IMG/VR virus record: IMGVR_UViG_3300025127_000017 | Coordinates: 1-64,000 of that record | Direction: 5' to 3' (one strand) | Length of the DNA stretch: 64,000 nucleotides | Source of the DNA: a virus | Part shown: positions 1 to 64,000 of the stretch, piece after piece | How the letters are laid out: every line of letters begins with the position of its first letter | Position numbering within the stretch: position 1 is the stretch's first letter | Position numbers and translations under genes: made by a program | The notes under the pieces: generated by a model | The model's database searches: none | What the model was told of the DNA's origin: nothing | Seen by the model: the letters and a program-made list of their open reading frames with translations, nothing else

Positions 1-2
1 CC

Positions 3-95
3 ATTCTTATGAATGAAGAATGGAAGGCTAGAAATAGAGATAAAATTAATGCGAGAAAAAGAAAACAACATCAAGAGAAAAAAAATAAAGAGTGA
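3..95 (+). CDS. 3' end of an ORF cut by the window edge (basic tail ...ARKRKQHQEKKNKE)
   Basis: The frame is open from position 3 to the TGA at 93-95. It is on the same strand as the downstream replication genes and closely spaced with them. Confidence 0.3.
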   Translation: MLMNEEWKARNRDKINARKRKQHQEKKNKE

Positions 96-100
96 TAAAT

Positions 101-1012
101 ATGTTATGGACAGAAAAATACAGACCATCTAAACTAAGTGATATTGTAGGACAAGAACACTTTGTTATGGATGCAGAAACATGGATTGAAGAAAAGAATA
201 TACCTAATTTGTTATTCTACGGTAGAGCAGGAACAGGTAAAACTGGGGCTGCTTTAGCATTAGCAAAGACAATACTAGGTAATAATACATCTGATAACTT
301 CTTTGAAGTTAATGCATCAGATGATAGAAAACTAGAAACAGTTAGAACACTAATTAAGCAAATAGCACAAAGCGGAACTATTGGTGATGTGCCATTTAGA
401 ATTTGTTTATTAGATGAAATGGATGGAATGACAAACGATGCTCAAAATGCATTGAAGAGAATCATGGAGCGATATGCTTCTAATATTCGATTTATTATTA
501 CTTGTAATGATAGAAACAGAATTATCTTTCCTCTTCAAAGCCGATGTGCAAACTATCATTTCAAACCTCTTTCTAATGAGGTCATTTTAGAAGTAATCAA
601 GGGAATCTTAACCAACGAAAACATTAATCGTTTTTCGGATGAGGACTTGTTACCCTTTATATATTCAATGAATGGTGATATTCGTAGAGCGATTACCGAG
701 ATTCAAGCGGCAAAATCGTCAAATATCACACTCAAAAAACAAAGTGAGATGAATTTAGAAGAATATGTTAAAATAATTAATTTGATAATGAATAAAGATA
801 CAAATGTCTTAGCAACCCTTCACGATATGATTTACATGGGTAGGTCTGTTCGTGAGATTTGCATGGGTATGCATGATAGTATTATTCAATCAGAAGGAAT
901 AGACTCAAATGTTAAATTTAAGTTTTTAAGAACAATAGGAGAAAGCGAATACCGTTCCACAACCATGACACCAAGAGTATTGATTTCATGGCTTGTAGGT
1001 CAGTTAATCTGA
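101..1012 (+). CDS. Replication factor C small-subunit-like clamp loader ATPase (archaeo-eukaryotic type)
   Basis: The RFC boxes are present: WTEKYRP, GRAGTGKTG (Walker A), LLDEMD (Walker B), AQNALKRIME and SRC. The ATG at 101 follows an AGTGAT SD. The track start at 92 is the GTG inside that SD. Confidence 0.85.
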   Translation: MLWTEKYRPSKLSDIVGQEHFVMDAETWIEEKNIPNLLFYGRAGTGKTGAALALAKTILGNNTSDNFFEVNASDDRKLETVRTLIKQIAQSGTIGDVPFRICLLDEMDGMTNDAQNALKRIMERYASNIRFIITCNDRNRIIFPLQSRCANYHFKPLSNEVILEVIKGILTNENINRFSDEDLLPFIYSMNGDIRRAITEIQAAKSSNITLKKQSEMNLEEYVKIINLIMNKDTNVLATLHDMIYMGRSVREICMGMHDSIIQSEGIDSNVKFKFLRTIGESEYRSTTMTPRVLISWLVGQLI

Positions 1013-1038
1013 AACAAAAAAATAAGGAAGTGAAAAAT

Positions 1039-2259
1039 ATGAACGACGAAACGAAAAAAGAAATAGAAAAAGGCGCACAAATTGTTGGAATGTCTGTTGA
1101 AGAAGCAACAGATAAATTCAATTCTATTTGTGCTGAGAATAACGTGGAAACAACAGCAGATTTGGCTAAAGCACTTTGGCGAAACTTTGTTGCACAATTC
1201 CGACGACAACAGAAAGTAAATACCTCTAATGGTGGAAATACGGGTGGAAGTCTTGTAAAGGCTGCATTTGGTTTCTTTGTTGCTTTAGAAGCACCAAGAG
1301 ATATGATGAGTTGGAATAGAAACCGAGCAAAAGAAGAATATCTTCGTGATGCTGATAAAGCACTTGAAGATGGTCATATTGCAGTAGCGACTCAGAATGC
1401 TTTAGGTAAGTGGGTTATTTCACGTTACCACAAGAATGAATATCAAGAGAAGATTGTTTCAAATCTTCCCGAAGGTGCAGAAGAATTAGAAAACGGAACA
1501 ACAGTTATTCCGCTTGATAATCAACCAACATATATGTCTGGTGCAGAAAACCGTAATTATGGAAAGCCTCTTCCATTAGAACAGTTTAGACGAACAGGTG
1601 TTTTCTTTGGTTCTGTTGATGGTGGAGAAATGAAAACTTATACTTTTTCGTATAAGAATCAACCTGCCGTTGATTTTGCACCAAACTGTTTTGAATGGAT
1701 TCATTTTGCTTGTATTCCAAGCGATGATGGTTCAGCCATTTATGGTATGACCAAAACAACATTGAACAGTTTGGTTAATCATTCAGACGTAAATCCTGAA
1801 AGTGAGAACTATCAAGATGTTTCATCTTTCGACTTTGAACAATGTTTGGTTGATAACTTTTCAAGCCATCTTGTTCCTTTGGTTGAAATTGATAGAGCGC
1901 ACATTCAGCGACAAACATTACCTGCAAAGGAAAGATTTGTAGTTACAGATGGAACTGTTTGTAATATGAATATGACTCCTACTGCAAATGGTAATCGAAT
2001 TATCAATCTAACTGATATGACTGTTGAGTTTGATTATGATAATGATTCCAACATGACTACTTGTTGGATTCCAAGTCATTTAACAATTGACTTTGGAGTA
2101 GGTTCTTCTGTAATTGTTATCGGAAGAACTTCACAAAGAATGGTGGATGGAGAAGCCGACCCAGTAACAATCAATGTTTCTGGATTATATGTTGTCCAAA
2201 GAACGGGTTCACCCGTTGAAGTAGAAGAAATCGTCGAAGAGAACTTCGATTGGTTCTGA
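1039..2259 (+). CDS. Hypothetical replication-module protein (possible ssDNA-binding role, by position only)
   Basis: A long ORF sits directly after the RFC-like gene. The ATG at 1039 is preceded by AAGGAAGTGA. I recognised no catalytic motif. Confidence 0.6.
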   Translation: MNDETKKEIEKGAQIVGMSVEEATDKFNSICAENNVETTADLAKALWRNFVAQFRRQQKVNTSNGGNTGGSLVKAAFGFFVALEAPRDMMSWNRNRAKEEYLRDADKALEDGHIAVATQNALGKWVISRYHKNEYQEKIVSNLPEGAEELENGTTVIPLDNQPTYMSGAENRNYGKPLPLEQFRRTGVFFGSVDGGEMKTYTFSYKNQPAVDFAPNCFEWIHFACIPSDDGSAIYGMTKTTLNSLVNHSDVNPESENYQDVSSFDFEQCLVDNFSSHLVPLVEIDRAHIQRQTLPAKERFVVTDGTVCNMNMTPTANGNRIINLTDMTVEFDYDNDSNMTTCWIPSHLTIDFGVGSSVIVIGRTSQRMVDGEADPVTINVSGLYVVQRTGSPVEVEEIVEENFDWF

Positions 2260-2349
2260 TATATTCCTCGTTGGGGCAAATAGTGTAAGTATGAACTAAG
2301 AGGAATTTGATGCTCAAATGGGTGCAAAGCCCTATACGGAGATTTAATT

Positions 2350-2619
2350 ATGACGACGGATTTAAAAGAAGAAAGGTTTCTTTTGAAAGGAGATGCCTAC
2401 ATTGTAGATTTAGCCAATGTAGATTTCTTAACATGGAGAAAGAACGAAAAAGAAAACGGAACTTATTGGTTGAAAATGCATTTTTCAACTAAAGAAGCAA
2501 GATATATTTGCGATAAATTAGAATTAGCAACTATCTTAATGGCATGGACTAAAATGCATGGTAAAGAATTAGATATAGATATAAATGAATTAGGTGATAG
2601 TTATGGGAATAACAGATAA
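2350..2619 (+). CDS. Hypothetical protein (89 aa)
   Basis: The ORF lies in the operon orientation. I preferred it to the overlapping 2307-2492 ORF, which has an odd Cys/Arg/Phe-rich composition. Confidence 0.5.
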   Translation: MTTDLKEERFLLKGDAYIVDLANVDFLTWRKNEKENGTYWLKMHFSTKEARYICDKLELATILMAWTKMHGKELDIDINELGDSYGNNR

Positions 2620-3412
2620 GAAAGGAGAACAAAAGACGACTAACTTTGGAAAGCAGCAAGAAGATTTCAATTCTCGCTTTAGACAATTGATGGAAGAAAA
2701 AAGAAAAGAACGTAAAAGTCGAATGGTCTTAGGAATTTGGGGAGAACCAAAAACAGGTAAAACTGGTATTGCTCTCGATTTTCCAGAACGTAAGATTTAT
2801 GTTTTAGATTGGGATAGTGGTGTTGAATCTACATGGATTGAATGTCATGATGCAACAGAACGTATTGAAGTATTTGACCCAATTGTTCAGGACAATGAGA
2901 ACAAAATTGATATTAATGCATCTGAGAAAAACTCTCATGATTTTATTCGATATGTTCGACAGAAGATTGAAGAAGGTGAAAAGCCTATCTTTGTGATAGA
3001 TGGAGTAGATACATGGTTTGAAAAATGTATTTACAAAGTTAATCCAAACCCAACAGTTGTAACAAAGATGATGCCATATCAGTATGGCCCACGAAACAAA
3101 ACTTTCTATTATTTGCTTGAAGCAATTTTTAATCTAAAGTGTGATGTAATTTATATTACTCACGAAACTGAAAAATATGTAGATAATGTTGCTACGGGTA
3201 TTCAACCTGCATGGAAGGATTGGGGCGGAAAACTAGAACAAGAGATTCATTGCTCTAAGAGAAAGGTAAAGGGTGAAATACACTTTGTTGCTGAATTGAT
3301 TGGTTCAAGAACCAATGGTAATAAAGTTGGAACACGTTGGACTATTCGAGAAGGTATTCCACCTAATATCGTTTGGAACGGTATTCCTGATTTGCGGGAG
3401 GGTAAGATTTGA
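2603..3412 (+). CDS. P-loop NTPase of the RecA superfamily (AAA_24/Sak4-like recombination ATPase candidate)
   Basis: Walker A is GEPKTGKTG and a Walker B-like IFVIDGVD is present. The ATG at 2603 follows GGTGAT. The track start at 2594 is the GTG inside the SD. Confidence 0.6.
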   Translation: MGITDKKGEQKTTNFGKQQEDFNSRFRQLMEEKRKERKSRMVLGIWGEPKTGKTGIALDFPERKIYVLDWDSGVESTWIECHDATERIEVFDPIVQDNENKIDINASEKNSHDFIRYVRQKIEEGEKPIFVIDGVDTWFEKCIYKVNPNPTVVTKMMPYQYGPRNKTFYYLLEAIFNLKCDVIYITHETEKYVDNVATGIQPAWKDWGGKLEQEIHCSKRKVKGEIHFVAELIGSRTNGNKVGTRWTIREGIPPNIVWNGIPDLREGKI

Positions 3413-4176
3413 AATTTGCTGTGAATACAAAAGAAATAACAGAAGCATTAGAAAGTATTCAAGGTAAAGGTAAATACTTAACTTCATCAGGTTTTACGAA
3501 CAACTCTATGGGATTATATTTCTTAATGCAGTTAAAAGGTAATGCTCTTTCCATTTGGAATGGAGATACTACCTTTGCTATGAATATTAATTTAGAAGTG
3601 ATAGGTGCAGAAGATGGCGAGTTTATTGGTAATGTTAAGACTCTTGTTCCGTATCTTAAAAAATACGGAGAACTAACTGCTTTTGTTGTAGATGATACGA
3701 TTCAGGTTAGTTCTGGAACAAAGAAGGCTAGTGTCTCAAAAGTTATCCAACATCCTAACATGACTGCAATTACAAGGCTTCAAGGTATGTTATCTGATAT
3801 TACCTATGAAGAAGCAATCACAAATTTACCAGATTTTGGTAAATCAAAATATGAAGGTGCGTTTGTGCTAAGTCAAGATGTTTATGCTGATTGTATTTCA
3901 TCTTGTGAATTAGCAAATCATGGAGCATTTAAACTAGATTACAATGGTAATACCGTTACATTTTCAAGCGGTGCAACTATTCAGAATCAATACGAAGAAA
4001 GAATTACACCAACAAGTTGTTTTGGTGAATCTGCAACATTAGAATATAGTGGCCCATTACATAAGTTCTTTAAGAAGAACACTAATATTAATTTTTATGT
4101 AAAGGATGAGTTTCCTCTATTGTTAGTTGCAGAAGACAGGATGATAATTAAAGCACCGTTTTCGGCAGGTAATTAA
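3409..4176 (+). CDS. Putative sliding clamp (PCNA/gp45-sized protein)
   Basis: The protein is 255 aa and lies immediately upstream of polB in a genome that also encodes an RFC-like loader. It uses a TTG start after a GGGAGGG SD. I recognised no diagnostic motif, so the call rests on size and context. Confidence 0.4.
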   Translation: MKFAVNTKEITEALESIQGKGKYLTSSGFTNNSMGLYFLMQLKGNALSIWNGDTTFAMNINLEVIGAEDGEFIGNVKTLVPYLKKYGELTAFVVDDTIQVSSGTKKASVSKVIQHPNMTAITRLQGMLSDITYEEAITNLPDFGKSKYEGAFVLSQDVYADCISSCELANHGAFKLDYNGNTVTFSSGATIQNQYEERITPTSCFGESATLEYSGPLHKFFKKNTNINFYVKDEFPLLLVAEDRMIIKAPFSAGN

Positions 4177-4177
4177 A

Positions 4178-5839
4178 ATGATAATAAGTAAAACAGTAAC
4201 AGGAAAGCACATTTATACATCATGGAGAGAAGGTAGAGAGAAAAGACAAACAGTTGTCGAATTTACTCCTTATTTTTATATCCTATCTTCTGATAATCAA
4301 CCTAAGTATTACAATCCTTCTAAATTTGTAAAAAGAGAATTTACTTACGAAGAAGGTAATTGGCACAATCTTCAAGGTGAAAAATTAACTAGAGTTTATG
4401 TGGATAAGTCTGATGACATTCATATTGCTCGACGTTCTTTTGTAAAAACCTTTGAAGCAGATGTCCCATATGCATTTAGATATGCAGTTGATTCTTTGGG
4501 TTCTTTACCTGAATATAAAATGCGTAAATGGTATTGGGATATGGAATGGCAACAGGGTGGTGAACATCATGATAAGATTACTACTATTGTGGTTTATGAT
4601 AATTATGATGAGAAATACTTTCAATGGGTTTGGTTTCCTAATTACGATGATTCCTTAGAAGGAAAAGATATGAAAGACTTTGATAAGTTTGTTTTCAATA
4701 ATGAAAAAGATATGATTGAAAACTTTATGCAAACAATGGCTGATAAAGACCCTGATATGTTAATTGCATGGTTTGGTTTAAAATTCGATTTGCCAAAACT
4801 CCTTGAGCGAGCGTGTGCTTTGGAATTGAACCCTACTATCATATCTCCAATTTTGTCAATCAAGGGCGTTAAGAAGACTAAGAACGGCTTTGTTTTCAAT
4901 TATGGCAAGAACGGATTCGGGCCGATTGAACAACCCATTGGGGGTCGCATAACCCTCAATTTAGACCTTGCTTTTGAAAGGCAATGGAATGACTCTCAAA
5001 GGGGAACATTACCATCAATGTCTTTAGATTATATTTCTGAATCAGTATTAGGAAGAAAGAAACTTGTTAGTGAGAAGTTTCCAGACCCAAACGTATTCTA
5101 TCGAGAAGGTTGGTTGAATGACACTGAAACATATCTTAAGTATGCTCAGATAGATGTTGAATTGATGGTTGAGATTGATGAACTAAACTATTGTAGTGAA
5201 GCAATCGTAGCATTACAAAGACTTCTAATTGCACCATTTAGTGCTTGTTTTTACGCAAGTCATATGGGTTCAATCTATTTTATGCGTAATGCTACATGGA
5301 TTGCACCAACTGGTGAAAAGGTAGAAAAGCGTCAAGAATATGATGGTGCTATGATTTATGACCCATTAAGTGAAGAAACAAATGGACTACATCTTAATGT
5401 TGCTGCCTTTGACTTTGCTGGTCTTTATCCCAGTATGATGATTGCAAGAAACATTTCATGGGAAACTAAATCAGAAGAACCAACACAATTTGGTGTAAAT
5501 ATTTTAACACCGAGAGATTTCAGTATTACTGATAGAGAACAAATGCTCTATTATAAGACAGATAATCTCGGCCTTTTACCGAGAGCAGTTCTTGAATTAA
5601 AAGAATTAAGAAATGAATACAAGCGTCTTATGAAGGAAGCAAGAGAAAATGATGATAAAAATGAGTATGTCAAGTGGTATAACAATCAAATGGCAGTTAA
5701 AAGATTAATGGCGTCATTTTACGGAATTGTTGCCTTTCAAGGATTTGGATGGGCTGATGTAGATTTAGCCGCTTCTATTACTGCAAGTGCAAGAGAAGCA
5801 ATTCGTTTAGCCGCATTCAAAGCAAAGGAGATGGAATAA
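4178..5839 (+). CDS. polB: Family-B DNA polymerase, N-terminal fragment (exonuclease domain plus polymerase motifs A and B)
   Basis: Exo I is WDMEW, Exo II is FGLKFDLP and Exo III is YAQIDVEL. Motif A is DFAGLYPSMM and motif B is KRLMASFYG. The ORF stops 5 residues before the expected position of motif C. Confidence 0.9.
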   Translation: MIISKTVTGKHIYTSWREGREKRQTVVEFTPYFYILSSDNQPKYYNPSKFVKREFTYEEGNWHNLQGEKLTRVYVDKSDDIHIARRSFVKTFEADVPYAFRYAVDSLGSLPEYKMRKWYWDMEWQQGGEHHDKITTIVVYDNYDEKYFQWVWFPNYDDSLEGKDMKDFDKFVFNNEKDMIENFMQTMADKDPDMLIAWFGLKFDLPKLLERACALELNPTIISPILSIKGVKKTKNGFVFNYGKNGFGPIEQPIGGRITLNLDLAFERQWNDSQRGTLPSMSLDYISESVLGRKKLVSEKFPDPNVFYREGWLNDTETYLKYAQIDVELMVEIDELNYCSEAIVALQRLLIAPFSACFYASHMGSIYFMRNATWIAPTGEKVEKRQEYDGAMIYDPLSEETNGLHLNVAAFDFAGLYPSMMIARNISWETKSEEPTQFGVNILTPRDFSITDREQMLYYKTDNLGLLPRAVLELKELRNEYKRLMKEARENDDKNEYVKWYNNQMAVKRLMASFYGIVAFQGFGWADVDLAASITASAREAIRLAAFKAKEME

Positions 5840-6463
5840 ATGGGGAAAAGGTCAATGCCAATCAAAAAAACAATATATAATTATTGGGAAAAAAGCCCAC
5901 TAAAATCAGTTTTAAACAAACAAGCATTTGACGGAAATAACAATAGATGTATGGCTTGTGGTGCAGAAGCAAGTATAGACCGAGCGCATATTGTTTCTCG
6001 ATTTTACGGAGGTTCAAACAATCCATCAAATATTCATTGTTTATGTCAAATTTGTCATAAGTTAAGTGAAAATTTAGAAGGACATGATTATTGGTTATGG
6101 GTTGCCTTAAAATCAAAATTGTTTTCTTATGGAACAGATATGACATATGAAATGGATTACAAATCATCAAAAGATAAAACTCTTATTCCGTATTATACGG
6201 AATTTGAATATCCTACTAAACTAAAGAAGTATTATAGAGAATATACACAACTATCTTTGCTTGAAGGGTGGATAGGAAGAAGTGCTTTATGTTACCTATA
6301 TCTAGCAAGATGCTTGCCTAATGAATTGGATATAAGTTATCCTAACTTATCAGATATAGAAGAAGTTTTAGAATATAATTCAGAATTACATGATTATATT
6401 ACTGCTATTAAAAAAGCAGAAGAGGTGATAAAATGGGAAAAAGTGCAGGAAATTACAGAATAA
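5840..6463 (+). CDS. HNH homing-type endonuclease
   Basis: The HNH signature is CMACG...DRAHIVSRFYGGSNNPSNIHCLCQICH. Confidence 0.85.
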   Translation: MGKRSMPIKKTIYNYWEKSPLKSVLNKQAFDGNNNRCMACGAEASIDRAHIVSRFYGGSNNPSNIHCLCQICHKLSENLEGHDYWLWVALKSKLFSYGTDMTYEMDYKSSKDKTLIPYYTEFEYPTKLKKYYREYTQLSLLEGWIGRSALCYLYLARCLPNELDISYPNLSDIEEVLEYNSELHDYITAIKKAEEVIKWEKVQEITE

Positions 6464-6690
6464 AAAAGAAACTACCTGAAGCCTTAAAGCAAGTAAATCC
6501 TGATAAATTTCAGTTAGAAGAGATACTTGCTTTTTATGAGAAAGAGCATGGAACATATTATAAGATAAATCGAATAGCATCTCTTTTGAAGCCATATGCA
6601 TTCGCAGTTGGAAACAGGTCTAGGGCTTATTATTGGACAGTAAGAGAGAAATGGAGGTATTTATATGAAGAAGAAAATAGTGACAGTTGA
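6433..6690 (+). CDS. Hypothetical protein (85 aa) within the polB insertion
   Basis: The ATG is preceded by a GAGGTGATAAA SD. The ORF overlaps the 3' end of the HNH gene. Confidence 0.5.
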   Translation: MGKSAGNYRIKKKLPEALKQVNPDKFQLEEILAFYEKEHGTYYKINRIASLLKPYAFAVGNRSRAYYWTVREKWRYLYEEENSDS

Positions 6691-6829
6691 AGTATCTTAT
6701 GATACAGAAGAGACATGGGATATTACTTTACAAGAAGTAAAGGAATTATTTCAAATGATGAATAACATTAAAAGAAACGCTATTATAGTAAAGGTAAGTG
6801 ATGAGAATGATGATGGACAAAACCAATGA
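6665..6829 (+). CDS. Hypothetical small protein (54 aa, MKKKIVTVEVSYDTEE...)
   Basis: I translated this ORF by hand because it is below the track cutoff. A GGAGGT SD lies 7 nt upstream of the ATG. Confidence 0.35.
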   Translation: MKKKIVTVEVSYDTEETWDITLQEVKELFQMMNNIKRNAIIVKVSDENDDGQNQ

Positions 6830-6938
6830 ACTTCTCGAAGAACTTCTTGCTATGATAGCAAAAAGCAATAAGATATTGATGATGGTAAATATCGTAAATA
6901 TAATAACCATTATAACAATCGTAACGGTGATATTATGA
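6801..6938 (+). CDS. Hypothetical small membrane peptide (45 aa, hydrophobic C-terminus NIITIITIVTVIL)
   Basis: I translated this ORF by hand. Its TGA overlaps the ATG of the next ORF (ATGA coupling). Confidence 0.25.
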   Translation: MRMMMDKTNELLEELLAMIAKSNKILMMVNIVNIITIITIVTVIL

Positions 6939-7129
6939 GTAAAGAAATTAAAGAATTAAAAGCAGAAATAGAAAATTTGAAGCAAACAGTAAAGAGGCTT
7001 GAAAATGAAATAAGCCAACTTTACGAAGAGAATGTAACATTCGCAGACTTAGTTAAAGATATTAAAACTATCAAGCAGGAATTGATGCAATATACTGATG
7101 GTAAGATTTACTTTGATAATGCATGGTGA
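6935..7129 (+). CDS. Hypothetical coiled-coil protein (64 aa)
   Basis: The sequence is heptad-like (KELKAEIENLKQTVKRLENEISQL). Its stop overlaps the GGTGAT SD of the polB C-terminal fragment. Confidence 0.5.
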   Translation: MSKEIKELKAEIENLKQTVKRLENEISQLYEENVTFADLVKDIKTIKQELMQYTDGKIYFDNAW

Positions 7130-7133
7130 TACT

Positions 7134-8021
7134 ATGAAAGTAGTTTATGGACATACGGATTCAATCTATGTTCAGATTGAATCTATTGAAAAGGCTGAAT
7201 CAACAATCAAAGAGATTGAAGAATCGGTTCGTGAACACTTTCCTAATGTTTTAAATCTTGAACAACATCCTGTTGTCCTTGAATTTGAAAAGTATTATTC
7301 TGCATTAGGTGTTGGAACAACAAAGAATCGGAATGCAGGTTTAGTATCATGGGAAGATGGAGTTTGGCTTGATGAGCCTAAATTTACAATGACAGGTTTT
7401 ACTGCAAAGCGTGTTAGTGAAACAAAACTTGCTAAGGATGTTCAAACAACAGTATTGAAGATGTGGGTCGGACAAAAGACAATGGGAGAAATAAACAAGT
7501 ATCTTTCTGACAAATACGACGAAGTTATGGAAGGCAAAGTAAATACTTCTGATATTGTAAAACGTAGTCGTCTAAGAGAAGATAGAGTTATTCTTAAGTG
7601 TCCAGAATGTAAGAAGAAACACCACTTAAAAGAATGTATTAAAATTAAATGGTGTGATAAATGCGGAACAGAAACAGAACAGTTCGTAACATCTACTTAC
7701 AAAAGACCTGCAATCGGTTCGGGTATTGCAGGTATTCTTTATGCTTGGGAAAGATTAAATATGACCTTCGATGACTCATATCTATATCTCAAGGTTAAGA
7801 ACATACATGACACATATACTCATCCTTTGACGAAAGAAAAAAGAGAAGTAGAATATGTATCTGCAACAACGTATGATGATTTTAATAATTATACTCCAGA
7901 CTACAAGCATTATGCAGAACAAATAGTAAAGAAGGCTGAACCAATTTATCGAGCGATGGATTGGGATGTATCTTCGATAAGAACAGGAAAAATACAAATG
8001 AAATTAGACGAATGGTGGTAA
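7134..8021 (+). CDS. polB: Family-B DNA polymerase, C-terminal fragment (motif C plus thumb with a Cys4 finger)
   Basis: The fragment begins MKVVYGHTDSIYV, which is motif C (YGDTDS). A CPECKKK...CDKCG zinc finger follows. The ATG at 7134 lies after GGTGAT, and the track start at 7098 adds a non-polymerase extension. Confidence 0.9.
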   Translation: MKVVYGHTDSIYVQIESIEKAESTIKEIEESVREHFPNVLNLEQHPVVLEFEKYYSALGVGTTKNRNAGLVSWEDGVWLDEPKFTMTGFTAKRVSETKLAKDVQTTVLKMWVGQKTMGEINKYLSDKYDEVMEGKVNTSDIVKRSRLREDRVILKCPECKKKHHLKECIKIKWCDKCGTETEQFVTSTYKRPAIGSGIAGILYAWERLNMTFDDSYLYLKVKNIHDTYTHPLTKEKREVEYVSATTYDDFNNYTPDYKHYAEQIVKKAEPIYRAMDWDVSSIRTGKIQMKLDEWW

Positions 8022-8022
8022 A

Positions 8023-8928
8023 ATGAACAGCGACGAAAGATATAATGCGGTGATTTCTTCGATGAGAGAATACACTTATCAATGGAATCACGAAAATTAT
8101 GATGACCCTTCTATGCCTATCTTGAAAATAACTAAGTCTTCTTTGGGAACTTTTGATTGGTGTCCAAAGAAATATGACTTTTCTTATGTTCAACGTTTGC
8201 CTCAAGACCAAACCGAAGCGATGCTTAAAGGAACAGTTCTTCACAATCATAGAGAGAAGTTCTTTGAAGACTTTGATATTAAGAAGGCTGAGAAAATGAA
8301 CAATAGTGAAATCCTAGAATATTGCACAGGATTAATGCCTGTTGATGAATACTATGATATTTCATTGACTGTTGCTTCTCTTGAAGCACAAAGATTTATT
8401 GAAGCAAAGGCAGAAGATAAAGTCCATGAATATTTACCTGTTTGTAATGAAGGAAAGTTTGATGCAGAAATTACAATCCCTGCAAACATTAATCCTAAGT
8501 TTCCTTTGCAAAGAGATTATGTAATTCATATTCAAGGAATCATTGACCGCATATTCAAAGAGAATGGTGGTCTTATTCCTTTTGAATATAAAACAGGTGC
8601 ATGGAAAGACTACAAGAAAACTTCAATGAGGAAGGAAATGGCATTTTATGAGTTACTTATCGAAAATGCAACGGATGAAGTCATGATTAAGAATGGCCTT
8701 GACCCTAATGACAAAGTATCTCATTGGGGTTGGTATTATCCAGCATCAAATTATATTTATGCAGAAGAAAGAAAGAAGAGGTCTATGACTTCTGTAATGA
8801 ATAATATTGCTAAGTTAATACACCACTATGAAAGGCAACAATTTCCTGCTAAGTTCTTTTACAAGACTTGCGCTCATTGTTCTTACTTTGGTATTTGTGA
8901 TGCGGCACAGGATGATTCATGGGTGTGA
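8023..8928 (+). CDS. Cas4/RecB-family PD-(D/E)XK nuclease with a 4-Cys cluster
   Basis: There is an N-terminal Cys (WCPKKY), the nuclease motifs IIDRI...FEYKTG, and a C-terminal CAHCSYFGIC (CxxCx5C). Confidence 0.8.
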   Translation: MNSDERYNAVISSMREYTYQWNHENYDDPSMPILKITKSSLGTFDWCPKKYDFSYVQRLPQDQTEAMLKGTVLHNHREKFFEDFDIKKAEKMNNSEILEYCTGLMPVDEYYDISLTVASLEAQRFIEAKAEDKVHEYLPVCNEGKFDAEITIPANINPKFPLQRDYVIHIQGIIDRIFKENGGLIPFEYKTGAWKDYKKTSMRKEMAFYELLIENATDEVMIKNGLDPNDKVSHWGWYYPASNYIYAEERKKRSMTSVMNNIAKLIHHYERQQFPAKFFYKTCAHCSYFGICDAAQDDSWV

Positions 8929-8932
8929 TTAT

Positions 8933-9097
8933 ATGAGAAAGATATTAGTTTCAAGAGAAAGCATTAGGCATCAAAGAATTGAACTAAAGCATTTATATGA
9001 CCAATTGAAATTTAAATTTCAACCGCCACTATCTTTTAATGAGTTTCTTATTATGAAGATAATGACTATGGAGGCAGAAAATGAAAGAAGTAATTAA
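8933..9097 (+). CDS. Hypothetical protein (54 aa)
   Basis: The ATG comes just after the stop of the nuclease gene and is preceded by GGTGTGAT. The upstream part of track ORF 8828 overlaps the nuclease gene. Confidence 0.4.
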   Translation: MRKILVSRESIRHQRIELKHLYDQLKFKFQPPLSFNEFLIMKIMTMEAENERSN

Positions 9098-9452
9098 ATT
9101 AAAAGTAAAGGCAAAGTCGTGGACTTTTAATGAGATTTCAAATCTCTCATATTCCATTGAACAACTAGCAACAGAACTATATTCAGAAATGAACCTAATT
9201 GAAAGATTTGGAATGGTGAGGGAAACTAAAATCAACGATACAATGATTGGTTCTTATTATCCAGATGTATTGAAAGAATTATGCATGACACATTTAAGAG
9301 CAGAAGTAGCAGGAACAATTAGAAATATGCTAGATAAAGCAACAGTAAATTTTGGAGGAATAAATAATGAAATTTCCGAGAGCAGTTTGGGCGGGAAGCC
9401 ACATAAAGAACGCACCACAAATGAAAAGAAAGATAGTTCTGACGAAGAATGA
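9081..9452 (+). CDS. Hypothetical protein (123 aa)
   Basis: A GGAGGC SD precedes the ATG and the ORF lies in the operon orientation. Confidence 0.5.
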   Translation: MKEVIKLKVKAKSWTFNEISNLSYSIEQLATELYSEMNLIERFGMVRETKINDTMIGSYYPDVLKELCMTHLRAEVAGTIRNMLDKATVNFGGINNEISESSLGGKPHKERTTNEKKDSSDEE

Positions 9453-10407
9453 TTATATCAATTTTGTAAAGGTTCAAAATAACAGAACAAATGTATATAC
9501 AACTGTTTATGATTTTGAGCATTTTAGTGAAACTGCACAGATTGATTCATCTGCAATACTAGACAGAATATTTTTGGATTTTGACGGACATGATGGCGAC
9601 CTTAAAAATGCATATAGAGATATTAAGGTAATAATGGATTGGGTAATAGAACAAAATATTAGCCATACTTTGTTTTTTTCTGGGAGAGGTTTTCATTTGT
9701 TCTTAGATGGTGAGAGAACTGACAATATAAGAAACATTCAAGCATATTTTAAAGAGATAAAGAATATGCTTATTGAAAAGGTTGGTATTGAAAATACTTT
9801 AGATGATAGAGTAGGGCAAAAGACTCGTTTGAGGCGAGTTCCAAATACTGTTAATATGTCGTCTTCTGATAAGAATGGAAATGCTCTTTTCTGTATTCCT
9901 TTGTTCTATGATGACCTTTCTTTAAGTCTTGATGAATTGATTGTATTAGCATCCAAACCAAGAAGTATTCCTTTCAGAAAGGTGGGTAAAGTCAAGGTCA
10001 AGTTTCCCGAACAACCCCCCATAGATGAAGTAGAAGGCGAAGTTTCCGTTCCGAAGTATGATGGAAAACTCCCACTATTGCCATGTTTGCACAATGCTAT
10101 AATGACGGAGAATCCTTCGCATATGGCGAGAGCATACCTTGTTTCATGGTATAGAGATTTATTGACTCTTGGAACGAATCTCAATTCGTTAGAAGAAAAG
10201 AACAAAGTCCTTGATATGATTGTATCTGAAATTAAAACTTCTTTCGGAGAAAGAGACGATGTATGGTTGGATTGGGATGAAAGCGAAACTCGCAAACACG
10301 CAAGATTTACAGTAAATGGTAATTATAAAACACCGTTCTGTAATAAGTTAATATCAGAAGGATATTGTGTAGGTAAATGTTGGAGGTTTCCAGATGTTAA
10401 TAATTGA
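9367..10407 (+). CDS. Archaeo-eukaryotic primase (PriS-like AEP)
   Basis: AEP motif I is LDFDGHD, motif II is FFSGRGFHLFL and motif III is TRLRRVPNTVN. A Cys-rich C-terminus follows. A GGAGGA SD lies 9 nt before the ATG. Confidence 0.8.
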   Translation: MKFPRAVWAGSHIKNAPQMKRKIVLTKNDYINFVKVQNNRTNVYTTVYDFEHFSETAQIDSSAILDRIFLDFDGHDGDLKNAYRDIKVIMDWVIEQNISHTLFFSGRGFHLFLDGERTDNIRNIQAYFKEIKNMLIEKVGIENTLDDRVGQKTRLRRVPNTVNMSSSDKNGNALFCIPLFYDDLSLSLDELIVLASKPRSIPFRKVGKVKVKFPEQPPIDEVEGEVSVPKYDGKLPLLPCLHNAIMTENPSHMARAYLVSWYRDLLTLGTNLNSLEEKNKVLDMIVSEIKTSFGERDDVWLDWDESETRKHARFTVNGNYKTPFCNKLISEGYCVGKCWRFPDVNN

Positions 10408-11089
10408 TAGTAGAGAAAAAGAAGGTTCAAGATTAGTAAAGTTAGTCGAAGATAAAGCACGAAAATTAAATATAAAGACAGAAAAGAAATGGTTAGAAAT
10501 AGGAGATTATGTATATGATAATGTTTGTTTTGAAGCAAAGTCTGTTGAAGATTTTATTGGGTCTGTAATGTCAAAAAGATTATGGACACAGTTAGATAAT
10601 ATGGATAGACACTATCAAACAAATGTTGTTATTATATATGGAGATTTAGAAGAAGGAATTTGGAAAATTATTGAACACTCAAAAAGCACACTACCAGTAA
10701 AATCAAGATTAATCATGCTAAGAAATAAATTTTTAGGAGCATTAGGAAGAATAACATTAGATATGGATGCAAAGCCATTTTGGGTTCATAGCGAAGAAGA
10801 AGCATCAGACATTATTACAGCAGTATGTAAAATGCAACCAATTAAAAGAGAAAATATAAGACCACAAATATTTAAAAGAATAAGCACCGACGATTTAAGA
10901 TTAGATATTTTAACAAGTATAAAAGGCGTATCCTATAAAAAAGCAAAACTGTTAATAGATAGTTTTGGGTCTGTTATGGAAATAGGAGAACAAACTAGTT
11001 TTGAAATTCAAAAACTAGAAGGGTTTGGAAAAACATTAGCAGACAGAATACTTAACGTATTAAATTCAGAAGATAAGGTGAAAATATGA
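10394..11089 (+). CDS. XPF/Mus81/Hef-family ERCC4 nuclease with a C-terminal (HhH)2 domain
   Basis: The N-terminus reads IIDSREK, and the ERCC4 core is GDYVY...FEAKSVEDF. Two HhH-like units are present (GVSYKKAKLLIDSFG and GFGKTLADRIL). Confidence 0.8.
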   Translation: MLIIDSREKEGSRLVKLVEDKARKLNIKTEKKWLEIGDYVYDNVCFEAKSVEDFIGSVMSKRLWTQLDNMDRHYQTNVVIIYGDLEEGIWKIIEHSKSTLPVKSRLIMLRNKFLGALGRITLDMDAKPFWVHSEEEASDIITAVCKMQPIKRENIRPQIFKRISTDDLRLDILTSIKGVSYKKAKLLIDSFGSVMEIGEQTSFEIQKLEGFGKTLADRILNVLNSEDKVKI

Positions 11090-12540
11090 ATGAAGAAGAA
11101 AGTAACGAAGAAATACTTGAAGAAGTATTTGAAGATAGAAGAACAATGTCAGAATCGCTACCTGCGATTGTAAAGGAGTTTCAGAAATCAGCAACAGAAG
11201 TATCACACTATAATGATGTTCCTGCCGCTATTTCTTTCTTTACTATCTTAGGTCAAATTTCGAAAGACTTTGTGCAAATACCAAAGGGTAGAAATATATC
11301 GGATAGTAGAATCCATTTTTGTTGGATTCAAACATCTGGAACTGGTAAATCAACTCTTTATAACTTTGTAGGGCCAATTGCTAAATCAGTCTTTAAAAAG
11401 ATAAATGAAACACAAGCACACCCTAGAGCAGTAAGGAATGATATTGCAATACCAAAAAACTTTGATACCTTTTCATTGGTTGATTATACAGATGCATCTC
11501 TTATTGGTTATTATAAGAAAGTATTTGATGAAGATGGTAATGATGATTGGGAAAGAATTGCAGGGGCTCTAGAAGGAAGTGGTTTGGCTCATTGGGATGA
11601 GTTTGAATATTCTGGAGTATTTAAAGCAACACAACACAAAGAAAGTTCCATTGTATATTTGAATACTCTAATGAATACCTTAGCAGGTGAATCATGGATT
11701 ATTACAAAGAAACTGAAAGAAGGTGATGTAATGGAATGTTTCTGTGAACGCTCGGTAATGGCTATGACATATCCTCCAAAGAACTTAGAGGATGTAATGG
11801 CTGAAAAAGGTGTGCTTCAAAGAATGTTGGTGTTTGTTTGGGGAGTAGATGATAAGACTCAAGACACAATGAGAAGAGAACAAATAGCATTAGCGGGTAA
11901 ATATGTTGAAGTTAGTCAACCTATTGAAAGATTTGCCAATGCTATATTTAATATCTATTCGACAATAAAGGAACGATATGAAGAAGTAGGGCGCAATCCT
12001 TTAGATACAATGACGTATTCTAAAGAGTTTAATGACGCTTTGCTTTTTGAATATGAGAATATGCATGAGTTTATTCAAAGCAAGCGTAAAGAAGTAAAAG
12101 AGATTGCAGGAAACTTTACTACTAGATTAATGGAAACATTGATGAAGTTAAGCGTATTATGTTCTATTGCACAAAGTCCTTCAATTAAAGATAAAAGCAA
12201 GCGATTCATTGTAACGGGTAATAATGTCCGTCAAGCGTCAGCAATTGTCCGACAATGCTATAAGTCATTGGTGGATTGGCTAACTGATAGCCTCCGAGTT
12301 CGACGCAAGACACTTGAGGAAAAGAGCATGATTCCATCTTTTATTAAGGTATTCTTAGAAATGGATAAAGACGAAGAAGGCTTTATAAGCAAGAAATTAT
12401 ACCTTGATAGGGTTCAAAAGGAAACAAAAAAGAGCCAACCTAGTATTTACAACTATTACAAAACAATCTCTCATAAGTTTGAAGAAGATAAGGTTGGCCG
12501 TTCAGTATTCGTAAAATATAAAGGAGATGAAAAAGAATGA
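11086..12540 (+). CDS. AAA+ ATPase, putative replicative helicase (degenerate MCM-like)
   Basis: Walker A is TSGTGKST and Walker B-like is HWDEFE. An LQRMLVF segment resembles the MCM arginine-finger region. The gene sits next to the primase. The family assignment is uncertain. Confidence 0.5.
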   Translation: MNEEESNEEILEEVFEDRRTMSESLPAIVKEFQKSATEVSHYNDVPAAISFFTILGQISKDFVQIPKGRNISDSRIHFCWIQTSGTGKSTLYNFVGPIAKSVFKKINETQAHPRAVRNDIAIPKNFDTFSLVDYTDASLIGYYKKVFDEDGNDDWERIAGALEGSGLAHWDEFEYSGVFKATQHKESSIVYLNTLMNTLAGESWIITKKLKEGDVMECFCERSVMAMTYPPKNLEDVMAEKGVLQRMLVFVWGVDDKTQDTMRREQIALAGKYVEVSQPIERFANAIFNIYSTIKERYEEVGRNPLDTMTYSKEFNDALLFEYENMHEFIQSKRKEVKEIAGNFTTRLMETLMKLSVLCSIAQSPSIKDKSKRFIVTGNNVRQASAIVRQCYKSLVDWLTDSLRVRRKTLEEKSMIPSFIKVFLEMDKDEEGFISKKLYLDRVQKETKKSQPSIYNYYKTISHKFEEDKVGRSVFVKYKGDEKE

Positions 12541-12758
12541 AGTGGGAAAACACATACCTTGTTTTTGAGGTAGCAAAAGGGCCAAAAGTAATTATTGAAT
12601 CTTTAGATACATATGGTGCTGATGGTTGGGAATGTTGTTCTATGCTAACGGTAGCAGGAAATAACATTGTTTGCTTCTTAAAGAGAAGAACAGATGTTGA
12701 AGAAGATAAAGGTGATGATGAACAACAGAAGATTTCTAAACTTTGGCAACAGGATTGA
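12537..12758 (+). CDS. Hypothetical small protein (73 aa, GADGWE motif)
   Basis: It is ATGA-coupled to the upstream gene. Its composition is typical of the coding sequence here. Confidence 0.5.
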   Translation: MKWENTYLVFEVAKGPKVIIESLDTYGADGWECCSMLTVAGNNIVCFLKRRTDVEEDKGDDEQQKISKLWQQD

Positions 12759-12763
12759 TAACT

Positions 12764-13357
12764 ATGTCTGTAATGGCTATTGACTTAGAAACTAAGAATA
12801 TGTCTTATGACATAGGCGGTTTTGGTAATACGCATATGTTTCAAGTATCAACAGTTGCTACATGGGATGGAAATACTGGAACTGTTTATGTCGATGAACC
12901 TGTTGATTCTTTCTCTAAATCGGGTCATGTAATTAAAACAATTAGGGAATTGAAATATGACTTAGATGAACACTTGCAAAAAGGTGGATTATTACTAGGA
13001 CATAATATTGCTTCATTTGATTTACCAATTCTTAGGGATTCATTAGATATATTCTGCATCAATAAATACCTTGATGAAAAGAAATATATTGATACAAGCA
13101 GAATCTTAAATAAAGAACATGGTGAAAGATTTCAACTGAGTAATTTAGTTAAATGTACTATGGATGACTCAAAACTCATGGATAGTGCTGATGCACCTAA
13201 ATTATGGAAGATGGGTAGATATGATGAAGTAGTAGAGTATTGTATGAAAGATACTCAACTAGTCTATGATTTATGGAAGTATGGACAGGGTAATGGTTTA
13301 GTTAAAGCATTTTCTGTTGAACAGGAACAATTTGTTGAATTGGGAGTTGATTGGTAA
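12764..13357 (+). CDS. DEDD-family 3'-5' exonuclease (DnaQ-like)
   Basis: Exo I is AIDLET, Exo II is GHNIASFDLPIL and Exo III is YCMKD. The ATG at 12764 lies after the upstream stop. The track start at 12743 is a TTG. Confidence 0.75.
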   Translation: MSVMAIDLETKNMSYDIGGFGNTHMFQVSTVATWDGNTGTVYVDEPVDSFSKSGHVIKTIRELKYDLDEHLQKGGLLLGHNIASFDLPILRDSLDIFCINKYLDEKKYIDTSRILNKEHGERFQLSNLVKCTMDDSKLMDSADAPKLWKMGRYDEVVEYCMKDTQLVYDLWKYGQGNGLVKAFSVEQEQFVELGVDW

Positions 13358-13506
13358 TGGAAGGCTGGGATTGGTTCTTTCTTCTTATTTTCTTAACAGT
13401 TCTCTTATTGCTCTTTTTCGCTGCATTTGGTGGAACAAATATCACCGATGACAGCGTTGAAGATTATATGAGAAGATTGATGAGAAATAAGGAAGGCGAA
13501 CAATGA
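13357..13506 (+). CDS. Hypothetical small membrane protein (49 aa, one TM)
   Basis: I translated this ORF by hand: MEGWDWFFLLIFLTVLLLLFFAAFGG.... It overlaps the upstream stop as TAATG. Confidence 0.4.
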   Translation: MEGWDWFFLLIFLTVLLLLFFAAFGGTNITDDSVEDYMRRLMRNKEGEQ

Positions 13507-13646
13507 GTTTGAAACAAACTTGTCGTTATTGTGGCGAAGACACATTAGCGAAGCGTTTAGTCGGATTCTATGTAGGCTCGACTGAACAGATTAAACTTTG
13601 GGAATGTAGGTCTTGTTACAAGATTTGGTCACTAAAAACGCATTAA
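13503..13646 (+). CDS. Hypothetical zinc-ribbon protein (47 aa)
   Basis: I translated this ORF by hand. It contains CRYCG...CRSC (CxxC-x19-CxxC), is ATGA-coupled, and is followed directly by the terminator hairpin. Confidence 0.45.
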   Translation: MSLKQTCRYCGEDTLAKRLVGFYVGSTEQIKLWECRSCYKIWSLKTH

Positions 13647-13688
13647 GGGGCGAGGTAACTTTAGGGTTGCCTCGCCCCGCTTTTTTTT
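13647..13688 (+). terminator. Hairpin plus T8 terminator closing the plus-strand replication module
   Basis: GGGGCGAGG (13647-13655) pairs with CCTCGCCCC (13670-13678), and the stem can extend to about 13 bp. TTTTTTTT follows at 13681-13688. The site lies where the two convergent gene blocks meet. Confidence 0.7.
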
Positions 13689-13694
13689 GGATTT

Positions 13695-13775
13695 TTATAT
13701 ATCATCTAGGGTTGCTAACCATGTTGCAAGAAAGCCACAGATAAAGGCTATAATCACCAATGCCAACAATTTCAT
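13695..13775 (-). CDS. Possible 26-aa hydrophobic peptide (MKLLALVIIAFICGFLATWLATLDDI)
   Basis: I translated this ORF by hand. A GTGAT SD-like sequence lies just after the stop of the fiber gene. The ORF is very short, so support is weak. Confidence 0.2.
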   Translation of the reverse strand: MKLLALVIIAFICGFLATWLATLDDI

Positions 13776-13779
13776 ATAA

Positions 13780-15126
13780 TCACAAAATTAGACCATACAG
13801 TTGCAAAGCATCAATTAGTGCATCTAATTTATTTTCAAGAGCAGTTATCGCTGCTTGGGTGCTTGTGATTTCTGCGGCTGATGCACTACTTGGAACATCA
13901 GGATTAATTACTGCTGAAGAAGAAATATTTCCTACACTCACCCTATCTACGGCAGTTGCTCCAAAGAAGCCCATTTGTTTATTTCCTGTTGCACTACTGC
14001 TTGCTCTTGATAAAGAAAGAATAGCGTCACTTGCGGCAACTAATTGCGTAGCAATATTACCAAAAGAAATATCAAATTGACCACCATCTCTTTGTGCAAT
14101 TTGCCAGATAGGGTCATCAATAGTAGAAGAATCGGAAGCATTTTCATTTTGAATTTGAATATGACCATATTTATTGATTCTAATATTGCCTTCATTTCCT
14201 CTTAGTCTAAATGGAAAGTTATCCGTTGTTTCTACAATATCTAATCTATGTTGTGGAGCAGCAATTCCAATACCTACTCTATCATTTGCAGCATCTACCA
14301 CTAAGGAATTAGTATCAACAGTTAAATCTTTACCTGCTGCGATTGTTACATCGCCAGTTAAGGCAAGAGTACCTGTAACTGCTTCAACAGCCGAAACAGC
14401 ATCAGCGTCAGTATAACCAGATAAAGCAGAAACAAGTACAGTTTTGATTTTATCAGAATCATCTGTGTCTTGAATAATTACTTTATCATCTGTTGCAACA
14501 GTAGCCGTAGGTAAAGTATCTAGTTTGTATAATCCTGTCATGGTGATTCCATTACTATCTCCTGTTAAAGAACCTGCTTCGTTATAAATTTGATTAGGCG
14601 AAGAACCAGTAGAATAGCCTATACTTAAACTATTTTCAAATTTACCTGTTGTCAAGAATTGAATCTGCATACTTCCTAAAGCAGCAGTAGACGAATTAAA
14701 CATAATTACTGCAATAATAGTATCTCCTTCTGTATATTCTGGAACTTTATCCGCAGTAGAAATGCCATGTTTTCTAATTTGTAATGTATTAGAAGAATCA
14801 GCAACTAATAAATGATAATAACTATTACCTCCCGTTGAAGTATCAAATGCACTTGAAGTAAAGTTTGTATCAGCCCCGCTAGAAGGAATGGTGTGTAAAG
14901 CCCCATCACGGTAAATTTTACCAGATTTTACAACAACAACATTTCCAGACGTTGCTTGAGTTATATCAAAGTCTGTTACTGAACCCTTCAAAGCCATATT
15001 TCCTTTGCCCATAAGACTTAATGCTTTAATTAAACCTGTATGCGGAAAATCTGTATTATCAGTTATTTGTGCAAAAGTTACGCCTGTTGTTTGTGTGCTA
15101 AATTGGTGCGGGTTTTCGTCTGCCAT
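13780..15126 (-). CDS. Tail fiber / receptor-binding protein
   Basis: This is the last gene of the tail block. It carries the motifs NDRVGIGIAAPQHRLDI and MGFFGATAV and ends with a coiled coil plus ...LQLYGLIL. As far as I recall, these resemble conserved C-terminal modules of phage fibers. Confidence 0.6.
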   Translation of the reverse strand: MADENPHQFSTQTTGVTFAQITDNTDFPHTGLIKALSLMGKGNMALKGSVTDFDITQATSGNVVVVKSGKIYRDGALHTIPSSGADTNFTSSAFDTSTGGNSYYHLLVADSSNTLQIRKHGISTADKVPEYTEGDTIIAVIMFNSSTAALGSMQIQFLTTGKFENSLSIGYSTGSSPNQIYNEAGSLTGDSNGITMTGLYKLDTLPTATVATDDKVIIQDTDDSDKIKTVLVSALSGYTDADAVSAVEAVTGTLALTGDVTIAAGKDLTVDTNSLVVDAANDRVGIGIAAPQHRLDIVETTDNFPFRLRGNEGNIRINKYGHIQIQNENASDSSTIDDPIWQIAQRDGGQFDISFGNIATQLVAASDAILSLSRASSSATGNKQMGFFGATAVDRVSVGNISSSAVINPDVPSSASAAEITSTQAAITALENKLDALIDALQLYGLIL

Positions 15127-15127
15127 A

Positions 15128-15475
15128 TCATTCCACCTCTATTGTTAAGAATAGTTCTAAATCTTCGGTTGAAGAAAAAGGGCCGACTCCATCGAAATTA
15201 ACCCTTGCTAGAAGATTAGAACTAGAATCAAAAATACCAAACTCTCTAATTACTTTACCCGTCATTGAGGAAGCCGAACCGTCGAATATCGCTTGAACTT
15301 CAATCACATTTGTATCGGATTTAACTGCGGCAAATGTAGAGGTTGAAGTAGTTAAAGGAACATCTAAGGTTGTAGCGGCAGGACTTGTCGAATTACCCCC
15401 TTGTCCTATTTTACCATTGTTTATGGTAGTTCGTATGTTTGTTGCTACTAATTCTTTCAGTTTGTCTGTAATCAT
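15128..15475 (-). CDS. Hypothetical virion (tail-tip) protein, 115 aa
   Basis: It lies between the giant tail protein and the fiber and is coupled to both. Confidence 0.55.
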   Translation of the reverse strand: MITDKLKELVATNIRTTINNGKIGQGGNSTSPAATTLDVPLTTSTSTFAAVKSDTNVIEVQAIFDGSASSMTGKVIREFGIFDSSSNLLARVNFDGVGPFSSTEDLELFLTIEVE

Positions 15476-18400
15476 ATTAATTCCTCATCTATCAAAGTAG
15501 TAAATGTAATGCCTGTTCCGACCCCATGACCAAGCGTATTTGTTCCCGTATTTAACGTTGTTCCAAAACCTAACTTGAATGTTCCCGAAGACGTTCTCTT
15601 TCTAGCAAATAGTCTTATTTGATTAATTTTAACTTCTTCTAAAAAGTCTAGACTTTCTGATTCTTTAAAAGATTCGTTTCTCAATTGGGAATTAATCTTT
15701 TTATTTTGTATAATCAAATCAGCAAATCTATCTTCCAAACCCTTGCTATACTTTCCTAGTTCTAATACCATTAATCCAGTAAGCAAATATTCTATTTGTA
15801 ATACCATGAATTGAGAAAGCGGAATATTTTCTCTAGGTATTTCGACATTGATTATATCTCCTACCTTTATTTGTGAAATCTTAGAATGTCCGACAGTAAT
15901 CTTTAGTTTCTTATTCGATGAAGAATGTAATTTAAGTAATGCCGATGCTTCTTTATTTACATCTTCTTGCGTTGTAAGTTCAGCGTTAAATACTTCAAAT
16001 GCCTTAAGTCCGACCTTGTTAATACTACTTATGTCCTTCCTAATCTTTTTATGATTTCTTCCGTAAACGGTAATTTGATTATAGAAATTAAACATATTCT
16101 TTGATTCTTCAAAATCAAATATCTGATACTCTCCCGTTTCATTAAGAACAATACCCTTAAAGAAATCATTTGCTAATCTATCTTTGATTTTAAACGTGCC
16201 ATTTTCTTCAAAGAGAGTTAAGTCTTTTTGTTCTAGTAAGAAGTTAATTGCTGAAAATAAATCAACTCCTTGATAATTAGGTGCTAAGTATAATGGATAA
16301 TCTTGTGTTTCTAAATCAAAGGTAATATTATTCTCTTCCATTAATTCATTGATAAGTTCTTCTGTTTCATTTGCAATTGTAGCGGTTGTACCAATGTATG
16401 CTCTATTAGGAACTATTTCTAGTGTTCCTCTCGATTGAACAGTAAAGGTTTCACTAAGGGAAACAATTCCTTTACAAAAGAAAGTTTCAGAAAATGTAGA
16501 ATAGTATTTCTTATCTGTATCTTGTTTTCTATTTACTGAAATAGATATTTTTTTATTATGTTCTCCATCGCTGGCATATAAAGAATAAGTATTTTCTTGT
16601 GGAAATAATTCAGTGTATATTTTATCTATATCCCTAATTACTATATAGTCATCTGTTGTTTGTTTATCAATATCTACTGCTACATACATTGATAGTATTC
16701 CTTCATTTTCTCTATGGTCTTTAATGTTCTGTTGATAAAGATATGAAGAGTTATTTTTATATGTTTCATTTGAGTTGGCTTTTTTTGTGTAGCGGCTTGA
16801 TAATTTATTAAACACAATATCTTCTGGAGTAAAATTATACATGCACACTTCATTTGGTTGCATTAGTCTATATGCCCTATCATTAGTCAATTCTTTATCT
16901 GTGATTAAAACGTGATTAGTGTGATTAGATACGTCAATTTCATGAGAGATAACATATATTATTTCTTCGGGAATAGATTCGTTTAAGTAAGCAACCGTCG
17001 TTTGAGTCCCTGTATCTCCCTCTACTGCGTCCTTTTCCATGATTAAATAACATCCTGTTAAATCAACAAATTCTAAAAATGCATTTGCATTAGTCGCATC
17101 CATTGTATTTTTCCTAATAGTTCCATTTGATGAGTTTAGTGTGGTGTTTGCTGTCCTAGAAGAAGAACTGACCCATAAGCGACACTTAAAGCCTAAAACT
17201 ATTCCATCTGCTACAAAAGGAATAGAATCAGAATGAGTATTTGCAGATGTATCAATGGCGTTGCTAAAGTCTTTAAAGTGTAAATTACTTTTAATAATGT
17301 GGAAACTTTCAGTAGAATCATTTGTAGTTAAAACGTCTGAAACATTCCCTGCTTCTAATTTGAATTTTCCGCCATCTTCTATGTCATATCTATCCAAGCA
17401 AACCGCTATTGTTCCTTTGTAATAATCACTTGCTATGTTTGAAATTAGACCGCTAAAAACTCTAAATGGGTGAGTATCTGCACTAAATGATGATATAGCA
17501 GTCCCATCTCTAATTGGTAAAAATATCTCAGAGTCCGATGGTAAGGAAATATCTGCATTAGAGTTTTGTGAAAAAGCAGTTCCTTGAGTTTTACCATATT
17601 GTGATAATGACGGAATAACTGCTCCTGCATGTTTTTTAACTAAATTAGACGACCTTGTTCCATATAAATTTTCACCTCTAACAATTATTTGTGGAATATG
17701 TGACCCTGTTTGTGTTACAGCAAAAATATTGTCAGTCGTTAATGCTGCATCTTCGCCAGTATAAAAAACATCAGAAGCAAGAGTATGATTATTTGAACTT
17801 GAAGCACTTGGGGCAGTTCCTATAAAGTTACCTCTAGCATCAACTAAAAGAGTAGAACTTGAAAATGATACAGCAGAATTAAAGACAATGACTCTAGTAT
17901 TTCCAGCCCCATGTTGCGAAAGAGTAGAAGAAACATTTATTGTTCCAATATCTGTATATGCAAAGGTTCTATAAAAAGTAAATAAATTTGTGCTACTATT
18001 AACGTTTTGTTCTATATCTATTTCTTTTTCTGGATTAAACGGATTGAAGGCATAGTCGAAACACATTTCTGTCAATCTCATCATTCCACATCTTTTGATA
18101 GAGTTAGAAAAATCGCTAGAAGTAATGACGTTAGTGCTATAATTAGTATCTTGTAATTTGATTCTATTTCCTGTTTCATCTCCAAGAGCATTATCTTCTA
18201 TTGACTTGTCTTGTAATAGTAACACATTGTAGTTAGTAATGTCTTTACTTCCATTAAATAAACTATCTTTTCTTAAAGAAGAATAGGGCAATATATCAGA
18301 ATTTATGTATAAAAATAATCTCAGAAATGAATTGTCTGTATTTTCTAATGCGTTTTTTCTAAATATATGAGCATTAAAATCACTAAGAGGACTTAATCCA

Positions 18401-21400
18401 TAAAATGGTAATGCTCTTGTTTTGACACTATTTGTGTGAAATATAGTGTCTGTGAAGTTAGAACCAAATACTCCAACTTTTCCTCTCTCATCGTAATACC
18501 AATGTTTATCAGAAGAATTAGTTTTACCTCTTATAGTTACATTTGAACTTCCTGTTTTGGGCTTAAATTGATATACTTCGCTTAAATAGTTTATTTTAGA
18601 AACATTCTTTGCATAAGTATTTAATTGGTGAATAGCAATGCTGCTAGTTATTGGAAGGCCAGCAACCGCATTAAAGTAATTAAAATTACCCAAAGCCACA
18701 GAATTTAGTCTATACATAGGTTGTCCGAATTTTTTAAATATATCTTCATTTGTATTATGTGGATTTTGATGATTCAAAGGGACTGAACCTGTTGATGTTA
18801 TCTTAGGATGAGGCAATGTTATTATTTTACCTGTTGCTAAGTGTTTTCCGTTAATAAAAGATAGTTCTTGCATATCAGCATTTAAATGATAAATTGTTAT
18901 TCCAGCAGAATATGTAACGTCTCTATCTAAGTGAAATACTACTGAGTTTTGAGAACTAGTTTTTGTAAAACTTATAAATCTTAAAATGCCCATAAATATA
19001 TAATTTTCAGAATCTAATCTAAATACTGGCTCTCCAACTTTAGCATTTGTCCAAGCAGTTGAAGTAGTATTTGTAACTAAAAGATTTAATGCAAATGCTT
19101 TCGCTGTTGAACTAAATGTTTCTCTTGCTATCAATTCTCCTATTGCCGTTACCGAAGAATTTTCGTCAGTATTTAAAAATTTAGGGATTTTTCTTCCTAA
19201 AGTAATAGGAACATATGGTGCTAGTTCAATTTCAGTTATTCCTTCCTTGCTGTTAGTATTTACTACTTCAAAATCAATTAAAGTATTGACAGTATCAAAC
19301 GAAGAATCTGATTCACTACCAATTTCGTCTACAAATTTTGCTTGGAAAGCATTATCGTTTTTAATAGATATAGGGTCATTAATATGATAACCAATTGCTT
19401 TAGGATTGGTATTAATGCTACTTCCAACTAAATCGTTTCCTTCTGAACCATCAGACATTGTGATTTCTTTACCACTTGTAAAGAAAACTCCTTTTCCCGC
19501 AGAACCACTTAATGAAGTAGGATTTACTGATGCAAGATGAGATGAACTCAATGCTTTGTTAAATATATAATTTTTGTCTGTTTCTACATATACTCTTTCA
19601 GAATGAACTTTAGTTAATGAAGGAGTAAATGTTAGATTCCAATGTGCTGAACCATCAGGAACGGCAGTGAGAACTTCACCTATATATCCATTTACTGTAA
19701 ATAATCTATCTCCTACTAATGGAATAACTGTTAAAGAACTAGCAATAACTCCTGTATTTAGAGACGTTCCTCCTAAAGCAATTGTATAATTAACTGCTCT
19801 TATTTCACTTAATGTATTATATGGACTCAAAGTAGAATAAATAATATCTTCTGAAAAGGCAGTGTCTTTATTAATAATCGGCCCAAACAATTTACTAATG
19901 TCGCTTCTTCCAGATAGTTCTACATAATTTTGTGAATCTTCTTTATATGAATCAACCTTTTCAATTGTTCCAGAAAATCTTTCTACTTCTATGTGGTAAG
20001 AACCTAAAGAATATCTAAGTGAAGAATCAGAAGAATAACTTTGAGAATTAGAACTTAATGTAATTAGTCCATGAGTAGCATCAACAGCAGTTACAGACGA
20101 TTCAATAAACTCCATATCTTTTGACATAGTTTTAACATATAGTTCCGAACTCCTACCTGCAAGTAGATTGAATGAAGTTAGAATTGTATTATCTTGGTAA
20201 TTATAAGCCCTTCTCTGTAATGTTCCTGTTAAGGAAGTCAAACTGGTTGAATTAGTAAAAGAGGATTCTGTTTCTAATCTACTGTATTCTTCAAATTTAA
20301 TTACAGAAGATGTAATAATCGCACATATTAAAATTCTATTACCAATCCTAATCTCATCTCCTACATTAATAAAATTAGTTGCATCAGAATAATCAGTTAT
20401 TAAATTATATCTAGCATCACTAAAAGTTGTAATAAGAGAACCTAATGTAATTTTCATATCAACGAATTCATTCAAATCTCCTGTAAATACTCTATGTCTG
20501 ACTCTATACTTATCGAACTCAGTAATTTTGCTTGTAAGCATTCTACTAGGATTCATAATCTTGGTTTCACAAAAACCTCCACGATTTCCAATAGACTGTT
20601 CTAATTTATTATCAATTACGTTATCTAATACGTTGACTTTTGTTGGAGAAAAATCATAATGTAAATATCTGATTGGGCCTTCATTAACAATTTGAGAAGT
20701 TGGATTTATTAAATCATCATTATCTCTTCTAGCATTAGGAAAAGCATCGTCATAATCAGTATAGTCTAAACTGTTGATAGTATTACCTTCATTAGAAGTG
20801 TGTGTGCTTGGATTATCTAAATCTTTTAACTTATCAACTAAAGTCAATTGCATTGAATATTTGCTATAATCTAAAATTTTATTTGAAAACTCTTGTTCTG
20901 TGACAAATGTATATTCTTCTGAATTGGTATCTAGTGTAGTCGTACCCCCACTATCTGTTTTGTTCAGTCTAACAAAGTATTTTGTATTGTGGTCTAACTC
21001 ATTCTTTTTATTTAAAGAAGATTCTAGCAGATGAAATAATGGAGATGAAACAACAAGAGAGGCTTTTAGGTCTTGCTTAATACCTGCTGAAAAAGCAATT
21101 GCAGTAGTAGTTAATGCTGGGCCTTTAAATAACATAAACTTTGTATCTTTAGGTATTTCTTTACCTAATGCTGGTGTAAATTCAAAGGCATCTCCAACGA
21201 CATCTTCTGTAATGATGTCTGTTACTCTCGCAAAATGATGCTTTAGGTGGTCATCCGAATGTATCAAGACAAAGTAATGAAAGGTACTATCATAATCACC
21301 ACCTGTTAATTGAACACCTGTTGAAGTAATACTATCAAAACATTTGATTCTAAAACCCTTTGTAGTTTGTAAATTGTTTCTTTCTGTATTTTCACTAGAT

Positions 21401-21576
21401 GTTCCTACTTCTACAAAAGTTTCACTCGATGTAGAATCATCAGGATAAATTAAAGTGAATAATCTATCCGTAGAACCAAAACTGGTGTTCGATTCAATTA
21501 GAGGATTAGTAGGAGTTTTATATCCATTACCACTACTAAAAGTAGTTTCACCTTTTTGAAAGACCGTGATTGCCAT
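15472..21576 (-). CDS. Giant (2034 aa) tail-tip/baseplate-associated structural protein
   Basis: It is one uninterrupted ORF with a Ser/Thr/Asn-rich, beta-type composition. Its position downstream of the tape measure and Dit-like genes matches a Tal or central-fiber protein. Confidence 0.55.
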   Translation of the reverse strand: MAITVFQKGETTFSSGNGYKTPTNPLIESNTSFGSTDRLFTLIYPDDSTSSETFVEVGTSSENTERNNLQTTKGFRIKCFDSITSTGVQLTGGDYDSTFHYFVLIHSDDHLKHHFARVTDIITEDVVGDAFEFTPALGKEIPKDTKFMLFKGPALTTTAIAFSAGIKQDLKASLVVSSPLFHLLESSLNKKNELDHNTKYFVRLNKTDSGGTTTLDTNSEEYTFVTEQEFSNKILDYSKYSMQLTLVDKLKDLDNPSTHTSNEGNTINSLDYTDYDDAFPNARRDNDDLINPTSQIVNEGPIRYLHYDFSPTKVNVLDNVIDNKLEQSIGNRGGFCETKIMNPSRMLTSKITEFDKYRVRHRVFTGDLNEFVDMKITLGSLITTFSDARYNLITDYSDATNFINVGDEIRIGNRILICAIITSSVIKFEEYSRLETESSFTNSTSLTSLTGTLQRRAYNYQDNTILTSFNLLAGRSSELYVKTMSKDMEFIESSVTAVDATHGLITLSSNSQSYSSDSSLRYSLGSYHIEVERFSGTIEKVDSYKEDSQNYVELSGRSDISKLFGPIINKDTAFSEDIIYSTLSPYNTLSEIRAVNYTIALGGTSLNTGVIASSLTVIPLVGDRLFTVNGYIGEVLTAVPDGSAHWNLTFTPSLTKVHSERVYVETDKNYIFNKALSSSHLASVNPTSLSGSAGKGVFFTSGKEITMSDGSEGNDLVGSSINTNPKAIGYHINDPISIKNDNAFQAKFVDEIGSESDSSFDTVNTLIDFEVVNTNSKEGITEIELAPYVPITLGRKIPKFLNTDENSSVTAIGELIARETFSSTAKAFALNLLVTNTTSTAWTNAKVGEPVFRLDSENYIFMGILRFISFTKTSSQNSVVFHLDRDVTYSAGITIYHLNADMQELSFINGKHLATGKIITLPHPKITSTGSVPLNHQNPHNTNEDIFKKFGQPMYRLNSVALGNFNYFNAVAGLPITSSIAIHQLNTYAKNVSKINYLSEVYQFKPKTGSSNVTIRGKTNSSDKHWYYDERGKVGVFGSNFTDTIFHTNSVKTRALPFYGLSPLSDFNAHIFRKNALENTDNSFLRLFLYINSDILPYSSLRKDSLFNGSKDITNYNVLLLQDKSIEDNALGDETGNRIKLQDTNYSTNVITSSDFSNSIKRCGMMRLTEMCFDYAFNPFNPEKEIDIEQNVNSSTNLFTFYRTFAYTDIGTINVSSTLSQHGAGNTRVIVFNSAVSFSSSTLLVDARGNFIGTAPSASSSNNHTLASDVFYTGEDAALTTDNIFAVTQTGSHIPQIIVRGENLYGTRSSNLVKKHAGAVIPSLSQYGKTQGTAFSQNSNADISLPSDSEIFLPIRDGTAISSFSADTHPFRVFSGLISNIASDYYKGTIAVCLDRYDIEDGGKFKLEAGNVSDVLTTNDSTESFHIIKSNLHFKDFSNAIDTSANTHSDSIPFVADGIVLGFKCRLWVSSSSRTANTTLNSSNGTIRKNTMDATNANAFLEFVDLTGCYLIMEKDAVEGDTGTQTTVAYLNESIPEEIIYVISHEIDVSNHTNHVLITDKELTNDRAYRLMQPNEVCMYNFTPEDIVFNKLSSRYTKKANSNETYKNNSSYLYQQNIKDHRENEGILSMYVAVDIDKQTTDDYIVIRDIDKIYTELFPQENTYSLYASDGEHNKKISISVNRKQDTDKKYYSTFSETFFCKGIVSLSETFTVQSRGTLEIVPNRAYIGTTATIANETEELINELMEENNITFDLETQDYPLYLAPNYQGVDLFSAINFLLEQKDLTLFEENGTFKIKDRLANDFFKGIVLNETGEYQIFDFEESKNMFNFYNQITVYGRNHKKIRKDISSINKVGLKAFEVFNAELTTQEDVNKEASALLKLHSSSNKKLKITVGHSKISQIKVGDIINVEIPRENIPLSQFMVLQIEYLLTGLMVLELGKYSKGLEDRFADLIIQNKKINSQLRNESFKESESLDFLEEVKINQIRLFARKRTSSGTFKLGFGTTLNTGTNTLGHGVGTGITFTTLIDEELI

Positions 21577-22709
21577 TATAAATCAATCTCCTCAAATCTA
21601 AGATAAAGTAATGTGTTGTTAAGGCTTGGTAAAAGAGTCTCTTTATTTACAAACGTTGTTTTAGGAATATTTAAGATAGACATTTCGTGCATTTCTCCCA
21701 TAAATTGTTTATTTGTTATTGCTGATAGTGTTCCTGTTGCACCTGTTCCATTAGCACCAATAAAACTATCTGTTCTACCAAAAGAAAATGTTCCTGATTG
21801 AGTATGCTTGGTACTTAGAACATTAATTCCATTTAGGAAAATATTGATTCTATTACTTGATTGAGTATATGTGCAAGCAATGTGATAAGTATTGTTAATA
21901 TAAGAAGCCTCCTTCCTAGAATGAATAAATACTTTTGTGCCATTACTCAAGGTCGGAGAATATGAAGCGTTGAGAGTAACGTCCGTCGTTCCGTTGATGC
22001 TGGCAATAGTACCAATAGATGTAAATGTAAAACCATCTCTAATGAAGAGTTCTTGGTTCGCATGGCACTGATTTTCTACTGTACCAGAAAGACCGATAAC
22101 AGCACCGCTATGCGAGGTAGTCGAGCCTAGCAAATCAAATGTTCTTCGGCCATTACTGTCAAATCCTTCAGTATCGGAAGTAGAACTCCATTTGAACATA
22201 GAACTTTTATTAGCCGTAATAACTGCGCTTGTTGTAGTAAAGGTTTGAGTGCTTCCTCCAATATCCATTGAAACTTTTATTTTATATTCAGCAGGTTGAT
22301 TCTCATTAAATGAAGTAGCATTAAGTAAAGAAACAGAAAATTTATCATTACTAAATATTCTCATTTCATGTGTCAATCTTCCACCACTAACGGGAAGATA
22401 AAGTTCACTTTGGTAGTTTGCAGTTGTAGATTGATGACTATTCGATGGCATTATCTTTTTACTTAATGTAAAACTAGGAATAGTACCACTTGCACTTTGA
22501 CGACCATAACCATTAATATCATATGGCGTAACAATTGCTTCAAAAGTAAATGAACCTTCATGGTCAAATAATCCATAAGCAATATCATTAGATGTATCTC
22601 CATCACTATTTGTATCAACTACATTATCTGAATAATCTAGTTTAACAAATCCATTACACATAACAGGAAAGACTAAACTCCTTTTCTTACCTGCTAATAC
22701 TTGATACAT
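21576..22709 (-). CDS. Concanavalin A-like lectin (LamG-type) domain tail protein
   Basis: The C-terminal pattern YHIACTYTQSSNRINIFLNGINV...FIGANG...FMGEMHEMSILN matches the LamG/Laminin_G_3 signature. Confidence 0.55.
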   Translation of the reverse strand: MYQVLAGKKRSLVFPVMCNGFVKLDYSDNVVDTNSDGDTSNDIAYGLFDHEGSFTFEAIVTPYDINGYGRQSASGTIPSFTLSKKIMPSNSHQSTTANYQSELYLPVSGGRLTHEMRIFSNDKFSVSLLNATSFNENQPAEYKIKVSMDIGGSTQTFTTTSAVITANKSSMFKWSSTSDTEGFDSNGRRTFDLLGSTTSHSGAVIGLSGTVENQCHANQELFIRDGFTFTSIGTIASINGTTDVTLNASYSPTLSNGTKVFIHSRKEASYINNTYHIACTYTQSSNRINIFLNGINVLSTKHTQSGTFSFGRTDSFIGANGTGATGTLSAITNKQFMGEMHEMSILNIPKTTFVNKETLLPSLNNTLLYLRFEEIDL

Positions 22710-22719
22710 TTAATTCACC

Positions 22720-23376
22720 TCAAGGAGTAATTGATGCAACTTGGAAATCTAAATTAAAACTCACTTCAACTGTTTCAGCAGAAAAATCAAAACTAAATGA
22801 ACGAATAAAACCTGTTAAGCCTTTTGCTGTTGCTAAATCTGGAAAATCAGAAATTTTAGCAGGAACACCTAAGTTATCGCTTGTATTGTTATCACCCCTC
22901 GAAGCAAAGTTAAAAGGAACATTTACTGCGGTATCAATATTATTTACATCAACACCTGCTCTTTGTTGTGTTTGGTCATTACCTACAAAGGAAGGATAAA
23001 GAATAACTAGTTCTGAAAACGCTTGATTTTTTGCTAATCCTGTCGAATCAACACCCGATGCAATCATTTGTGCAACTTCATGAGCAGTATAAGTTAAGGT
23101 AGTAAAATCATTATTACCTGTCCTATCCTTAGTAATTGCAGTATCAATAAGAAAACCTTGAAGAGAAATTGATTTATCAGACATTCCTAAATCTAAAGCA
23201 GCAGTAATTGACTCACCTGTTGCAATGCCAGATAAAGGAACAGGAAATGCAGGAATTGTTTTAGTTACAGTAAACGAAGCACTAACTACTCTTAATGGTA
23301 TTGTATTCTTTGTAATGTCTGTTTCACCGTCTTCAAACGCCTGTGTTTTCAAATAAACGTAATATTCCCTTGTCAT
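22720..23376 (-). CDS. Putative distal tail (Dit-like) protein
   Basis: The protein is 218 aa and lies immediately downstream of the tape measure gene. The call is by position only. Confidence 0.35.
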   Translation of the reverse strand: MTREYYVYLKTQAFEDGETDITKNTIPLRVVSASFTVTKTIPAFPVPLSGIATGESITAALDLGMSDKSISLQGFLIDTAITKDRTGNNDFTTLTYTAHEVAQMIASGVDSTGLAKNQAFSELVILYPSFVGNDQTQQRAGVDVNNIDTAVNVPFNFASRGDNNTSDNLGVPAKISDFPDLATAKGLTGFIRSFSFDFSAETVEVSFNLDFQVASITP

Positions 23377-23380
23377 TTAA

Positions 23381-25138
23381 TCACCCTAATGTTCTTGACG
23401 AAGTTCGTCTGTTAATTTTATTATTTACCATATTTCCAATCTTATCTGCAATACGTCTTAATTCTGCATCAGAAGTATCTCTTGCGTTAATTGTAATGTT
23501 GATTGTATTTCCTCCAGAAGATGCAAGCATTTTCTTTGAGTTTTTATTTGAATGAACTCTTGAGCCTTTTGGCAAACTAACTAATTCTGGGCCTCTTTCT
23601 CCAACAACTTGTAATGGTGTACTAACTTCTCCCCCATTTGCTAGAAAGCCGACTTTATCAAAAAGAAGACCAACAAACCATCTTCCTATTCCATACAAAG
23701 CCGCCAATATGACTACTCCCATCATTACTGGTAATGCATAAATTCCAATTAATAATGCTATTTGAGTTAATGCATATTTTACGAAATAAGCAGTAAGTAA
23801 TATTAGACCAAATTTAAGTAATAATCCACCAACCATCTTCTGTGTTTTAGCACTAGTAAATAGCAAATAAGTTCCTCTTACTACGGTATCAAATAGGCTA
23901 TAAAATACTCCCGATGCTATTCCCCAAAGAAGTTGAAGACCTGCTAGCAATGCTCTCAAACCTAAAAATATTAAACTATTTAATATAGTATTCAAATATT
24001 CAAACGCTAATTGATAATCTCCACCAATAAAAGCCCCAACTAATCCAAAGAAAGCCCCTATTATATTTATCGCTAAATTAAACATTTCTGCCAAGTTTGA
24101 CATAACACCTAATTCTCGAAGCATTCCTCCTATATCGTGAGCAAATTTAAGGAATAATAGTATTCCCATAAATACAAACATGGACATAATAAGGGCTTTG
24201 AATAAGAAATTTAAAACAGGTCTTGCTGCTTTAGCGAATTTAATCATAAAGATTTGATATTTGATTTTAAATTTTTCATAGAATTCCATTAATTTAGAAA
24301 ATCTTTCTTGCCATTTAGCCTTAGTAAACCACCTTTCTCTAAACTTATCGAAGTCTTCTTTACTTAATCTTTTCTCTTCAGACATGATGTTTTTTGCGGT
24401 TTCCTTAAACCTTTCTCTTCTAGTTCTTCCGCTACTTGAACCCATTCCCACCTTATCTCTATCAATGTCTTCTTGAAGTTTTACTCTTCCTCCCTCAGTT
24501 GATAATAATTCTTTAAATTCTTTGGCCTGTTTTGCTTGTTTTTGTAGGCCTTCAAATATTTCTTTTTGTTTCTGTCCTTTTGCGACTATTTCTTTGAATC
24601 CTTCTAGTTGTGCTTTTCTCATTTCTTTTTCTGTTGTAGCGCCCTCTAATATTGCTTTGTTGTAAGCGTAAGTATTTTTTATTGCTTCTTTTAATTCTTC
24701 ATTACCTTCCTTTGCAAGGTTAGTATCTAAAAACCTATAATGGTCTTTTCCTGTAACTTTCTTTAGATTTTCTAACTGGTCATTCAGTTGTAAAGTTGAT
24801 TTGAGTTTTGACTCTAAACTTTTATATGCCTGAACTTGGTCAATAACTGCTTGATTGGCTTCTTTTTGTGCTTTAGCGTTTTGTCTTGCCCTGCTCTCAA
24901 ATCCAGCAAGAATATCTACATACGCTCTTAATTTATTCTGAACAGACCATATAGGGCTTCCAGAAACTAAACGACTGAACGTAGTCCATGCCCTTCCAGA
25001 TTTAGAAGTAGAAACGCTCAAATCTCCAACCTTTCTAATAAAAGAAAGAGTTTTAGTGTCGGTCAAATCTAAAGTTGAATTTAAATCATTTAGCGAACCC
25101 GCTAATTTTTTAATTTCATCTTCGGCCATAACCTGCAC
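23381..25138 (-). CDS. Tail tape measure protein
   Basis: The N-terminal half is coiled coil and is followed by several hydrophobic segments. The gene follows the chaperone pair, as is canonical. Confidence 0.7.
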   Translation of the reverse strand: MQVMAEDEIKKLAGSLNDLNSTLDLTDTKTLSFIRKVGDLSVSTSKSGRAWTTFSRLVSGSPIWSVQNKLRAYVDILAGFESRARQNAKAQKEANQAVIDQVQAYKSLESKLKSTLQLNDQLENLKKVTGKDHYRFLDTNLAKEGNEELKEAIKNTYAYNKAILEGATTEKEMRKAQLEGFKEIVAKGQKQKEIFEGLQKQAKQAKEFKELLSTEGGRVKLQEDIDRDKVGMGSSSGRTRRERFKETAKNIMSEEKRLSKEDFDKFRERWFTKAKWQERFSKLMEFYEKFKIKYQIFMIKFAKAARPVLNFLFKALIMSMFVFMGILLFLKFAHDIGGMLRELGVMSNLAEMFNLAINIIGAFFGLVGAFIGGDYQLAFEYLNTILNSLIFLGLRALLAGLQLLWGIASGVFYSLFDTVVRGTYLLFTSAKTQKMVGGLLLKFGLILLTAYFVKYALTQIALLIGIYALPVMMGVVILAALYGIGRWFVGLLFDKVGFLANGGEVSTPLQVVGERGPELVSLPKGSRVHSNKNSKKMLASSGGNTINITINARDTSDAELRRIADKIGNMVNNKINRRTSSRTLG

Positions 25139-25346
25139 CTTTGGCTTTGTTTTCGGCTTTTTCCATTTCTTCCATTTTCATTTTTTCTATACTAGAATGA
25201 ACACTTAGCAAATCTTTTACTAATTCAACAGGCATCTTATAAACTTCTAACGGACTAATTGATAGTGCGCTAGAAAGAGAATAAACCATAATTAACGAAA
25301 CTGTTTTAGGGTCTGCTTTTTTACCTTTTAAAGCATCCCTAATCAT
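25116..25346 (-). CDS. Tail assembly chaperone, T-like frame (possibly made only as a -1 frameshift fusion)
   Basis: The 76-aa ORF overlaps the upstream chaperone as ATGA. Its frame is the -1 frame relative to that gene. Confidence 0.5.
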   Translation of the reverse strand: MIRDALKGKKADPKTVSLIMVYSLSSALSISPLEVYKMPVELVKDLLSVHSSIEKMKMEEMEKAENKAKGAGYGRR

Positions 25347-25720
25347 TCGTTTTTTTGTTCATCCTCCTGCATCATCAACATTGGATTTGGTAAAATCTCT
25401 TTAATTTGATTTCCGACAAAAGGACTTAATCTAAGCATATCAATAGTAGATAGACTTGGTTCTGTTTTGGAGATGAAATTCTCAACCATATAGCGATACA
25501 TTGCATTTAGGTCGAGGTCAAACGACTGTGTGCGAGAATCAATCTTCATCACACTATTCAAGGCTTTTTCGGCTTCAAGCCATGTGGGTTCTTTAATCCA
25601 CACCTTGAGATATTCTTCACTTTCGGGTGCTACTTTAATATAATGTAGCGTAGGCTCATTTAGTGCAAATAATACACTCTTATCTGTAATAACTTTCTTA
25701 TCGTTTAACATTTCATCCAC
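25343..25720 (-). CDS. Tail assembly chaperone (gpG-like)
   Basis: This 125-aa acidic protein lies two genes upstream of the tape measure. It ends with the slippery CAA AAA AAC. Confidence 0.55.
   Translation of the reverse strand: MDEMLNDKKVITDKSVLFALNEPTLHYIKVAPESEEYLKVWIKEPTWLEAEKALNSVMKIDSRTQSFDLDLNAMYRYMVENFISKTEPSLSTIDMLRLSPFVGNQIKEILPNPMLMMQEDEQKNE
25349..25355 (-). promoter_or_regulatory. Candidate -1 programmed ribosomal frameshift heptamer A_AAA_AAC
   Basis: The minus strand reads GAA CAA AAA AAC GAA TGA. The -1 frame continues CGA ATG ATT AGG..., which is the downstream ORF. That frame is closed by a TGA only four codons upstream of the heptamer. Confidence 0.5.
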
Positions 25721-25869
25721 CTTTTATACCAACAAACAAACAAACGGTGTTGGTGGAATATTATTCTTGTAATTTACTTGTAGTCTTTTTTGGAGTTTCC
25801 TTTTTAGTTTCTTTGGGTTTTTTAGCCAACTGTTCTTTAAGGCGTAATTTATCATACTTATCCATAAAA

Positions 25870-27513
25870 TCACCCTTGTAGAATCCAATGAGTTCTAACT
25901 TCACAAGTATTTAGATTTCTTGGCATTACAGTTCCTTCTACTGTAATTGGCCCTTTATCATCTGGAATGGTAAAGTTGGCAGAACCTAAGAAGTAGTCTT
26001 GGAACTTTAATAGAATTTGCTCATTGAGAGTTCCATCAGGTGCGTTCTTATCAAATTGTAGAGTAATAAGATTGCTTGTTCCTTCTTCCGTTTGGTCGAG
26101 AAGTTCCTCGAATAACTTGTTGTCTGTAACCATAGCAGTAAAAGAAAGTTCATATGTTCTTTGAGCAGGAACGCCAGTTTTAATTGATTTGTTTCCAACA
26201 CCAATAAATCTTTTATCTTGTAAGTTATTATTAATAGTCAATGTCATATTTGTAATTTTAAGGAACTGCTCTCCAAAGATAGTGAAAGAACCACTTGAAA
26301 AGAAAAATGGCTCAAGTGATTCTTCTCCTGTTGCAGTTAATGTATTTGAACCACTTCCAAAGTTAAATAAATTAGCATTATCATCAACACCTGCACGACC
26401 TTCATATGCTTCATTTGTTTTTAATTTATGAACTGCTCTTGTATTCAAATCAAGAGTCATTTTGACTTCTTCATTTTCATTAGCCGTCATTGTTAAAGTA
26501 TTGACTCTATTACCTCTTGCAATACGAACAAAGTTATGAGATTCAGTTGCTAATGTAGTATCTCCTGTTCTGTGTGGGTTGGTTGCTTCTAATTTGCTCA
26601 TGTTTTGTTCTAATCCAAACGAAGGCAATTCCTCACCATTTGCCTCAGCAAATGTATATTTGATTGGATTTGTTAAAACACCGCTTGCATTATACTCTGG
26701 TAATGTTAATAGTGCCATATGTGTAGCAGTATCTTGATTTGCTACTGGAGGAATCATAAATGTAGAATCTCTTGCAGTTCTGTAAAAGATTGGCCCTGTC
26801 GATGTAAAACCTGTAATGTTATCATCAAATACTTTTGCAGTTGCGGTTTCTCCAATGTCCAAATAATGAACATTGTTTGCATGAGCAGTATATGGTGGAG
26901 TTGCTGGGTCTAATGAAGAACTTCCAGTAAAGGTTGCGTTAATTTGTGTGCATTTCCCTAAAGCATAATAAAGCCATGTTCCTTGATTATTAACAATAGC
27001 CAAATTACCTCCGCTTGCAGTTTCAATACCTTTGTATTGATGAGTAAAGTTTCTTGAACCTCCCAAAGATAAATTCATTTGTTTCATTTCTACTTCAAGA
27101 TTAGGGAATGTTGCGGTTTCTAAAAGACCTAACCAATTATCAGCACTTAATCGTGCAATAGAACCTGTTAAGGTTGTTGGGGCAGGTGCGCCATATCCTC
27201 TAATAACAATGAAATCTGTTGCATCTTGGATAGTTAAGGTATGTGCAGGAGAAATTGTAATAGATGTAGTATCATTAGCAGTAATAACGTGAGTAGAATG
27301 AACTTCCGTTGTAGAATCAGAAGCATCGAATAAATCAACAACACATCCAACGTAGAGGTTTTCTACCATTCTTATGTTATCTGTCCAAAGGGCATCAGCA
27401 ACCAGTTTAGTTGATGTTGAGCCTGAATTGTTCAATATGACTTTTAAATCCAATTCTGGAATCATAGTCAAAGTTGCGCCACTGCCTAAAAATATATCTG
27501 TATTTACTGCCAT
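25870..27513 (-). CDS. Putative major tail protein (tube or sheath class unresolved)
   Basis: This 547-aa beta-rich protein lies directly upstream of the chaperone and tape-measure genes. The call is by position only. Confidence 0.4.
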   Translation of the reverse strand: MAVNTDIFLGSGATLTMIPELDLKVILNNSGSTSTKLVADALWTDNIRMVENLYVGCVVDLFDASDSTTEVHSTHVITANDTTSITISPAHTLTIQDATDFIVIRGYGAPAPTTLTGSIARLSADNWLGLLETATFPNLEVEMKQMNLSLGGSRNFTHQYKGIETASGGNLAIVNNQGTWLYYALGKCTQINATFTGSSSLDPATPPYTAHANNVHYLDIGETATAKVFDDNITGFTSTGPIFYRTARDSTFMIPPVANQDTATHMALLTLPEYNASGVLTNPIKYTFAEANGEELPSFGLEQNMSKLEATNPHRTGDTTLATESHNFVRIARGNRVNTLTMTANENEEVKMTLDLNTRAVHKLKTNEAYEGRAGVDDNANLFNFGSGSNTLTATGEESLEPFFFSSGSFTIFGEQFLKITNMTLTINNNLQDKRFIGVGNKSIKTGVPAQRTYELSFTAMVTDNKLFEELLDQTEEGTSNLITLQFDKNAPDGTLNEQILLKFQDYFLGSANFTIPDDKGPITVEGTVMPRNLNTCEVRTHWILQG

Positions 27514-27544
27514 CTCTTAATCTCCCCCTTCCTTTACTTACTTA

Positions 27545-27907
27545 CTAGGGAATACTTAATGCGAATCTTTTTGCTTCTATACTTAATTTATATCCAAATA
27601 ATCTCTTTGCTCGGTCATTTGATTCGCTTCTTGAACCTACAAATATTTGATTGAATTTAGAACCATCACTTGCAGTATAGCCTCTTCGACTTCGCTCAAG
27701 TACATGACGGGCAATCAAGTATAAAGCCCTTAGCCTATCTCGGCCAAAATTTGAGTCCGTTCCGGCCCTTTCATCGTGAATTGTTCTAATGTGCATAGTA
27801 AACCCATATGTTTCATTTCTAACGTCATAATGAACAGTAGGATATTCTAAGTTCTGACTGTCTTCAAAGAAGATAATAACGTCTTTTGATGATAAATCGT
27901 ATCTCAT
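27545..27907 (-). CDS. Hypothetical virion protein (120 aa, head-tail joining region)
   Basis: The ORF is in the operon orientation. Its frame stays open 125 nt further upstream without a canonical start. Confidence 0.5.
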   Translation of the reverse strand: MRYDLSSKDVIIFFEDSQNLEYPTVHYDVRNETYGFTMHIRTIHDERAGTDSNFGRDRLRALYLIARHVLERSRRGYTASDGSKFNQIFVGSRSESNDRAKRLFGYKLSIEAKRFALSIP

Positions 27908-28032
27908 ACCCTTTCCTTTTTCTAGTGTCCTAACGTCAATAAAGTTCGGAGTCGCTACATGGTCTGCTGAAATAGTTCCAGCACTTTGTAGAGTTGTAGC
28001 AGAACTAACCCAATTAGTAGAAACTAAATCAA

Positions 28033-28239
28033 TTAAAAGGCTGACTTCATCAATAATGATACCTCCTTTGATACGTATTTTGCAAATGATTCTTTTGCGT
28101 TTCTAATCATTTCTTCTTTACTGAATGTAACATCATAGCCTAAGATTTGAGATAATTCTTGCATAGCCAATTGTCTTTCTTGTTCTATTTTTAGAAACTC
28201 TTGAAACTTCGTTGTAGTTATTTCAATATCTTCAAACAT
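28033..28239 (-). CDS. Hypothetical protein (68 aa)
   Basis: The ORF is in the operon orientation and follows the 434-aa gene closely. Confidence 0.5.
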   Translation of the reverse strand: MFEDIEITTTKFQEFLKIEQERQLAMQELSQILGYDVTFSKEEMIRNAKESFAKYVSKEVSLLMKSAF

Positions 28240-28243
28240 ATTA

Positions 28244-29548
28244 TCAACCTAAGAAATATACTAAATCAGACTTACCAGACAAAATATCCATTGCTTCTTT
28301 CTTCAATATATCGTACTTTTCTTTTGTAGATATATTGCCACCTGTTTCACCGATTAGAATAGTTTGGTCATCATGTCTTAGAATTTCTGCTGCAACTAAT
28401 TTAGTGGCCGCTTCATGAATAGCAGCAGGTACTCTATTATCTCCTGCAATATATGAAACAATGATAGAGTTTTGAGTATGATATGGATAATCTTGTAAGA
28501 AGAATATTTTACCCTCTTCGCCAATATTCCAAAAAGAACCTAATCTCTTTAAGTCTTGTTTGTCCGTAAATCTTGTAACATTACATATTGTAGGTATTGC
28601 AGTGTTTGTTGCAGTAAATGTAACATTCCCACTTACAGACCCAGTTGTAGTGTGGCTTAAAACAACAGTTGTTGAATCAGTAATAGAACTGATAGTCGAG
28701 GATGAATTGATATTTGTTCCTGAAACTGCCATTCCTACAACTAATTTACTAGAGTCTGCAACAGTTAAATTTGTTGTCGTTCCTGATGTTGAACCAGTTT
28801 GCCGAGTTTTAACTTTAATTGTGCAATCAGAACCATCCTCTCCAGCCAACAATGAAGAAATAAATACTTCTTTTGAGTTTTCTGTATTCTTATGGGCATA
28901 AAAGAAATCAGAAATGTTTCTATTATTTGAGATTAATTGTTTTGCTTCTGTTGCTCCTGTAAATTGTGCAGTTGGTGATGGGAACTGTTCATTAATTAAA
29001 GATACTAATTCATTAGCAGTTGTTTTTTCTCCAAAAGATGTATTAAATTCTTCTTTTTGTAGAGAACCAGTATCTTCTGAAAACATTTCAAATTCTGTTC
29101 CGCTATTTGGTAATTGCAATACTATTGAGTAAATATCTCTATAATTCTCAAGTAATTCAATCTTTGCTTGTGCTGATGCCAGTTCAATATAACTACTTCC
29201 TTGCCAAACTTGAAGAGAAACAATCTTTCTCACTTTCATCAAGGAAAGTTGAACATAGCCAACATAACCACCATAGTATGCTCTAGCAGGATGTCTAATG
29301 AATTCAAAGTTATGATATTCATGTTGGGTAATAATTGGGCGATATGACCTCTTAGCCTTGTCATCGACCATGCCCTCTACATACTTTATGATTGAACCTA
29401 CCTGTGATTCGGAGGGGTTAGTGGTGGAAGAAAATGCTGAAACTTGAAGTAAATCGGCAACTGCTCCTTTATCTGTGTAAAAACCATTACCTGTTGAATA
29501 GTCTACGTTAATTGATGTATAATCACTTGGCGAGCGAACTGTTCCCAT
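28244..29548 (-). CDS. Possible head-tail adaptor with an inserted Ser/Thr-rich domain
   Basis: The N-terminal segment (VADLLQV...SQVGSIIKYVEGMVDD) and the C-terminal segment (PAAIHEAATKLVAAEILRHDD) loosely resemble gp6-type connector ends. The evidence is weak. Confidence 0.3.
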   Translation of the reverse strand: MGTVRSPSDYTSINVDYSTGNGFYTDKGAVADLLQVSAFSSTTNPSESQVGSIIKYVEGMVDDKAKRSYRPIITQHEYHNFEFIRHPARAYYGGYVGYVQLSLMKVRKIVSLQVWQGSSYIELASAQAKIELLENYRDIYSIVLQLPNSGTEFEMFSEDTGSLQKEEFNTSFGEKTTANELVSLINEQFPSPTAQFTGATEAKQLISNNRNISDFFYAHKNTENSKEVFISSLLAGEDGSDCTIKVKTRQTGSTSGTTTNLTVADSSKLVVGMAVSGTNINSSSTISSITDSTTVVLSHTTTGSVSGNVTFTATNTAIPTICNVTRFTDKQDLKRLGSFWNIGEEGKIFFLQDYPYHTQNSIIVSYIAGDNRVPAAIHEAATKLVAAEILRHDDQTILIGETGGNISTKEKYDILKKEAMDILSGKSDLVYFLG

Positions 29549-29552
29549 AATA

Positions 29553-31214
29553 TCACCTCAATGCTCTTTTTGTTACTCTTACGTTCTTTCTGAATAAATT
29601 AACTAATGAGTTAAAGATAGTCAATAAATTATTAGGAATTGTTCCTGCTTCACTTGCTTTTGGAAATCTTAATTTTCCTCTTGTTGCAGTTAATTCTTCT
29701 CCTTTAGTTGGATTAATTCTAACGATTAAAGTCAATCTCCATTCTTTTTTACCAAAATCAAATCTAAGTTTGTAAAAACTAAGTAGGTCATTGAATGGGT
29801 CGCCATTAATAACGTTTGTAACATAGTGAACTATTTCATCCTTTACATTGTCAGGAAGGTCTGCATCGCTTGTTTTAACTCCCCGTAGTATTTCTCCCCA
29901 ATTAGTTTCTTCTCCGTCTTTTCCTACAAAAGCAGAAGAATATTCAACAATTTTATCTCCGATTCTAATTCCTTCAATGCTAACTATCTCGTCTAATAGT
30001 TCTGACTTAAAATCATCAAGTTTTGTTTTATTCTTATATTTAGTAAATACAATAAAATCATTCAACTTTTTAAATGCTAATACCTTAGCATCAGCACCTT
30101 TTTCAGATTCTGCTTTTGCTTTTAATTTAGCATTACTTATTCCTTGCTTCTGTAATGCTGCAAATGTTTTATGCTTAATATATAAAACAATATTCTGCAT
30201 AGCATCATTTACTTCATTTTTTTCTGCCCATTCAGGATAACTCATAGCGTCTGTATCTTCGCCAAGTAGTTCTTCTTCATCGCCATCAATAGATTTTTTA
30301 TACTTCTGATACAAAGGTGCTAAATAATCTTCTTTAATAGAATCTGCAATTGTATCTAATGCTTCTTGGTATTCTAAAAATACAGAAGGAGCCTTTTTGT
30401 CTTTTATATCTATATCCTTATCCTTTGTAGTTTCTAAACCCTCAAACCAATCTGTGAAGAACTTATCTAGGTTTTTCAGAATTACCTTATCTTGGGAACT
30501 AAAACTAATCTCTTCATCATCTAATTCAATAGTAGTAGTTTTCTTTACTCCCATTTTTCCGTTAGCAACTTGTCTATTTTCTTTGAGTTCGCTTCTAACC
30601 CCAATACCGCTTTCAATGAGTTTCTTTCTTTTATTTAAAGGTCTATCTACAATTGATTCATCTAATTCAACAATATTGCCTTTTTTAGTAATTAACCCTT
30701 TAATGTATTCATCTTCCTCATCACCAAAACCTTCGGCAACTTTATCTAACTTTTTTCTTCTTTCTCCACCATCTGCACCAACCTGTTCATCTTTTTCATA
30801 AACAGGACTAATACTTTGTATGAAATCGTCATCCAATAATTTTTCTAAAGGCTGGTTTTCAATAAATGGTTTTATTTCCGTAGGAATACCGCTATCTTTT
30901 AATATTTTACCACTCTTAGACGCATCAGTTAATAAAAGTTCAAAAGTATCTCTAAGAAACTTTCTGTAACTTTCTTTCTGTTCTTGAGTAAATAGAGCAG
31001 TATTTCTTGAATTACCAATTAAATCTCTCAAATACCTCGCTCGAAAGTATTTCTTTTCTCCATTAATTTTTTCTTTAGTAGACGTTGCACCTTGAGAACG
31101 ATAAAATAGAAAATTGAAAAAGTTATCTAATAAAAACTTTTGGTCAATTTTCTGCCTTCTTCCATCATCTAAGATAATAGAGAAGGATTTGTTCTCATTG
31201 CTCACATTAACCAC
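29553..31214 (-). CDS. Hypothetical protein (553 aa, Lys/Glu/Asp-rich)
   Basis: It is a long ORF in the operon orientation. I recognised no motif. Confidence 0.6.
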   Translation of the reverse strand: MVNVSNENKSFSIILDDGRRQKIDQKFLLDNFFNFLFYRSQGATSTKEKINGEKKYFRARYLRDLIGNSRNTALFTQEQKESYRKFLRDTFELLLTDASKSGKILKDSGIPTEIKPFIENQPLEKLLDDDFIQSISPVYEKDEQVGADGGERRKKLDKVAEGFGDEEDEYIKGLITKKGNIVELDESIVDRPLNKRKKLIESGIGVRSELKENRQVANGKMGVKKTTTIELDDEEISFSSQDKVILKNLDKFFTDWFEGLETTKDKDIDIKDKKAPSVFLEYQEALDTIADSIKEDYLAPLYQKYKKSIDGDEEELLGEDTDAMSYPEWAEKNEVNDAMQNIVLYIKHKTFAALQKQGISNAKLKAKAESEKGADAKVLAFKKLNDFIVFTKYKNKTKLDDFKSELLDEIVSIEGIRIGDKIVEYSSAFVGKDGEETNWGEILRGVKTSDADLPDNVKDEIVHYVTNVINGDPFNDLLSFYKLRFDFGKKEWRLTLIVRINPTKGEELTATRGKLRFPKASEAGTIPNNLLTIFNSLVNLFRKNVRVTKRALR

Positions 31215-31858
31215 TTAGCCCATGCCGCACCCTTCTGAATTGCCGAACCTAAGCCTAATCCAGAAGTTGGTGGTTCATAACTCATTTGTCCTGTTTGTGG
31301 GTCAATCCAATAAGGGCGACCATATCCATCCGTTCCATTTGGAGGAATAGGATAACCTGTACCATTGTTCATAGCATGGTTCATTTGGTTAAATTGCTGC
31401 GTGTTTCCTGTTACGTTTGCTAATGCTGCCGTTGCAGAAATTTGTCCTGCACCTGCTGAGAACCCTTGAGATTCTAGGTACTGCTGTTTTGCAAGTTTTC
31501 GTTGATTAATGATTTCTGTGTTGATTGCAGTATCTAATAGATTCTTTAAATCTAAATCAATATTTTCTTGTGTAATGCGTTCAAACTCTCGCATAGCCTC
31601 TGAGTCAATTTTCATTCTATTTGTTGTAGAGTCTTGAACAAATGCTAACTTTCCTAACATTTGACTCATTACTCTTTCAATAACATCTTCCATTAACTTT
31701 TCAAGAGATGCTAAGAAAAGTTCTCCATGATACTGAAAGAACTCTTCAACGTGATTTTCTTGCAATGATAGTAAGTTATTGACTGTTTTAAAATTTGAAT
31801 CTGATTGTTGTTGAACTGCGTTTAACACTGTTCCATTACTTGTTCCGAACATTCCCAT
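31202..31858 (-). CDS. Hypothetical protein (218 aa)
   Basis: The ORF is in the operon orientation and overlaps the next gene by 13 nt. Confidence 0.55.
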   Translation of the reverse strand: MGMFGTSNGTVLNAVQQQSDSNFKTVNNLLSLQENHVEEFFQYHGELFLASLEKLMEDVIERVMSQMLGKLAFVQDSTTNRMKIDSEAMREFERITQENIDLDLKNLLDTAINTEIINQRKLAKQQYLESQGFSAGAGQISATAALANVTGNTQQFNQMNHAMNNGTGYPIPPNGTDGYGRPYWIDPQTGQMSYEPPTSGLGLGSAIQKGAAWAKWLM

Positions 31859-31860
31859 AT

Positions 31861-32523
31861 TTATTCCTCCTTAATCTTCAATAATACATCAAGTCTTTGA
31901 CTAATCGTTTTTAACTCCGATGTTAAGCGTAATACTTCGCTCTCTTTCGACTCATCCTGTGATACGGTTGGGGGCTTTATAACATATCCGACTGATGAGA
32001 GAGCAACAATATCCTCATTAGTGAGATTATAAATTGGCCCTGCTTTCATCATTTTAGGCATCTTTGCAGTAGGAATAAATCTTTTGAAATCTAGTCCATG
32101 TTCATCTGCAATAATCTCTTGTTGTAGCATTTCAAATTGTTTATGATGAGCAGCATGTTTAGGGCAATAAGTTCCTCTTAATGGCCTTCCACGTTCTACT
32201 CTATCTAATGGAATAGGAGGTCGTAAAAAATCCCCTGCTTCCCAAATATGATGCATTCCGCAAACAACACATCTTTCTTTGAGATTGAATTTATATCCGA
32301 ATTTTACAAAAATAAACTTCTTCTTTTCTGGTAGTAATACCTTTCTTAATTCCTTTAGTTTTTTCTTTGGTTTGAAATTATCAAACTTATATTCTTCGAT
32401 TGGCCCACTTGCTCTTGCCTGTTGTAATTTAGGCAAAAATCTGTTCGGTACATTCTGATTAACAGTATTGCCGACAGGTGCGCCATTTGTTCCTACTTGT
32501 TGTATAATGTTGTTCTGATACAT
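31861..32523 (-). CDS. Hypothetical Cys/His-rich protein (CVVCGMHH...YCPKHAAHH)
   Basis: The ATG at 32523 lies 6 nt after the GTPase stop. The track start at 32532 is a TTG. Confidence 0.55.
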   Translation of the reverse strand: MYQNNIIQQVGTNGAPVGNTVNQNVPNRFLPKLQQARASGPIEEYKFDNFKPKKKLKELRKVLLPEKKKFIFVKFGYKFNLKERCVVCGMHHIWEAGDFLRPPIPLDRVERGRPLRGTYCPKHAAHHKQFEMLQQEIIADEHGLDFKRFIPTAKMPKMMKAGPIYNLTNEDIVALSSVGYVIKPPTVSQDESKESEVLRLTSELKTISQRLDVLLKIKEE

Positions 32524-32528
32524 AATAA

Positions 32529-33191
32529 TCAATAGTCCTTAATCATTGTAAATATTCCTTGATAAACTGCTTCGGGTTCTGATTTTGCTGATACAATATA
32601 TTTATGCGTCGGTATTCCTACATCATTTAGTTTTTGCATACCGTATTTAAAAGGTTCAAAAATTGGATGCTTGTCAATCGGTGCATCGCTTTTGTATTTA
32701 TCTCCCCAAATATCATATTTGTTCGCCCAAATAGAAACTGCCATTGGATAATCTGCTTCTTTCTTTTTTCTTCCACTCGGCCATCTTTCATTTGTGATTG
32801 TATCAACTAAAAACTTCCATGCTACTTGATGGTCTAAATTACCGCCTTTATCTAAATGCCTATGGTCAATCATAAAAATAATGTATTTGACTTTTCTAGA
32901 CTGCATATCTTTAGCCCATTCTTTCCAATATATTGCTTCTCCGCCTATATCCGATGTTCTTAGAGTATTCATTTGTCCGTCCAATTTAATAGATTTTCTA
33001 GTTGCTCGATGACGACCAACGGTTCTTTTCTGTATTGTTGGTACTTCACCTCTTGTTCTTAATTGATGATGTAATGTAGTTTTCCCAACCATTGTTGCAC
33101 CATATACTCCAAAATTAATTGCATGAATCTTCTTATAAAAACCTAATATTGCTTCTCCGACTAAAATAGCAAAGCCTGTCATTAATGACAT
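32529..33191 (-). CDS. Small GTPase of the Arf/Sar/SR-beta-like class with an N-terminal hydrophobic anchor
   Basis: G1 is GATMVGKTT, switch I is VPTIQKRTVG (compare Arf PTIGFNVE) and G3 is SDIGGE. IIFMIDHRH follows, G4 is ANKYD and G5 is SAK. The N-terminus is MSLMTGFAILVGEAILGFY. The ATG at 33191 overlaps the upstream stop as TAATG, after AGTGAT. Confidence 0.75.
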   Translation of the reverse strand: MSLMTGFAILVGEAILGFYKKIHAINFGVYGATMVGKTTLHHQLRTRGEVPTIQKRTVGRHRATRKSIKLDGQMNTLRTSDIGGEAIYWKEWAKDMQSRKVKYIIFMIDHRHLDKGGNLDHQVAWKFLVDTITNERWPSGRKKKEADYPMAVSIWANKYDIWGDKYKSDAPIDKHPIFEPFKYGMQKLNDVGIPTHKYIVSAKSEPEAVYQGIFTMIKDY

Positions 33192-33481
33192 TAAACAATC
33201 ACTAATCCCTTTCCTTCCATCCGTTCCCAAAAAGTAATTGCTTCGCCTATCGGCATATGAACTAAGGGAATATCGTTAGTTTTAAATTCACTTTCTAAAT
33301 AATCAATAAATTCTTTTAAGTATTTTTCACCCAAACCTTTATTTCTATATCCCTTTTCTAAACCAAATTGACTAATTTGCCAATAAGTTCCATATTCTCC
33401 TTCAACTAATTCTGCTTCTCCATCACTTATCCTATCTTTAGAAATCCAAGAATATGTGCTTTTAAGAATATCTTTCCACAC
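33191..33481 (-). CDS. Mini GNAT-like protein (96 aa) with the MWKDILK leader
   Basis: It contains an acetyl-CoA motif A-like YRNKGLGEKYLKEF. It uses a GTG start. Confidence 0.45.
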   Translation of the reverse strand: MWKDILKSTYSWISKDRISDGEAELVEGEYGTYWQISQFGLEKGYRNKGLGEKYLKEFIDYLESEFKTNDIPLVHMPIGEAITFWERMEGKGLVIV

Positions 33482-33482
33482 A

Positions 33483-33701
33483 CTAATGCCCCCAAATTCC
33501 TTTTACTCTATCTATTAACCAACCCATTACATTAATATCAAAAACACCCATGATGTTTCCGATTAAAAATGCTGAAAGCGTAGCGCAAGTAGCCCAAAAC
33601 CACATTCTCATTTTCAAAAAGAGAATGTCTGCTGAATGCGCTCTTTGTGCATTGTAGGCATAATCTGAATCAGAAAAGCCTAACCAATCCGATACTACCA
33701 T
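33483..33701 (-). CDS. Small membrane protein (72 aa)
   Basis: It has a hydrophobic segment MWFWATCATLSAFLIGNIMGVF. Confidence 0.55.
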   Translation of the reverse strand: MVVSDWLGFSDSDYAYNAQRAHSADILFLKMRMWFWATCATLSAFLIGNIMGVFDINVMGWLIDRVKGIWGH

Positions 33702-33709
33702 TTACTCAC

Positions 33710-34108
33710 CTATTGCAACGTAGTCAAGAAATCAGAAGAAACTGAGTTTTCTGTTTCATAAGACTGTGCGATAGGTGCTAATCCTGTATATGGAGAAAGG
33801 TTGTATGATTTAGCAGTATCTTGAAGTTTCTTTCTTTGTTCTTCATCTCTTGCCATTCTAGCCCAATAAGCACTAATCTTACGGTCTAATAACCACAATT
33901 CAATCTTATCATTGAGTGAAATATCAAAGAGGGCTTTCATACACATAATTGTTCCAACGGTAATAAGGCCAAATAGAACTGCGTGGGCTAAAGGAGTATA
34001 TGGGAAAGTAGTTCCATATGTTGCGTAAAAGAAAACATTAGCACCACTAACTGTTCCAACAAAAAGAATAGTCATAACTAGGCGAGTATCTGTACTTAAT
34101 GCTGGCAT
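33710..34108 (-). CDS. Membrane protein (132 aa, two TM segments plus a charged C-terminal tail)
   Basis: TM1 is LVMTILFVGTVSGANVFFYA and TM2 is LAHAVLFGLITVGTIMCM. The tail is charged (RMARDEEQRKK). Confidence 0.6.
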   Translation of the reverse strand: MPALSTDTRLVMTILFVGTVSGANVFFYATYGTTFPYTPLAHAVLFGLITVGTIMCMKALFDISLNDKIELWLLDRKISAYWARMARDEEQRKKLQDTAKSYNLSPYTGLAPIAQSYETENSVSSDFLTTLQ

Positions 34109-34117
34109 TTAATCACC

Positions 34118-34420
34118 TCAAGCAAATTCAACAGAAACTTCTGCTGTTGAAGAACCATTCTCAACAATTTCTAAAAAGATACCGCTTCTGCACAATACTC
34201 CATGCATATCATATTCAAAGTTATAGTGGCCTGTTACAGAATGAGTAATTCTCGCAATTTCTGTACCGCTTGCACTTGTTCCATCAAACACCTTAACAGT
34301 AACTAAAGCGTTGCTTACAACTATTAAGTTTGCATGAATGCTAATCAATAGGGATTGTTCTCTATTAACAATTGCACTTGAGCCTAAAACACCACTTGAA
34401 CGACATACCTGATTTGCCAT
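34118..34420 (-). CDS. Hypothetical protein (100 aa)
   Basis: The ORF is in the operon orientation, downstream of the head genes. Confidence 0.5.
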   Translation of the reverse strand: MANQVCRSSGVLGSSAIVNREQSLLISIHANLIVVSNALVTVKVFDGTSASGTEIARITHSVTGHYNFEYDMHGVLCRSGIFLEIVENGSSTAEVSVEFA

Positions 34421-34471
34421 GTTATCACCTTCAATACGAGCAGGGAGGGTTCCCTACTTAACACTTCGGTT

Positions 34472-34834
34472 TCAATCTTTACTTAAAGCAGACTTTTTAG
34501 CCGTTGTTGAGGTTTTCTTTGGCTTAGGTTTGCTTTTAGGCTTAGGCGTTGTTTTCTTAGGAAGGAGAATATCGCACAAATCTTGAGCAGTACCGCTTTC
34601 TCTTCCAACTTCTTTTAGACCAATTTCTAAAAGTTTTTCTGGAAGATTAAGCAAATCTTCTCTATCAGATTCACCAAATTCAAACATTAAGTTTTCATCT
34701 GATAAAGCCACAATAGCCCTTCTTAAAGAAACAGAAGCAGAATCATTCCGAGTAATCTCAGTCTTCCCTTCTAATCCTTCAATAACATACCTACCGCCTA
34801 ATTGACTACCTTCTGTCAATTTAACAGTAACCAT
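34472..34834 (-). CDS. Hypothetical protein with a basic PK-rich tail (KKTTPKPKSKPKPKK)
   Basis: The ORF is in the operon orientation. Confidence 0.5.
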   Translation of the reverse strand: MVTVKLTEGSQLGGRYVIEGLEGKTEITRNDSASVSLRRAIVALSDENLMFEFGESDREDLLNLPEKLLEIGLKEVGRESGTAQDLCDILLPKKTTPKPKSKPKPKKTSTTAKKSALSKD

Positions 34835-34844
34835 TTAAGTCACC

Positions 34845-35198
34845 TCAAATAAGACCGTATGCTCTAATTCTAACCATTCCTACATCATCTACATCTGATG
34901 CGGCAGCGTTTGTGCCGTCTAAATCAGTTGCTTTAATGGTAAAACTACTTGCAGAAGTGTAAGTTCCATCAGTTTCAAGCATAATATTAGGTAAAAAACC
35001 ACTGTTTCCTACTGCTTTTTCTGTTCCAGTGATTGTAACCGCAGTAATTGTAGATAGTCCTAAATCACTAGCACTAATAATTACACCTGCTGCTACATAT
35101 GGATTAACGTCAATAGTGGCATCAACCACATATTCATCTCCACTAACTCTTGGTCTAGCAATACCCTTATGGTCTGCTAAGATTGTAACTGTTGCCAA
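34845..35198 (-). CDS. Hypothetical beta-rich head-associated protein (117 aa; decoration candidate)
   Basis: It is the second gene downstream of the putative MCP. The call is by position only. Confidence 0.45.
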   Translation of the reverse strand: MATVTILADHKGIARPRVSGDEYVVDATIDVNPYVAAGVIISASDLGLSTITAVTITGTEKAVGNSGFLPNIMLETDGTYTSASSFTIKATDLDGTNAAASDVDDVGMVRIRAYGLI

Positions 35199-35208
35199 TT
35201 AAATCACC

Positions 35209-35529
35209 TCATTGACCAATTGCCATGAATGTTCCAACTTCGTTAGCACCTGTTACAATTGTTACTTGAACATTTGCTACTGCGTTTGAATCAGAACTTC
35301 GTTCATCTGTTCCATCACCCGAAAATAATAGCGGTAATGTTTCGTTAATAACTGGTTGGTTCGCTGAAACAGAAGAACCCTTTGGTTGCAATTGAACATG
35401 GAAAATTTCTTCCGTGTTAGGGAAAACAATGTTTCCGCCAGTATCGCTGCTAGTGTTCGTGTATGTTCCAATAAAAACCTTTAGGTTTCCTAATACAAAT
35501 TCGTTTTCAATTGTTGTTGTAAAAGCCAT
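35209..35529 (-). CDS. Hypothetical beta-rich head-associated protein (106 aa; decoration candidate)
   Basis: It lies immediately downstream of the putative MCP. The call is by position only. Confidence 0.45.
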   Translation of the reverse strand: MAFTTTIENEFVLGNLKVFIGTYTNTSSDTGGNIVFPNTEEIFHVQLQPKGSSVSANQPVINETLPLLFSGDGTDERSSDSNAVANVQVTIVTGANEVGTFMAIGQ

Positions 35530-35560
35530 AATAAATCATCTCCTTTTTCTTTTCCTTTCC

Positions 35561-36895
35561 TCATTGAATGTTAGTAATCTTACCTTGACCCTTAAAGAAA
35601 GAACATCCGACTTCACCAATTGTTCGATACAATGCTCGGTTTCCGAGAGTACCTACACCAAATGGATTTCCATTCGCAATACCATCTTCAAAGTATTGAG
35701 TTGGCTTCATAACAGAAAGCCATAGATGGTCAGTATCGAGGAATAATAGGTCAGATAACTTTGTTGAAGCATTACCCGTTGTAGCCATGTCCTTAACAGG
35801 AATCAATGGAATATCATAGTATGTTGCAACTCTAAATCCAACTTCTTGACCCTTTGTTCCACGAACACCATTTACAGTAGGAACAATCTCCTTTCTGTCC
35901 ATGAATCGCTCTTGGCTTTGCAATAGGTCAGCAAGTGCTTGAATGGTATCATATCCAGTTAGAATAACCTTTGGTGAACCACCCGCAAGTCTTAGGTTTC
36001 TAATCATGTCATTAAGACGAGTTAGAGTCAAAGAACGAACATCTCCAGAAGCATATCCCGAACCAAAATCAACTTCAGCATCTAGGAAAGATGCAGCAGT
36101 AAATCGCTCATTGCCGTAAATTTGTCCTAATGCGTTAGAAGCAGAAGTAGTATCAGTAGCAATAACTCCACCATCAATAGCCAACAATTCTGCTCTTGAA
36201 GTAATAACCTTGTTTAACGAAGTGTAGTTGTTAGTAATGTTAGGCATAGCGGCAGATTCACCGAAATGCTCCAAAGGCATAACTAGCATCTTGTTTTGAA
36301 CTTCTGCGTGGTGTTTACCCATGTCTTCACGCATTTGCGCTCTAATATCGCCAATACCGTCATCAATCTGAGCCATTTCCATAGCCAATTCGCTGAAATC
36401 GAATTGATGAGCAACAACCTTTGGACTCATGTTTAATTGAGCATATGTTGGTGCAATTGGGCCAAGACCATCAGCAGCAGTCGATAAACCTGCATTTTCA
36501 GGTACGCCACCGATTAAATCTGCTCTTGGGTCATCAGAACCTAATTCTCCTAAAGAAGCAGTTCCCGAAGTATCGACAGAAAACAAGTTTCCGCTTCCAC
36601 CCGCAGGTCTTGACTTTAGAACTCTCCAACCGCTAGAAGAGTATGGTCGCTTTGAAATCATTGAAAGAGCATTTACTTCTCTATTCAACATAGACCATAC
36701 TTTTTGTCCGTAAACGACGTTGTATAGGGCTGAAACATCTGAAACGGCTGAACCGCTAAATGCTGGGCCTCCATCATGTCCTGTGTGAATGCCACCAACC
36801 ATTCCTGCTTGCTTAAGCAAAGAATTGCCAGCAAAAGTGCTTGTTCCGTATGTTTGTGCTTCTAAATCTGCAATAGTGTTAATATATCCAACCAT
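35561..36895 (-). CDS. Putative major capsid protein (HK97 fold expected)
   Basis: This 444-aa ORF begins 1 nt after the protease-scaffold gene, which is the canonical order. I could not verify any sequence motif by eye. Confidence 0.6.
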   Translation of the reverse strand: MVGYINTIADLEAQTYGTSTFAGNSLLKQAGMVGGIHTGHDGGPAFSGSAVSDVSALYNVVYGQKVWSMLNREVNALSMISKRPYSSSGWRVLKSRPAGGSGNLFSVDTSGTASLGELGSDDPRADLIGGVPENAGLSTAADGLGPIAPTYAQLNMSPKVVAHQFDFSELAMEMAQIDDGIGDIRAQMREDMGKHHAEVQNKMLVMPLEHFGESAAMPNITNNYTSLNKVITSRAELLAIDGGVIATDTTSASNALGQIYGNERFTAASFLDAEVDFGSGYASGDVRSLTLTRLNDMIRNLRLAGGSPKVILTGYDTIQALADLLQSQERFMDRKEIVPTVNGVRGTKGQEVGFRVATYYDIPLIPVKDMATTGNASTKLSDLLFLDTDHLWLSVMKPTQYFEDGIANGNPFGVGTLGNRALYRTIGEVGCSFFKGQGKITNIQ

Positions 36896-36896
36896 C

Positions 36897-38177
36897 TTAA
36901 TAACCTCCTACCATCTTGTGAATGTCCGACCAATCCATTTCAGCCAAATCATCAATACTTGGGAGTTCTACTTTAGCGTCTTCTTGGGCCTTTAGGATTG
37001 TTTCCTTTTCAGCCGTCAAAGACTTTCTTAATTGTGTAAATTCATCCTTAAGGGATGCAATCTCGCTTTGTGCGTCATATTGTGACTTTGCGAGAGTGTT
37101 TTCTCTTGAAGCCTTTTCTCTTTCAAATCGGTCTTCAAAGGACTTTTGTAAGTTGTCGTAAGCCAACTTCTCAAGTTGTTCTTGACGGTATGCCTCATAA
37201 GCCTTCTCAATGTTACCAACAGATAAATCAAGGGTATCTAATTCACTGTTGTTAAAAGCCTTAACAACGGGCATATCGGAAGAAGTTGGTCTTCCACCGC
37301 TAATGACGATTCTATCAGCAGGTTCACCGATTTGATTACCTGCACCATCTAATGTGCGAACATAGGCTTTTTCTGCTTCTTCTTTGTATTCCATCATTTC
37401 TTCTTCGTCTGTTGGAATATCTTGCATTTCCATCATTTCGTCTTCCTTTTCATCCATCATTTCATGGCTTCCTTTTCCGTACATGCCTTTTTCCTCCATC
37501 ATTTCCATCGTTCTAGGATTCATGGCTTTTTCATCCATCATTTCATCCTCTTTCTTTTCTTCTTCTTCTTTTCTCAACGTATTGACTTCTTCCATCAATG
37601 CGTCTAATTCTTCTAATGCTTTCGCTAATTTTTCTGACATATTTCCTTCTCCTTTATCTTGTTTTAAAATATCAAATCTCGCTTCGGGGTTAATTCCTTT
37701 TTCGCATATTGTTACTTCGTGCAGTTCTAATTTACTAATCTCGTTGTATTCACCCATTTCTGAATGTTTTTTCTTAGATTTCTGTAACGCCTGTCCTCCA
37801 ATGCTAAACGACCTTAATGACCCTTTGCGAATTCCTCTACCAACTTCTTTGGCTTTTTCTATATCATCTCTTAATTTGATTACAACAAAGAATCCAACAT
37901 CATCTACTTCTGTTTTCCACAATCTCCCTGTTTTGTCTCTATATGAATCTACTACTTCTCCGACTTGAACATTTGAATGATTTGTCATTACATTTCTATA
38001 TTCAGGCTTTTCCATGAATTTCTTAACGGCTTCATTTAATGCTTTTAAGGTTATTAAATCATTTTGCTTATCTACAATTTCAATGCTTGCATATCCACCA
38101 ATCATCAGTTCATCGCTTTTGATAATGTTAAACTCATCATGTCTTGTTGCCATGATACTGATGCTCATGTCCTTCAA
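36897..38177 (-). CDS. HK97-family prohead protease fused to a scaffolding domain
   Basis: The N-terminal S78-like domain contains GGYASIEIVDKQND, TNHSNVQVGEV and SFSIGG. A Met/Glu-rich linker and a long coiled-coil C-terminal half follow. Confidence 0.75.
   Translation of the reverse strand: MKDMSISIMATRHDEFNIIKSDELMIGGYASIEIVDKQNDLITLKALNEAVKKFMEKPEYRNVMTNHSNVQVGEVVDSYRDKTGRLWKTEVDDVGFFVVIKLRDDIEKAKEVGRGIRKGSLRSFSIGGQALQKSKKKHSEMGEYNEISKLELHEVTICEKGINPEARFDILKQDKGEGNMSEKLAKALEELDALMEEVNTLRKEEEEKKEDEMMDEKAMNPRTMEMMEEKGMYGKGSHEMMDEKEDEMMEMQDIPTDEEEMMEYKEEAEKAYVRTLDGAGNQIGEPADRIVISGGRPTSSDMPVVKAFNNSELDTLDLSVGNIEKAYEAYRQEQLEKLAYDNLQKSFEDRFEREKASRENTLAKSQYDAQSEIASLKDEFTQLRKSLTAEKETILKAQEDAKVELPSIDDLAEMDWSDIHKMVGGY
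37391..37544 (-). repeat. Five exact copies of CCATCATTTC (plus strand), encoding E-M-M-[DE] repeats in the protease-scaffold linker
   Basis: The copies are at 37391, 37430, 37454, 37496 and 37535. Confidence 0.8.
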
Positions 38178-38215
38178 CCCTTTGTAATTCAGTTCAGTAT
38201 TTAATAGGCTCGGTT

Positions 38216-40717
38216 TTACTCTTGTGGTATGGTTAATTCGTTAAACCTATCCTCATAGATGTTCCAGATTCCCTCATCGTTTTCCTTATCAGCAGGTGTT
38301 TGCTTAAATCCAGTCCATGCAAGCCACATTTTTTTATCTTTCACAGGTAATACTCTAATGTGTAATTTTGTCTCGAACTTGTTTCCTTCTAGGAAATATT
38401 CGTGATAACCATGTCTTTGTAGTCCTAATTCAATTTTACCAGAATCAATTATCTTATCTTTAGAAACATTCTTTGAAACTTCCGCAGGATATTTACCTGC
38501 CTTTCCAAATAAATCGAAGATATTATCTTCTTCATTAAGTTCAATATACCAATGCATTGTTTCTCCACCAACGGATATTGTAAAGTTTAAATTATCATCT
38601 TCTCTTAAGTAAATCTTAAAATTACCTTCACGGTATTTTTCTGGAGTTTTATATGCTTTTAACATTGTTGGTTCTTTAATAACTTTATCATCCTCAGAAA
38701 ATAACTTTTTAGTTTTCATATCAAAAGCAATACCGTCTCTATTTTCAAACCAATCCTTGACTCTATTTAATTTACTTTCCAATATGTCTTCATAAGTAGA
38801 TTTATGATTTTTGACTAAGAAGTTGTGTATTTCTTTTGGAGTTTTAGAACCGTTTTCTTTTAAATGATTAAATACTATTTGAGTTAACTGTGATTGTTTT
38901 GTTTTCATAATTTCTTCTGCTTGTGCCTTCCACATATCAATATCAATCAATGCGTTTTTTGACATAAGGTTACTTTCTTCAAAACCATAAATAGTAAAAC
39001 CATCTAAATCAGATTTAATAATTACATTAGTTTCTCCGTGAATATGGTCTGTAACAATCATTCCTTTTTCTAACGCCTTAACATCATAATTTAAGGATTT
39101 CTTAGTATCTTGTGAAAGCATTTCCAATGTAACGATTTTATCAGGATATTCAACTTCGGGAACTTCGATAACCTTTGCAGAAAACAAAGTGTATCTATCT
39201 CCATTCTTTTTAACTTCATCAACCTTAACTCGAACAATATCCCCGACATCTACATCTATTTTAGTATTCAATGCTTTCCCAACATCCATGTATGTAGTTC
39301 CTTCAATTTTAGAATAAAACTTCCCTTCTCCTTCGGTTGGCCCTGCTCCCAATGTATATGAATTTAAATTTGATTTTGTTGTTTTCTTGTCAAGGACGAT
39401 TAAATCTAAATCAACAAACTTCTTCCACTTAATCCATTTTGGATTCTTTCTTGTGCCTATGTAGTATGTTGAAGTCATGTCTTTGATAACCACACCTTCG
39501 GATGTAGGCATATCCATAATCTCCTTTGAATACTCTTCTACATCCTTCAAGTTATCAGCAGTTCTTGTATCTTTCTTTGATGGAAATGCTATTGCTTCTG
39601 TCGAATGCATTGAATAGTTGTTAAATAATGTATTAATTCTATTATCAAGTTCTTCTTCTATTAATTCCTGTTCATTATGTCGCATAATATCAAAAACGTG
39701 CGCTTTTAACTTAGCATCTGGATATTTGTTTTTAAATACATAAGCAATAGTATCAGCACGATGTAATGCTTCATCTCCATCAAACAGAATTAACTCAGCA
39801 TCAAGAATACAATCTCCATACTTTTTCTTTTTGAGTTCTTCGACTTGTTCCTTACACTTTTCAGATATATCCTTTTCATTATATGAAAAGACCCTAACAT
39901 TGTTATCTATCTTATGAATCTGTATTCTCATACCATCATACTTTTCTTGAACAAGGTAGTTTCCTGAGAAGCCCTTTAATTCATTCATGTCATCAATATC
40001 AAAGATTCTATACATTGGTTTGTTCGGAGTAATAAAATCGCTTTTAGATTTTTGCTCAGACTTTTCAATACCATCAATTTCCTTCAAGTCCTTTAAATCT
40101 TCTTTTGAGTATTTGGAGAAAAATAACGTTTCTAATATCTCTAAGGCAGCCTTAACTTTGCTTTCTACCTTTTTTGAGTCTTTATCGTCGCCATACTGTT
40201 CGATAATATACAAGGGAATGTCCTCTTCATCTAGGTCAAGTCCTTCCAACCCATCAGTTATCGTGTCGGCTTCCATGTCTTTAATGCTCCAAACTTCTTT
40301 TGGAAGTGCTTTATCGTCATTTCTTAAAGCATAGTGAACAAATTTAACCATTGTTTCTGGAGAAGAGAGTAATCCTTCAAGAACATTCCCTTTGTATTTT
40401 CTTGCGAATGGGTCTGAAATTAAATCAGAACTGAATCGCATTTCTTTAATACCATTGTAAATCTTTTCAGCGATACTACTTGTAGGGTCTTTTGCTTCTT
40501 TGTTTTCTAATTCGTTTTCTTGAACAAACTTTTTCATTTCTTTGCTAAGTTCGTTCAGTTGCTCATAGATTTCTCTAATGTCATCAATTGCTTTACGCCA
40601 CCTATTCCCATATTCTTTGGGGTCGGTGCGAGCAGATAGATAAGCGACTCTTGTTTTCTCAAAAAGACGTATAATCTCTTCAGAAGAATCTTTATCCTTT
40701 TCAATGAGAAGAGGCAT
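38216..40717 (-). CDS. ATP-dependent DNA ligase with large N- and C-terminal extensions (833 aa)
   Basis: Motif I is EKYDGMR, motif III is ILDAELILF, motif IIIa is HVFDIM, motif IV is EGVVIKD and motif V is KWIKWKK. Confidence 0.85.
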   Translation of the reverse strand: MPLLIEKDKDSSEEIIRLFEKTRVAYLSARTDPKEYGNRWRKAIDDIREIYEQLNELSKEMKKFVQENELENKEAKDPTSSIAEKIYNGIKEMRFSSDLISDPFARKYKGNVLEGLLSSPETMVKFVHYALRNDDKALPKEVWSIKDMEADTITDGLEGLDLDEEDIPLYIIEQYGDDKDSKKVESKVKAALEILETLFFSKYSKEDLKDLKEIDGIEKSEQKSKSDFITPNKPMYRIFDIDDMNELKGFSGNYLVQEKYDGMRIQIHKIDNNVRVFSYNEKDISEKCKEQVEELKKKKYGDCILDAELILFDGDEALHRADTIAYVFKNKYPDAKLKAHVFDIMRHNEQELIEEELDNRINTLFNNYSMHSTEAIAFPSKKDTRTADNLKDVEEYSKEIMDMPTSEGVVIKDMTSTYYIGTRKNPKWIKWKKFVDLDLIVLDKKTTKSNLNSYTLGAGPTEGEGKFYSKIEGTTYMDVGKALNTKIDVDVGDIVRVKVDEVKKNGDRYTLFSAKVIEVPEVEYPDKIVTLEMLSQDTKKSLNYDVKALEKGMIVTDHIHGETNVIIKSDLDGFTIYGFEESNLMSKNALIDIDMWKAQAEEIMKTKQSQLTQIVFNHLKENGSKTPKEIHNFLVKNHKSTYEDILESKLNRVKDWFENRDGIAFDMKTKKLFSEDDKVIKEPTMLKAYKTPEKYREGNFKIYLREDDNLNFTISVGGETMHWYIELNEEDNIFDLFGKAGKYPAEVSKNVSKDKIIDSGKIELGLQRHGYHEYFLEGNKFETKLHIRVLPVKDKKMWLAWTGFKQTPADKENDEGIWNIYEDRFNELTIPQE

Positions 40718-40723
40718 GAATTA

Positions 40724-41188
40724 TCACTTTTTCTTAATTCTATTAATAGTTTCTTTGACTAACTGCTCAATCATTTCTTCTTTATTTTTGTATGTTTCCT
40801 TACTTCTACCATGAGGCATCATTACAGCCATTAATGCATCATAATCTATTGTTTTCCTAAAAGCCCTTCTTATATCGGCTTCCACTTTATCAAACATTTG
40901 TCTATAACCTATATCTGCAATTCGCTTGGTTCTTTCATCTTCTGCTTTCTTTAAAGATTCACCTGCTAAACCATAACCTTCTTTGTCTTGAGTTTGATTT
41001 GTAATCTTTGAAGCATCTTGAACTTTAGGTCTTGTAATCTTTTGTACTTCTACCGTAGTATCAACTGGATTTACTTGAGTAGGTTCTATATTCATTCTCT
41101 TTTTATCGCTTAATTTTTCTTTAGCGATTCTTGCTTTTTCAATGGCTAAAGAAACCATTCTTTCTTCTTTTGTTACTCTTTCTGGCAT
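40724..41188 (-). CDS. Hypothetical protein (154 aa)
   Basis: The ORF is in the operon orientation. Confidence 0.55.
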   Translation of the reverse strand: MPERVTKEERMVSLAIEKARIAKEKLSDKKRMNIEPTQVNPVDTTVEVQKITRPKVQDASKITNQTQDKEGYGLAGESLKKAEDERTKRIADIGYRQMFDKVEADIRRAFRKTIDYDALMAVMMPHGRSKETYKNKEEMIEQLVKETINRIKKK

Positions 41189-41192
41189 AATA

Positions 41193-41486
41193 TCACCGTA
41201 TAAAATCAGGCCCGTATTCTGGTCTTATCACGACCATTACATTTTCATTAGTCACTTCTATATCCTCTACACGGTCAGGCTCTTTTTTTCTATAATAACT
41301 GTGCAATTCATTTTGGGCTTTGCTTCTTGACATTTTTAATTTTCTTAAAGGAATAATTGCCATTGCTTTAATATTTTTTTGCATTACCCTTTGAACTTCT
41401 GGATTTACAACTTTATCAAAAATCTTTTCTAATTCTTGACTGCTTTTATTTTCGTTTCTCATCTTAAGTATATCTTCCCAACTCAT
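41193..41486 (-). CDS. Hypothetical protein (97 aa) with the MSWEDILK leader
   Basis: It has the N-terminal leader motif, and a GGAGGT SD precedes the ATG. Confidence 0.55.
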   Translation of the reverse strand: MSWEDILKMRNENKSSQELEKIFDKVVNPEVQRVMQKNIKAMAIIPLRKLKMSRSKAQNELHSYYRKKEPDRVEDIEVTNENVMVVIRPEYGPDFIR

Positions 41487-41487
41487 A

Positions 41488-41730
41488 TTACTGACCTCCT
41501 ACCTTTTCCACCATTTTATGAATTTCAGACCAATCCATGCTTGCTACATCACCAACAGGTGAAGCAATCTTATTATCCATTGAAGGAATAGGGCTTTCTG
41601 AAACAACAAAACCAGATTTCATTAGCAAATTATCCTTTGCATAAACTGTTCTCTCTAATGATTCGATTTTATCTGTTAAGGCTTTTAATATAGCCAAGAT
41701 GTCATTACTAACTTCATTCCTTTCTGTCAT
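41488..41730 (-). CDS. Small coiled-coil protein that shares the C-terminal peptide of the protease-scaffold
   Basis: Its C-terminus is ASMDWSEIHKMVEKVGGQ, compared with AEMDWSDIHKMVGGY in the scaffold. Confidence 0.6.
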   Translation of the reverse strand: MTERNEVSNDILAILKALTDKIESLERTVYAKDNLLMKSGFVVSESPIPSMDNKIASPVGDVASMDWSEIHKMVEKVGGQ

Positions 41731-42088
41731 CCTTTTTCTCTCCTTTTTTCGGTGGATAAACTAAATCTCGCAATTGGCGATAGAGCAACTCATACTCCTT
41801 ACGAAGTTTGGATGCTGTGGCAACTATATCAATATTCCTTTCGTCCATTGATTTCATTTTCTTTTTTAACTTGTCATCTGTTTTGATAAAGTTTATTTCT
41901 GTCAAAGACTCAATAAGTTCTCCTAATTTAGTAAAGTCTTGACCGAAAAATTCAGTTGGTGATGCCGCTTGAACTTTCTTTTTTAACAACTTTCTTTCTT
42001 TAGGACTTAATGTATCTATTAAATTCTTTGCTACTTTTTTTTCTTTGAGAATAAATTCTTCTCCTGTATCATAAAAATCCCATGTCAT
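41714..42088 (-). CDS. Hypothetical protein (124 aa)
   Basis: The ORF is in the operon orientation and begins MTW.... Confidence 0.5.
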   Translation of the reverse strand: MTWDFYDTGEEFILKEKKVAKNLIDTLSPKERKLLKKKVQAASPTEFFGQDFTKLGELIESLTEINFIKTDDKLKKKMKSMDERNIDIVATASKLRKEYELLYRQLRDLVYPPKKGEKKDDRKE

Positions 42089-44370
42089 TACTTTCCTCTC
42101 CTTAAATTTGTTTTAGCCTTTACTCCTTTTGGTGCTTCCTTTGCTCGCATTATTCTTTTCACTCTCTTCATGGCTCTATTTAGTCTATTAAATTCTCTAT
42201 CACTACTTCTTGCCACTTTACCTCTAATTTCGTCTTCAAATCTCTTAAACATAGACTTTTGTTGAAGCACTTTTAAAGTTCTTTCAATTCCCTCTATTTT
42301 CTGTGAGGTATTGAATAACTTACTTCTAACTGCTACAATTAAACCTCTTTGAGTAGTTAAATCTTTCTTTAATTTTTTCTTTTCGTCAGTCTCTTGTTCA
42401 ATAGCACTCCTAGCAAAACTTTCAAAAATATCATTATACATTTTTTCTTGTTCTACTAACAATTCTTCCATATCTGTTTTGACTTTTTTAAGACTTTCCA
42501 AGTTCTTTTCTGATGTTGTGAAGAATCTAGTAGCATCTTCTGATACTCCTTCTCCTTTGTAGTTTTCAATTTTATCTCTTAATTTTTGAGTAAGGTCTTC
42601 TAATGCTTCTAATTTAATAGAATCTAAACTTCCCTCTATCGCATTGATTTCTGTTTTGTATTCACTAATGTCTGGAATATCTGAACCACTACCAAAACTA
42701 ATTAATTTACCTTTAGCACCTTCTTGGATTGTAAAAATTTTCTTCAGTTTTTCAACCTCTTCGTCTAAGACATCATTAACTGACATAAACTTAGTTTCTA
42801 TATTTTCAACAATATCAGAAAGGTCATCAGTATATTTCTTAAACTTTGACTTAACAGTGGCCTTATCCTTTACAGTAAATAACTCACTTGGACTAATTTT
42901 ATTTTTAATTAGAATAGTAATAATCTTAGAGATATTCTTTTTGTTAAGCCTTTTCTTAATATCACCGATTTGAGAAGGTTCAGCCATCTTATCTTTTAAT
43001 AGAATTAACTTATCACTTTCTTTTGCTTTTGGGATTCTATACTTAAGGTAGTCTTTATCTTCCATAATCATTCGGATAAGTCTTTGTTTTGAGAATGGCT
43101 TTTGCTTAAAGAAATCTGCAACGGTTCTTTCTGAGTTCAATTCTCTTAGAACCTTTGATAACTTAGTGTAAAACGAATCCATTTCATCAGTAAGTTTTCC
43201 TTCTTGTTGAATGGCCCTAGCAGTTTCATCAGATACTTTAATATCCTTTAGTCTTTCCATTTCATTAGAAAGAGAATTTTTAATTTTTTCCATCATTGTA
43301 TTTACTTGTCTCTTGTATTCAGGGCCAAATGCATTTAATAAAAGAACTAAAACTTTTCTTAAATCATAGATGAGAACATCGTAATTAGTATCTCTACCTC
43401 TTCTTATGACAGAGCCTCCTTTTGGAGCAGGTGAGTTTAAGAATAATGAAAGAGCGTCAGTTTCTTTTGAATCAATGTCTTTTTGTGCCGATTTTATTTC
43501 TTTAATTTTTTGAGGAGCATCTTTAATTAGTTTATTTAATCCTTCTATTGCCTTCACATTTCCTTTGTTATTGGTTTCAACAAATCGAGAAAGTAATATT
43601 TTATTATTATTGAACTCTTTAATATCATCTGAAAAATTGTCTTTAAAGATTTTAATTGTTTTTTCTTCTGTTTTTCCCTTCAACTTATTAATTTTATCGG
43701 TAATTTTCTTAATGCCTTCTCGATATTCTTTCTGTGCCTTTTCGAATTCTTTTTTCATTTCAGGAGTAGTATCTTCTCTTACTGAAGGATATGTGCCCCC
43801 TAATTTGATTCCAATTCTTTCAATTTCCTTACCATATTTACTATCCAATCTCTCAATTTGGTTTTCTATTTCTGACATATCGAAATCTTTAGGAACCTTA
43901 ATAGTTTTACTTTCAAAATACTTTGGTTTAATTTCACCTTTTTTATTTTTAAAAGTCTTATTGTAGTCTAACTTCTTAAAGGCTTCTAAAAGTTCTTTGG
44001 AATTTTTGTATTTTGTTAAAACTTGTAGTCTTTGAATATCAACAGGAGGTAATTGATTTTCTCCTTTTTTTGGCCTATCTGTATATTCTCTTCTAAATAA
44101 TAAAGTATTCAGAAGGGGCTTATTCTTACCAATGTAATTCTTCAAAGGACTTCCATCATTAGCCACAATTAACTTACCGCCTTCTTCTTTGACTTTAGTA
44201 TTCAGAAGTTTATCCAATGCTTGAACGGCTTCAACTTTATTTTTTGTTTCAAGACCTTCCTCCATCGTATATTTTGCTTTCTCAATTTTATTTACAATAT
44301 CATCATAAATTATAGATAACATAGTAAATACGCAATCATCTGCGCCTTTAAGAATAATACGATGCATCAT
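42088..44370 (-). CDS. Hypothetical large Lys/Glu-rich protein (760 aa)
   Basis: It is a long uninterrupted ORF. I recognised no motif. Confidence 0.6.
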   Translation of the reverse strand: MMHRIILKGADDCVFTMLSIIYDDIVNKIEKAKYTMEEGLETKNKVEAVQALDKLLNTKVKEEGGKLIVANDGSPLKNYIGKNKPLLNTLLFRREYTDRPKKGENQLPPVDIQRLQVLTKYKNSKELLEAFKKLDYNKTFKNKKGEIKPKYFESKTIKVPKDFDMSEIENQIERLDSKYGKEIERIGIKLGGTYPSVREDTTPEMKKEFEKAQKEYREGIKKITDKINKLKGKTEEKTIKIFKDNFSDDIKEFNNNKILLSRFVETNNKGNVKAIEGLNKLIKDAPQKIKEIKSAQKDIDSKETDALSLFLNSPAPKGGSVIRRGRDTNYDVLIYDLRKVLVLLLNAFGPEYKRQVNTMMEKIKNSLSNEMERLKDIKVSDETARAIQQEGKLTDEMDSFYTKLSKVLRELNSERTVADFFKQKPFSKQRLIRMIMEDKDYLKYRIPKAKESDKLILLKDKMAEPSQIGDIKKRLNKKNISKIITILIKNKISPSELFTVKDKATVKSKFKKYTDDLSDIVENIETKFMSVNDVLDEEVEKLKKIFTIQEGAKGKLISFGSGSDIPDISEYKTEINAIEGSLDSIKLEALEDLTQKLRDKIENYKGEGVSEDATRFFTTSEKNLESLKKVKTDMEELLVEQEKMYNDIFESFARSAIEQETDEKKKLKKDLTTQRGLIVAVRSKLFNTSQKIEGIERTLKVLQQKSMFKRFEDEIRGKVARSSDREFNRLNRAMKRVKRIMRAKEAPKGVKAKTNLRRGK

Positions 44371-44381
44371 TTAGAATCGCC

Positions 44382-44630
44382 TCAAAATGGAATATTTTCT
44401 TTCTTTCCTCTTCGCTTTGATGGCAAAAGAATAACATCAGGAACATCATTTGATGTATTTGTTCGCTTATGCGTAGTATCTGGTGGAATACCGCCAACAG
44501 AAAAATCACGGTTCTTTGTAATCTTTCTTGATTCACTTGCATTTTGCGCCTTTACCTTTGCTAATTCTTTTCTTAGCCTAATTTCTTTTTGTTTACTATC
44601 TTCGCTCATATCATCCAACTCTCCTTTCAC
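44382..44630 (-). CDS. Hypothetical basic protein (82 aa)
   Basis: It lies in the operon orientation between the portal gene and the 760-aa gene. I preferred it to the overlapping ORFs 44348-44542 and 44362-44670. Confidence 0.45.
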   Translation of the reverse strand: MKGELDDMSEDSKQKEIRLRKELAKVKAQNASESRKITKNRDFSVGGIPPDTTHKRTNTSNDVPDVILLPSKRRGKKENIPF

Positions 44631-46248
44631 TTCTTCTATCTACGTTTTGATTCCCTGCATCTTGAGGTAATCCTTGTAATCTTTTGTCAGGCCCAACGCT
44701 CATTGATGGTTTATTTCTTGTAGCAGGTGGGTTTTCTTGTGGTTTTCCTCCACCTTGAGCAAATTGTCTTGCTTGTTCATCTAAATCCCTTTGGTCTAAA
44801 TTAGAACCTGCTAATGGGTCATTTTCTACCATATCTCCACCTTCTGCTGGTTGTTCTTCTTTAGGCTCAGGTTTAGTATATGTAAATTGGCCATCCTCAT
44901 CCATTTCAATTTCAAATCCTAAATTCTTAATTGATGCTGCAATATTAACTTCAATTTCTCTTTTACGCAATACTGCAATTTCATCTTCTTCTTCGCTTGG
45001 TGGTAATTTTAAATCCCAATCTGTGATTCCAAACTGTTTAACCAAAAACGGAAATACATAATTGTTATATACATTCTGAGCCATTTGAACTGCTCTATTT
45101 GTAACAAGAATCTGCATACCTTCGTTGTTTAGCCCACCACTTGTAGTATTATCAGCCATAAATACTTTACTGACACCATAGAATGCTGAAATCCTGTCTC
45201 GTAAATCATCCTTGACTGAAACGTAATCCATCTCCTTCAAACTGTCCATGAACTTAATCCATTCAACAGCCCCTTTACCGTTCTCAGCCTCGATTCCCAT
45301 GACAGGAATGAAGTGCGGGTCTTGTTCCATCTTTTCTTTAACAGACCTCCAAAAAGAGCGCATAGACTCCATGTTTCTTGTCTGTACTGCTAACAAACCT
45401 CTCGGCATTCTACTCTTTGTATAGGATGAATTGACGTAATTCTCCATAGCAATCAATGTCATAATATGATTATAGAGAGTTAAAATCGGAGATAATCCGT
45501 AAAGTCGAGATGGACTGTATTTGCTAAAGTGAAGAACTTCTCCCTCTAAGAAGTATTGGTCTTCACCTCCGACTCTATTTACATAATGAATAGGAAATAA
45601 ATTACTGCCGCATATTTCACAAGTTTCATGTGGTTCAGTAGCAATAATTTCACGATGATTTGCACAAGTGAAACCCTTTGTTCCTCTTACGCCATTCTCA
45701 TCAGCATAAATATACATAGTTACTGGGTCGCCCCTGTATAGTTCTTTTACTCGATGCATTCGTATTTTACCATTACCGTCAATAAAATATTCTTTTACCA
45801 TTACAATGTATGCATCATCCATTGTATTCAAATCATCTTCAAGTTCTCGAAGAACATCAATAAATAACTGTTCAGATTTATTGACATATCTATCTAGGAA
45901 TTTTTCTATATATTCTAATTGTTTCGGGTCTGGAAGCCTTAAATCTTCTGAACCGCATCGAGTACATTCTGTAACAGGCTTTTGGTGTTTTTTACCGCAG
46001 TTGTTACAAAGTGCTTCATAGGATTTTTCCCAAACATATCCTCTTCTAAAGATTTCTTGTTTCAATTGAGTAATACAAGTCCTTACAATAACAGACTGTT
46101 GCACCATCGAATAGATGATTGGTGCAGTCATCATCTGTTGATTTCTTCTTTCTTGAATACCTATGTTGTAAATTTGTCTATCGGCAGGTTTTGGAGTAGA
46201 ACGTCTAAATAAGTTAGTAATAGAGAACCTTCGTCTTTCCTCTACCAT
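44611..46248 (-). CDS. Portal protein with zinc-ribbon insertions
   Basis: Portal-like segments are present (FIDVLRELEDDLNTMDDAYIVMV and RDRISAFYGVSKVFMAD), and 545 aa is a typical size. The Cys pairs are CNNCG...CTRCG and C...CEICG. Confidence 0.7.
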   Translation of the reverse strand: MVEERRRFSITNLFRRSTPKPADRQIYNIGIQERRNQQMMTAPIIYSMVQQSVIVRTCITQLKQEIFRRGYVWEKSYEALCNNCGKKHQKPVTECTRCGSEDLRLPDPKQLEYIEKFLDRYVNKSEQLFIDVLRELEDDLNTMDDAYIVMVKEYFIDGNGKIRMHRVKELYRGDPVTMYIYADENGVRGTKGFTCANHREIIATEPHETCEICGSNLFPIHYVNRVGGEDQYFLEGEVLHFSKYSPSRLYGLSPILTLYNHIMTLIAMENYVNSSYTKSRMPRGLLAVQTRNMESMRSFWRSVKEKMEQDPHFIPVMGIEAENGKGAVEWIKFMDSLKEMDYVSVKDDLRDRISAFYGVSKVFMADNTTSGGLNNEGMQILVTNRAVQMAQNVYNNYVFPFLVKQFGITDWDLKLPPSEEEDEIAVLRKREIEVNIAASIKNLGFEIEMDEDGQFTYTKPEPKEEQPAEGGDMVENDPLAGSNLDQRDLDEQARQFAQGGGKPQENPPATRNKPSMSVGPDKRLQGLPQDAGNQNVDRRSERRVG

Positions 46249-46289
46249 ACGCTACGCCTCCCGACAATTGACCATTAAAGACTCCCCTA

Positions 46290-46703
46290 TTAAGCCTTTT
46301 TGCTTTCTTTTCTCATTTGGTTTCCTTTGGAACGCTTGTCATCTTTGATTGGGCCACCTTTAGCCCAAGTATAGCAGGTTCTTGCAGAATGGCATTTAAA
46401 ATCGTGCATCCAACAATATCCCAAACGTCCATCATCATCTAATTCTAATGGCATACATTTTTCCATTCGAGGAGATATATCAAACGCTACACAATTACCG
46501 CAGTTAGAATCTTTAGCGGCCTCTACTGATGTATTCCAAAAGTCTGCAATATCTTCCCAATAACCTTCGGGCTTCTTTACATTAAGTGGGCCATATTGTA
46601 TATGTTCTGCTTTTATGGCGGCATTTCTATTCTTAGTGTTTAACTTCAAATCCTGTGTTGCTCTAGGACAAGCAAGTTCTTTGAGAATAATTTGCCAATT
46701 CAT
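46290..46703 (-). CDS. Cys-rich conserved hypothetical protein with the MNWQIILK leader
   Basis: It contains CGNCVAFD...CMP...GYCWMHDFKCHSARTC. I moved the start to the ATG at 46703, which matches the leader and lies after the upstream stop. Confidence 0.55.
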   Translation of the reverse strand: MNWQIILKELACPRATQDLKLNTKNRNAAIKAEHIQYGPLNVKKPEGYWEDIADFWNTSVEAAKDSNCGNCVAFDISPRMEKCMPLELDDDGRLGYCWMHDFKCHSARTCYTWAKGGPIKDDKRSKGNQMRKESKKA

Positions 46704-46707
46704 AATA

Positions 46708-47094
46708 TCACTTCGGTTTATGGGTGTAAATATCTCCATCGGTGTGCATAAATATCTTACCTTCCTTTTCTAGTTTTTCTAAAACTCTTTTGATTTCAGA
46801 TTCCTTTCCGAATTGCTTAAGGTTTTTCATACCTAATGCTCCACCCTCTTTCTCAATTTCTCTTAAAATTTGACGTTCTAGTTTTTCTGTCTTCATTCTA
46901 GGACTAATATTCATAAAGTCCGTCATTTCATCAGGGTCGCCAAATGACTTTTTTTCATCTCTAAGCATAGCAAAATCCTTTCCTGTGATTTTACCATCCT
47001 TATCTTTATCTAACTTCTTTTGCCCACCATAGAGCATCTTTTCATCTGTTTTCTGTGTGCCACAATGGGCTTTTAATACTTCTTTCCATTTCAT
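46708..47094 (-). CDS. EF-hand-like loop plus winged-helix-like protein with the MKWKEVLK leader
   Basis: DKDKDGKITGKD matches the 12-residue EF-hand loop pattern. The C-terminus is ILREIEKEGG...VLEKLEKEGKI. The ATG at 47094 follows GGTGAT. Confidence 0.5.
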   Translation of the reverse strand: MKWKEVLKAHCGTQKTDEKMLYGGQKKLDKDKDGKITGKDFAMLRDEKKSFGDPDEMTDFMNISPRMKTEKLERQILREIEKEGGALGMKNLKQFGKESEIKRVLEKLEKEGKIFMHTDGDIYTHKPK

Positions 47095-47099
47095 TTTAA

Positions 47100-47573
47100 T
47101 CACCTTGTAAATGCGCTTCTTTTTCTACTTTCTGTTTTTCTTTTACTGGATTCTTTTCTTGCTAATGCTACCTTATGTGCGGCATTTAATCTTTTCTTTG
47201 CTTCGGGGTCTTTTGCTCTCCTTGCTGCAACTCTTGACCTTTGTTCAACCAAATTAATTATTTGTGATTGTCTTTTATGTGATTTAGATTTGAATGCTGA
47301 ACTTGCGAATGTATCTCTTACATCCTTTGCAGTTTTGAATTTAACTGGAACAGTATCTTTTGGGTTTTCATCTGTGTATAGTCTTCTAGCAGAACCTTTG
47401 GGCTTTTTACCTGTTCCTTTCTTTGGGTCGGTCTTTAGAACTTCTTTCCATCCTTTCTTTACATATCCCGAAGCATAAGCGGCTGCGGCTTGTCTTTCAG
47501 CATCTTTACGATTTTTGTAGACTTTACCTTTGCTACCCCATTTGTAGCCGCCTTTTACTTTTCTAATGGGCAT
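47100..47573 (-). CDS. Basic protein (two modules joined at an internal GWKEVLK)
   Basis: It begins MPIRKVKGGYKWGSKGKVY...AAYASGY. An internal WKEVLK follows, and then YTDENPKD.... The ATG at 47573 lies after AGTGAT. Confidence 0.55.
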   Translation of the reverse strand: MPIRKVKGGYKWGSKGKVYKNRKDAERQAAAAYASGYVKKGWKEVLKTDPKKGTGKKPKGSARRLYTDENPKDTVPVKFKTAKDVRDTFASSAFKSKSHKRQSQIINLVEQRSRVAARRAKDPEAKKRLNAAHKVALARKESSKRKTESRKRSAFTR

Positions 47574-47578
47574 AAGAA

Positions 47579-47926
47579 TCACTTTTGACTAAACTTCTTT
47601 CCTGTTGGAACGTGTTGTTTTCCTTTTTTACGGCCTTCTCTTTTCTTTTGGTTTTGATACCTTAGAGTTTCTTCATCGGTTCTCTTATATGTTGCTCTTG
47701 GCATATATCTTCCTTTAGTTTTTGATTTAGGTTTCTTGCCTTTATCTTTGGCTCTATGTTGTTCAGCACTTCCCCAATCTTCATCAGTCCAAGTGGATAA
47801 ATCTCTTTGCCTTTTTGTTCTGGCTTTTAGAATATTCCACCACTTAATTGCGATAGCCACCACCTGCCCGTTTATACGCTGCGGCAACCATTTGTGCTTT
47901 TCTTGCAGACCATTGACCTGCTGCAC
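47579..47926 (-). CDS. Basic protein with an uncertain start (the leader KWWNILK begins at the upstream stop codon)
   Basis: The track ORF overlaps the upstream gene by 83 nt. The leader motif starts at 47845, but no ATG, GTG or TTG is present there. Confidence 0.45.
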   Translation of the reverse strand: MQQVNGLQEKHKWLPQRINGQVVAIAIKWWNILKARTKRQRDLSTWTDEDWGSAEQHRAKDKGKKPKSKTKGRYMPRATYKRTDEETLRYQNQKKREGRKKGKQHVPTGKKFSQK

Positions 47927-48053
47927 CGCCCTTACTTCCTCTCTTTATTCTATTGAATATTCTTCTACGAAGTGCAGGTTTAGTGTAGTTACCTGATTGA
48001 TTAACAGTTGATTTTCTTTTCTTTTTCTTTTTTAATATTTCTTGCCACTTCAT
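47844..48053 (-). CDS. Basic small protein (69 aa) with the MKWQEILK leader
   Basis: It has the leader motif and the segment GNYTKPALRRRIFNRIKRGSKGGAAGQWSARKAQ. Confidence 0.55.
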   Translation of the reverse strand: MKWQEILKKKKKRKSTVNQSGNYTKPALRRRIFNRIKRGSKGGAAGQWSARKAQMVAAAYKRAGGGYRN

Positions 48054-48057
48054 AATA

Positions 48058-48177
48058 TCACTTCACATCTGAAATATCTGCACCACAATTGGTACATTTT
48101 TTAGCATCTTTTTTATTTTCATGTCCACAAACAGGACAAGTTTTCGTTAATTTTTTTAGAAAATTCCACCACTTCAT
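48058..48177 (-). CDS. Zinc-ribbon mini-protein (39 aa, MKWWNFLKKLTKTCPVCGHENKKDAKKCTNCGADISDVK)
   Basis: I translated this ORF by hand. It has the leader motif plus CxxC-x11-CxxC and fills the gap between neighbouring genes exactly. Confidence 0.55.
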   Translation of the reverse strand: MKWWNFLKKLTKTCPVCGHENKKDAKKCTNCGADISDVK

Positions 48178-48179
48178 AA

Positions 48180-48512
48180 TTATGACCCCTTTCTCCAATT
48201 TTTATTTTTCTTTTCTTTAGTCTTACTTGGGCTCCATTTAACTTTATTAGCCCAATAAGCGGCAGACATTTTTCCACGTTTAATATTCTTAGCGTGTCTA
48301 GACTTAAATGCTTTTCGCTGTCCAGCAGTTTGATTTGTTTTTACACCCTTTTGGCCAAATCTGATTGTTTTAACTTTATCTCCATCTTTTACGACAACAA
48401 TGTGAGATTTAGTTTTGTGTTTAATTCTTTTAGGCTTACTAAAACCACTGACCCCTGCTCTCACTAATGCAGGGTGTCTTTTCTTCTTTTTAAGAATAGT
48501 TTGCCAATTCAT
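48180..48512 (-). CDS. Basic protein (110 aa) with the MNWQTILK leader
   Basis: It has the leader motif and the segment RFGQKGVKTNQTAGQRKAFKSRHAKNIKRGKMSAAYWANKVKW. Confidence 0.6.
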   Translation of the reverse strand: MNWQTILKKKKRHPALVRAGVSGFSKPKRIKHKTKSHIVVVKDGDKVKTIRFGQKGVKTNQTAGQRKAFKSRHAKNIKRGKMSAAYWANKVKWSPSKTKEKKNKNWRKGS

Positions 48513-48516
48513 TATT

Positions 48517-48660
48517 TCACCTCTTTACGAACCATTTATTTTCATTCATACTTAATGGTTTTCCATGTGCAATCCAACATAATTCACAAAAGCCAAACGG
48601 TCTTTTTCCATCTTTGTAACAAACTCCACAAAACATAAAATTATGATTTCCTAAATTCAT
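48517..48660 (-). CDS. Cys-rich mini-protein (47 aa, MNLGNHNFMFCGVCYKDGKRPFGFCELCW...)
   Basis: I translated this ORF by hand. It contains CxxC-x10-CxxC and fills an inter-ORF gap. Confidence 0.4.
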   Translation of the reverse strand: MNLGNHNFMFCGVCYKDGKRPFGFCELCWIAHGKPLSMNENKWFVKR

Positions 48661-48668
48661 AAATATCA

Positions 48669-49145
48669 CTATAATTTTCTAAAACGTCTTGAGTCATCTC
48701 TTCCACCGCTTCTTCTTTGTGATTTAGATTGACCTGAACCTCTTTGAACTTTAAATTCACCCTTTCGCTTTTTCTTTTTCTTTCTTCCGCCCTTTTTACC
48801 TTGCACTTTTAAATTTTTTCCACTCATACGAGATTTTTGTTCATTTCTTAATCTTTCATAATATTTTCGACTTAACTCTATACTTCTCGCACTTCTTTCT
48901 TCTCTTTTCATTCTCTCTACAAATTCTTCATTTGCTTTTTTATATTCTGCCAATGGGATAACTATTCTATCTAATTCTTTCACTTCTTCCTTATTCAGCA
49001 CTGGATTTTTTGGTCTTTCACGTCTTACTTTTGCTAATAACTCTTGCACCTTTCTGTCTTTTTCTTTTTCTAATCTCTTAAGTTCTGATAAAAAATTACC
49101 GTAATTTTCTTCTTTTTTGCTCTTTAGAATATTCATCCAGTTCAT
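48669..49145 (-). CDS. Highly basic protein (158 aa) with the MNWMNILK leader
   Basis: It has the leader motif and a tail reading GKKGGRKKKKKRKGEFKVQRGSGQSKSQRRSGGR. Confidence 0.6.
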   Translation of the reverse strand: MNWMNILKSKKEENYGNFLSELKRLEKEKDRKVQELLAKVRRERPKNPVLNKEEVKELDRIVIPLAEYKKANEEFVERMKREERSARSIELSRKYYERLRNEQKSRMSGKNLKVQGKKGGRKKKKKRKGEFKVQRGSGQSKSQRRSGGRDDSRRFRKL

Positions 49146-49147
49146 AA

Positions 49148-50518
49148 TTAAACCTCCTTAAGAACAATACCACCGACATTCTCCAATTCATCCATAAGGC
49201 TCATTTTACAATTGCCTTGCAACTTTGTAATATCATCTAAGTAAATATTCTCTTTCGCCCAATCAAATCCAACGTGGTCTTTGTGATTCTCCCATTTCAT
49301 TAATTTAAAGATTTCATCGCAACGGTCTTTATACCAATCGGCTTTCTTATAAGACTTCTTCATGCGAATAAGTTCAAGCAATAACTTAGCATTACCTTTC
49401 TTCAATCTAAAATGAGGTAAGCACTTTGTTAAAAGACTTGTAACATCATCTTGAGAATAAAAATTTAATCTATTGATTAAGCGAGTATCTTGTGGTGATT
49501 TTTGGTCAAGGTGCATTCTGCCAAATCCGATAGATTTATGCATTTCTTGCATGAAAGCCTTTCCTCTTTCTCCTGTTGCGACTAATCCAACTCTAGGGTT
49601 CATACTTCGGTCTAACGTAATATATCCATCTGAATCAATAAACGCAGCAGTATAGGCCCAAATATTTTTCTTCATCATTGAAGGAACTTTGTAATAAGCA
49701 CCGTCATAATTAGCAATATTCATACTTCTAACCATTTTAGAAATCATATTACTATTACTGTATTTGTATAATGGACTGGGCATATTTTCATGTATTCTTT
49801 TAGCACCAATTCCAGGATTATTGACAATTTGTTTAAAAATAAACTCTTTAGCCTGTTCTTTCTTAGATTTCTTCAATTGTTGTGAATTAATTTTAGAAAG
49901 AATGCCTCTGTATTCTTTCTTAACTTCTTTCATCTCCTTTGAAATTTTAGCATAATCTCTACAATATGCCATGTTTTTTTGGTCTAAATCAAGTTCCCAA
50001 TACTTGCACAAGACATCTACAACTTCTCTTCTTGTTGTAGTATCTTTCATTTTATTGAGTTTAAATAAATCTTTTTCTGTAATAGACATTTTCTTAAGCG
50101 GAATAGAATAAGGACTTATCCAGTGCATAGAATCAATACACTTGTTCAGATAATCAGAGTACCCATCAATAAGAGAATCAATACTTTTGTTCATTTTATC
50201 TCGCATGTCTCCCTTTAATTGTCTTCTTGCTTTACGCATCTTTCTAACAAGGTCGGGAATAGTTTGACCATCAATGTTATACTCTTGTGGGAATGTTAAT
50301 TGTTTTCTCGCTTCTGTTGCATTAATATTCATATGTGTTGAAATTTTATGAATTTCTTCTAATTCGGAAAGAACTCGACCACCTACCAAAAAAGATTTAT
50401 TAGTTAAGGTTTCCATTTCTTCCTTAGCCTCTTGAGATAATCTTTTAAGGCGAGCCTGTTCAGTTGCATTATCAGCAACCTCATCAATCTCTTCAGGAGT
50501 TAATTCACTTAAATCCAT
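49148..50518 (-). CDS. LAGLIDADG-motif protein (putative homing endonuclease with an extended N-terminal region)
   Basis: I found a single motif, AAFIDSDGYITLD. The region IVNNPGIGAKRIHENM is HTH-like. Confidence 0.5.
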   Translation of the reverse strand: MDLSELTPEEIDEVADNATEQARLKRLSQEAKEEMETLTNKSFLVGGRVLSELEEIHKISTHMNINATEARKQLTFPQEYNIDGQTIPDLVRKMRKARRQLKGDMRDKMNKSIDSLIDGYSDYLNKCIDSMHWISPYSIPLKKMSITEKDLFKLNKMKDTTTRREVVDVLCKYWELDLDQKNMAYCRDYAKISKEMKEVKKEYRGILSKINSQQLKKSKKEQAKEFIFKQIVNNPGIGAKRIHENMPSPLYKYSNSNMISKMVRSMNIANYDGAYYKVPSMMKKNIWAYTAAFIDSDGYITLDRSMNPRVGLVATGERGKAFMQEMHKSIGFGRMHLDQKSPQDTRLINRLNFYSQDDVTSLLTKCLPHFRLKKGNAKLLLELIRMKKSYKKADWYKDRCDEIFKLMKWENHKDHVGFDWAKENIYLDDITKLQGNCKMSLMDELENVGGIVLKEV

Positions 50519-50527
50519 AGTACCACC

Positions 50528-50746
50528 TTATTGTTCCCTAAGTGAAAAAAGAATTTGTTTTATCGCATCAGTTAGATTCCTATTATTAATACTAAATTCT
50601 TCAACTAAATCTTCAAATTCATCAGCATCAATATCAACATCTCCAGAATTATAACTTCTTACTGCTTCATCAAAATCAACTAAAACTGCTTTTTGCTTAC
50701 CAATTATATCAATAAGTTCTTGAGCAGTTTTTTGTCTTTTTAGCAC
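50528..50746 (-). CDS. Hypothetical acidic protein (72 aa)
   Basis: It lies in the operon orientation, immediately downstream of TerL. Confidence 0.5.
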   Translation of the reverse strand: MLKRQKTAQELIDIIGKQKAVLVDFDEAVRSYNSGDVDIDADEFEDLVEEFSINNRNLTDAIKQILFSLREQ

Positions 50747-50756
50747 ATTATCACCT

Positions 50757-52205
50757 TTAAAAATTCAACCCCAAAAAAGGTGTTTTAACTCGATTGTTAG
50801 AACGATTTGGACTCCCGAATATCTCCATGTCATCCAAGAGTATGAAGTTATCCGTGATTTGAAACGTGGCGGCATTTGCTAATGCCAAACTCATCACCAT
50901 GTCATCATGCGCCCCAATTCCTTCAAATCTTCCACGTTCTGTAATTGCGAACATTGATAGTTCTTCAACCAGTGCTGATGTAACTCTTCGACTTTCTTCA
51001 TTACCGTAAGGAAAGTTCATCTTTTGATTTTCTAAAGTCATTTGTAGGTTTAGAATAACTTCTTCTTTTCTCTTGCGAGTAGTATTAAAGTCATGAACAT
51101 TTAAATCTGCGACGTTGCGAAGTTCTTGAGTAAATGATTTTGCGAATGTGTTTGTTTCAAATAGAATTACTTCTGGATTAAATATCTTTCCAATTAATTT
51201 AACTTTGTTAATATTTTCTCTAAACTCTACGTTTTTAGAACGGTCAATATATACGATGTTTTTATTATCTTCACTATCAACTTCAAGAACAGTAATTACG
51301 TTATAGTCGCCATCAGTAGAGATAGCAGGGTCTACTCCAACAAAATATTTATATCCTTCTCTTCTACTTGGTTTTAGAATTAAGTCTTTGTTCTTGGCAA
51401 GTTGTAAATATTCTGGATTAAATAAAGATGTTCCCGTCGAAATAGGCACACACATATATTCTCTTGTAAATTTAAGTGAACCAATTTCAGCCTTTCTTGA
51501 CATTAAAGCATCATAATCCCAACGCTCAGGCCAAAGGGGTTCATTAAGTGCATTCAGACAAGGATAAGTTCTAACAGTATATGCGGCATTTTCTTCTAAT
51601 TGTTTATAAATATCTGTATAACTAAATGGAGTTCCGATAACTCTTAAAGAAGCAGTATGGTGAAGTGTCGGAATCATATCCCCATAAAACCAATCAGTTA
51701 CTTTTTGAATACCACTTACGCTAAATTCTTTCAAAGGGTCGTCAATAACAATCTCTTGGGGGTGAAGTCCACGAATCTGTGAACCAACAGAACGCTCAAG
51801 AATTTGATTTCCGTTGGTTAAAGTAATATTACCAATAGCCCAACCCCTTGCAGGTTTAAACTTTTTAAGAAGTGGATGTTGGAACATTTTATCAATGTCT
51901 CTCATGTGAACCATTGTCTGTTTTTGGTTAGATGAAATATAAAGCATCTGATAAGGTGGGGGCTGGAATATTAAATTCCAAACAACCCAACTGTGCATAA
52001 ATACTGATTTTCCGTGGTCACGACTACAAATAATAACAGTTCTTTGTGTATCATTCATTAATTCGTGCCATTCTTGTATGTATGTTGGAAAGTCAAAACC
52101 TAGAACGTGCTGGAAAAAATATGGAAAGGAGTTTTTAGATAACTCCATATCCATTTGATGTTCTAAGTTGAATGTATCTAATTCCATTTTAAAACCTCCA
52201 TCCAT
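50757..52205 (-). CDS. terL: Terminase large subunit
   Basis: The ATPase N-domain contains VIICSRDHGKS and EIVIDDPL. The RNase H-like nuclease C-domain contains GVDPAISTDGDYNVITVLE and GAHDDMV. Confidence 0.8.
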   Translation of the reverse strand: MDGGFKMELDTFNLEHQMDMELSKNSFPYFFQHVLGFDFPTYIQEWHELMNDTQRTVIICSRDHGKSVFMHSWVVWNLIFQPPPYQMLYISSNQKQTMVHMRDIDKMFQHPLLKKFKPARGWAIGNITLTNGNQILERSVGSQIRGLHPQEIVIDDPLKEFSVSGIQKVTDWFYGDMIPTLHHTASLRVIGTPFSYTDIYKQLEENAAYTVRTYPCLNALNEPLWPERWDYDALMSRKAEIGSLKFTREYMCVPISTGTSLFNPEYLQLAKNKDLILKPSRREGYKYFVGVDPAISTDGDYNVITVLEVDSEDNKNIVYIDRSKNVEFRENINKVKLIGKIFNPEVILFETNTFAKSFTQELRNVADLNVHDFNTTRKRKEEVILNLQMTLENQKMNFPYGNEESRRVTSALVEELSMFAITERGRFEGIGAHDDMVMSLALANAATFQITDNFILLDDMEIFGSPNRSNNRVKTPFLGLNF

Positions 52206-52696
52206 TTAGAAGTGTCTAATTTAATCCACTTTTGTAGTTGCTCAGGATAATTAATTCCTTGCAATTCTTCTTGAATTTCTTCGGGAAGAGTCTCCTTTTC
52301 CATATCTTTAAACCCCGAGTCTCTTAATTGTTTTGCGAATGAAATTAAAACTGGGTTAGCATAAATAGTCTTAGAACCTTTATTTTCTAGCATTTTATCC
52401 ACTAAAATTCTAGATAGTCCTCTTTTTCTATATTCTCTTCTAACGTGGGTTCCTGCCATTAATAAGGCATTTTTAAATGTAGCCAATCCAATAACACCAA
52501 CTGGTTTATTTTGATAAAAAGCAACAAACATTTTTGCTGGAGCAGTAGCCCAAATAGAATCAGGAGGCAAATATTTCCCATATCTTACTTTTCGTTTAAC
52601 ATAATCGTAATACCCATCCTCGACAAAGACCCTTACTGCTTCTTCTTCAGTCATTTCTTTAAAAGAAATATCGCTTTTAGAAAAACGGTCAACCAC
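52178..52696 (-). CDS. GNAT-family N-acetyltransferase
   Basis: Motif A is VRREYRKRGLSRILVDKM. The protein ends ...KWMEVLKWN and the gene overlaps the TerL start. Confidence 0.65.
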   Translation of the reverse strand: MVDRFSKSDISFKEMTEEEAVRVFVEDGYYDYVKRKVRYGKYLPPDSIWATAPAKMFVAFYQNKPVGVIGLATFKNALLMAGTHVRREYRKRGLSRILVDKMLENKGSKTIYANPVLISFAKQLRDSGFKDMEKETLPEEIQEELQGINYPEQLQKWIKLDTSKWMEVLKWN

Positions 52697-52700
52697 AATA

Positions 52701-55070
52701 TCACCTAAAGTTAGCCTTGATTAAATAAACGTCTTCTGTGCTGATACCATATTCATTAGAGATATTTTGGAAAGAATCCAACTCCTTGACAATGTTATAT
52801 ACTTCCATAGAACTTAAGTCAATGTTTCTTTCTTTATTCATCTTTGTAATGAAATATTCCATGTCATCAATATCATTGTAATCTAATACATCAAAATGTA
52901 TCTCCTGTCCTTTAAGAACTCGAATGTGGTCGTGCGCTTGTAATAACATTTCTTCTTCAGATTTTCTAATGCCTCCAAACCAATCTTGTAGTCTCTTAAT
53001 GTCTTTTACAACTTTCGCTTCGCTTGACATATTTGACGCACCAAATTCATCTATCTTGTCAATTAAGAAATAGATTACTTGTTTAAATGCGTGTGAATCA
53101 TCATAAGTTGTTGCGCCTCTCTCATCAAATGCAGCCTTTGAACTAATTCCTTCAAAACTAGTGTCTTCCTTCGTTATGTGATAGAATAGAGAAGCAATAT
53201 CTTTAATAATCATTTCTGTAAATCCTAAATCTCTTGCTTCCGAAGTATCAATAATATCATCCATTTCATCTGCTATCTCCAAGAAAACTCTCTTAAGTTC
53301 ATCTAAATTAATCTTTGTAGTTTTACTTTCTATTTGCTTGTTTAGAATCATAAATTCTTTAATATCATTAAGTTCATCAAGGTTAATGAAATCTAATCCT
53401 TCCTTGACATAATTTTCGTTAAGTTGTCTTTGAATAGCAAAAGGAGATTCGGGTCTGTTGGTTAAATCTCCTAATTGTGTTTCATCATAACCTAAAGAAA
53501 TACCTTTACCGAATCTACTGTTAAATGGTCTGATGTAGCAATCATCAATAAGTTTTAAAATCTTTTCCATCTCTTTGCCAATATCTTTGTATCTTGCTAA
53601 TTTTCCTCTAACAGATGCAGTATAGAATGATGGTTCTTTGTCATCATCTCGGCTTCCACCACTTGCGCCTTTTCCTTCTTCTCGGATATTAATTGGCGTT
53701 GCACCCTTTTCTTCAACAACTCCTTCACTGATTGCCTTTATCATTTTATTAATTGAATCAGTTATTTTCTTTTCATCAAAGTCAGATTTTTGTTTAAATT
53801 CTATCTTTTCAGTTTTTGGATTTATTTCTGCTTTCGTAGACAATTGTAGATTTTTATACCTAATCATGCTCTCTTTATTTGTTGCAAAATATATTGGCAA
53901 ATAGTGATACGTTCTAGCAGTAGTTACAATTTTAAACGAATCCAAAAGGTTTTTTAGCCCGTCATTCATTGACTCTACAAACTCATCATCAAATTGGACA
54001 ACATAAGAGTTAAATAAATTCTTAATCTTAGTTTTAAGTAATTTGAGTTCATCAGATGAAAGAGCATAAGAACCATCTGATAAGTTAGTTACAATGTGTA
54101 AATATCCTAAAACATCCATTTCTTTTGTAGTTTGCAATGCTCTCTTCAATTCAGTTGATAAAACCTTAGTAGAGTCAATTTCTCCGCTTTGAGCCTTATC
54201 TCCGTCTTCTGTTTTTGTTCCTCTTTGAGCGAAATAATATTCACCATCGACTTCATCTAAATCAATAATATCTGAACCGAAAACAAGACCGATGTATGAT
54301 TTAACAAAGTCGTATGCTCTATATTCTAAAGCATCGACATTGAATTTTACTTTCTTAAAATCATGTATGTAATTAATATTGTCAATAATATCTTTATCTA
54401 ATAAATCTTTCTCGGCAAGTTTTTCCTTTAATTTTTCAATCTTCTCATATATTCCTTTCCAATAATTATAAACATTGTTTCTTTGAGATAGTTGCCTTAG
54501 AGTAGAAGCACTAAAGAAATCCGACAAGTCAAAGTCTAAATCTAATTCTCTTTTTCCTAGATTATATTGTTGCCTATCTAGTAAATCATCATAAATATTG
54601 ATAAAGTTTTTTAATAGGTTGCTTTCTTTAACAACCTTTATTTTTTCTACTTGAAGTTTAGCATTGTTATATGCTTCTTTATTTTGTTTTATTCTAGGGT
54701 TCAAGTCCTTGACTGTAATTTTGTTTACATCAATAATTGTATTAGAGAGCAAACTCACGAACTGTTCTTTAAGTTTCCCTCCCTTTTCTGCAATATCTTC
54801 TCCTTTGTATTGCATACCTGTAAAGTTAATTTCATCCAAAACAGATTTAGTTTCAAAAGTTTCTTGAACTTTGCTTCTGCCTTCTCGCATAAGGTCGTTA
54901 ATCATTCCAATTAACTTTTTCCTTGATGCAACGCTACCTGCATCATCTAAATATTCACCAAACTCAACTAAGATAAATTCGTTCTTATCTTCCTCTTCTT
55001 CGTATTCTTCTCGCAAATCATCTAAGTCTGGAAGTTGCTTAATTTTATCGAGTTGTTCTTCTGCTGTCAT
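52701..55070 (-). CDS. Hypothetical large protein (789 aa)
   Basis: It is a long uninterrupted ORF. I recognised no motif. Confidence 0.6.
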   Translation of the reverse strand: MTAEEQLDKIKQLPDLDDLREEYEEEEDKNEFILVEFGEYLDDAGSVASRKKLIGMINDLMREGRSKVQETFETKSVLDEINFTGMQYKGEDIAEKGGKLKEQFVSLLSNTIIDVNKITVKDLNPRIKQNKEAYNNAKLQVEKIKVVKESNLLKNFINIYDDLLDRQQYNLGKRELDLDFDLSDFFSASTLRQLSQRNNVYNYWKGIYEKIEKLKEKLAEKDLLDKDIIDNINYIHDFKKVKFNVDALEYRAYDFVKSYIGLVFGSDIIDLDEVDGEYYFAQRGTKTEDGDKAQSGEIDSTKVLSTELKRALQTTKEMDVLGYLHIVTNLSDGSYALSSDELKLLKTKIKNLFNSYVVQFDDEFVESMNDGLKNLLDSFKIVTTARTYHYLPIYFATNKESMIRYKNLQLSTKAEINPKTEKIEFKQKSDFDEKKITDSINKMIKAISEGVVEEKGATPINIREEGKGASGGSRDDDKEPSFYTASVRGKLARYKDIGKEMEKILKLIDDCYIRPFNSRFGKGISLGYDETQLGDLTNRPESPFAIQRQLNENYVKEGLDFINLDELNDIKEFMILNKQIESKTTKINLDELKRVFLEIADEMDDIIDTSEARDLGFTEMIIKDIASLFYHITKEDTSFEGISSKAAFDERGATTYDDSHAFKQVIYFLIDKIDEFGASNMSSEAKVVKDIKRLQDWFGGIRKSEEEMLLQAHDHIRVLKGQEIHFDVLDYNDIDDMEYFITKMNKERNIDLSSMEVYNIVKELDSFQNISNEYGISTEDVYLIKANFR

Positions 55071-56875
55071 TGTGCTTCCTCCAACAATTTGCTTTCTACT
55101 AACTTGTTTATAAGTTTGTTGTTGTTAGCGATTGAAAAATACTTTTCATCTTCCTTTTGTGCAATACCTTGTAGTAGAGTATTAACTGCTTCAAATAACT
55201 TTTCTTTAAATACGTTTAGGTTTTCGTTGAATAGTTTTTCGAGTTTAGAATTGAATTGTTCGTTATCAGGAGCCTCTTCAAGTTTTGGCTTTTTTCCTTC
55301 TTTTCCGCCCCTTCTCCATGCTTTAAGTTTCTCTCTCGATTCTTTTAATTTTTTAAACTGACTTTCGTAGTCATCTATTACTTTAAAAATTTCAGAACCG
55401 TTTCTTGAACCATATCCTAAAAATGACACAATCAATAGAATATTTAAAAAACTTCTATCAGTTTTATCTAATAATTTTTTAATAGAATTAGAAACCTGCG
55501 TTATGCTTACTATTTCAGTTTCGTCCTCTTTGCCGTCATTAACTACTTGTCTTAGTAAGTCAGTAAAAGGTAATGCTCCGATTTTCTCATTTAAATCTTC
55601 ATCAATTGTTCCTTCATCGAGCCTTTTCAAAAAACTATTATAGGAGCCTACAAATTGACCATATAATCTAAAATCATCTTGGGGAACAATGATTTTTTCA
55701 TCTCTCGGTTCTTTTTCATAGTCCTTTAGAGAAAGTTCTCTACCTTTTAATAATGAATATTGCCTCAAAAAAGTATCTAATTTAGTAGATTGTTCGGCTT
55801 CTGGAATTCCTTTATCCTGTAAGAAATATTGTCCATATTTTCTTCTATTTTTGAATTGTTCTTGTGAAAACTTAGCAATTAGGGCTTGTGGTTCTGATAT
55901 AATTACTTCTCTTAATAATTGTCGAACATTTGATAGTTTACTACCAAATAATCCAACGTTTTTGATTCTCTCAACATTTACTGAAAAAATACTTTTGTCT
56001 AATTTGCTAAGATTGCTAATACTTGGTAAATATTCAATAACATTTAGATAATTTGCGATATTTGCTTGATTTACCTCTACTGCATTGTAGTTCTTCGTTG
56101 TAGTTTCTATTTCGAGAGAGGTTTTTTCTCCAAAATTCTTGCGAATTGGTGAAAAAATGACTTTTGTTTCGGAAACGTTGTCAATTTTTGCAACTTCTGA
56201 CTCAATTTTGTCCGAATTTTCCTCAAAGACCTTAAATAAAGCATTTTCATCGGTTGTCCAACCCGTTTTTTTGGGTTTTTCTTTGCCCTCGACTATCACT
56301 TTCACCAAAACGTAGTCAAAATTAGGCACTTCGTTCTTTCTAAACTGCTCAACTGTTGGTTTTTCTTGATTTTTCTTGTATAATGACTGAATTCTTGCAG
56401 TATTTTCTTGATTTGATTCAGTATATCTTCGCCTTGTTCTTTCTGGAACACTATCAGCAATCTTTTTCTGATAAATTACCAACAATTCTTTAATGTTTGC
56501 TGGATTTTTCTTAGAAGAGAAGAGTTCTTGGAAAAATTCTTCGTTATATTCTATACTTCTATCGGGAGTTACTCTCTTTGCTTTCTGAGTAACCAGTTCT
56601 TTAATCTTAGAAAACCTATCAAGTAGTTCTTTTTCATTAATACCTACCAATAAATGAGATAGAGTATATTGTTCATATACTCTACTAACTGTTTCAAAAT
56701 TAGTATCTAAATCAGGATTTTCTCTAAACATTTTCTTGAAAACACCTGAACCAGTTGAAGCACTTCCTCTTTTACCACTGCTAAGTGTATTGTATAACTC
56801 GTCAAAAGCAATAACAATTTCAACTAACACGGTGTTAGGAGAAGGTCTAGCCTTTAAGACAAATTGCCAGTTCAT
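55067..56875 (-). CDS. Hypothetical large protein (602 aa) with the MNWQFVLK leader
   Basis: It has the leader motif and is ATGA-coupled to the next gene. Confidence 0.6.
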   Translation of the reverse strand: MNWQFVLKARPSPNTVLVEIVIAFDELYNTLSSGKRGSASTGSGVFKKMFRENPDLDTNFETVSRVYEQYTLSHLLVGINEKELLDRFSKIKELVTQKAKRVTPDRSIEYNEEFFQELFSSKKNPANIKELLVIYQKKIADSVPERTRRRYTESNQENTARIQSLYKKNQEKPTVEQFRKNEVPNFDYVLVKVIVEGKEKPKKTGWTTDENALFKVFEENSDKIESEVAKIDNVSETKVIFSPIRKNFGEKTSLEIETTTKNYNAVEVNQANIANYLNVIEYLPSISNLSKLDKSIFSVNVERIKNVGLFGSKLSNVRQLLREVIISEPQALIAKFSQEQFKNRRKYGQYFLQDKGIPEAEQSTKLDTFLRQYSLLKGRELSLKDYEKEPRDEKIIVPQDDFRLYGQFVGSYNSFLKRLDEGTIDEDLNEKIGALPFTDLLRQVVNDGKEDETEIVSITQVSNSIKKLLDKTDRSFLNILLIVSFLGYGSRNGSEIFKVIDDYESQFKKLKESREKLKAWRRGGKEGKKPKLEEAPDNEQFNSKLEKLFNENLNVFKEKLFEAVNTLLQGIAQKEDEKYFSIANNNKLINKLVESKLLEEAQ

Positions 56876-56887
56876 TATAATGTCTCC

Positions 56888-57154
56888 TTAAAACTTACCT
56901 TCTGACACTAATTCTTCCCATTGTTCCCTAAGACCGTGTTTTCTTGTAACGTGCTTCTTAAACTGCATTAAATATTCTTTTTGCCTGCTTTTATTTATTT
57001 TACCAGACTTAACATTCTTGTAGATATTACTTAATGATTTAGCATTCATTACATCATTTTTTAACATAGTATTGAGTAGGTCTTCTATACTATCAAAGTT
57101 AGCAAAGGTAGTGTCTTCACTATATTTTTTATTAATGAGATTTCTCCAACTCAT
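56888..57154 (-). CDS. Hypothetical protein (88 aa), leader MSWRNLIN
   Basis: It has the leader motif and lies in the operon orientation. Confidence 0.55.
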   Translation of the reverse strand: MSWRNLINKKYSEDTTFANFDSIEDLLNTMLKNDVMNAKSLSNIYKNVKSGKINKSRQKEYLMQFKKHVTRKHGLREQWEELVSEGKF

Positions 57155-57258
57155 TTCTTCTCACCAGTAATCAAATCCTTTTTCTGTTTCTTTTCTTCTT
57201 CGTCTAATTCTTTAGACTTTGCATCAAACCATTGGTCAAGTAATTTGCAACGTGTCAT
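57151..57258 (-). CDS. Possible 35-aa protein (MTRCKLLDQWFDAKSKELDEEEKKQKKDLITGEKK)
   Basis: I translated this ORF by hand. It is ATGA-coupled at both ends and fills the gap. Confidence 0.3.
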   Translation of the reverse strand: MTRCKLLDQWFDAKSKELDEEEKKQKKDLITGEKK

Positions 57259-57599
57259 TCAATATCCCCCATATTATCAAGTGGTAGAGTAACAACATAA
57301 AGTCCTTCTTTTGCTAACCTTTCCTTAAATTCCTTAGTTTTATAGGTATCAAAAACAGGTGTTGTTCCCTGTCCTTTTGGTCGTCCTTCATTGTCTACTC
57401 CTGTACTTTCTACATTATTAGGGTCTAAATCCATAAGTTTCTGCCTTAACAAAAAATCATATAGAATCTTATATGAAGAAAATGCTTTAACAGGATAACC
57501 TTCGTCGGGCGTATAATCTGGTGGCCCACTATCAGTATCTCTGCTTTTGAATAATATATAAACCATTCCACTTCTTTTAATTAAACTCTCCCAACTCAT
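57255..57599 (-). CDS. Hypothetical protein (114 aa), leader MSWESLIK
   Basis: The ATG at 57599 follows GGTGATTAAA. The track start is the GTG inside the SD. Confidence 0.55.
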   Translation of the reverse strand: MSWESLIKRSGMVYILFKSRDTDSGPPDYTPDEGYPVKAFSSYKILYDFLLRQKLMDLDPNNVESTGVDNEGRPKGQGTTPVFDTYKTKEFKERLAKEGLYVVTLPLDNMGDIE

Positions 57600-57608
57600 T
57601 TTAATCAC

Positions 57609-57839
57609 CTACTCATAAACAAATCTCATTTCATAATCTACATTCGGGTTTAATCTTACAAGTTCATCTAATGACATTGATTCATCTCCCTTTTCCGTAT
57701 GTTTTAGAATTTGTTCTTTTAATGTTTCTTTACTTTTATAGAGTCCAGACATTTTACCTGTTCCTTTCTTGACGTTCAGTTCATAGACTCTCATAACAAC
57801 ATCTGGATATTCGCTTTTAATTATATCTTCCCAAATCAT
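57609..57839 (-). CDS. Hypothetical protein (76 aa), leader MIWEDIIK
   Basis: It has the leader motif plus the conserved junction block. Confidence 0.55.
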   Translation of the reverse strand: MIWEDIIKSEYPDVVMRVYELNVKKGTGKMSGLYKSKETLKEQILKHTEKGDESMSLDELVRLNPNVDYEMRFVYE

Positions 57840-57851
57840 TGTAATCTCTCC
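57836..57851 (-). repeat. Junction block GGAGAGATTACAATGA, copy 1
   Basis: The plus strand reads tcattgtaatctctcc. The block covers the SD and the ATG of the 57839 gene. Confidence 0.85.
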
Positions 57852-58114
57852 TAAATTGATTCAAGTTCTTTAATGTAATCCTTCGCTGATTTAATATAGG
57901 GGGTTGCATCTTGTCCGTCAGAAAATTTACCATCTTTAGGAACAGTTGCTAAATTGGCTTTTATTTCTCCAATTTCAAATTCAATATATTCATCAACTGA
58001 TGATTCATCAAATCCATCAGTAGCCCATTCAGAATATGCTTCATCCATATATTTTTTTATAACTCTTCTCAACTTTTCAAGTCTACTTTCTTTTACTATT
58101 TCTTTCCAACTCAT
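57851..58114 (-). CDS. Hypothetical protein (87 aa), leader MSWKEIVK
   Basis: It has the leader motif plus the conserved junction block. Confidence 0.55.
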   Translation of the reverse strand: MSWKEIVKESRLEKLRRVIKKYMDEAYSEWATDGFDESSVDEYIEFEIGEIKANLATVPKDGKFSDGQDATPYIKSAKDYIKELESI

Positions 58115-58126
58115 TGTAATCTCTCC
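58111..58126 (-). repeat. Junction block GGAGAGATTACAATGA, copy 2
   Basis: The 16-mer is exact. It also encodes the upstream C-terminus ...ERLQ*. Confidence 0.85.
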
Positions 58127-58305
58127 TTAAATTCTTCTGCGTATCTCAATGCTTCTCTAAATCTGCTTAATACCGAACCAGCAATATTAGGTCTTTCTCT
58201 ATTCGTTTCATCCAACATTTCTATTTCACCTTCTAAAAGGCGAATGATTAGATTCATTTTTTCTACATCGGTCATTTGTTTTCTAATTGTATCTTCCCAA
58301 CTCAT
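58111..58305 (-). CDS. Hypothetical protein (64 aa), leader MSWEDTIR
   Basis: I moved the start to 58305, guided by the leader, the junction block and the upstream stop at 58322. Confidence 0.5.
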   Translation of the reverse strand: MSWEDTIRKQMTDVEKMNLIIRLLEGEIEMLDETNRERPNIAGSVLSRFREALRYAEEFKERLQ

Positions 58306-58317
58306 TGTAATCTCTCC
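58302..58317 (-). repeat. Junction block GGAGAGATTACAATGA, copy 3
   Basis: The 16-mer is exact. At this site it is intergenic. Confidence 0.85.
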
Positions 58318-58321
58318 TGCA

Positions 58322-58621
58322 CTAATTAAATAATTTTGCAAAAATCCTTTTATATAATTTATCTACTTTATCATAAAGTTTAGAAGAAACTACTTTTTTT
58401 GTATAGTCTCTTAATTCCATAATACGCAAAATATTAGTGCCTTTCTCTATATCTTTTTCTACTCTATCCATTGCTATTTTAATATTATCTTTATGAAATT
58501 GATTAATGTTACTCCCTACTTCTAAATCATCATAAAATTTATTAAACTCTTTAATAAATTCTTTACTTTCAGAAATTAAATCTTTTTCTTGTATATTTTT
58601 AATTATATCTTTCCAAGTCAT
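58322..58621 (-). CDS. Hypothetical protein (99 aa), leader MTWKDIIK
   Basis: It has the leader motif plus the conserved junction block. Confidence 0.55.
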   Translation of the reverse strand: MTWKDIIKNIQEKDLISESKEFIKEFNKFYDDLEVGSNINQFHKDNIKIAMDRVEKDIEKGTNILRIMELRDYTKKVVSSKLYDKVDKLYKRIFAKLFN

Positions 58622-58633
58622 TGTAATCTCTCC
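58618..58633 (-). repeat. Junction block GGAGAGATTACAATGA, copy 4
   Basis: The 16-mer is exact. It also encodes the upstream C-terminus ...ERLQ*. Confidence 0.85.
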
Positions 58634-59283
58634 TGCATTTCTTTCTTAATCTCAAGCCAAACTTCAGGATTGTTCTGAGCAAGAACTTCTTGAACAATTT
58701 GCATCTGTGCGAATATAACTGTGTCTTGTCTCTTATGAACCAATTTACCTTTAAACTCCATAAGATACTTTAATGACTCTCTAATCTCTCTTGCGAGTTT
58801 TGTCAAACTATCAATCACCTTTGGGTCTAAATCATCCATAGCGAATACTTCATCTAATTTCATATCTAAGCGTTGAACATTCGCTGAAAGTAAATCAACT
58901 TCATTTACTTCTTTTTTCGCTATTAAGGAGGCCGCAGATTTCTGCACCAATGGCGTTAAGTGGTGCTTCATGTGTCGTTGCACCTGTTGTTTTGTTGTAC
59001 CTAATGCTTCGGAAACTGCATCACTTGTGATATTACCTTCAGATAAGGCTATTTCATAGTGTTTCCTCATAGGGTCTGTGCATAGAACACATCGAGGATT
59101 TGAACTCATCTCATAATTACCCATGTGATTTCTTTGATGCTGTGCCGCAGTTCCACTTCTCCAACCGTTGTTTGCGTCTAAAACGTCGCAACTGGTTTGT
59201 CCTGTCTCTAACATGGATTCAAGTTCTTCCCTATCCTCATGCTGGCAAAATCCACAACGCTTACGAGTAACCATTTTATTCAC
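58618..59283 (-). CDS. Zinc-finger / HTH-like DNA-binding protein (221 aa)
   Basis: It contains CGFCQHED...CVLC and an HTH-like segment SDAVSEALGTTKQQVQRHMKHH. Its function is unknown; regulator and small terminase are both candidates. Confidence 0.45.
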   Translation of the reverse strand: MNKMVTRKRCGFCQHEDREELESMLETGQTSCDVLDANNGWRSGTAAQHQRNHMGNYEMSSNPRCVLCTDPMRKHYEIALSEGNITSDAVSEALGTTKQQVQRHMKHHLTPLVQKSAASLIAKKEVNEVDLLSANVQRLDMKLDEVFAMDDLDPKVIDSLTKLAREIRESLKYLMEFKGKLVHKRQDTVIFAQMQIVQEVLAQNNPEVWLEIKKEMQERLQ

Positions 59284-59286
59284 CTC

Positions 59287-60354
59287 TCACAATATCATCT
59301 TCCATGATTTAAGAACAATAGGTTCTCCGCTTGGTGATTTTCTATCCTTTAATTCAGAAGTTCTTGTAACTACCGCTAATTCAATTAATCTCTTCATAGC
59401 AGGTTTTGTCAAGTCTAATTGAACTTGGCCCAAATCCCCCGCAAGAACTTCTCCATAAAGAATAACGCTAAGTTTTTCTGCTGATTGTTCACTTAACTCA
59501 ATAACCTTACTTTTAAGTTCAGTTCTTGCATTATTTGTCTTAAAATCCCCACCGTCAAACAATGCTCTTCTTTTCAAAAGACCAGAAATAACTCTTCTAA
59601 TTTCAGGAACCCTTGCTAATTTGTTTGCTTGTCGTAATTTAGTAATCGTAACATCATATCCCTTTGTTTCAAGTTCTTTAATGGCTGCTTTAATAATTGG
59701 CAATAACCCATCCTGTCCAGCATATTTTTCGTAAAGTGCCATATAAAGTGGAGGTTTTGCAGTATTCTTTTCATCACTTGACCACTCCTTTTTCCAACCG
59801 CTTAAACTAATACCTTTTTTACCTTCAGTTGCTTCATTGATTTTATTCCTTGCTCGGAAATAAGAAGTTTTATCTGTTCCTACATCGACAAAATGTCCAT
59901 AATAATCAACAGGGTCGTCATCAGTAATAATTATTCTTTTACCATCTTTGCTAACTCTCCATTCTTTAGGTTTTGTAAATTTGACATTCTGTGGATTTAA
60001 GATAGGACTTGCTAGAAAACCCTCTAGTATGTCTTCAAACTTCTTCAATAGTTGTAAATCTTCTTTTGTAAAAATTTGCTTGCCTTGCATAATTAGTTCT
60101 TCAATATCGGCAATTACTGTAAAAGCCCCCTTACTTCCAGAATTTCTAGACCTTCCTCTTCTAGTAGCAGTATTAACATGACTATCAACGGTTTCATAAA
60201 GGTCTTTGGTAGAATAAATAGAACCCGCAGAAACTCCTTTCATAGTTTCTTTCCACTTGTTATAATTAGTAACAAACTCGTAAGGAGTAAATTCAATAGT
60301 AGTCCCATTCAAAGAAACAACATTCTTCTTAGTCTTCTTGACCAAATTCTTCAT
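59287..60354 (-). CDS. Hypothetical protein (355 aa)
   Basis: It is a long ORF in the operon orientation. Confidence 0.6.
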   Translation of the reverse strand: MKNLVKKTKKNVVSLNGTTIEFTPYEFVTNYNKWKETMKGVSAGSIYSTKDLYETVDSHVNTATRRGRSRNSGSKGAFTVIADIEELIMQGKQIFTKEDLQLLKKFEDILEGFLASPILNPQNVKFTKPKEWRVSKDGKRIIITDDDPVDYYGHFVDVGTDKTSYFRARNKINEATEGKKGISLSGWKKEWSSDEKNTAKPPLYMALYEKYAGQDGLLPIIKAAIKELETKGYDVTITKLRQANKLARVPEIRRVISGLLKRRALFDGGDFKTNNARTELKSKVIELSEQSAEKLSVILYGEVLAGDLGQVQLDLTKPAMKRLIELAVVTRTSELKDRKSPSGEPIVLKSWKMIL

Positions 60355-60838
60355 CCTCCTTTTTCTTTGAATATCTTACGTTAATAATTGCAGGTGTAGC
60401 AGTAGTTACTGCACCTCCCGCCTTTAACGAATTAAACCATGAAAGTTGTTCTTCTGAAGTAGCCTTTGAAAAATCAAGGCCATCAATGTCAAACTTCTCA
60501 AAGGTTTCATTATCTTGTAAAAACTCAAGTAATTCATTTACAATTTTCTTTAAATTATAAACTGGTCTTCCTAGTTTCTTTTCTTCATTAAATGAACCAT
60601 TGTGAGTAAAGATAAAGAATTCACCCTTTTTATTTTGCTTTAATTTAACATTTCCAGCATCATAGTTAAGATGTATTTCTTGCCTAATCGGTGATTTTCT
60701 TTTCTTTTCGCCAACAGTAGATATAGGTGGTCTTTTTACAATATCAATATCTCCACCTAATTCATCTTGCAAATGCTCCATAAAGCCCATAGCATCAGAA
60801 GGTGAGAAATCAACTTTAAGTAAGTCAAACCAATTCAT
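60329..60838 (-). CDS. Hypothetical protein (169 aa), leader MNWFDLLK
   Basis: It has the leader motif. Confidence 0.55.
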   Translation of the reverse strand: MNWFDLLKVDFSPSDAMGFMEHLQDELGGDIDIVKRPPISTVGEKKRKSPIRQEIHLNYDAGNVKLKQNKKGEFFIFTHNGSFNEEKKLGRPVYNLKKIVNELLEFLQDNETFEKFDIDGLDFSKATSEEQLSWFNSLKAGGAVTTATPAIINVRYSKKKEDEEFGQED

Positions 60839-60840
60839 AA

Positions 60841-61119
60841 TTAATCCTCTATTTCCGCCTCAACTTTCATTTTTATTAATGCGCTAGTAAATTCTTTGAG
60901 AACTTCTATTACTTCATATGAATCAAGGTCTAACGAACTCATTGGGCGGTGTCCATCAATGACTTCACTCATTATATCATGTCCTATTATTTCTAAATGC
61001 AAAATTGCTTTTTGTAGTGATTTATACGCAGTTGGTAGTTCTTTCATAAAATCAGCACGACTTGTTTTAAATCGAGAGGATAGGTCATCTTCTTTCTTAA
61101 TTTCATCTTTCCATGTCAT
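60841..61119 (-). CDS. Hypothetical protein (92 aa), leader MTWKDEIKK
   Basis: It has the leader motif. Its 5' block of 35 nt is identical to that of the next gene upstream. Confidence 0.55.
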   Translation of the reverse strand: MTWKDEIKKEDDLSSRFKTSRADFMKELPTAYKSLQKAILHLEIIGHDIMSEVIDGHRPMSSLDLDSYEVIEVLKEFTSALIKMKVEAEIED

Positions 61120-61123
61120 AATA

Positions 61124-61387
61124 TCACGACTCTCCTATATCAATGAAGTGTTTTTCAATCATATCTTTAATCTTAAATATAAGTTTATGTGTTGGTTCTC
61201 GTTCTAATTTACCAGATGCAGAACCATATTTCGCAGGTCTTTTTGCAGGATTTAATCTTCTTTCGCTATCATATGGAGAATAATGTTGAGATTTCCACTC
61301 TTCAATAACCCTTAGACATTCATCTAAAGCGTCAAGTGCTTTCTCTCTTGATTCGTCGTTTTTCTTAATTTCATCTTTCCATGTCAT
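61124..61387 (-). CDS. Hypothetical protein (87 aa), leader MTWKDEIKK
   Basis: It has the leader motif and is preceded by the 28-nt intergenic repeat. Confidence 0.55.
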   Translation of the reverse strand: MTWKDEIKKNDESREKALDALDECLRVIEEWKSQHYSPYDSERRLNPAKRPAKYGSASGKLEREPTHKLIFKIKDMIEKHFIDIGES

Positions 61388-61400
61388 AATATCACCTTAA

Positions 61401-61428
61401 TTTTCTCAAAATTTGGGCTGGAATTTTT
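61401..61428 (-). repeat. 28-nt intergenic element, copy a (plus strand ttttctcaaaatttgggctggaattttt)
   Basis: It lies in the 39-nt gap upstream of the start at 61387. Confidence 0.85.
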
Positions 61429-61924
61429 ATTGGTCAAAACCGCCCCTGTCCTTAAACTCTTTATAGGCAATTTCCCAGTTTTTAATATATTCAGTCGCTA
61501 CTCTCGAAGCATCCATCATATTGCGAATGTATTCTGTTTTTATCTCAAGAGGTTTAGGATTATCTTTTTCTCTAACACCGAACCTTGATAGATTCATTCC
61601 TGATGGAATTCTAGCAACAATTAAATCTTCTTCAAATAAACCTATTTCTAATTCTTCAAAGAATTCACTTCTATAAAAATTCACTCCATCTAATAGTTTC
61701 TTATATTCCTTTTTAGGAGCGATAAAAAATTCATTACTATAAGCATCTCTTCCTGTTGAAATTTTACTGACGTTAAAATCTTCTTTCTTAAAAAATGCTA
61801 AAACTTCATTATACAATTTCTTAACAGTTTCTTTTCTATCATCATCAATTACATCTGGTGCAAATCGCTTTGCATCTCTTATTGCGTCTTCTGTTTTTAT
61901 TTTAAGTATATCTTGCCAATTCAT
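61427..61924 (-). CDS. Hypothetical protein (165 aa), leader MNWQDILK
   Basis: I moved the start to 61924. The track extension to 61987 reads through the intergenic repeat. Confidence 0.55.
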   Translation of the reverse strand: MNWQDILKIKTEDAIRDAKRFAPDVIDDDRKETVKKLYNEVLAFFKKEDFNVSKISTGRDAYSNEFFIAPKKEYKKLLDGVNFYRSEFFEELEIGLFEEDLIVARIPSGMNLSRFGVREKDNPKPLEIKTEYIRNMMDASRVATEYIKNWEIAYKEFKDRGGFDQ

Positions 61925-61937
61925 CTTAATCAACTCG

Positions 61938-61967
61938 TTTTTCTCAAAATTTGGGCTGGAATTTTTT
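61938..61967 (-). repeat. 28-nt intergenic element, copy b
   Basis: Its core is identical to copy a. It lies in the 43-nt gap upstream of the start at 61924. Confidence 0.85.
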
Positions 61968-62186
61968 TCAAACTTCTTTGAGAACATCTCTTAGTGCGTC
62001 TTCTGCCTTTTCTAAAGCATTAAGAGCCTCTCTAATTGGTCTTTCTGCTCTTGGAGGTAAAGGAATATACATTTCCATTGTTGATAATCTTTTTTCCATA
62101 TTGTCGATTTCTGTGAGAAATCTTTTAATATTCTTTTCTAGTTGCACATCTCTTGGGTGTCGTTTAATGACTTTTTCTTTCCACAT
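61968..62186 (-). CDS. Hypothetical protein (72 aa), leader MWKEKVIK
   Basis: The ATG at 62186 follows AGTGATTATT. The track start is the GTG inside the SD. Confidence 0.5.
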   Translation of the reverse strand: MWKEKVIKRHPRDVQLEKNIKRFLTEIDNMEKRLSTMEMYIPLPPRAERPIREALNALEKAEDALRDVLKEV

Positions 62187-62195
62187 AATAATCAC

Positions 62196-62226
62196 TTTTT
62201 CTCAAAAAATGGGCTGGAATTTTTTT
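62196..62226 (-). repeat. 28-nt intergenic element, copy c (2 mismatches)
   Basis: The plus strand reads tttttctcaaaaaatgggctggaattttttt. It lies directly upstream of the start at 62186. Confidence 0.8.
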
Positions 62227-62307
62227 GGCACTTGCGTTTATAATTTTTTGTTAATAAATGTATTTCCAGAATAAAACCTTAACAATTAATTATTTATTTT
62301 TAATTAT

Positions 62308-62535
62308 TTATCTATATTCATCAAAACTGGTTTGTCTAGTATTAGGGTTTATAATATCAGTAACTTGTTTTTTAAGTTTATTTAAATTTGATTGTATTTC
62401 TTTTAATGCTAATAAATTAACGTTATTTCCTTCATTAATACCTTTTCTTTTGTTTTCTTTTATTATAAGGAGTATTTCGGTCATTTGTTTTGTAATAGTC
62501 TGTATATTGCTAATTACATCATCTTTTGTCGGCAT
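62308..62535 (-). CDS. Hypothetical coiled-coil protein (75 aa); first gene after the non-coding region
   Basis: Its composition is typical of the coding sequence here. I preferred it to the antisense ORF 62258-62623, which is Phe/Leu/Ile/Ser-rich and of low complexity. Confidence 0.5.
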   Translation of the reverse strand: MPTKDDVISNIQTITKQMTEILLIIKENKRKGINEGNNVNLLALKEIQSNLNKLKKQVTDIINPNTRQTSFDEYR

Positions 62536-62748
62536 ATATCTTGCCTCAAGGTTAGGTAGTTCAGTCTATATTATAAGCATTGTTAGGTTTAACATTTTAA
62601 CCATATCTTGCAAACTAATTTAACGCATTGATGCTAAATAGGTCGTTTAAACTTAATTATGCCTGCTAAATTGATTAATAATGCATTGTTAATGCTTAAA
62701 TGCTTAATGATGCATTGTTGATATATAAAAATAAAAATTGGAACAAAG

Positions 62749-62760
62749 CCATATGGTTGT
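62749..62760. repeat. CCATATGGTTGT motif, copy 1
   Basis: This is an exact 12-mer with a palindromic CCATATGG core. Confidence 0.8.
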
Positions 62761-62971
62761 ATATTATTTTTATTTAGAATAATGGGGTGTTAATATGCCA
62801 ATGCATAGTGCATAGCAAGGTTTTAATTTATTTATGGTATATTGATTAACGGCCTATTATTTTGGCTATAATTGACTTAATAAGAGTCATATCTATATAT
62901 TTCTAAGAATATCTATATAGATTACATATAATAGCACAATACCCTAATGCATAACGCATAAATTAACAATA

Positions 62972-62983
62972 CCATATGGTTGT
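62972..62983. repeat. CCATATGGTTGT motif, copy 2
   Basis: The 12-mer is exact. Confidence 0.8.
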
Positions 62984-63044
62984 TGAATTAATTAAACATT
63001 ATGTTCTTTCGATAATAGGTTGTTAATTCACAGGGAGGGTAGGG

Positions 63045-63064
63045 GCTAAAAAAAGGCCGAAGCC
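63045..63064 (-). terminator. Short hairpin (GGC-UUCG-GCC) plus U7, downstream of the 63115 gene
   Basis: The minus strand reads GGCTTCGGCCTTTTTTT. The stem is only 3 bp, so the T-run is the main argument. Confidence 0.35.
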
Positions 63065-63114
63065 AAGCAGTTTTTATGGTCTTGCTTAGGACACGCACGT
63101 TTAAGGTTATTTGC

Positions 63115-63462
63115 TCAAAGTTGAGCCTTATTCTTCAAATGAGGAAAGGCCTCAAGCATTGCCTTCTCGCATTGAAGAAGGGTTAATTGAGTCGAGAACT
63201 TAGCCTCGCTATCAATCAAAGCCTGTTGAAAGGTTTTCAACGCCAAAAGAGCATATTCATGTTGAGGGATAGGGAAACCCAAGTCAAAACGGTTAAAATC
63301 CTGCAATTCATCACAACGAACAATAAATCGCTCTTTATCGAATCGAGGGTTTAATGTTTCCAAAACACCACATAATCGTTCAACCATGTGGTCGTTTGTT
63401 CCCATTAGTTCTTCACTAGCCACCCATTCAGCAATTGCTTCAAAATCCTTTCTTGATACCAT
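63115..63462 (-). CDS. Hypothetical protein (115 aa) in the higher-GC segment
   Basis: The ORF has balanced composition and is coupled to the upstream ORF. Confidence 0.55.
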   Translation of the reverse strand: MVSRKDFEAIAEWVASEELMGTNDHMVERLCGVLETLNPRFDKERFIVRCDELQDFNRFDLGFPIPQHEYALLALKTFQQALIDSEAKFSTQLTLLQCEKAMLEAFPHLKNKAQL

Positions 63463-63671
63463 TATTCTTCCTCTCCTTTGAGTTTAGACCTTTCAAATTT
63501 TTTAAGCCATACTCTTGCCATAAATTTTACCCATTTAACTGGCTCATTGAGTTCTTCGGCTAAACAATGAGGACAAACCGCTTCTTTGTCATTTATCCAC
63601 ATCATTTCTTCTTCATGAGTTCTGCAATACATAGAAACCGAACCCAGTTTTAATTCAAAATCTTCGCTCAT
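63462..63671 (-). CDS. Hypothetical protein (69 aa; C...CPHC)
   Basis: The ORF is in the operon orientation and is ATGA-coupled upstream. Confidence 0.5.
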   Translation of the reverse strand: MSEDFELKLGSVSMYCRTHEEEMMWINDKEAVCPHCLAEELNEPVKWVKFMARVWLKKFERSKLKGEEE

Positions 63672-63814
63672 TCTTCATCACCGTCTATTCTTGTGAGTTC
63701 TTCCCATCGGGATAAAGTCTCAGCGGCAGCCATCAAATAATCAATGTGAATCTTGATGGCTTCTTTCAGTGTTGCTCTTCTGTGTCGTATTTGTGTTTCT
63801 ACTTCCTTTTTCAT
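63668..63814 (-). CDS. Hypothetical protein (48 aa, MKKEVETQIRHRRATLKEAIKIH...)
   Basis: I translated this ORF by hand. A GGTGA SD lies 6 nt upstream, and the ORF is ATGA-coupled to the next gene. Confidence 0.4.
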   Translation of the reverse strand: MKKEVETQIRHRRATLKEAIKIHIDYLMAAAETLSRWEELTRIDGDEE

Positions 63815-63840
63815 GGTTTTCACCGTTTATAGGTTTCATA

Positions 63841-63911
63841 GGGTATATTTAAGGTTCTGTCCCAAAGTGCATTACCATATGGTTGTCTTTGACAACCCTA
63901 CTATATACCCT
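63841..63911 (-). promoter_or_regulatory. Promoter/operator-like region: TATA-like TTAAATATA, a 7-3-7 palindrome and flanking inverted repeats
   Basis: GGTTGTC-TTT-GACAACC lies at 63881-63897. GGGTATAT (63841-63848) is the inverted repeat of ATATACCC (63904-63911). The minus-strand TTAAATATA lies about 35 nt upstream of the ATG at 63814. Confidence 0.35.
63875..63886. repeat. CCATATGGTTGT motif, copy 3
   Basis: The 12-mer is exact. It overlaps the 7-3-7 palindrome. Confidence 0.8.
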
Positions 63912-64000
63912 TTTACGATTCCTAGAACATGGAACCAGATTCTATTAAGATAGGCAATTTAATACACGCTGACAGGACAATAAAAGTGACTGCAACTTAT

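Follow-up and report, generated by a model that had tools for sequence, protein, structure and literature searches.

In the window, a stretch of 64,000 nt of viral DNA (positions 1 to 64,000 of the IMG/VR record IMGVR_UViG_3300025127_000017), we found a family B DNA polymerase encoded by two genes, polB-N and polB-C, separated by 1294 nt that hold an HNH endonuclease gene and four small ORFs. The features of the locus are listed below, with the frequency of the small genes given over the 56 distinct gaps that we obtained from 62 related loci.

4178..5839, + strand: polB-N, 553 aa, ending in ...AAFKAKEME followed by TAA
4538-4549, 4784-4795 and 5141-5155, + strand: Exo motifs in polB-N (DMEW, FDLP and YAQID, respectively)
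5411-5434, + strand: palm motif A in polB-N (DFAGLYPS)
5699-5725, + strand: fingers motif B in polB-N (KRLMASFYG)
5822..5850, + strand: left imperfect direct repeat (GCAAAGGAGATGGAATAAATGGGGAAAAG), bounding the HNH insert
5840..6463, + strand: free-standing HNH endonuclease gene, 207 aa, its ATG abutting the polB-N TAA
6416..6443, + strand: right imperfect direct repeat (GCAGAAGAGGTGATAAAATGGGAAAAAG), giving o85 its Shine-Dalgarno (SD), ATG and first codons
6433..6690, + strand: o85 (family c4), 85 aa, lineage-specific, in 19/56 gaps
6665..6829, + strand: o54 (family c0), 54 aa, small acidic protein, in 55/56 gaps
6798..6938, + strand: o46 (family c1), 46 aa, in 56/56 gaps
6935..7129, + strand: o64 (family c2), 64 aa, fast-evolving coiled-coil small protein, in 55/56 gaps
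7125..7130, + strand: GGTGAT, SD of polB-C, a conserved G-rich SD-like element
7134..8021, + strand: polB-C, beginning MKVVYGHTDS, with motif C, the rest of the palm and the thumb
7143-7163, + strand: palm motif C in polB-C (VYGHTDS)
7599-7664, + strand: apparent CxxC...CxxC zinc ribbon in polB-C

The N-terminal domain, the 3'-5' exonuclease, palm motif A and fingers motif B are all contained in polB-N. The two products match different parts of the same profiles, polB-N covering positions 25-193 and polB-C positions 222-365 of the 453 in Pfam DNA_pol_B, and positions 16-560 and 574-726, respectively, of phrog_262; polB-N additionally matches Pfam DNA_pol_B_exo1 at 1.3e-8. Among the motifs that define family B, Exo I (DxE), Exo II (FDxP-type) and Exo III (YxxxD) are found in polB-N and kept in 56 relatives, and motifs A (DxxSLYPS), B (KxxxNSxYG) and C (YGDTDS) are spread over both halves. 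Motif C reads YGHTDS, with the second, catalytic Asp retained and the first one replaced by His.

This His residue might be taken as a mark of a decaying pseudogene in a virus that uses another polymerase, and the original prediction had indicated that lost catalytic residues would point in that direction. However, HTD in place of DTD is invariant in the 56 relatives and is found in an unsplit relative (L095) too, and other PolBs can do without the first Asp of motif C and remain active (PMC7544198). Exo I-III and motifs A, B and C show little or no variation among the relatives, the two halves are conserved over hundreds of contigs, and the codon-position differences (0.22/0.16/0.41 in polB-N and 0.24/0.16/0.48 in polB-C) are of the coding type. 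Purifying selection acts on both halves. Additionally, a Pfam screen of the ORFs of at least 100 aa gave no second polymerase, and we consider decay of the gene extremely improbable.

When joined, the two halves align without gaps across the junction both to PDB 5mdn (...YAKRLGIEVIYGDTDS) and to Pol alpha (...VQKMNLEVIYGDTDS), and the break falls in the turn immediately before the motif C strand. It had been claimed that the gene is split at 5839/7134 with nothing missing, and an alignment to intact PolBs had been proposed as a check; the ORFs agree with the position, and the gap-free alignments therefore show that the claim was correct. Formally, the open frame of polB-C reaches back to an ATG at 7098, but this ATG lacks an SD and conservation. 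At 7134, the start (ATGAAAGTAGTT) is near-invariant across the 56 distinct relatives, and a G-rich SD-like element lies 5-8 nt 5' of it in almost every one of the 56 distinct gaps. Every gene of the locus has its own SD, the final polB-N codons (AAGGAGATGGAATAA) serving also as the SD of the next gene. With an SD for each gene and a conserved polB-C start, PolB-N and PolB-C are, as far as the sequence tells, translated independently.

A split intein could still ligate the halves after independent translation, as happens with the PolB of Nanoarchaeum and with "fractured genes", some of which, in marine phage metagenomes, have a free-standing endonuclease placed between their halves (PMC2677866). 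The fragment ends at the present junction, however, align contiguously to intact PolBs and leave zero residues for intein halves; no Cys, Ser or Thr follows the junction (M-K-V), and a search for Hint/intein Pfam domains found none. We attach practically no credence to such ligation. An intein of any kind, which the original prediction had also dismissed, was rejected on the lack of extra residues at the fragment ends and of a Hint match, and on the stops that the insert has in all frames.

The polymerase is broken at the same residue in all the related contigs that carry both halves (62/62), including the nearest relatives without HNH, and the gap between the halves ranges from 474 to 1955 nt over these loci. 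The best 120 PolB-N homologues, with 70-93% identity, are all 539-561 aa long. The split reaches a lineage (L093) whose PolB is only 53% identical to that of the window, and an unsplit PolB was found in L095, with 28% identity. The break is old, clade-wide and fixed at one inter-residue position. The comparison of related contigs advised in the original prediction had two aims: uninterrupted polB was found in 0/62, whereas presence/absence polymorphism of the HNH gene was indeed observed.

Other genes of the window encode RFC-like, AAA_24, PDDEXK and ERCC4 proteins, an ATP-dependent ligase, portal, MCP, prohead protease, terminase and tail tube, and the relatives are marine and Tara contigs of ~94 kb. 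The combination that characterizes group B magroviruses, that is, a catalytic domain split into adjacent genes, a tailed-virus genome and an archaeal-type replication block, is present in full. Based on gene content, split architecture and the marine contigs of ~94 kb, the virus probably belongs to this group.

The 1294-nt intervening segment is made up of two layers, namely older small genes occupying ~700 nt and an HNH cassette of 593 nt. All four small ORFs have an SD, as had been noted from the sequence, and moreover show coding-type substitution patterns; they are conserved genes and not chance ORFs. The place of o85 is taken in other lineages by the unrelated family c3. The o54 product has a conserved sequence (…VSYDTEETW…MMNNLKRNAII…) and no match in Pfam or PHROG. 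The o46 product is a ~43-aa peptide with a helix followed by a hydrophobic tail; its gene overlaps both the o54 stop and the o64 start, and probably begins at one of the ATGs at 6801-6813. The mean amino-acid difference of o46 is 0.154, versus 0.245 and 0.304 for the PolB halves, and that of o64 reaches 0.655. Natural fusions of o54 and o46 also occur (P0157 and P0195).

Retention in nearly every relative, conservation of o46 above that of the polymerase and its natural fusion to o54 in some genomes are the basis for another reading, in which o54 and o46 (the latter taken as a helix with a membrane anchor), perhaps with o64, would be obligate partners of the two-piece polymerase instead of passengers, with candidate roles such as an assembly clamp or a replisome membrane tether. 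We find this quite unlikely; if true, the magrovirus replicase would have three or more components.

Group I introns commonly carry HNH genes as passengers. This fact and a junction exact to the residue would suit an insert that is itself an intron (group I, group II or archaeal bulge-helix-bulge), the splicing of which restores a continuous polB ORF. Gene 43 of Aeromonas phage 25 does contain an intron (PMC2993671). Nevertheless, the polB-N stop is conserved, as are the SD and ATG of polB-C, and the content of the gap differs by whole genes between relatives; the smallest gaps (474 nt in L041 and 562 nt in L076) are filled wholly by three conserved protein genes, without room for an intron core. 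No Rfam intron family matched positions 5500-7500 at E<=10, and none matched at the gathering threshold in five relatives. A custom scan for bulge-helix-bulge-like motifs at both junctions of 56 loci returned 43, whereas shuffles gave an expectation of 70.8, and no position was common to the loci. Thus, neither the group I folds nor the bulge-helix-bulge motifs that the original prediction had recommended seeking in the insert were found, and of the two outcomes that it had left open, an enzyme made of two polypeptides fits the evidence, whereas RNA splicing found no Rfam or bulge-helix-bulge signal. We regard an intron as very improbable, and group I and group II introns in particular were rejected for want of an Rfam core and because the minimal gaps are all protein-coding.

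The ORF at 5840-6463 bears out the observation that the HNH ATG directly follows the polB-N TAA. The inserted segment comprises positions 5840-6432, and the last 31 nt of the HNH gene overlap o85. Exactly 593 nt are lacking in L001, L006, L007 and L011, whose PolB-N is 93-94% identical; the junctions align and a single repeat copy is present, and the empty site of L023 likewise has one copy only. The title of the original prediction implies that a 1.3-kb HNH cassette splits the gene, which is not supported, since HNH accounts for 593 nt only and the split is present in the nearest relatives that lack it. The HNH product scores just below the Pfam gathering cut-offs (26.1 vs 27.5 for HNH_5; 21.0 vs 21.4 for HNH) and is matched by PHROG HNH families at 1e-7. 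Its family is represented by only 20 clusters in 5.8 billion proteins. The CxxC...H...N...CxxCH residues (C37, C40, H50, N64, C69, C72 and H73) are invariant in an alignment of 19 members including the window copy, and the catalytic and zinc-binding residues of the HNH (beta-beta-alpha-metal) core are intact.

Two properties expected from homing endonucleases were found, namely presence/absence polymorphism at one precise site and an endonuclease more similar than the host genes. Identity to the window copy is 96% for HNH vs 80% for PolB in L019 and 66% vs 53% in L093, and L095 has an HNH 55% identical to the window copy adjoining its unsplit PolB of 28% identity. The spot directly after the polB-N stop is an insertion hot spot for nuclease genes, occupied in 10/56 distinct gaps by HNH, T5orf172/MUG113 or endonuclease-VII-like genes. 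Nucleotide identity to the L017-L023 subclade rises abruptly at ~5175, from 62-78% to 92-98%, and stays at this level through the split region. This tract is common to relatives regardless of the nuclease carried, or none, and therefore shows recombination around the site but not HNH as its cause; the mosaic identity is only consistent with HNH homing.

An ancestor of the window's HNH family may have invaded an intact polB, supplied the stop and the start and in this way made the split, with the present copies as its descendants, which is exactly the route modelled by Dassa et al. (PMC2677866). The family sits directly 3' of polB-N in every split-PolB genome checked, including L093, the deepest split lineage, where the gap consists of HNH and one 44-aa ORF only, and the C terminus of many members repeats the polB-N tail (…KEME or …KEMKV). 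On the other hand, most split genomes have no HNH, the family is also located beside an unsplit PolB (L095), and the copy in the window was clearly acquired recently. An endonuclease may also enter a gene that is already split, a possibility raised in the discussion of phages 25 and 44RR in PMC2988022. We consider a founding role of this family possible, though rather unlikely. As for the copy in the window, we reject it as the cause of the split because the same-residue split is clade-wide and includes the nearest HNH-less relatives; it is a recent, optional mobile insertion into an already split gene.

Our data very probably reflect a two-subunit PolB of the tailed marine magrovirus group B type, whose split site was colonised by free-standing homing endonucleases. 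PolB-N and PolB-C would associate non-covalently into an active polymerase with a composite site, to which one chain would give the motif A Asp and the other the motif C Asp. Between the halves, a small gene island has formed, made up of the conserved o54-o46-o64 module, one small gene that varies with the lineage (here o85) and the hot spot. The HNH gene would use the terminal SD of polB-N for its own translation, and the degenerate SD/start copy at its 3' end would keep the downstream gene expressed. During co-infection, HNH may cut HNH-less alleles and then be copied into them by recombinational repair, carrying flanking polB sequence along. We infer homing from the distribution of the gene together with the mosaicism.

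A two-piece magrovirus PolB has been in the literature since 2017, and no new category is opened here. What is added is that the split is universal and positionally fixed over a clade of ocean archaeal viruses that is both very large and abundant, that its site is a landing pad for at least three unrelated free-standing nuclease families, and that the PolB active-site region around it is recombinationally mosaic between lineages. Taken together, this makes the locus the equivalent, in an archaeal virus, of the homing without introns into essential replication genes for which T4 phages are the paradigm, and a natural system to study the assembly of a polymerase active site built from two chains.

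Similar arrangements are known elsewhere. The fractured genes of Dassa et al. 2009 share with the window the half-endonuclease-half order on one strand of marine viral DNA and an endonuclease cassette that gives or overlaps the translation signals of its neighbours, but their defining split-intein halves are missing here (PMC2677866). In the phage Aeh1, a free-standing HNH gene (mobE) lies between the halves of an essential enzyme of nucleotide metabolism (nrdA) that reassemble into an active form; there, the host gene is a ribonucleotide reductase and the HNH insertion made the split in a single phage (PMC2988022; PMC3045599), whereas the split of the window is clade-wide and mostly without HNH.

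The PolB of Methanobacterium thermoautotrophicum is likewise archaeal-type and encoded by two genes with a split catalytic domain, according to the descriptions in PMC4104785 and bioRxiv 10.1101/101196. Its halves are expressed and interact (bioRxiv 10.1101/101196), and these sources present the split as thought to derive from faulty intein excision (Kelman et al. 1999, via PMC4104785 and bioRxiv 10.1101/101196). Unlike the window's, this PolB is cellular and, as there described, has no endonuclease between the halves; the split position is called similar, not identical, by Philosof et al. (PMC5434244).

The family B replicase of Aeromonas phages 25 and 44RR is also divided into two cistrons, gp43A and gp43B, as reviewed in PMC2988022, where the halves from phage 25 are stated to co-purify and to be active (Petrov, Ratnayaka & Karam 2010, via PMC2988022). 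As with the window, only some relatives carry a free-standing endonuclease, there of the seg type, and that account leaves it ambiguous as cause or later invader (PMC2988022). These are, however, bacterial T4-like phages with a GIY-YIG endonuclease and, in the same account, untranslated intercistronic sequence, whereas the window belongs to an archaeal virus with HNH and conserved small genes (PMC2988022). Their break position appears different, as PHROG families 2062 and 1918, which look like half-polymerases of the gp43A/gp43B type, break ~55 residues earlier, before motif B.

The closest system is that of the group B (B1) magroviruses, for which a split DNAP was published by Philosof et al. 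in 2017 (PMC5434244); the original prediction was correct in mentioning split polB genes for magrovirus-like contigs. These are tailed marine archaeal viruses of the same type, with ~90-100 kb genomes, a replicative block with clamp loader, clamp, PolB, nuclease and primase, and a PolB whose catalytic domain is divided between two neighbouring genes on one strand, all as found here (PMC5434244). The split in the window is almost certainly the same feature. The text consulted documents it in seven MAGs and does not describe the content between the halves (PMC5434244); what the present work adds is the module of conserved small genes, the hot spot for nucleases and the optional HNH gene.

The family-B DNA polymerase (PolB) gene of the window is anciently split and probably gives a two-subunit enzyme, with the place of the split acting as an insertion hot spot for genes of free-standing homing endonucleases. 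All ORFs between 4178 and 8021 lie on the plus strand and are closely packed:

4178-5839, plus strand, polB-N, the N-terminal half of the polymerase gene (553 aa)
5840-6463, plus strand, HNH endonuclease gene, its ATG adjoining the polB-N TAA (207 aa)
6433-6690, plus strand, small ORF o85 (85 aa)
6665-6829, plus strand, small ORF o54 (54 aa)
6798-6938, plus strand, small ORF o46 (46 aa)
6935-7129, plus strand, small ORF o64 (64 aa)
7134-8021, plus strand, polB-C, the C-terminal half of the polymerase gene (295 aa)

Profile searches placed polB-N on positions 25-193 of Pfam DNA_pol_B and 16-560 of phrog_262, and polB-C on positions 222-365 and 574-726 of the same two profiles. When the halves were joined in silico and aligned to solved PolBs, the alignment was gap-free at the junction, where KAKEME/MKVVYGHTDS (slash at the break) pairs with YAKRLGIEVIYGDTDS of 5mdn and with VQKMNLEVIYGDTDS of Pol alpha. 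The break therefore falls in a short turn between the palm helix and the β-strand of motif C. By this alignment, not a single residue has been gained or lost there, which confirms the original prediction of a polymerase gene split at this place with nothing missing. An SD-like element precedes each gene of the interval by 5-9 nt; the AAGGAG upstream of the polB-N stop codon, which is kept, is the SD of the next gene, and polB-C retains its own SD and ATG among relatives. An alternative in-frame start for polB-C, the ATG at 7098, was dismissed because it is unconserved and has no SD.

A scan of IMG/VR returned 524 related stretches and, of the loci fetched from these, 62 contain both polB halves. 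The split occurs at the identical residue in all 62, with a gap between the halves ranging from 474 to 1955 nt, and its position is the same in L093, a locus whose PolB is merely 53% identical to that of the window. In addition, the best 120 polB-N homologues (70-93% identity) are 539-561 aa long throughout. These comparisons indicate a split that is clade-wide and old.

We clustered all gap ORFs into families across the 56 distinct gap sequences, the window's own included. The o46 family was found in 56/56 of them and the o54 and o64 families in 55/56 each, and the smallest gaps (L041 and L076) hold these three genes and nothing more. On the 5' side of o54-o46-o64 there is a lineage-variable small gene, of the o85 type in 19 loci and of an unrelated 70-aa type in 33. 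Ten of the 56 distinct gaps carry an extra gene at their extreme 5' end, right after the polB-N stop: an HNH gene in the window, L019 and L028 (the last version being 49% identical), a T5orf172/MUG113 (GIY-YIG-like) gene in five loci and an endonuclease-VII-like gene in two. Genes of the latter two kinds lie in this slot at the following positions:

L013, 7666-8265
L064, 8007-8630
L022, 6728-7390
L072, 7884-8327

In several of them, the last residues repeat the C-terminal peptide of polB-N (…AKEMKE or …AKEMEV).

The four closest relatives of the window (L001, L006, L007 and L011), with 93-94% identity in PolB-N and 96-97% in PolB-C, have the same o85-o54-o46-o64 set and no HNH gene. Their gap measures 701 nt vs 1294 nt in the window, a difference of 593 nt, and aligning the junctions reveals that their site is cleanly empty. 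The polymerase had been thought to be split by the HNH cassette; this view is not upheld, since the split is clade-wide and present even in these HNH-less relatives. The 593-nt HNH insert is a recent arrival at the split site in this genome. Imperfect direct repeats border it at 5822-5850 and 6416-6443; they consist of the tail of polB-N together with the SD, ATG and first codons. Copies of the polB-N tail (…KEME or …KEMKV) terminate several members of the HNH family as well as some other inserted genes; the cassette therefore duplicates a signal needed by its downstream neighbour.

The HNH family is small, with 20 clusters in a database of 5.8 billion proteins, and it occupies this same site after polB-N in every split-PolB genome whose context was examined. 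A 55%-identical member also lies downstream of the unsplit PolB (28% identity) of the distant relative L095. Among distant carriers, identity to the window is 96% for HNH vs 80% for PolB, 66 vs 53% and 55 vs 28%, a pattern pointing to a mobile family. All catalytic and zinc-binding residues of the window's HNH protein are intact. L095 (1-5107), which has a higher GC content, presents five small ORFs after the unsplit PolB, then the HNH gene and, immediately behind it, a PD-(D/E)XK nuclease gene, and the ORF preceding its HNH gene ends in …EMEMKE, resembling the polB-N tail. In L093 (1741-5192), the gap contains nothing besides a 44-aa Cys-rich ORF and a homologue of the HNH gene, o54, o46 and o64 being absent, and polB-N bears a Cys-rich insertion (CDDCGYENPKDKQLKECKKCG).

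A different way to obtain a functional enzyme would be the restoration of a continuous polB by RNA splicing, for which we found no support. Rfam searches of 5500-7500 at E≤10 gave only chance-level matches (MALAT1, snoRNAs) and no intron, those of five relatives at the gathering threshold gave nothing, and a bulge-helix-bulge scan of both junctions in 56 loci returned fewer motifs than shuffled controls. Moreover, the minimal gaps are wholly protein-coding, whole genes turn over in the gap between relatives, and both the polB-N stop and the polB-C SD and ATG are retained. The splicing alternative left by the original prediction is thus not borne out, and its exclusion of an intein was right: there is no Hint match, and the fragment ends have zero spare residues for intein halves. 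Very probably, the two polypeptides would assemble non-covalently into an active polymerase with a composite active site. There are precedents for such an arrangement, as gp43A and gp43B of Aeromonas phage 25 are reported to co-purify and polymerise (PMC2988022), and the halves of a Methanobacterium split PolB are described as expressed and interacting (bioRxiv 10.1101/101196).

In both halves, the substitution patterns among the relatives compared are of the coding type and the catalytic motifs are invariant. Motif C (7143-7163) reads YGHTDS in place of the usual YGDTDS in 56/56 distinct relatives, with His replacing the first Asp, and AGHTDS in the unsplit L095 (about 1480-1500). This His is common to the split clade and to an unsplit relative and is therefore a lineage trait rather than decay; the variant is unlinked to the split. 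PolBs without the first Asp of motif C can retain activity (PMC7544198). Between Exo I and Exo II, polB-N has a hypervariable, indel-rich patch (4578-4720; …NYDDSLEGKDMKDFDK…), in which even relatives that are 93% identical show just 51-73% identity to the window, with gaps. An apparent zinc ribbon (CxxC-x14-CxxC, CPEC…CDKC) is inserted in the thumb region of polB-C (7599-7664), its match to Pfam Zn_ribbon_8 being weak.

Compared with the L017-L023 subclade, the window shows a nucleotide identity of 62-78% across the first kilobase of polB-N. The value climbs at a sharp mosaic boundary (about 5175) to 92-98% up to the end of polB-N (5839), is high again in the o54-o46 stretch and at the start of polB-C (first 250 nt), and drops after about 7370. 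Such a profile implies that the active-site and split region was exchanged by recombination between diverged lineages. The 92-98% tract is not specific to HNH carriers, being also present in relatives of the same subclade with other nucleases or none, and is therefore evidence of recombination at the site, not of homing by this HNH. The tract shows that recombination has recurred around the split, as homing with co-conversion would give, without proving this particular HNH to be its cause.

The small proteins o54 and o46 have no Pfam or PHROG match, and all their homologues (226/226) fall inside this virus clade. The o46 product, a peptide of about 43 aa (MMMDKTNELLEELLAMIAKSNKILMMVNIVNIATIITIVTVIL), combines an amphipathic helix with a hydrophobic tail. 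The mean amino-acid difference between pairs of sequences is 0.154 for this peptide, lower than for either polymerase half (0.245 and 0.304), and its codon-position differences (0.153/0.082/0.265) are coding-like. Its start overlaps, in a different frame, the end of o54, a conserved 54-aa acidic protein for which AlphaFold (39-sequence alignment, pLDDT 76.7) modelled a single helix at residues 15-35 with extended segments on either side. Two database proteins, P0157 (90 aa) and P0195 (74 aa), are natural o54-o46 fusions, suggesting that the two work together. An obligate role in the polymerase is argued against by L093, a divergent split lineage that has neither. Comparison of the o54 and polB-C families by hhalign (probability 0.2%, E 0.32) led us to reject the idea that o54 (…VSYDTEETW…) arose as a duplicate of the motif C hairpin (…VYGHTDS…) and persists as a relic.

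On the replication side, polB is accompanied by an RFC-like clamp loader, an AAA_24 ATPase, a PD-(D/E)XK/Cas4-like nuclease and, at the clamp-gene position, a 255-aa ORF with no Pfam match; an ERCC4 nuclease is called in syntenic relatives. On the opposite strand, genes for the terminase, portal, prohead protease, HK97-type capsid and tail tube proteins form a structural block of caudoviral type, inside which sits an ATP-dependent ligase. This is an 832-aa protein (38216-40717, minus strand) with the ligase domain at residues 246-431, and magroviruses are likewise described as having a ligase within the structural gene block. The near relatives are marine contigs (Tara and others) of about 94 kb. 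Among 50,697 deposited genomes of phages and archaeal viruses there is no cultured relative; tblastn with polB-N found haloarchaeal tailed viruses as the nearest (about 25% identity), and with polB-C there were zero matches. Gene content and relatives fit the published description of magroviruses. The split itself is an already published feature: Philosof et al. (2017; PMC5434244) report seven group B magroviruses with a DNAP gene split inside the catalytic domain and call it unique among archaeal viruses, so that the original prediction was correct in pointing to split polB genes in some magrovirus-like contigs. Group B is currently named Aoguangviridae (PMC11706807).

The window is a further example of an established arrangement. 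Counterparts of its split PolB with an adjoining HNH gene are gp43A/B with seg in phage 25 and nrdA with mobE in Aeh1.

Follow-up and report, generated by a model that had tools for sequence, protein, structure and literature searches.

About a quarter of the genes of this marine archaeal virus carry the same eight-residue peptide, Met-x-Trp-x-x-Ile-Leu-Lys, and we found no published description of such a shared tag. The original prediction listed 20 minus-strand start codons in the window, the whole stretch of 64,000 nucleotides analysed here, that open with this leader. All 20 exist and translate as given, with one correction: the codon at 33481 is GTG, so that MWKDILK is literally VWKDILK. 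The extent of tagging is larger than claimed. Three further sites had been missed: 47848, 47450 (internal) and 52204 (C-terminal). The tagged genes of the window are as follows.

33191-33481, minus strand: 96 aa, GTG start, (M)WKDILK; weak GNAT-like match
41193-41486, minus: 97 aa, MSWEDILK
46290-46703, minus: 137 aa, MNWQIILK, Cys-rich; tag in 27/27 family members
46708-47094, minus: 128 aa, MKWKEVLK, EF-hand module; tag in 112/124 family members
47100-47573, minus: fused ORF, 157 aa, internal tag KKG-WKEVLK (Trp codon at 47450)
47579-47848, minus: 89 aa, xKWWNILK, ATT at the Met position
47844-48053, minus: 69 aa, MKWQEILK, basic DUF5872-type domain (phrog_17747)
48058-48177, minus: 39 aa, MKWWNFLK, zinc ribbon
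48180-48512, minus: 110 aa, MNWQTILK, basic domain (phrog_7595)
48669-49145, minus: 158 aa, MNWMNILK, very basic C-terminus
52178-52696, minus: GNAT acetyltransferase, 172 aa, C-terminal tag ..SKWMEVLKWN (Trp codon at 52204)
55067-56875, minus: 602 aa, MNWQFVLK
56888-57154, minus: 88 aa, MSWRNLIN, degenerate (Asn at position 8)
57255-57599, minus: 114 aa, MSWESLIK
57609-57839, minus: 76 aa, MIWEDIIK, class I junction (GGAGAGATTACA followed by ATG)
57851-58114, minus: 87 aa, MSWKEIVK, class I junction, ATGA overlap with upstream stop
58111-58305, minus: 64 aa, MSWEDTIR, degenerate, class I junction
58322-58621, minus: 99 aa, MTWKDIIK, class I junction, ATGA overlap
60329-60838, minus: 169 aa, MNWFDLLK; tag in 20/21 family members
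60841-61119, minus: 92 aa, MTWKDEIK (Glu at position 6)
61124-61387, minus: 87 aa, MTWKDEIK; preceded by promoter-like repeat 61401-61421
61427-61924, minus: 165 aa, MNWQDILK; preceded by promoter-like repeat 61939-61959
61968-62186, minus: 72 aa, MWKEKVIK, degenerate M-W form; preceded by promoter-like repeat 62197-62217

The shared leader is confirmed as real and non-random. Translating the window in all six frames yields 14 instances of a strict pattern, M.W..[ILVM][ILVM][KRN], always on the minus strand and always at an ORF start, compared with a mean of 0.3 and a maximum of 3 in 200 dinucleotide-preserving shuffles. Strict N-terminal matches are likewise far commoner than in shuffled proteomes (15 among the 90 called proteins; the average over 2000 shufflings was 0.0175), and homologues in related genomes retain the tag. 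When 512 tagged ORFs from the window and 80 related loci were trimmed of their first 9 residues and compared by BLAST (E < 1e-5), they formed 192 separate clusters, bearing out the claim that the proteins are unrelated beyond about residue 10. Equally, the motif opens none of the recognisable proteins of capsid, tail or replication, as had been predicted. The labels given to individual carriers fared less evenly. Pfam matches on homologues confirmed the EF-hand of the 47094 family, and the zinc ribbon at 48177 was supported (E ~4e-5), with two Pfam scores just below their curated cut-offs (23.7 vs 25 and 23.3 vs 27). The 'mini-GNAT' at 33481 had only a sub-threshold Pfam match (E = 0.005; 17.5 bits vs a cut-off of 20.7). 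Read by eye, the C-terminal module of the 47094 protein looks like a winged helix. Family and structure matches were sought for the 602-aa protein, and none was found.

Selection on the tag acts at the peptide level. Trp3 was present in 350 of 354 cases and never replaced by Phe or Tyr, and Lys8 in 399 of 414, with Arg only four times; position 6 prefers I >> V >> L and position 7 L >> I >> V. Across 20 orthologous families, amino-acid identity at positions 3, 6, 7 and 8 was 1.0, 0.74, 0.78 and 0.98, against ~0.4 elsewhere, while synonymous differences at the same positions (0.34-0.57) were as high as elsewhere. Leu7 uses all six Leu codons, with the second base alone fixed, Lys8 uses AAA and AAG at the background ratio, and relatives whose GC content is 40-47% encode an unchanged peptide with other codons (CTG/CTC; AAG 52%). 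None of the three outcomes named with the original prediction as refuting it was observed. This free drift of synonymous codons disfavours, for residues 3-8, the proposal that a common translational-control RNA site overlapping the start codons accounts for the motif. Codon 2, nevertheless, is under real nucleotide-level constraint (A-N-T; Ser is AGT in 74 of 83 and never AGC), and an ATGA stop/start overlap is present in 38% of tagged genes. DNA-level conservation otherwise extends only to the junction between RBS and leader (GGAGRRATTACA-ATG-AGT-TGG) in ~30% of families, so that a recombination linker for cassette shuffling, as also suggested, is plausible for these families but not for the remainder.

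Within a family the tag is essentially all-or-none: it was present in 112/124, 27/27, 33/35 and 20/21 members of four example families, in 0-1 of ~80 for TerL and a 456-aa protein, and in none for portal and ligase. Comparison with phage sequences shows that the tag was added, in this lineage specifically, to protein families that already existed. The PHROG profiles of three tagged proteins begin at residues 8-10, and bacteriophage homologues of three tagged families begin just past the tag position. Indeed, in Methylophilales phage MEP402 an untagged version of one gene pair of the window sits immediately upstream of TerL: gp49, the homologue of the 48053 protein, begins MATPKKKSTVN, and gp48 (phrog_14910) is that of the 47848 protein. 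In our window the latter site reads ATT AAG TGG TGG AAT ATT CTA AAA, lacks a canonical start codon and shares bases with the TAA that ends the 48053 gene. Celeribacter phage P12053L gp37 also lacks the tag, and in the 48512 domain family it was found in 7 and missing from 68 of 75 assessable 50%-identity representatives. A scan of 596 Gb of cellular genomes with the pattern ATGANTTGGNAAGAYATHYTNAAR gave 33 scattered single matches, which is chance level, and none in Poseidoniales; in IMG/VR the pattern was found in >118 stretches among the matches listed, and 1.4 Mb of related loci held 55 matches. The tag is specific to one lineage of marine archaeal tailed viruses, the group-B-type magroviruses. 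Magroviruses are tailed viruses linked to Marine Group II archaea, and the window is assigned to a group-B1-type magrovirus by gene content and literature description rather than by direct comparison with named genomes.

The description 'N-terminal leader' holds for the usual position, but ~5% of copies are C-terminal and ~6% internal, at junctions of fused modules. In the fused ORF at 47100-47573 the internal tag lies between an 'AAAAYASGY' module (phrog_31267) and a basic 'DPKKGTGKKPKGS' module, and one downstream module was seen both as a separate tagged gene and as a fusion with an internal tag. In the 47094 family the tag stays N-terminal even where the EF-hand module has been lost. The C-terminal copy belongs to the GNAT gene directly upstream of TerL, whose 3' end overlaps the TerL start such that the M-E-V codons of the tag contain the TerL Shine-Dalgarno sequence GGAGGT and the K-W codons its ATG (52187). 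This tag is retained in 37 of 39 GNAT homologues, forming the final residues in some (..GWFEILR) and being followed by extra domains in others. The tag therefore tolerates N-terminal, C-terminal and linker positions. Where it ends the protein no scissile site is possible, and a model in which it is purely a removed propeptide cannot explain everything.

Taken together, the results describe a short linear peptide tag whose core is W-x-x-[I/V]-[L/I]-K and which usually follows Met-x at the extreme N-terminus. AlphaFold placed it in a helix at residues 3-10 of the 47094 protein, followed by a low-confidence linker, and in the GNAT in a helix at 162-170 which, with its linker, scored near or below 50, compared with a pLDDT of 86 for the fold. 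These low-confidence models suggest a two-turn helix on a flexible tether, with Trp, Ile/Val and Leu/Ile on one face. Because the residue preferences are stereospecific and recur on unrelated folds, we consider it probable that the tag is a docking tag read by one common putative partner protein, be it receptor or enzyme.

The most likely purpose of such docking, and still a tentative one, would be loading into the procapsid as capsid cargo. Several observations count for a virion fate. All tagged genes lie on the structural strand, either within the head module or upstream of it; the cluster from TerL to portal encodes small, very basic tagged proteins; an S78 prohead protease is encoded in the window; and Pro was absent from position 9 (0/173). 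In addition, part of phrog_220 ('minor head protein and DNA pilot') matches the 48512 domain, copies of which are also embedded in phage proteins of 900-2300 aa. Of the explanations originally offered, a targeting or processing signal like the capsid-targeting sequence (CTS) of T4 appears the best fit. The diverse internal proteins of T4 have only a conserved CTS in common (PMC3012670). The tag has a parallel in this CTS, carried by hypervariable proteins, and another in the terminal peptides that load cargo into encapsulins. It has, however, no sequence similarity to either.

Other observations count against capsid loading. In some relatives, >70% of the ORFs of a 14-kb stretch are tagged (19 of 26 in one of them), which, together with tagged proteins of 600-800 aa, would be much cargo for a capsid with a ~95 kb genome. 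Many tagged proteins are also small, acidic ORFans whose region has promoter-like repeats of its own and looks like an early or host-takeover block. Core head proteins were examined for the site and no convincing copy was found. The sole hint there was an invariant ..N[AS]LLK|QAG.. in the N-arm of the MCP, a protein that is highly conserved throughout.

Weighing both sides, we give the docking and capsid-loading explanation as a whole a probability of about 40%. Under it, the docking site would be the scaffold, the protease-scaffold protein, the packaging vertex or the inner face of the HK97-fold shell, and the S78 protease might cleave N-terminal or linker copies behind the invariant Lys. New genes would probably gain the tag via recombination at the conserved RBS-ATG-tag junction, a step for which the conserved junction provides support in the class I subset only. 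The carriers are the accessory part of the proteome, where turnover is fast: between TerL and portal small basic DNA-binding-type proteins, upstream of TerL small acidic ORFans and, besides these, a few proteins of 600-800 aa and the GNAT adjoining TerL. They would be packaged alongside the DNA and then delivered to the next host.

All 20 minus-strand starts that the original prediction had credited with a common N-terminal leader are present as described, the one at 33481 being a GTG start. The leader, here called the tag, is a Met-x-Trp-x-x-Ile-Leu-Lys peptide with the core W-x-x-[I/V]-[L/I]-K. Its strict pattern occurs 14 times in the six frames of the window, always at the start of a minus-strand ORF, as compared with a mean of 0.3 and a maximum of 3 in dinucleotide shuffles; similarly, 15 of the 90 called proteins match at the N-terminus, against 0.0175 in shuffled proteomes. 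We also found three extra copies: one at 47848, where ATT takes the place of the Met codon and overlaps the upstream TAA; KKGWKEVLK, inside an ORF, at 47450; and SKWMEVLKWN, immediately followed by the stop codon, at the C-terminus of the GNAT (acetyltransferase) gene, where it overlaps the start of TerL. Tagged genes are confined to 33.2-62.2 kb of the structural strand and, in agreement with the earlier claim that replication and tail genes lack the motif, none of the replication or tail block is tagged in the window. A 760-aa protein adjoining the portal (42088-44370, minus strand) begins with MMHRIILK, which is the tag with His replacing Trp; none of the 80 related loci has a homologue, which makes it a singleton in a variable slot.

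With a G+C content of 33.5%, the window combines a replication block on the plus strand with a long morphogenesis block on the minus strand; its main features are as follows.

Principal features of the window (coordinates, strand, description)
replication block, plus: RFC, AAA_24 ATPase, family-B DNA polymerase, PD-(D/E)XK/Cas4-like nuclease and ERCC4 nuclease (Pfam/PHROG scans)
4178-5839, plus: family-B DNA polymerase, half 1 (exonuclease plus pol profile 25-193)
5840-6463, plus: HNH endonuclease gene, between the PolB halves along with four small ORFs
7134-8021, plus: family-B DNA polymerase, half 2 (pol profile 222-365)
27513-25870, minus: tail tube
36895-35561, minus: major capsid protein (MCP), SU10-type HK97-fold (SU10_MCP match)
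38177-36897, minus: S78 prohead protease fused to a C-terminal sequence of about 250 aa (presumed scaffold)
38216-40717, minus: ATP-dependent DNA ligase, 833 aa, among the head genes; ligase domain only at residues 247-432
46248-44611, minus: portal
52187-50757, minus: TerL
52696-52178, minus: GNAT, upstream of TerL
morphogenesis block, minus: 2034-aa tail protein

In IMG/VR, the relatives are marine metagenome contigs (Tara and JGI samples) 92-97 kb long, with 216 TerL relatives and more than 595 MCP relatives; the TerL relatives among the matches listed, from 820 homologues, are at least 82% identical, and related loci were kept at 81% identity or above. According to the published description (PMC5434244), group B/B1 magroviruses are tailed viruses, linked to Marine Group II (Poseidoniales) archaea, that have a genome of about 100 kb, a replisome of archaeal type, a PolB in split form and a ligase gene set among the structural genes. 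The window shows the traits of this group, with RFC, a split PolB, a ligase between head genes and relatives of 92-97 kb. From its gene content and that description, we regard it as probably part of a group B/B1-type magrovirus, the link to the host being indirect.

Tagging in the relatives is widespread and highly regular. Removal of the first nine residues from the 512 tagged ORFs of the window and 80 loci around TerL left 192 BLAST clusters, consistent with the initial impression that the proteins are unrelated past the leader. The logo of the tag reads M-[S/N/T/K]-W-[K/E/Q/F]-[D/E/N]-[I>V]-[L>I]-K and shows no conservation past residue 8, although Pro is absent at position 9, Asp and Glu are enriched at position 10 and acidic residues predominate at position 5; 0, 1 or 2 residues separate Met from Trp. 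Within a family, possession of the tag is essentially all-or-none (112/124, 27/27, 33/35, 30/32 and 20/21 members). The core genes are untagged, with 0-1 of about 80 copies for TerL and a 456-aa protein, and none for the portal, the ligase and other core genes. Elsewhere in the relatives tagging can be locally dense, with 19 of 26 ORFs tagged in L160, one of the related contigs. Outside this clade, the distribution of the tag is that of contigs found by the pattern alone, with 29-47% GC. Pfam matched five families, with one member each, among 150 tagged representatives, so the cargo is almost entirely ORFans. The genes of magroviruses, which are among the most abundant archaeal viruses of the surface ocean, are mostly ORFans; we know of no magrovirus, and no host of one, in culture.

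Some tagged genes are tandem paralogues, for example the pair starting at 61119 and 61387. About 20 consecutive tagged genes in L160 (1103-13900, plus strand) include seven tandem paralogues of 184-806 aa, which have ..ILKNIQISSQRTSSKDYV.PDE.. in common directly after the tag. Such cases would fit common ancestry alone, with all tagged proteins being far-diverged paralogues that retain just the N-terminus. However, three tagged families have untagged bacteriophage homologues, which makes the families older than the tag, and the folds that follow it differ (GNAT, zinc ribbon, EF-hand plus a winged-helix module identified by eye, and basic disordered proteins). We therefore give this explanation next to no probability.

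The phage homologues indicate that the tag was added to older domains in one lineage. PHROG profiles of the 47848, 48053 and 48512 proteins begin matching at residues 8-10. Directly upstream of its TerL, Methylophilales phage MEP402 (Zobellviridae) carries counterparts of the 48053 and 47848 genes side by side, both untagged (gp49, N-terminus MATPKKKSTVN; gp48, N-terminus VAKAKSQKSL), and gp37 of Celeribacter phage P12053L, also untagged, begins with VPSKKKDPRLDRAGVSGY. An exhaustive search with the 48512 domain gave 904 representatives at 50% identity; the domain start could be located in 75, and the motif lies directly upstream in only 7. The other representatives start with M[AS]KKDPRLARAGVSGY or lie inside multi-module proteins that do not contain the motif. 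Tblastn matches in roseophages that seemed to reach the leader (query from residue 3) were discarded as a chance in-frame W after a stop codon.

Multi-module proteins of this kind were seen in metagenomic sequences from other viruses. In P0123, P0126, P0127 and P0133, small basic modules (DUF5872-like, 47848-like, winged-helix-like and 48512-like) are strung together in single proteins of 250-520 aa, with no W-x-x-I-L-K between modules. In P0139, a metagenomic protein of 1114 aa, a KxDG ligase-like N-terminus (EPKLDGIH, read by eye) is joined to a 48512-type basic domain; a Pfam scan of P0139 detected no ligase domain. This fusion hints that the ligase and the small basic modules may act together.

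A scan of 596 Gb of bacterial and archaeal genomes with one specific codon pattern of the tag gave 33 scattered single matches, none of them in Poseidoniales, as compared with 55 matches in 1.4 Mb of related loci and at least 118 stretches in IMG/VR. Since the cellular matches look like chance and Poseidoniales have none, the host does not appear to use the tag as a signal, and a host-encoded signal was rejected.

The tag was first described as an N-terminal leader, which is true of most copies but not of all. Strict-core copies are N-terminal in 525 cases (159 clusters), within 12 residues of the stop in 29 (4 clusters) and internal in 36 (6 clusters). The same module can be split or fused at the motif, being a separate N-terminally tagged gene (MGWKDILKVLPPS..) in the related locus L003 and fused (..FTWKNILKVLPPS..) in L067. 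Lys usually replaces Met in the fused copies (KK[SG]W). Members of the 47094 family keep the tag at the N-terminus with or without the EF-hand module. In the AlphaFold2 model of the 47094 protein, the tag forms a helix of its own at residues 3-10 (pLDDT about 65), and the linker after it has low confidence. The GNAT model has a confident fold (pLDDT 86, pTM 0.81), with the tag helix (162-170) and the linker preceding it at about 50 or below. Both predicted tag helices are short, with pLDDT values of about 48-65.

Conservation of the tag is mostly at the level of the peptide. In 20 orthologous families, identity at positions 3, 6, 7 and 8 is 1.0, 0.74, 0.78 and 0.98, against about 0.4 elsewhere, and synonymous differences at tag positions 6-8 (0.34-0.57) are as high as anywhere, as expected from the original view that selection acts at least partly on the peptide. 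Among 173 non-redundant leaders, Leu7 is encoded by all six Leu codons, with all four bases at codon positions 1 and 3 and the second-position T fixed, and Lys8 is AAA or AAG in the background proportion. Where relatives have 40-47% G+C, codons move to CTG, CTC and TTG, and AAG rises to 52%, while the tag residues are unchanged. The residue preferences are stereospecific: Trp is found in 350 of 354 cases and is never replaced by Phe or Tyr, Lys in 399 of 414 with Arg in just 4, and the order is I >> V >> L at position 6 and L >> I >> V at position 7.

These preferences bear on whether the tag is a membrane-targeting amphipathic helix of the MinD/FtsA type that brings tagged proteins to the membrane or to a membrane-bound assembly site. 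The low-confidence two-turn helix predicted for the tag would place W, I and L on one face, together with Lys, and is tethered at either terminus; a polybasic run often comes after it; and a literature text search showed that frog dermaseptins, which are membrane-active, begin with a sequence (ALWKDILK..) whose core is identical to that of the tag. However, generic helices of this type tolerate exchanges among W, F and L and between K and R, which is at odds with the near-invariant Trp and Lys and with the different I-versus-L preferences of the tag. In addition, acidic residues prevail at position 5 and are enriched at position 10, and eight residues are short for stable membrane binding. We consider membrane targeting quite unlikely. 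A Sec or Tat signal peptide was rejected, since only two or three hydrophobic residues, as against the 7 or more of a Sec h-region, are present before charged residues begin and there is no RR motif.

Some constraint does act on the nucleotides. Codon 2 has an A-N-T bias, and codons 4 and 5 are A/T-biased at their third positions. Where residue 2 is Ser, AGT accounts for 89% of codons, against a background of 29%, and AGC is never used (AGT 74 cases, AGC 0, over the window and the related loci L001-L234, where about 28% AGC would be expected among AGY); AGT also prevails at codon 2 in the relatives with 40-47% G+C (26 of 40 leaders). An RBS spacer, GGAGRRATTACA, is conserved in 45 of 171 families, and an ATGA overlap with the upstream stop is present in 38% of tagged genes, which partly accounts for the A at +4 and would amount to translational coupling. 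All of these features would suit a translation-initiation cassette, in which the RBS, the ATG and the first eight codons form an insulated start of low structure, perhaps with a favourable nascent peptide, that ensures expression of new ORFs. What such a cassette leaves unexplained is the peptide itself: positions 6-8 are fixed as amino acids with their codons free, and low mRNA structure has no need of Trp, Ile, Leu and Lys in particular. Furthermore, the motif is kept at C-termini and within fused ORFs, where no initiation occurs, and the highly expressed structural genes do without it. As a primary function, an initiation cassette is very unlikely. The codon data and the C-terminal and internal copies contradict a pure initiation cassette, and a translational-control site overlapping the start codons, raised at the outset as an alternative, is disfavoured for residues 3-8.

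A second DNA-level feature lies upstream of the start codons. A class I junction, AAATgcAGGAGAgATTACA|ATGAGTTGG.AAgAtATA.T.AAA, precedes 51 unrelated, mostly acidic families, and 28% of the pairs among them share at least 20 identical nt through the ATG (13% at least 25). Among pairs from the other 120 families, the identical stretch running through the ATG has a median length of 4 nt and is as long as 20 nt in only 0.3%. The class I junction goes with AGT at codon 2 (73%) and with acidic proteins (median pI 5.3), and a GTGAT-type junction goes with basic proteins (median pI 9.4). This association of junction class with codon 2 and protein type suggests propagation at the DNA level. In the window, the identical 13-mer AGGAGAGATTACA stands directly before four consecutive tagged ATGs (57840-57852, 58115-58127, 58306-58318 and 58622-58634, minus strand).

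These results make the class I junction a credible route by which new genes gain the tag. They also bring in the possibility that the primary function is that of a recombination linker, with the junction DNA shuffling cassettes between co-infecting genomes in the manner of the T4 PeSL cassettes. The long identities between class I families, the tracking of codon 2 and protein type by junction class, and the occurrence of modules both fused and split exactly at the motif are all expected on this basis. The 120 families with almost no shared DNA are not, nor is selection on a peptide whose residues at positions 6-8 are fixed while their codons are free. Homology-block breakpoints do cluster at gene starts, but at untagged ones about equally, so that the breakpoint test does not discriminate tagged genes. 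Thus, of the linker originally proposed, DNA identity of at least 20 nt is seen within the class I subset (28% of pairs among the 51 families), and the remaining families, the codon data and the C-terminal and internal copies speak against the rest; we attach very little probability to shuffling as the primary function.

Two other features of gene starts were observed. The 47848 gene does not have an ATG, GTG or TTG start; instead, ATT or ATA in the Met position overlaps the upstream TAA (AATTAAGTGG, 47844-47850 of the window, minus strand). This arrangement is conserved in about two dozen related loci (for example at position 8313 of L016 and 5387 of L022), and the phage counterpart pair, MEP402 gp49/gp48, has an overlapping GTG in place of ATT or ATA. 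The sequence suggests a non-canonical start or termination-reinitiation. Secondly, a promoter-like repeat, CCAGCCCAAATTTTGAGAAAA, occurs three times (61401-61421, 61939-61959 and 62197-62217, minus strand; 0, 0 and 2 mismatches; 0.01 expected), and its AT-rich core precedes the ATG of three tagged genes by about 24 nt. Were the core an archaeal TATA box, acting at about -24, the mRNAs of those three genes would be nearly leaderless.

The C-terminal copy on the GNAT deserves separate consideration. The GNAT-fold gene always precedes TerL in the relatives examined, and 37 of 39 homologues (48-99% identity) carry the motif near residue 165. The motif may form the last residues of the protein (..GWFEILR before the stop), or be followed by 2-5 residues set by the ribosome-binding site of TerL, or by one or two extra domains. 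This raises the possibility of an enzyme-recognition tag, such that the viral GNAT, or the second, weakly GNAT-like protein encoded at 33481, would acetylate the tag Lys (or the N-terminus) of tagged proteins, the enzyme's own copy being a putative pseudo-substrate, auto-acetylation site or oligomerisation tail. The near-absence of Arg at position 8 is what would be expected if the epsilon-amine were used chemically. The enzyme is a core gene with the tag on a flexible tail, the 33481 protein is itself tagged, and the predicted fold belongs to the GNAT superfamily, with top structural matches that include protein acetyltransferases (GCN5, HP0935) as well as small-molecule and aminoglycoside acetyltransferases. 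On the other hand, the C-terminal GNAT copies often have Arg for Lys (WFEILR, WKKILR, WKKVLR), which would be strange if the enzyme were its own substrate; Foldseek matched generic GNATs (TM about 0.5), from which no substrate can be read; and acetylation alone offers no reason for tagging more than 190 families. We regard it as unlikely.

Position and flexibility are also relevant to a degron or timer, read by a host or viral protease or unfoldase (proteasome-PAN, Cdc48 or Lon), that would make accessory proteins short-lived or clear them at a set stage. Like known degrons, the motif is short, hydrophobic and basic, flexible, terminal and usable at either end, and it is concentrated on small accessory proteins that look early. 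However, it is unused in host genomes, and the internal linker copies would be out of reach for recognition based on a terminus. Nor are the very basic small proteins obvious candidates for turnover, their domain being found also in giant, probably virion-associated phage proteins. A degron therefore has a low probability in our view.

In our favoured interpretation, whose probability we put at roughly two in three, the tag is a short linear motif through which the tagged proteins dock onto one and the same partner. A common reader is suggested because the tag is carried by unrelated folds, is maintained at the peptide level with Trp and Lys almost invariant, sits on a tether, can stand at either terminus or within a linker and is absent from host genomes. 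Acetylation by the viral GNAT, a degron and a membrane-targeting helix are rivals that would retain such a reader. The core W-x-x-[I/V] formally matches that of the LIR/AIM motif, [W/F/Y]-x-x-[L/I/V], which is read by Atg8-like proteins; Pfam and PHROG scans of the window proteins gave no beta-grasp protein as an Atg8- or ubiquitin-like reader. Searches of core proteins (789-aa, 456-aa, 760-aa, 352-aa, 221-aa and small) for a receptor, against Pfam, PHROG and PDB sequences, gave only a weak TPR match and an HNH domain, and W-x-x-[IV]-[LI]-K was not found at the relevant places of head proteins. In the N-arm of the MCP (35561-36895, minus strand), an invariant ..AGN[AS]LLK-QAG.. follows a short variable insertion (TYGTSTF, TYGINNLP, TYGMNLP); this is a possible candidate maturation site that resembles the [IL]-L-K end of the tag, although the motif is uninformative since the whole MCP is 81-98% conserved.

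What the docking partner does is a more tentative matter. By analogy with the best-fitting precedents, its job may be the loading of cargo into the procapsid, an assignment to which we lean without attaching even odds. Several observations are consistent with this: no tagged gene is found off the structural strand, the interval between TerL and the portal encodes a block of small, very basic proteins, an S78 prohead protease is present, and the 48512 domain, which in part matches phrog_220 ("minor head protein and DNA pilot"), also occurs inside phage proteins of 900-2300 aa. Pfam detected no head-protein domain in these giant proteins. Judging from the sequence, the sharp end at the invariant Lys, with no Pro next to it, would suit trimming of the N-terminal and linker copies; copies that end a protein cannot be scissile sites. 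Against capsid loading, the tagged proteins are numerous and large for such a capsid, and the acidic class I genes look early, with the three promoter-like repeats at 61.4-62.2 kb.

The closest precedent is that of the T-even phages, in which diverse hypervariable internal proteins have only the capsid-targeting sequence (CTS) in common (PMC3012670). As with the CTS of T4 (IPI, IPII, IPIII and Alt), the tag is an N-terminal peptide of about 10 residues on unrelated, hypervariable and often basic accessory proteins of a tailed virus with a prohead protease. The T4 CTS also has the aromatic-x-x-hydrophobic-hydrophobic spacing of the tag, and ends in the gp21 cleavage motif L/I-x-E. In contrast, the tag has no sequence similarity to the CTS, ends in Lys (97%) and is not followed by L/I-x-E; it is also found at C-termini and in linkers, and on far more families (192 clusters, and up to about 70% of ORFs in some regions). 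In addition, the host here is archaeal and the protease is of the S78 (HK97) type rather than the gp21 type. The tag thus resembles the CTS of the original comparison as a short peptide shared by unrelated accessory proteins, but differs from it in sequence, in the absence of L/I-x-E and in its range of positions.

Encapsulins, which are HK97-fold shells, load unrelated cargo via short terminal peptides, and the likeness extends to the flexible linker, the use of either terminus and the HK97-type MCP found here, which would be a candidate reader. Their cargo-loading peptides have a Gly/Ser-Leu-rich consensus, as opposed to W-x-x-[IV]-[LI]-K, and serve a nanocompartment rather than a DNA-filled virion, and the cargo genes here are spread over about 30 kb instead of lying in a shell operon. 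Other head-packaging signals differ in lacking a single 6-8-aa consensus. N-terminal segments direct or go along with the packaging of non-structural proteins, both large and small, into heads, as with the targeting signal of phage P1 DarB (PMC9024508) and the propeptides of the ejection proteins of the giant phages SPN3US and phiKZ (PMC10052503), and some are trimmed by the prohead protease. The signals in P1 have no common consensus across cargo, and the giant-phage propeptides are 20-254 aa long and are cut at A-x-E.

Two further systems resemble the tag in part. Prp cleaves an N-terminal extension common to ribosomal protein L27 and the capsid and scaffold proteins of staphylococcal phage 80alpha, so that there, too, unrelated proteins carry a short conserved N-terminal peptide, which one protease recognises; that signal, however, is encoded and used by the host, whereas the tag is unused in cellular genomes. 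At the gene boundaries of hyperplastic regions, PeSL cassettes of the T4 type and lambdoid boundary sequences provide short conserved DNA, which is non-coding and consists of promoters or terminators. Class I junctions, which share 20-41 identical nt between unrelated genes, could mediate cassette shuffling in the same way, but the conserved part of the tag is coding and selected as a peptide, and most junctions have no DNA identity.

Cargo loading by docking suggests a model whereby one peptide of 6-8 residues, readable at either terminus, would address more than 190 unrelated and rapidly exchanged families to the capsid. The cargo would include DNA-binding proteins, acetyltransferases and proteins of 600-800 aa, and would be delivered with the DNA into Marine Group II archaea; the junction of RBS, ATG and tag would act as a landing pad through which new genes enter the cargo pool. 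Taken as a whole, such large-scale encapsulin-like or CTS-like loading by a genuine virus, with delivery to the host and a junction landing pad, is in our view less likely than not.

A short targeting or docking peptide shared by diverse viral accessory proteins is already known as a kind. New here are the consensus itself, its presence in an archaeal virus, its independence of position, its scale and the coupled DNA junction. Term searches of the magrovirus papers PMC5434244 and PMC11706807 turned up no reference to the motif, and a literature text search for motif strings returned only frog dermaseptins and unrelated papers.

About a quarter of the proteome carries this one peptide, which provides a means of assigning ORFans to a functional class. 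Were it a capsid-loading signal, the tag would define the proteins injected into the host, which would then be candidates for anti-defence and takeover functions; it would also, as far as we know, be the first such signal in an archaeal virus, a natural bridge between encapsulin cargo loading and virus capsids, and a minimal portable tag for packaging foreign proteins. Should the tagged proteins prove to have another fate (modification, turnover or localisation, for instance), so strong a linear motif, spread through a virus and specific to its lineage, is still unusual.

Follow-up and report, generated by a model that had tools for sequence, protein, structure and literature searches.

The window analyzed here, a stretch of 64,000 nucleotides, is from a magrovirus, a tailed virus of marine archaea, and its minus strand carries a gene for a small GTPase surrounded by four companion genes and one variable insert (Table 1). 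The preliminary description gave the extent of the reading frame exactly, 32529..33191, but not its strand: the plus-strand frame over this interval is riddled with stop codons, and it is the minus-strand translation that returns every one of the quoted G-motif strings. The ATG at 33191 is favored as the start over a TTG further upstream at 33230, because about 120 homologs of 217-230 aa begin with MS(L/I/V), and because this ATG overlaps the stop of the preceding ORF as TAATG.

Table 1. Positions of the GTPase gene, its motifs and the genes around it in the window.
Feature	Coordinates	Strand	Basis or remark
Small GTPase gene, 220 aa, Arf/Sar-like, cassette center	32529..33191	minus	ORF, family, motifs, profiles, AF2
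N-terminal hydrophobic/amphipathic helix, predicted, residues 2-22, then KK; SLMTGFAILVGEAILGFYKKI	33126..33188	minus	AF2, hydropathy
G1 / P-loop GATMVGKTT	33075..33101	minus	alignment, translation
Switch I region PTIQKRTVG, conserved Thr T57	33015..33041	minus	'RT' dipeptide kept in both clades
G3 / switch II DIGGE...W92 (Arf/Sar-type DxGGx(6)W)	32916..32951	minus	D81, G84 and W92 invariant
DIGGE string alone	32937-32951	minus	translation
IIFMIDHRH string	32856-32882	minus	translation
G4 NKYD, guanine specificity	32712..32723	minus	N157 and K158 invariant, D160 at least 90%
G5 SAK	32583..32591	minus	61/61 clade 1; clade 2 variant A-T-[KR]
Gene A, 132 aa, two TM and charged helical C-terminal tail	33710..34108	minus	KD19 peaks at residues 10 and 43
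Gene B, 72 aa, single TM	33483..33701	minus	KD19 peak at residue 45
Variable insert, 96-aa ORF, GNAT motif-A-like RNKGLGEKYL	33191..33481	minus	Pfam Acetyltransf_1, E = 0.005
Gene D, 220 aa, basic N-terminal region, C85...G-R-x-x-R-G-T-Y-C120-P-x-H123	31861..32523	minus	alignment, linkage
Gene E, 218 aa, helical, Q/N/G-rich	31202..31858	minus	linkage, hhalign

The nucleotide-binding motifs are retained over a very wide range of divergence. Across a 21-sequence alignment with identities down to 17%, residues G31, G36, K37, D81, G84, D109, N157 and K158 are invariant, and, taken as whole motifs, G1 GxxxxGKT, G3 DxxG, G4 NKxD and the Arf/Sar-type Trp remain invariant even in relatives that share as little as about 17-30% identity. 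GxxxxGKT, DxxGE, NKxD, SAK and W92 are kept in 61/61 non-redundant sequences of clade 1, to which the window belongs, while in clade 2 the P-loop (as GxxxxGK[ST], 61/61 in clade 1) and NKxD are each found in 69/73. G3 and G4, on whose conservation the preliminary description had made the assignment hinge, are thus invariant among the homologs. Judged from these alignments, the motif set is far beyond chance, and the invariant NKxD together with SAK argues for guanine-nucleotide binding being real.

The switch regions and their surroundings carry the Arf flavor of the protein, with clear departures from it. The hydrophobic segment IIFMIDHRH was rightly likened to its Arf counterpart, being a hydrophobic beta4 that ends in Asp, with IIFMID aligned to ILIYVID of Arl3. 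Switch II of the Arf family reads DxGGQ followed by a conserved Trp, and the HMM alignment sets the viral DIGGE...W92 against DIGGQ...W of Arl3 and DLGGQ...W of GerdArfR1. The position of the catalytic Gln (E85) is occupied by Glu in 61/61 clade-1 GTPases, and among the 73 of clade 2 by Q in 44, E in 18, D in 6 and H in 3; because Glu stands in place of the catalytic Gln throughout the window clade, the chemistry of GTP hydrolysis is uncertain. At switch I, the string VPTIQKRTVG is present as quoted, but the Thr conserved across clades is T57, in the 'RT' of KRTVG, and not T52 of 'VPT'. T57 is the candidate for the G2 Thr, which in Ras-superfamily GTPases coordinates Mg2+. In the window protein this region consists of KRTVG and a 5-residue insertion, which the alignment places between T57 and beta2, and it does not match the Arf motif PT(I/W)G(F/H); an Arf-like PT[ILV]G at this position is limited to P0161, P0171 and P0176, all of them distant relatives.

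Ahead of the G domain, a helix followed by basic residues is predicted in both clades. AF2 models it in the window protein with a pLDDT of 60-66, and its hydropathy (KD17 = 1.74, KD19 = 1.58) and an invariant Glu13 (E13) make it borderline as a TM segment, as it is in clade 1 generally (KD17 = 1.7-2.0). In clade 2 it is amphipathic instead (KD17 0.8-1.0, muH 0.18-0.28), with a KD17 comparable to that of the Sar1 helix. Of the hydrophobic N-terminal anchor proposed earlier, the helix itself is therefore borne out by prediction, but an SRbeta-like TM anchor is only borderline here and is replaced by an amphipathic helix in clade 2, and for these reasons the segment resembles the helices of Arf, Sar and ArvA more than that of SRbeta. 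An amphipathic N-terminal helix before the G domain is a hallmark of the Arf family (bioRxiv 10.1101/2024.02.28.582541), and by prediction the viral GTPase possesses it.

Profile and structure searches, the check named in the preliminary description, place the protein among the Ras-superfamily small GTPases, nearest to Arf/Arl/Sar/ArfR, and not among kinases or ABC-type ATPases. A profile search of the PDB matched Arl3 over the full length at E 2e-10; when the profile was built from viral members only, the best match was GerdArfR1 (8OUN), an Asgard Arf carrying an N-terminal amphipathic helix, at 2.7e-6, followed by Arl8 and Arl10; and distant family members match Pfam Arf at 1.9e-15. The AF2 model (pLDDT 89.5, pTM 0.85) shows the order b1-a1-b2-b3-a2-b4-a3-b5-a4-b6-a5, which is the G-domain fold of six strands and five helices. 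Foldseek returned more than 1400 small-GTPase matches to this model, with probability 1.0 to Rab1, Arf6, Rab6 and Arl, and with the highest target-normalized TM-scores for Arf6 (0.79) and Arl8/Arl6 (0.77).

Taken one at a time, the viral sequences stay below curated thresholds. The window protein scores 13.5 bits with Pfam Ras (cut-off 21.6), 21.9 bits with NCBIfam small_GTP (cut-off 42.5) and 15.8 bits with Pfam SRPRB (E = 0.009, cut-off 25); it does not match Pfam Arf (PF00025), which is matched by 4/20 viral members at E 0.0048 or worse. The best single-sequence Pfam match is MMR_HSR1 (E = 0.0035), found in 12/20 members, and single-sequence phmmer searches of PHROGs and the PDB gave nothing informative for the GTPase. 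The viral GTPase is thus a member of the Ras superfamily, a membership that profile and fold evidence carries, and since no single viral member reaches any curated Pfam or NCBIfam cut-off, sequence and model suggest that it be called Arf-like rather than a proven member of the Arf family.

The GTPase gene is central in a conserved cassette that encodes a 2-TM protein (A), a 1-TM protein (B), the GTPase, a Cys/His protein (D) and a helical, Q-rich protein (E). These five genes are near-absolutely linked, and the cassette moves as a unit. Gene A lies upstream of the GTPase gene at 76/76 clade-1 loci and has a positional and topological counterpart at 71/71 clade-2 loci; gene B is present by position at 76/76 and 68/71, gene D at 57/58 and 81/81, and gene E at 58/58 and 81/81 loci of clades 1 and 2, respectively. 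Genes A, D and E also occur in L001, a third lineage. The D proteins of the two clades are homologous (hhalign 96.4%, E = 1.2e-9), and so are the E proteins (65%, E = 6e-5), but hhalign does not support homology of A or of B between the clades (2.6% and 1%), so that their correspondence is a positional and topological analogy only.

Gene D begins 5 nt past the GTPase stop, and its family comprises 1014 proteins, every one annotated as hypothetical. D had no match among Pfam and PDB profiles; its AF2 model is poor and of low confidence (pLDDT 55), and a Foldseek search with it found none below E = 5. A conserved zinc finger in D is weakened as a candidate, as C88, the second Cys of a CxxC, is Asp in clade 2, and L001 is without C120 and H123. 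For E, Pfam and PDB profiles gave no significant match, and they lend no support to an ESCRT-III/PspA-like or coat-like protein. Searches of Pfam and the PDB, and for D also Foldseek, detected no resemblance of D or E to GAPs, GEFs, coat proteins, ArvB or ArvC.

The membrane-protein neighbors noted earlier are A and B, two small proteins encoded immediately upstream of the GTPase in the conserved order. The 96-aa ORF, whose stop forms the TAATG overlap, lies outside the conserved cassette and occurs in only about 6/84 loci; it is weakly like Csx20 and GNAT, and variable accessory inserts concentrate at both flanks of the GTPase gene. The wider position is also as first described, with the MCP (35561-36895) and protease (36897-38177) genes upstream and those for a minor tail protein, TAC and the tape measure downstream. 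Intergenic gaps measure -13 to 51 nt throughout, from the protease and MCP genes to a 434-aa gene, and the GTPase gene is in the late/morphogenesis operon.

That the GTPase is virus-encoded is confirmed by its distribution. The family numbers at least 388 proteins, with relatives on 247 and another 127 IMG/VR contigs, and its sole GTDB match is a mis-binned 12-kb viral fragment. The gene is core in magroviruses, being conserved in 34/34 loci sampled through the capsid gene (MCP). The cassette likewise belongs to the core of the late operon in magroviruses and in clade 2, a related group of marine tailed archaeal viruses. Its dN/dS is about 0.07, the adjacent genes having values of 0.11-0.16, and its GC content is that of the surrounding genome. 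Nothing similar to the family was found in PHROGs or, by tblastn, in 50,697 phage records; a repeat homolog search with a profile recovered the same close clade only, and viral scans with P0134 and P0161 as queries gave no matches. No GTPase is mentioned in the main texts searched on magroviruses and archaeal tailed viruses, in the ICTV Aoguangviridae profile or in some of the supplementary files.

Set beside cellular Arf-type proteins, the viral GTPase shares with Arf, Arl, Sar1 and ArfR its top profile and fold matches, a helix of about 20 residues with basic residues directly ahead of beta1, a DxGGx switch II with the invariant Trp at Arf/Sar spacing, and NKxD and SAK; like Sar1, Arl8 and ArfR, it is without a Gly2 myristoylation site. 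However, it differs from Arf in falling under the Pfam Arf threshold, in having RTVG and an insertion at switch I where Arf has PTIGFN, in the Glu that the window clade has for the catalytic Gln, in longer alpha3-beta5 and G4-alpha4 loops (220 aa versus about 180), and in partner genes unrelated to known ArfGAPs and ArfGEFs. ArfRs are almost exclusive to Asgard archaea (bioRxiv 10.1101/2024.02.28.582541), whereas the GTPase reported here comes from a virus whose archaeal host is not Asgard.

The best functional analogy for the viral cassette, as far as a comparison by description may reach, would be the euryarchaeal ArvA system. ArvA, ArvB and ArvC of H. volcanii (HVO_3014-3012) drive membrane vesiculation and budding in archaea without ESCRT; ArvA, a small GTPase of about 213 aa, carries the annotation PF01926 although HHpred places it closest to Arf, it has an N-terminal amphipathic helix, and its operon encodes two small partners, of which one is Zn-binding (Zn-ribbon) and a proposed GAP (PMC10927574). 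The Poseidoniales are absent from the list of ArvA-containing genomes in the same study (PMC10927574), and a review has speculated that archaeal viruses could exploit an ArvA-type GTPase for budding (PMC10791045). The two systems differ in that D and E proteins from three viral lineages have no Pfam match to DUF2072/DUF2073 (ArvC/ArvB) at E up to 1, which set aside D and E as ArvB/ArvC, and in that the viral cassette additionally contains two TM proteins.

Few archaeal viruses of the surface ocean are as abundant as magroviruses, whose hosts are uncultured. We know of no established holin/endolysin-type system for tailed archaeal viruses; the archaeal egress routes that have been listed are only VAPs, budding and undefined membrane disruption (PMC10791045). 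We propose that the Arf-like GTPase and its cassette most likely form a late-expressed, GTP-switched membrane module that releases virions or builds a membrane assembly site, a tentative reading to which we assign a probability of roughly 0.45. The membrane-directed role in assembly or egress suggested in the preliminary description is in this respect plausible from its context, namely the late operon and the membrane-protein neighbors. In this proposal, the GTPase would be a nucleotide switch that binds membranes and is of the Arf/Sar1/ArvA type; in its GTP state, the N-terminal helix could insert into the cytoplasmic membrane of the host. Recruitment of the GTPase would perhaps be through the cytoplasmic tails of the co-encoded membrane proteins A and B, and D and/or E could serve as GAP- or GEF-like regulators or as effectors. 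The module would then, late in infection, remodel or breach the membrane to release virions or, alternatively, build a membrane-bound assembly site. We infer for this module a GTP cycle, binding to the membrane, physical association with the neighboring proteins and a role in egress. The cassette suggests that magroviruses supply a GTP-driven membrane switch of their own, possibly to release virions. More doubtful, though possible, is that a fully self-contained GTP-driven membrane-remodeling machine, in which two membrane receptors and two regulators or effectors work with the GTPase, mediates release from hosts that are without ArvA by the criteria of PMC10927574. In that case, it would be the first egress system of any prokaryotic virus to be based on a small GTPase, and the family would hold a large stock of Arf-like GTPases outside the Asgard archaea, all with the hallmark membrane helix at the N-terminus.

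As a core and constrained unit with an Arf/Sar-like GTPase and two small membrane proteins, the cassette is a testable candidate for a late membrane-acting function. It bears on GTPase-driven vesiculation in Euryarchaeota, as represented by ArvA, and the uncharacterized D (1014 members) and E families may be new GTPase regulators or effectors.

It is rather unlikely that the cassette is instead a membrane-associated morphogenesis factor, that is, a platform or chaperone for head-tail joining or tail assembly with no membrane remodeling for exit. In the window clade a single, tightly packed operon does hold the cassette between the MCP gene, with its small connector-size ORFs, on one side and the tail genes on the other, but the clade-2 cassette follows a giant ORF about 8 kb upstream of TerL. 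Therefore, the position among head and tail genes is not conserved. None of the cassette proteins matches a PHROG structural family.

An SRbeta-like targeting device, wherein a TM-anchored GTPase inserts or positions A, B or other viral membrane proteins, seems improbable to us. The viral GTPase resembles SRbeta in being Arf-related, in its hydrophobic N-terminal segment, which in the window clade is borderline TM, and in having a residue other than Gln after DxxG; its gene adjoins those of TM proteins, and weak SRPRB matches extend to 5/20 members (best 9e-4). However, all these scores are under the cut-off, the clade-2 helix with its low KD17 is amphipathic and not TM-like, and no partner such as SRalpha, SRX or a longin-like protein could be detected. 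SRbeta is, as far as we know, a protein of eukaryotes only, and we know of no use of it in archaea.

We likewise give little credence to a switch at the membrane for host take-over, superinfection exclusion or anti-defense, although the variable-insert hot spots on both flanks are common for accessory and counter-defense loci and the 96-aa insert has its weak Csx20 and GNAT likeness. The gene itself is strictly core in the MCP-sampled loci, under strong purifying selection and located in a late structural operon, and no PADLOC family matches any cassette protein, so a defense-system identity was set aside. Finally, we consider it very improbable that the protein is an Era/EngB/Der-type GTPase associated with ribosomes or translation, or a pseudo-GTPase that binds nucleotides and serves only as a scaffold. 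The top-scoring MMR_HSR1 match spans only the generic G1-G3 half, whereas full-length profile alignments, like the fold, match Arf, Arl and Rab; a KH or other RNA-binding domain is absent, and ArvA is likewise mis-annotated as PF01926. The Glu in place of the catalytic Gln would suit a pseudo-GTPase, but the invariant NKxD and SAK speak for true guanine-nucleotide binding.

Beyond the proposed membrane switch module itself, the cassette bears on how Arf-type membrane switches arose and where they occur; among prokaryotes, they have so far been described as almost exclusive to Asgard archaea. In BFVD, the sole viral structural analogs are Rab/Ras/Ran GTPases of Nucleocytoviricota, including Edafosvirus, Pithovirus, Tupanvirus and Klosneuvirus (E 1e-9 to 1e-6). 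Those are recent captures from eukaryotes by viruses of eukaryotes, whereas the family reported here is highly divergent, is carried almost wholly on viral-type contigs and belongs to a fixed cassette of tailed archaeal viruses. Arf GTPases have also been reported on a putative integrated mobile element of the Asgard Atabeyarchaeia (PMC11529989), which resembles the present case in that Arf-type GTPases are borne by an archaeal mobile element. However, the Atabeyarchaeia proteins belong to the Arf clade proper, sharing more than 25-35% identity with Arfs of Asgard archaea and eukaryotes; their host is an Asgard archaeon, the element that carries them is uncertain, and they are not part of a conserved virion-module cassette. 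Among the distant relatives of the magrovirus GTPase, most lie on short contigs with uninformative context, and one, P0176, sits in a bacterial chromosomal context.

The preliminary description had claimed a small GTPase at 32529-33191; these coordinates are correct, although the gene lies on the minus strand, as the plus strand there offers a reading frame full of stops. The strings quoted for it, namely SLMTGFAILVGEAILGFYKKI, GATMVGKTT, PTIQKRTVG, DIGGE, IIFMIDHRH, NKYD and SAK, are all found at the expected places of the translation, and the observation as a whole is thus confirmed. Since approximately 120 close homologues of 217-230 aa start with MS(L/I/V), and the ATG at 33191 overlaps the stop of the upstream 96-aa ORF as TAATG, this ATG is the true start. 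In an alignment including divergent members (A1), which reaches down to 17% identity, G31, G36, K37, D81, G84, D109, N157 and K158 are invariant and T38, T39, W92 and D160 nearly invariant, so spanning G1, G3, G4 and a Trp after switch II, whose spacing equals that in the Arl3 and GerdArfR1 alignments. The GC content near the gene is that of the rest of the genome.

With the single sequence as query, Pfam MMR_HSR1 (E = 0.0035), SRPRB (E = 0.009) and Ras (E = 0.05) were matched below threshold, NCBIfam small_GTP reached 21.9 of the 42.5 bits required, and PHROGs and a phmmer search of the PDB gave nothing informative; the protein stays below the curated thresholds of every named family. The A1 profile, however, matched Arl3 best in the PDB (2e-10, full-length alignment), followed by Rab33B, KRas and Sar1. 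When the profile was rebuilt from the viral clades only (A4), to remove the bias of the most divergent members, the best match was 8OUN at 2.7e-6, the crystal structure of full-length GerdArfR1, an Asgard Arf-family GTPase, with the N-terminal amphipathic helix included; Arl8/Arl10 and Rab33B came next. Two divergent relatives, P0161 and P0171, matched Pfam Arf directly (best E-value 1.9e-15), and P0161 matched mini-G-alpha and Arl3/Arl2 in the PDB. The AlphaFold2 model (pLDDT 89.5, pTM 0.85) has the canonical small-GTPase topology with a helix, residues 2-22, in front; with it, Foldseek retrieved >1400 small-GTPase structures, led by Rab1 and Arf6 when ranked by E-value and by Arf6 (0.79), Arl8/Arl10B (0.77) and Arl6 (0.76-0.77) when ranked by target-normalised TM-score.

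As judged from profiles and predicted fold, the protein is a guanine-specific Ras-superfamily GTPase nearest to the Arf/Arl/Sar/ArfR branch, and we put the probability that it is a real Arf-like GTPase at about 0.9. This supports the earlier interpretation, although formal family membership and the proposed N-terminal anchor call for caution. Compared with canonical Arf, Glu replaces the catalytic Gln in 61/61 clade-1 sequences (the window's own clade), while Q, E, D or H occupies this position in the second virus clade (clade 2); the switch I sequence is R-T57-V-G with an insertion instead of PTIGFN, and both the alpha3-beta5 loop and the G4-alpha4 loop are extended.

Although large, with 388 proteins in a 90%-clustered database, the family is narrow: a set of 1.84 billion representatives contains only 64 of its clusters at E up to 1e-3. 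Clade-1 relatives occur on 247 IMG/VR contigs, and clade-2 relatives, 30-34% identical, on 127 contigs of up to 118 kb. The sole GTDB match is a 12.2-kb contig of a 'Maricaulis sp.' MAG (NZMJ01000024.1), which carries the ligase-domain protein, protease, MCP, cassette, D and E; as this is the same viral block, the contig almost certainly derives from a virus and was wrongly assigned to an alphaproteobacterial MAG. When, to avoid bias, related loci were sampled through the MCP rather than the GTPase, counting only those with enough downstream sequence, the conservation survey called for at the outset found the GTPase in 34/34, 1.6-2.4 kb after the MCP. Its median pairwise dN/dS is 0.07 and that of its neighbours higher, at 0.11-0.16, values that are approximate because dS, at 1.3-1.7, is near saturation. 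Between the clades, the GTPase (~33% identity) and TerL (~40%) are comparably conserved. The most distant detectable relative, P0176 (locus L170, 5801-6553; 17% identity), overlaps a 264-aa ORF downstream of it and lies in a bacterial chromosomal context of ribosomal proteins S6, S18 and L9 and DnaB; therefore, bacteria may contain cellular relatives of the family.

The window has the magrovirus/Aoguangviridae-type layout (PMC5434244, PMC10768690), with a split family-B DNA polymerase, TerL, portal, prohead protease, HK97-type MCP, minor tail protein, tail assembly chaperone and tape measure protein. The ligase-domain protein is encoded inside the structural module, with the portal region on one side and the protease on the other, in agreement with the embedded ligase described for magrovirus groups A and B. 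A 221-aa protein has ~40% identical counterparts in 81 clade-2 loci, <10 kb from their GTPase, and its spread across both clades equals that of TerL and the GTPase.

Window features and cassette genes, with linkage to the GTPase in each clade
Feature	Coordinates	Strand	Description	Clade 1	Clade 2
Family-B DNA polymerase	4178-5839 and 7098-8021	+	two ORFs with others between		
Large ORF	15472-21576	minus	2034 aa, tail/baseplate region		
Cassette E	31202-31858	minus	218 aa, helical, Q-rich	58/58	81/81
GTPase	32529..33230, internal ATG at 33191	minus	from ORF calling		
96-aa ORF	33191-33481	minus	variable insert		
Ligase-domain protein	38216-40717	minus	833 aa, ATP-dependent DNA ligase domain (PF01068, 3e-28)		
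221-aa protein	58618-59283	minus			
Cassette A			132 aa, two TM segments, charged tail	76/76	71/71
Cassette B			72 aa, one TM segment	76/76	68/71
Cassette D			220 aa, Cys/His protein	57/58	81/81

Gene order around the GTPase is fixed in ~80 clade-1 loci: ligase-domain protein, protease, MCP, small ORFs, A, B, a variable insert, GTPase, a variable insert, D, E and, further on, tail genes. Profile-profile comparison (hhalign) of the clades supported homology of the GTPase (99.9%, E = 3.3e-31), D (96.4%, E = 1.2e-9) and E (65%, E = 6.1e-5), but not of A (2.6%) or B (1.1%), which are therefore positional and topological counterparts only. Clade-2 HMMs also detect A, D and E in L001, a third lineage whose GTPase is 31-38% identical. 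The clade-1 cassette lies between head and tail genes, whereas that of clade 2 has a giant ORF (2200-3000 aa; e.g. L097 2136-9107) immediately upstream and is located ~8 kb upstream of TerL; from these different locations, the cassette moves as a unit. Because intergenic spacing from the protease/MCP through a 434-aa ORF is -13 to 51 nt in the window, the cassette is probably co-transcribed with the late genes.

The N-terminal segment of the GTPase is a helix predicted at lower confidence (pLDDT 60-66). In clade 1 its hydropathy (KD17 1.74-2.0; KD19 = 1.58 in the window protein) is borderline for a TM segment, with Glu13 invariant, whereas the clade-2 helix (KD17 0.8-1.0) is clearly not TM-like and resembles that of Sar1 (0.74). 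Of the claimed hydrophobic anchor, the hydrophobic helix therefore stands and an SRbeta-type anchor is not established; the family-wide feature is a helix of the Arf/Sar/ArvA type, hydrophobic to amphipathic, with basic residues after it.

Based on these findings, the best-supported reading is that the cassette would be a GTP-switched membrane module expressed late. In one of its nucleotide states, the GTPase could attach to the membrane by the N-terminal helix; A, built like a small hairpin membrane protein whose charged tail would be cytoplasmic, and B could supply the membrane address or the membrane-active part; and D and E could regulate the GTPase or execute its output. A specific role in egress or membrane remodelling is tentative, somewhat short of an even chance, and is favoured because the cassette is mobile relative to head and tail genes, encodes two small membrane proteins, is core and sits in the late operon. 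A membrane assembly platform is less favoured given that mobility, as is SRbeta-like targeting, to which the borderline clade-1 helix would be suited and the clade-2 helix not. A host take-over switch is likewise less favoured, given that the gene is core and sits in the late operon, and so is a translation-type GTPase or pseudo-GTPase, given the Arf-like profile matches and invariant G motifs, the replaced catalytic Gln notwithstanding.

Functionally, the closest precedent is Haloferax volcanii ArvA, an Arf-like GTPase annotated PF01926 with an N-terminal amphipathic helix, which is required for extracellular vesicle formation and shares its operon with ArvB and with ArvC, a Zn-ribbon protein proposed to be a GAP (PMC10927574); its exploitation by archaeal viruses for budding has already been speculated (PMC10791045). 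As the genome list of the ArvA paper names Thermoplasmatota 51 times and Poseidoniales never (PMC10927574), the virus may supply a function without host equivalent.

The viral protein is a new, divergent Arf-like small GTPase. One 72% identical homologue, gp088 of Poseidoniales virus YSH_150918, is hypothetical in GenBank; PHROGs holds no such GTPase family; and no GTPase is mentioned in the main texts of the magrovirus papers PMC5434244, PMC10160649 (nor its supplementary files) and PMC11706807, in that of PMC8651126 on archaeal tailed viruses, or in the full ICTV profile (PMC10768690). Some members are labelled 'GTPase SAR1 family protein' by the JGI automatic pipeline, every viral small GTPase known in BFVD comes from a giant virus of eukaryotes, and a putative mobile element of Asgard archaea has been noted to carry Arf genes (PMC11529989). 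The setting is also new, a core five-gene cassette with uncharacterised partners in abundant marine archaeal tailed viruses.

Both GTPase flanks are hot spots for variable inserts. The 96-aa ORF, found in only ~6/84 related loci, contains RNKGLGEKYL, a string like GNAT motif A (Pfam Acetyltransf_1, E = 0.005), and weakly matches Csx20 of PADLOC (E = 4e-6); a mini-acetyltransferase beside the GTPase would be curious, since membrane targeting of some eukaryotic Arf-like GTPases requires N-terminal acetylation. In L001 (9241-9999), a 252-aa protein with a run of ~35 consecutive Asp is inserted just upstream of the GTPase. D and E had no relatives in Pfam, PDB, PADLOC or Foldseek searches. The D family (1014 members, all unannotated; model unreliable, pLDDT 55) combines a basic N-terminal region with a conserved C85 ... 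G-R-x-x-R-G-T-Y-C120-P-x-H123, and a zinc site is not secure because Asp replaces the second Cys of the CxxC in clade 2. In the window, the last ~45 residues of E form a clade-specific C-terminal extension, GRPYWIDPQTGQMSYEPP...AAWAKWLM, with a weak WW-domain-like match (E = 0.028) and an amphipathic aromatic tail.
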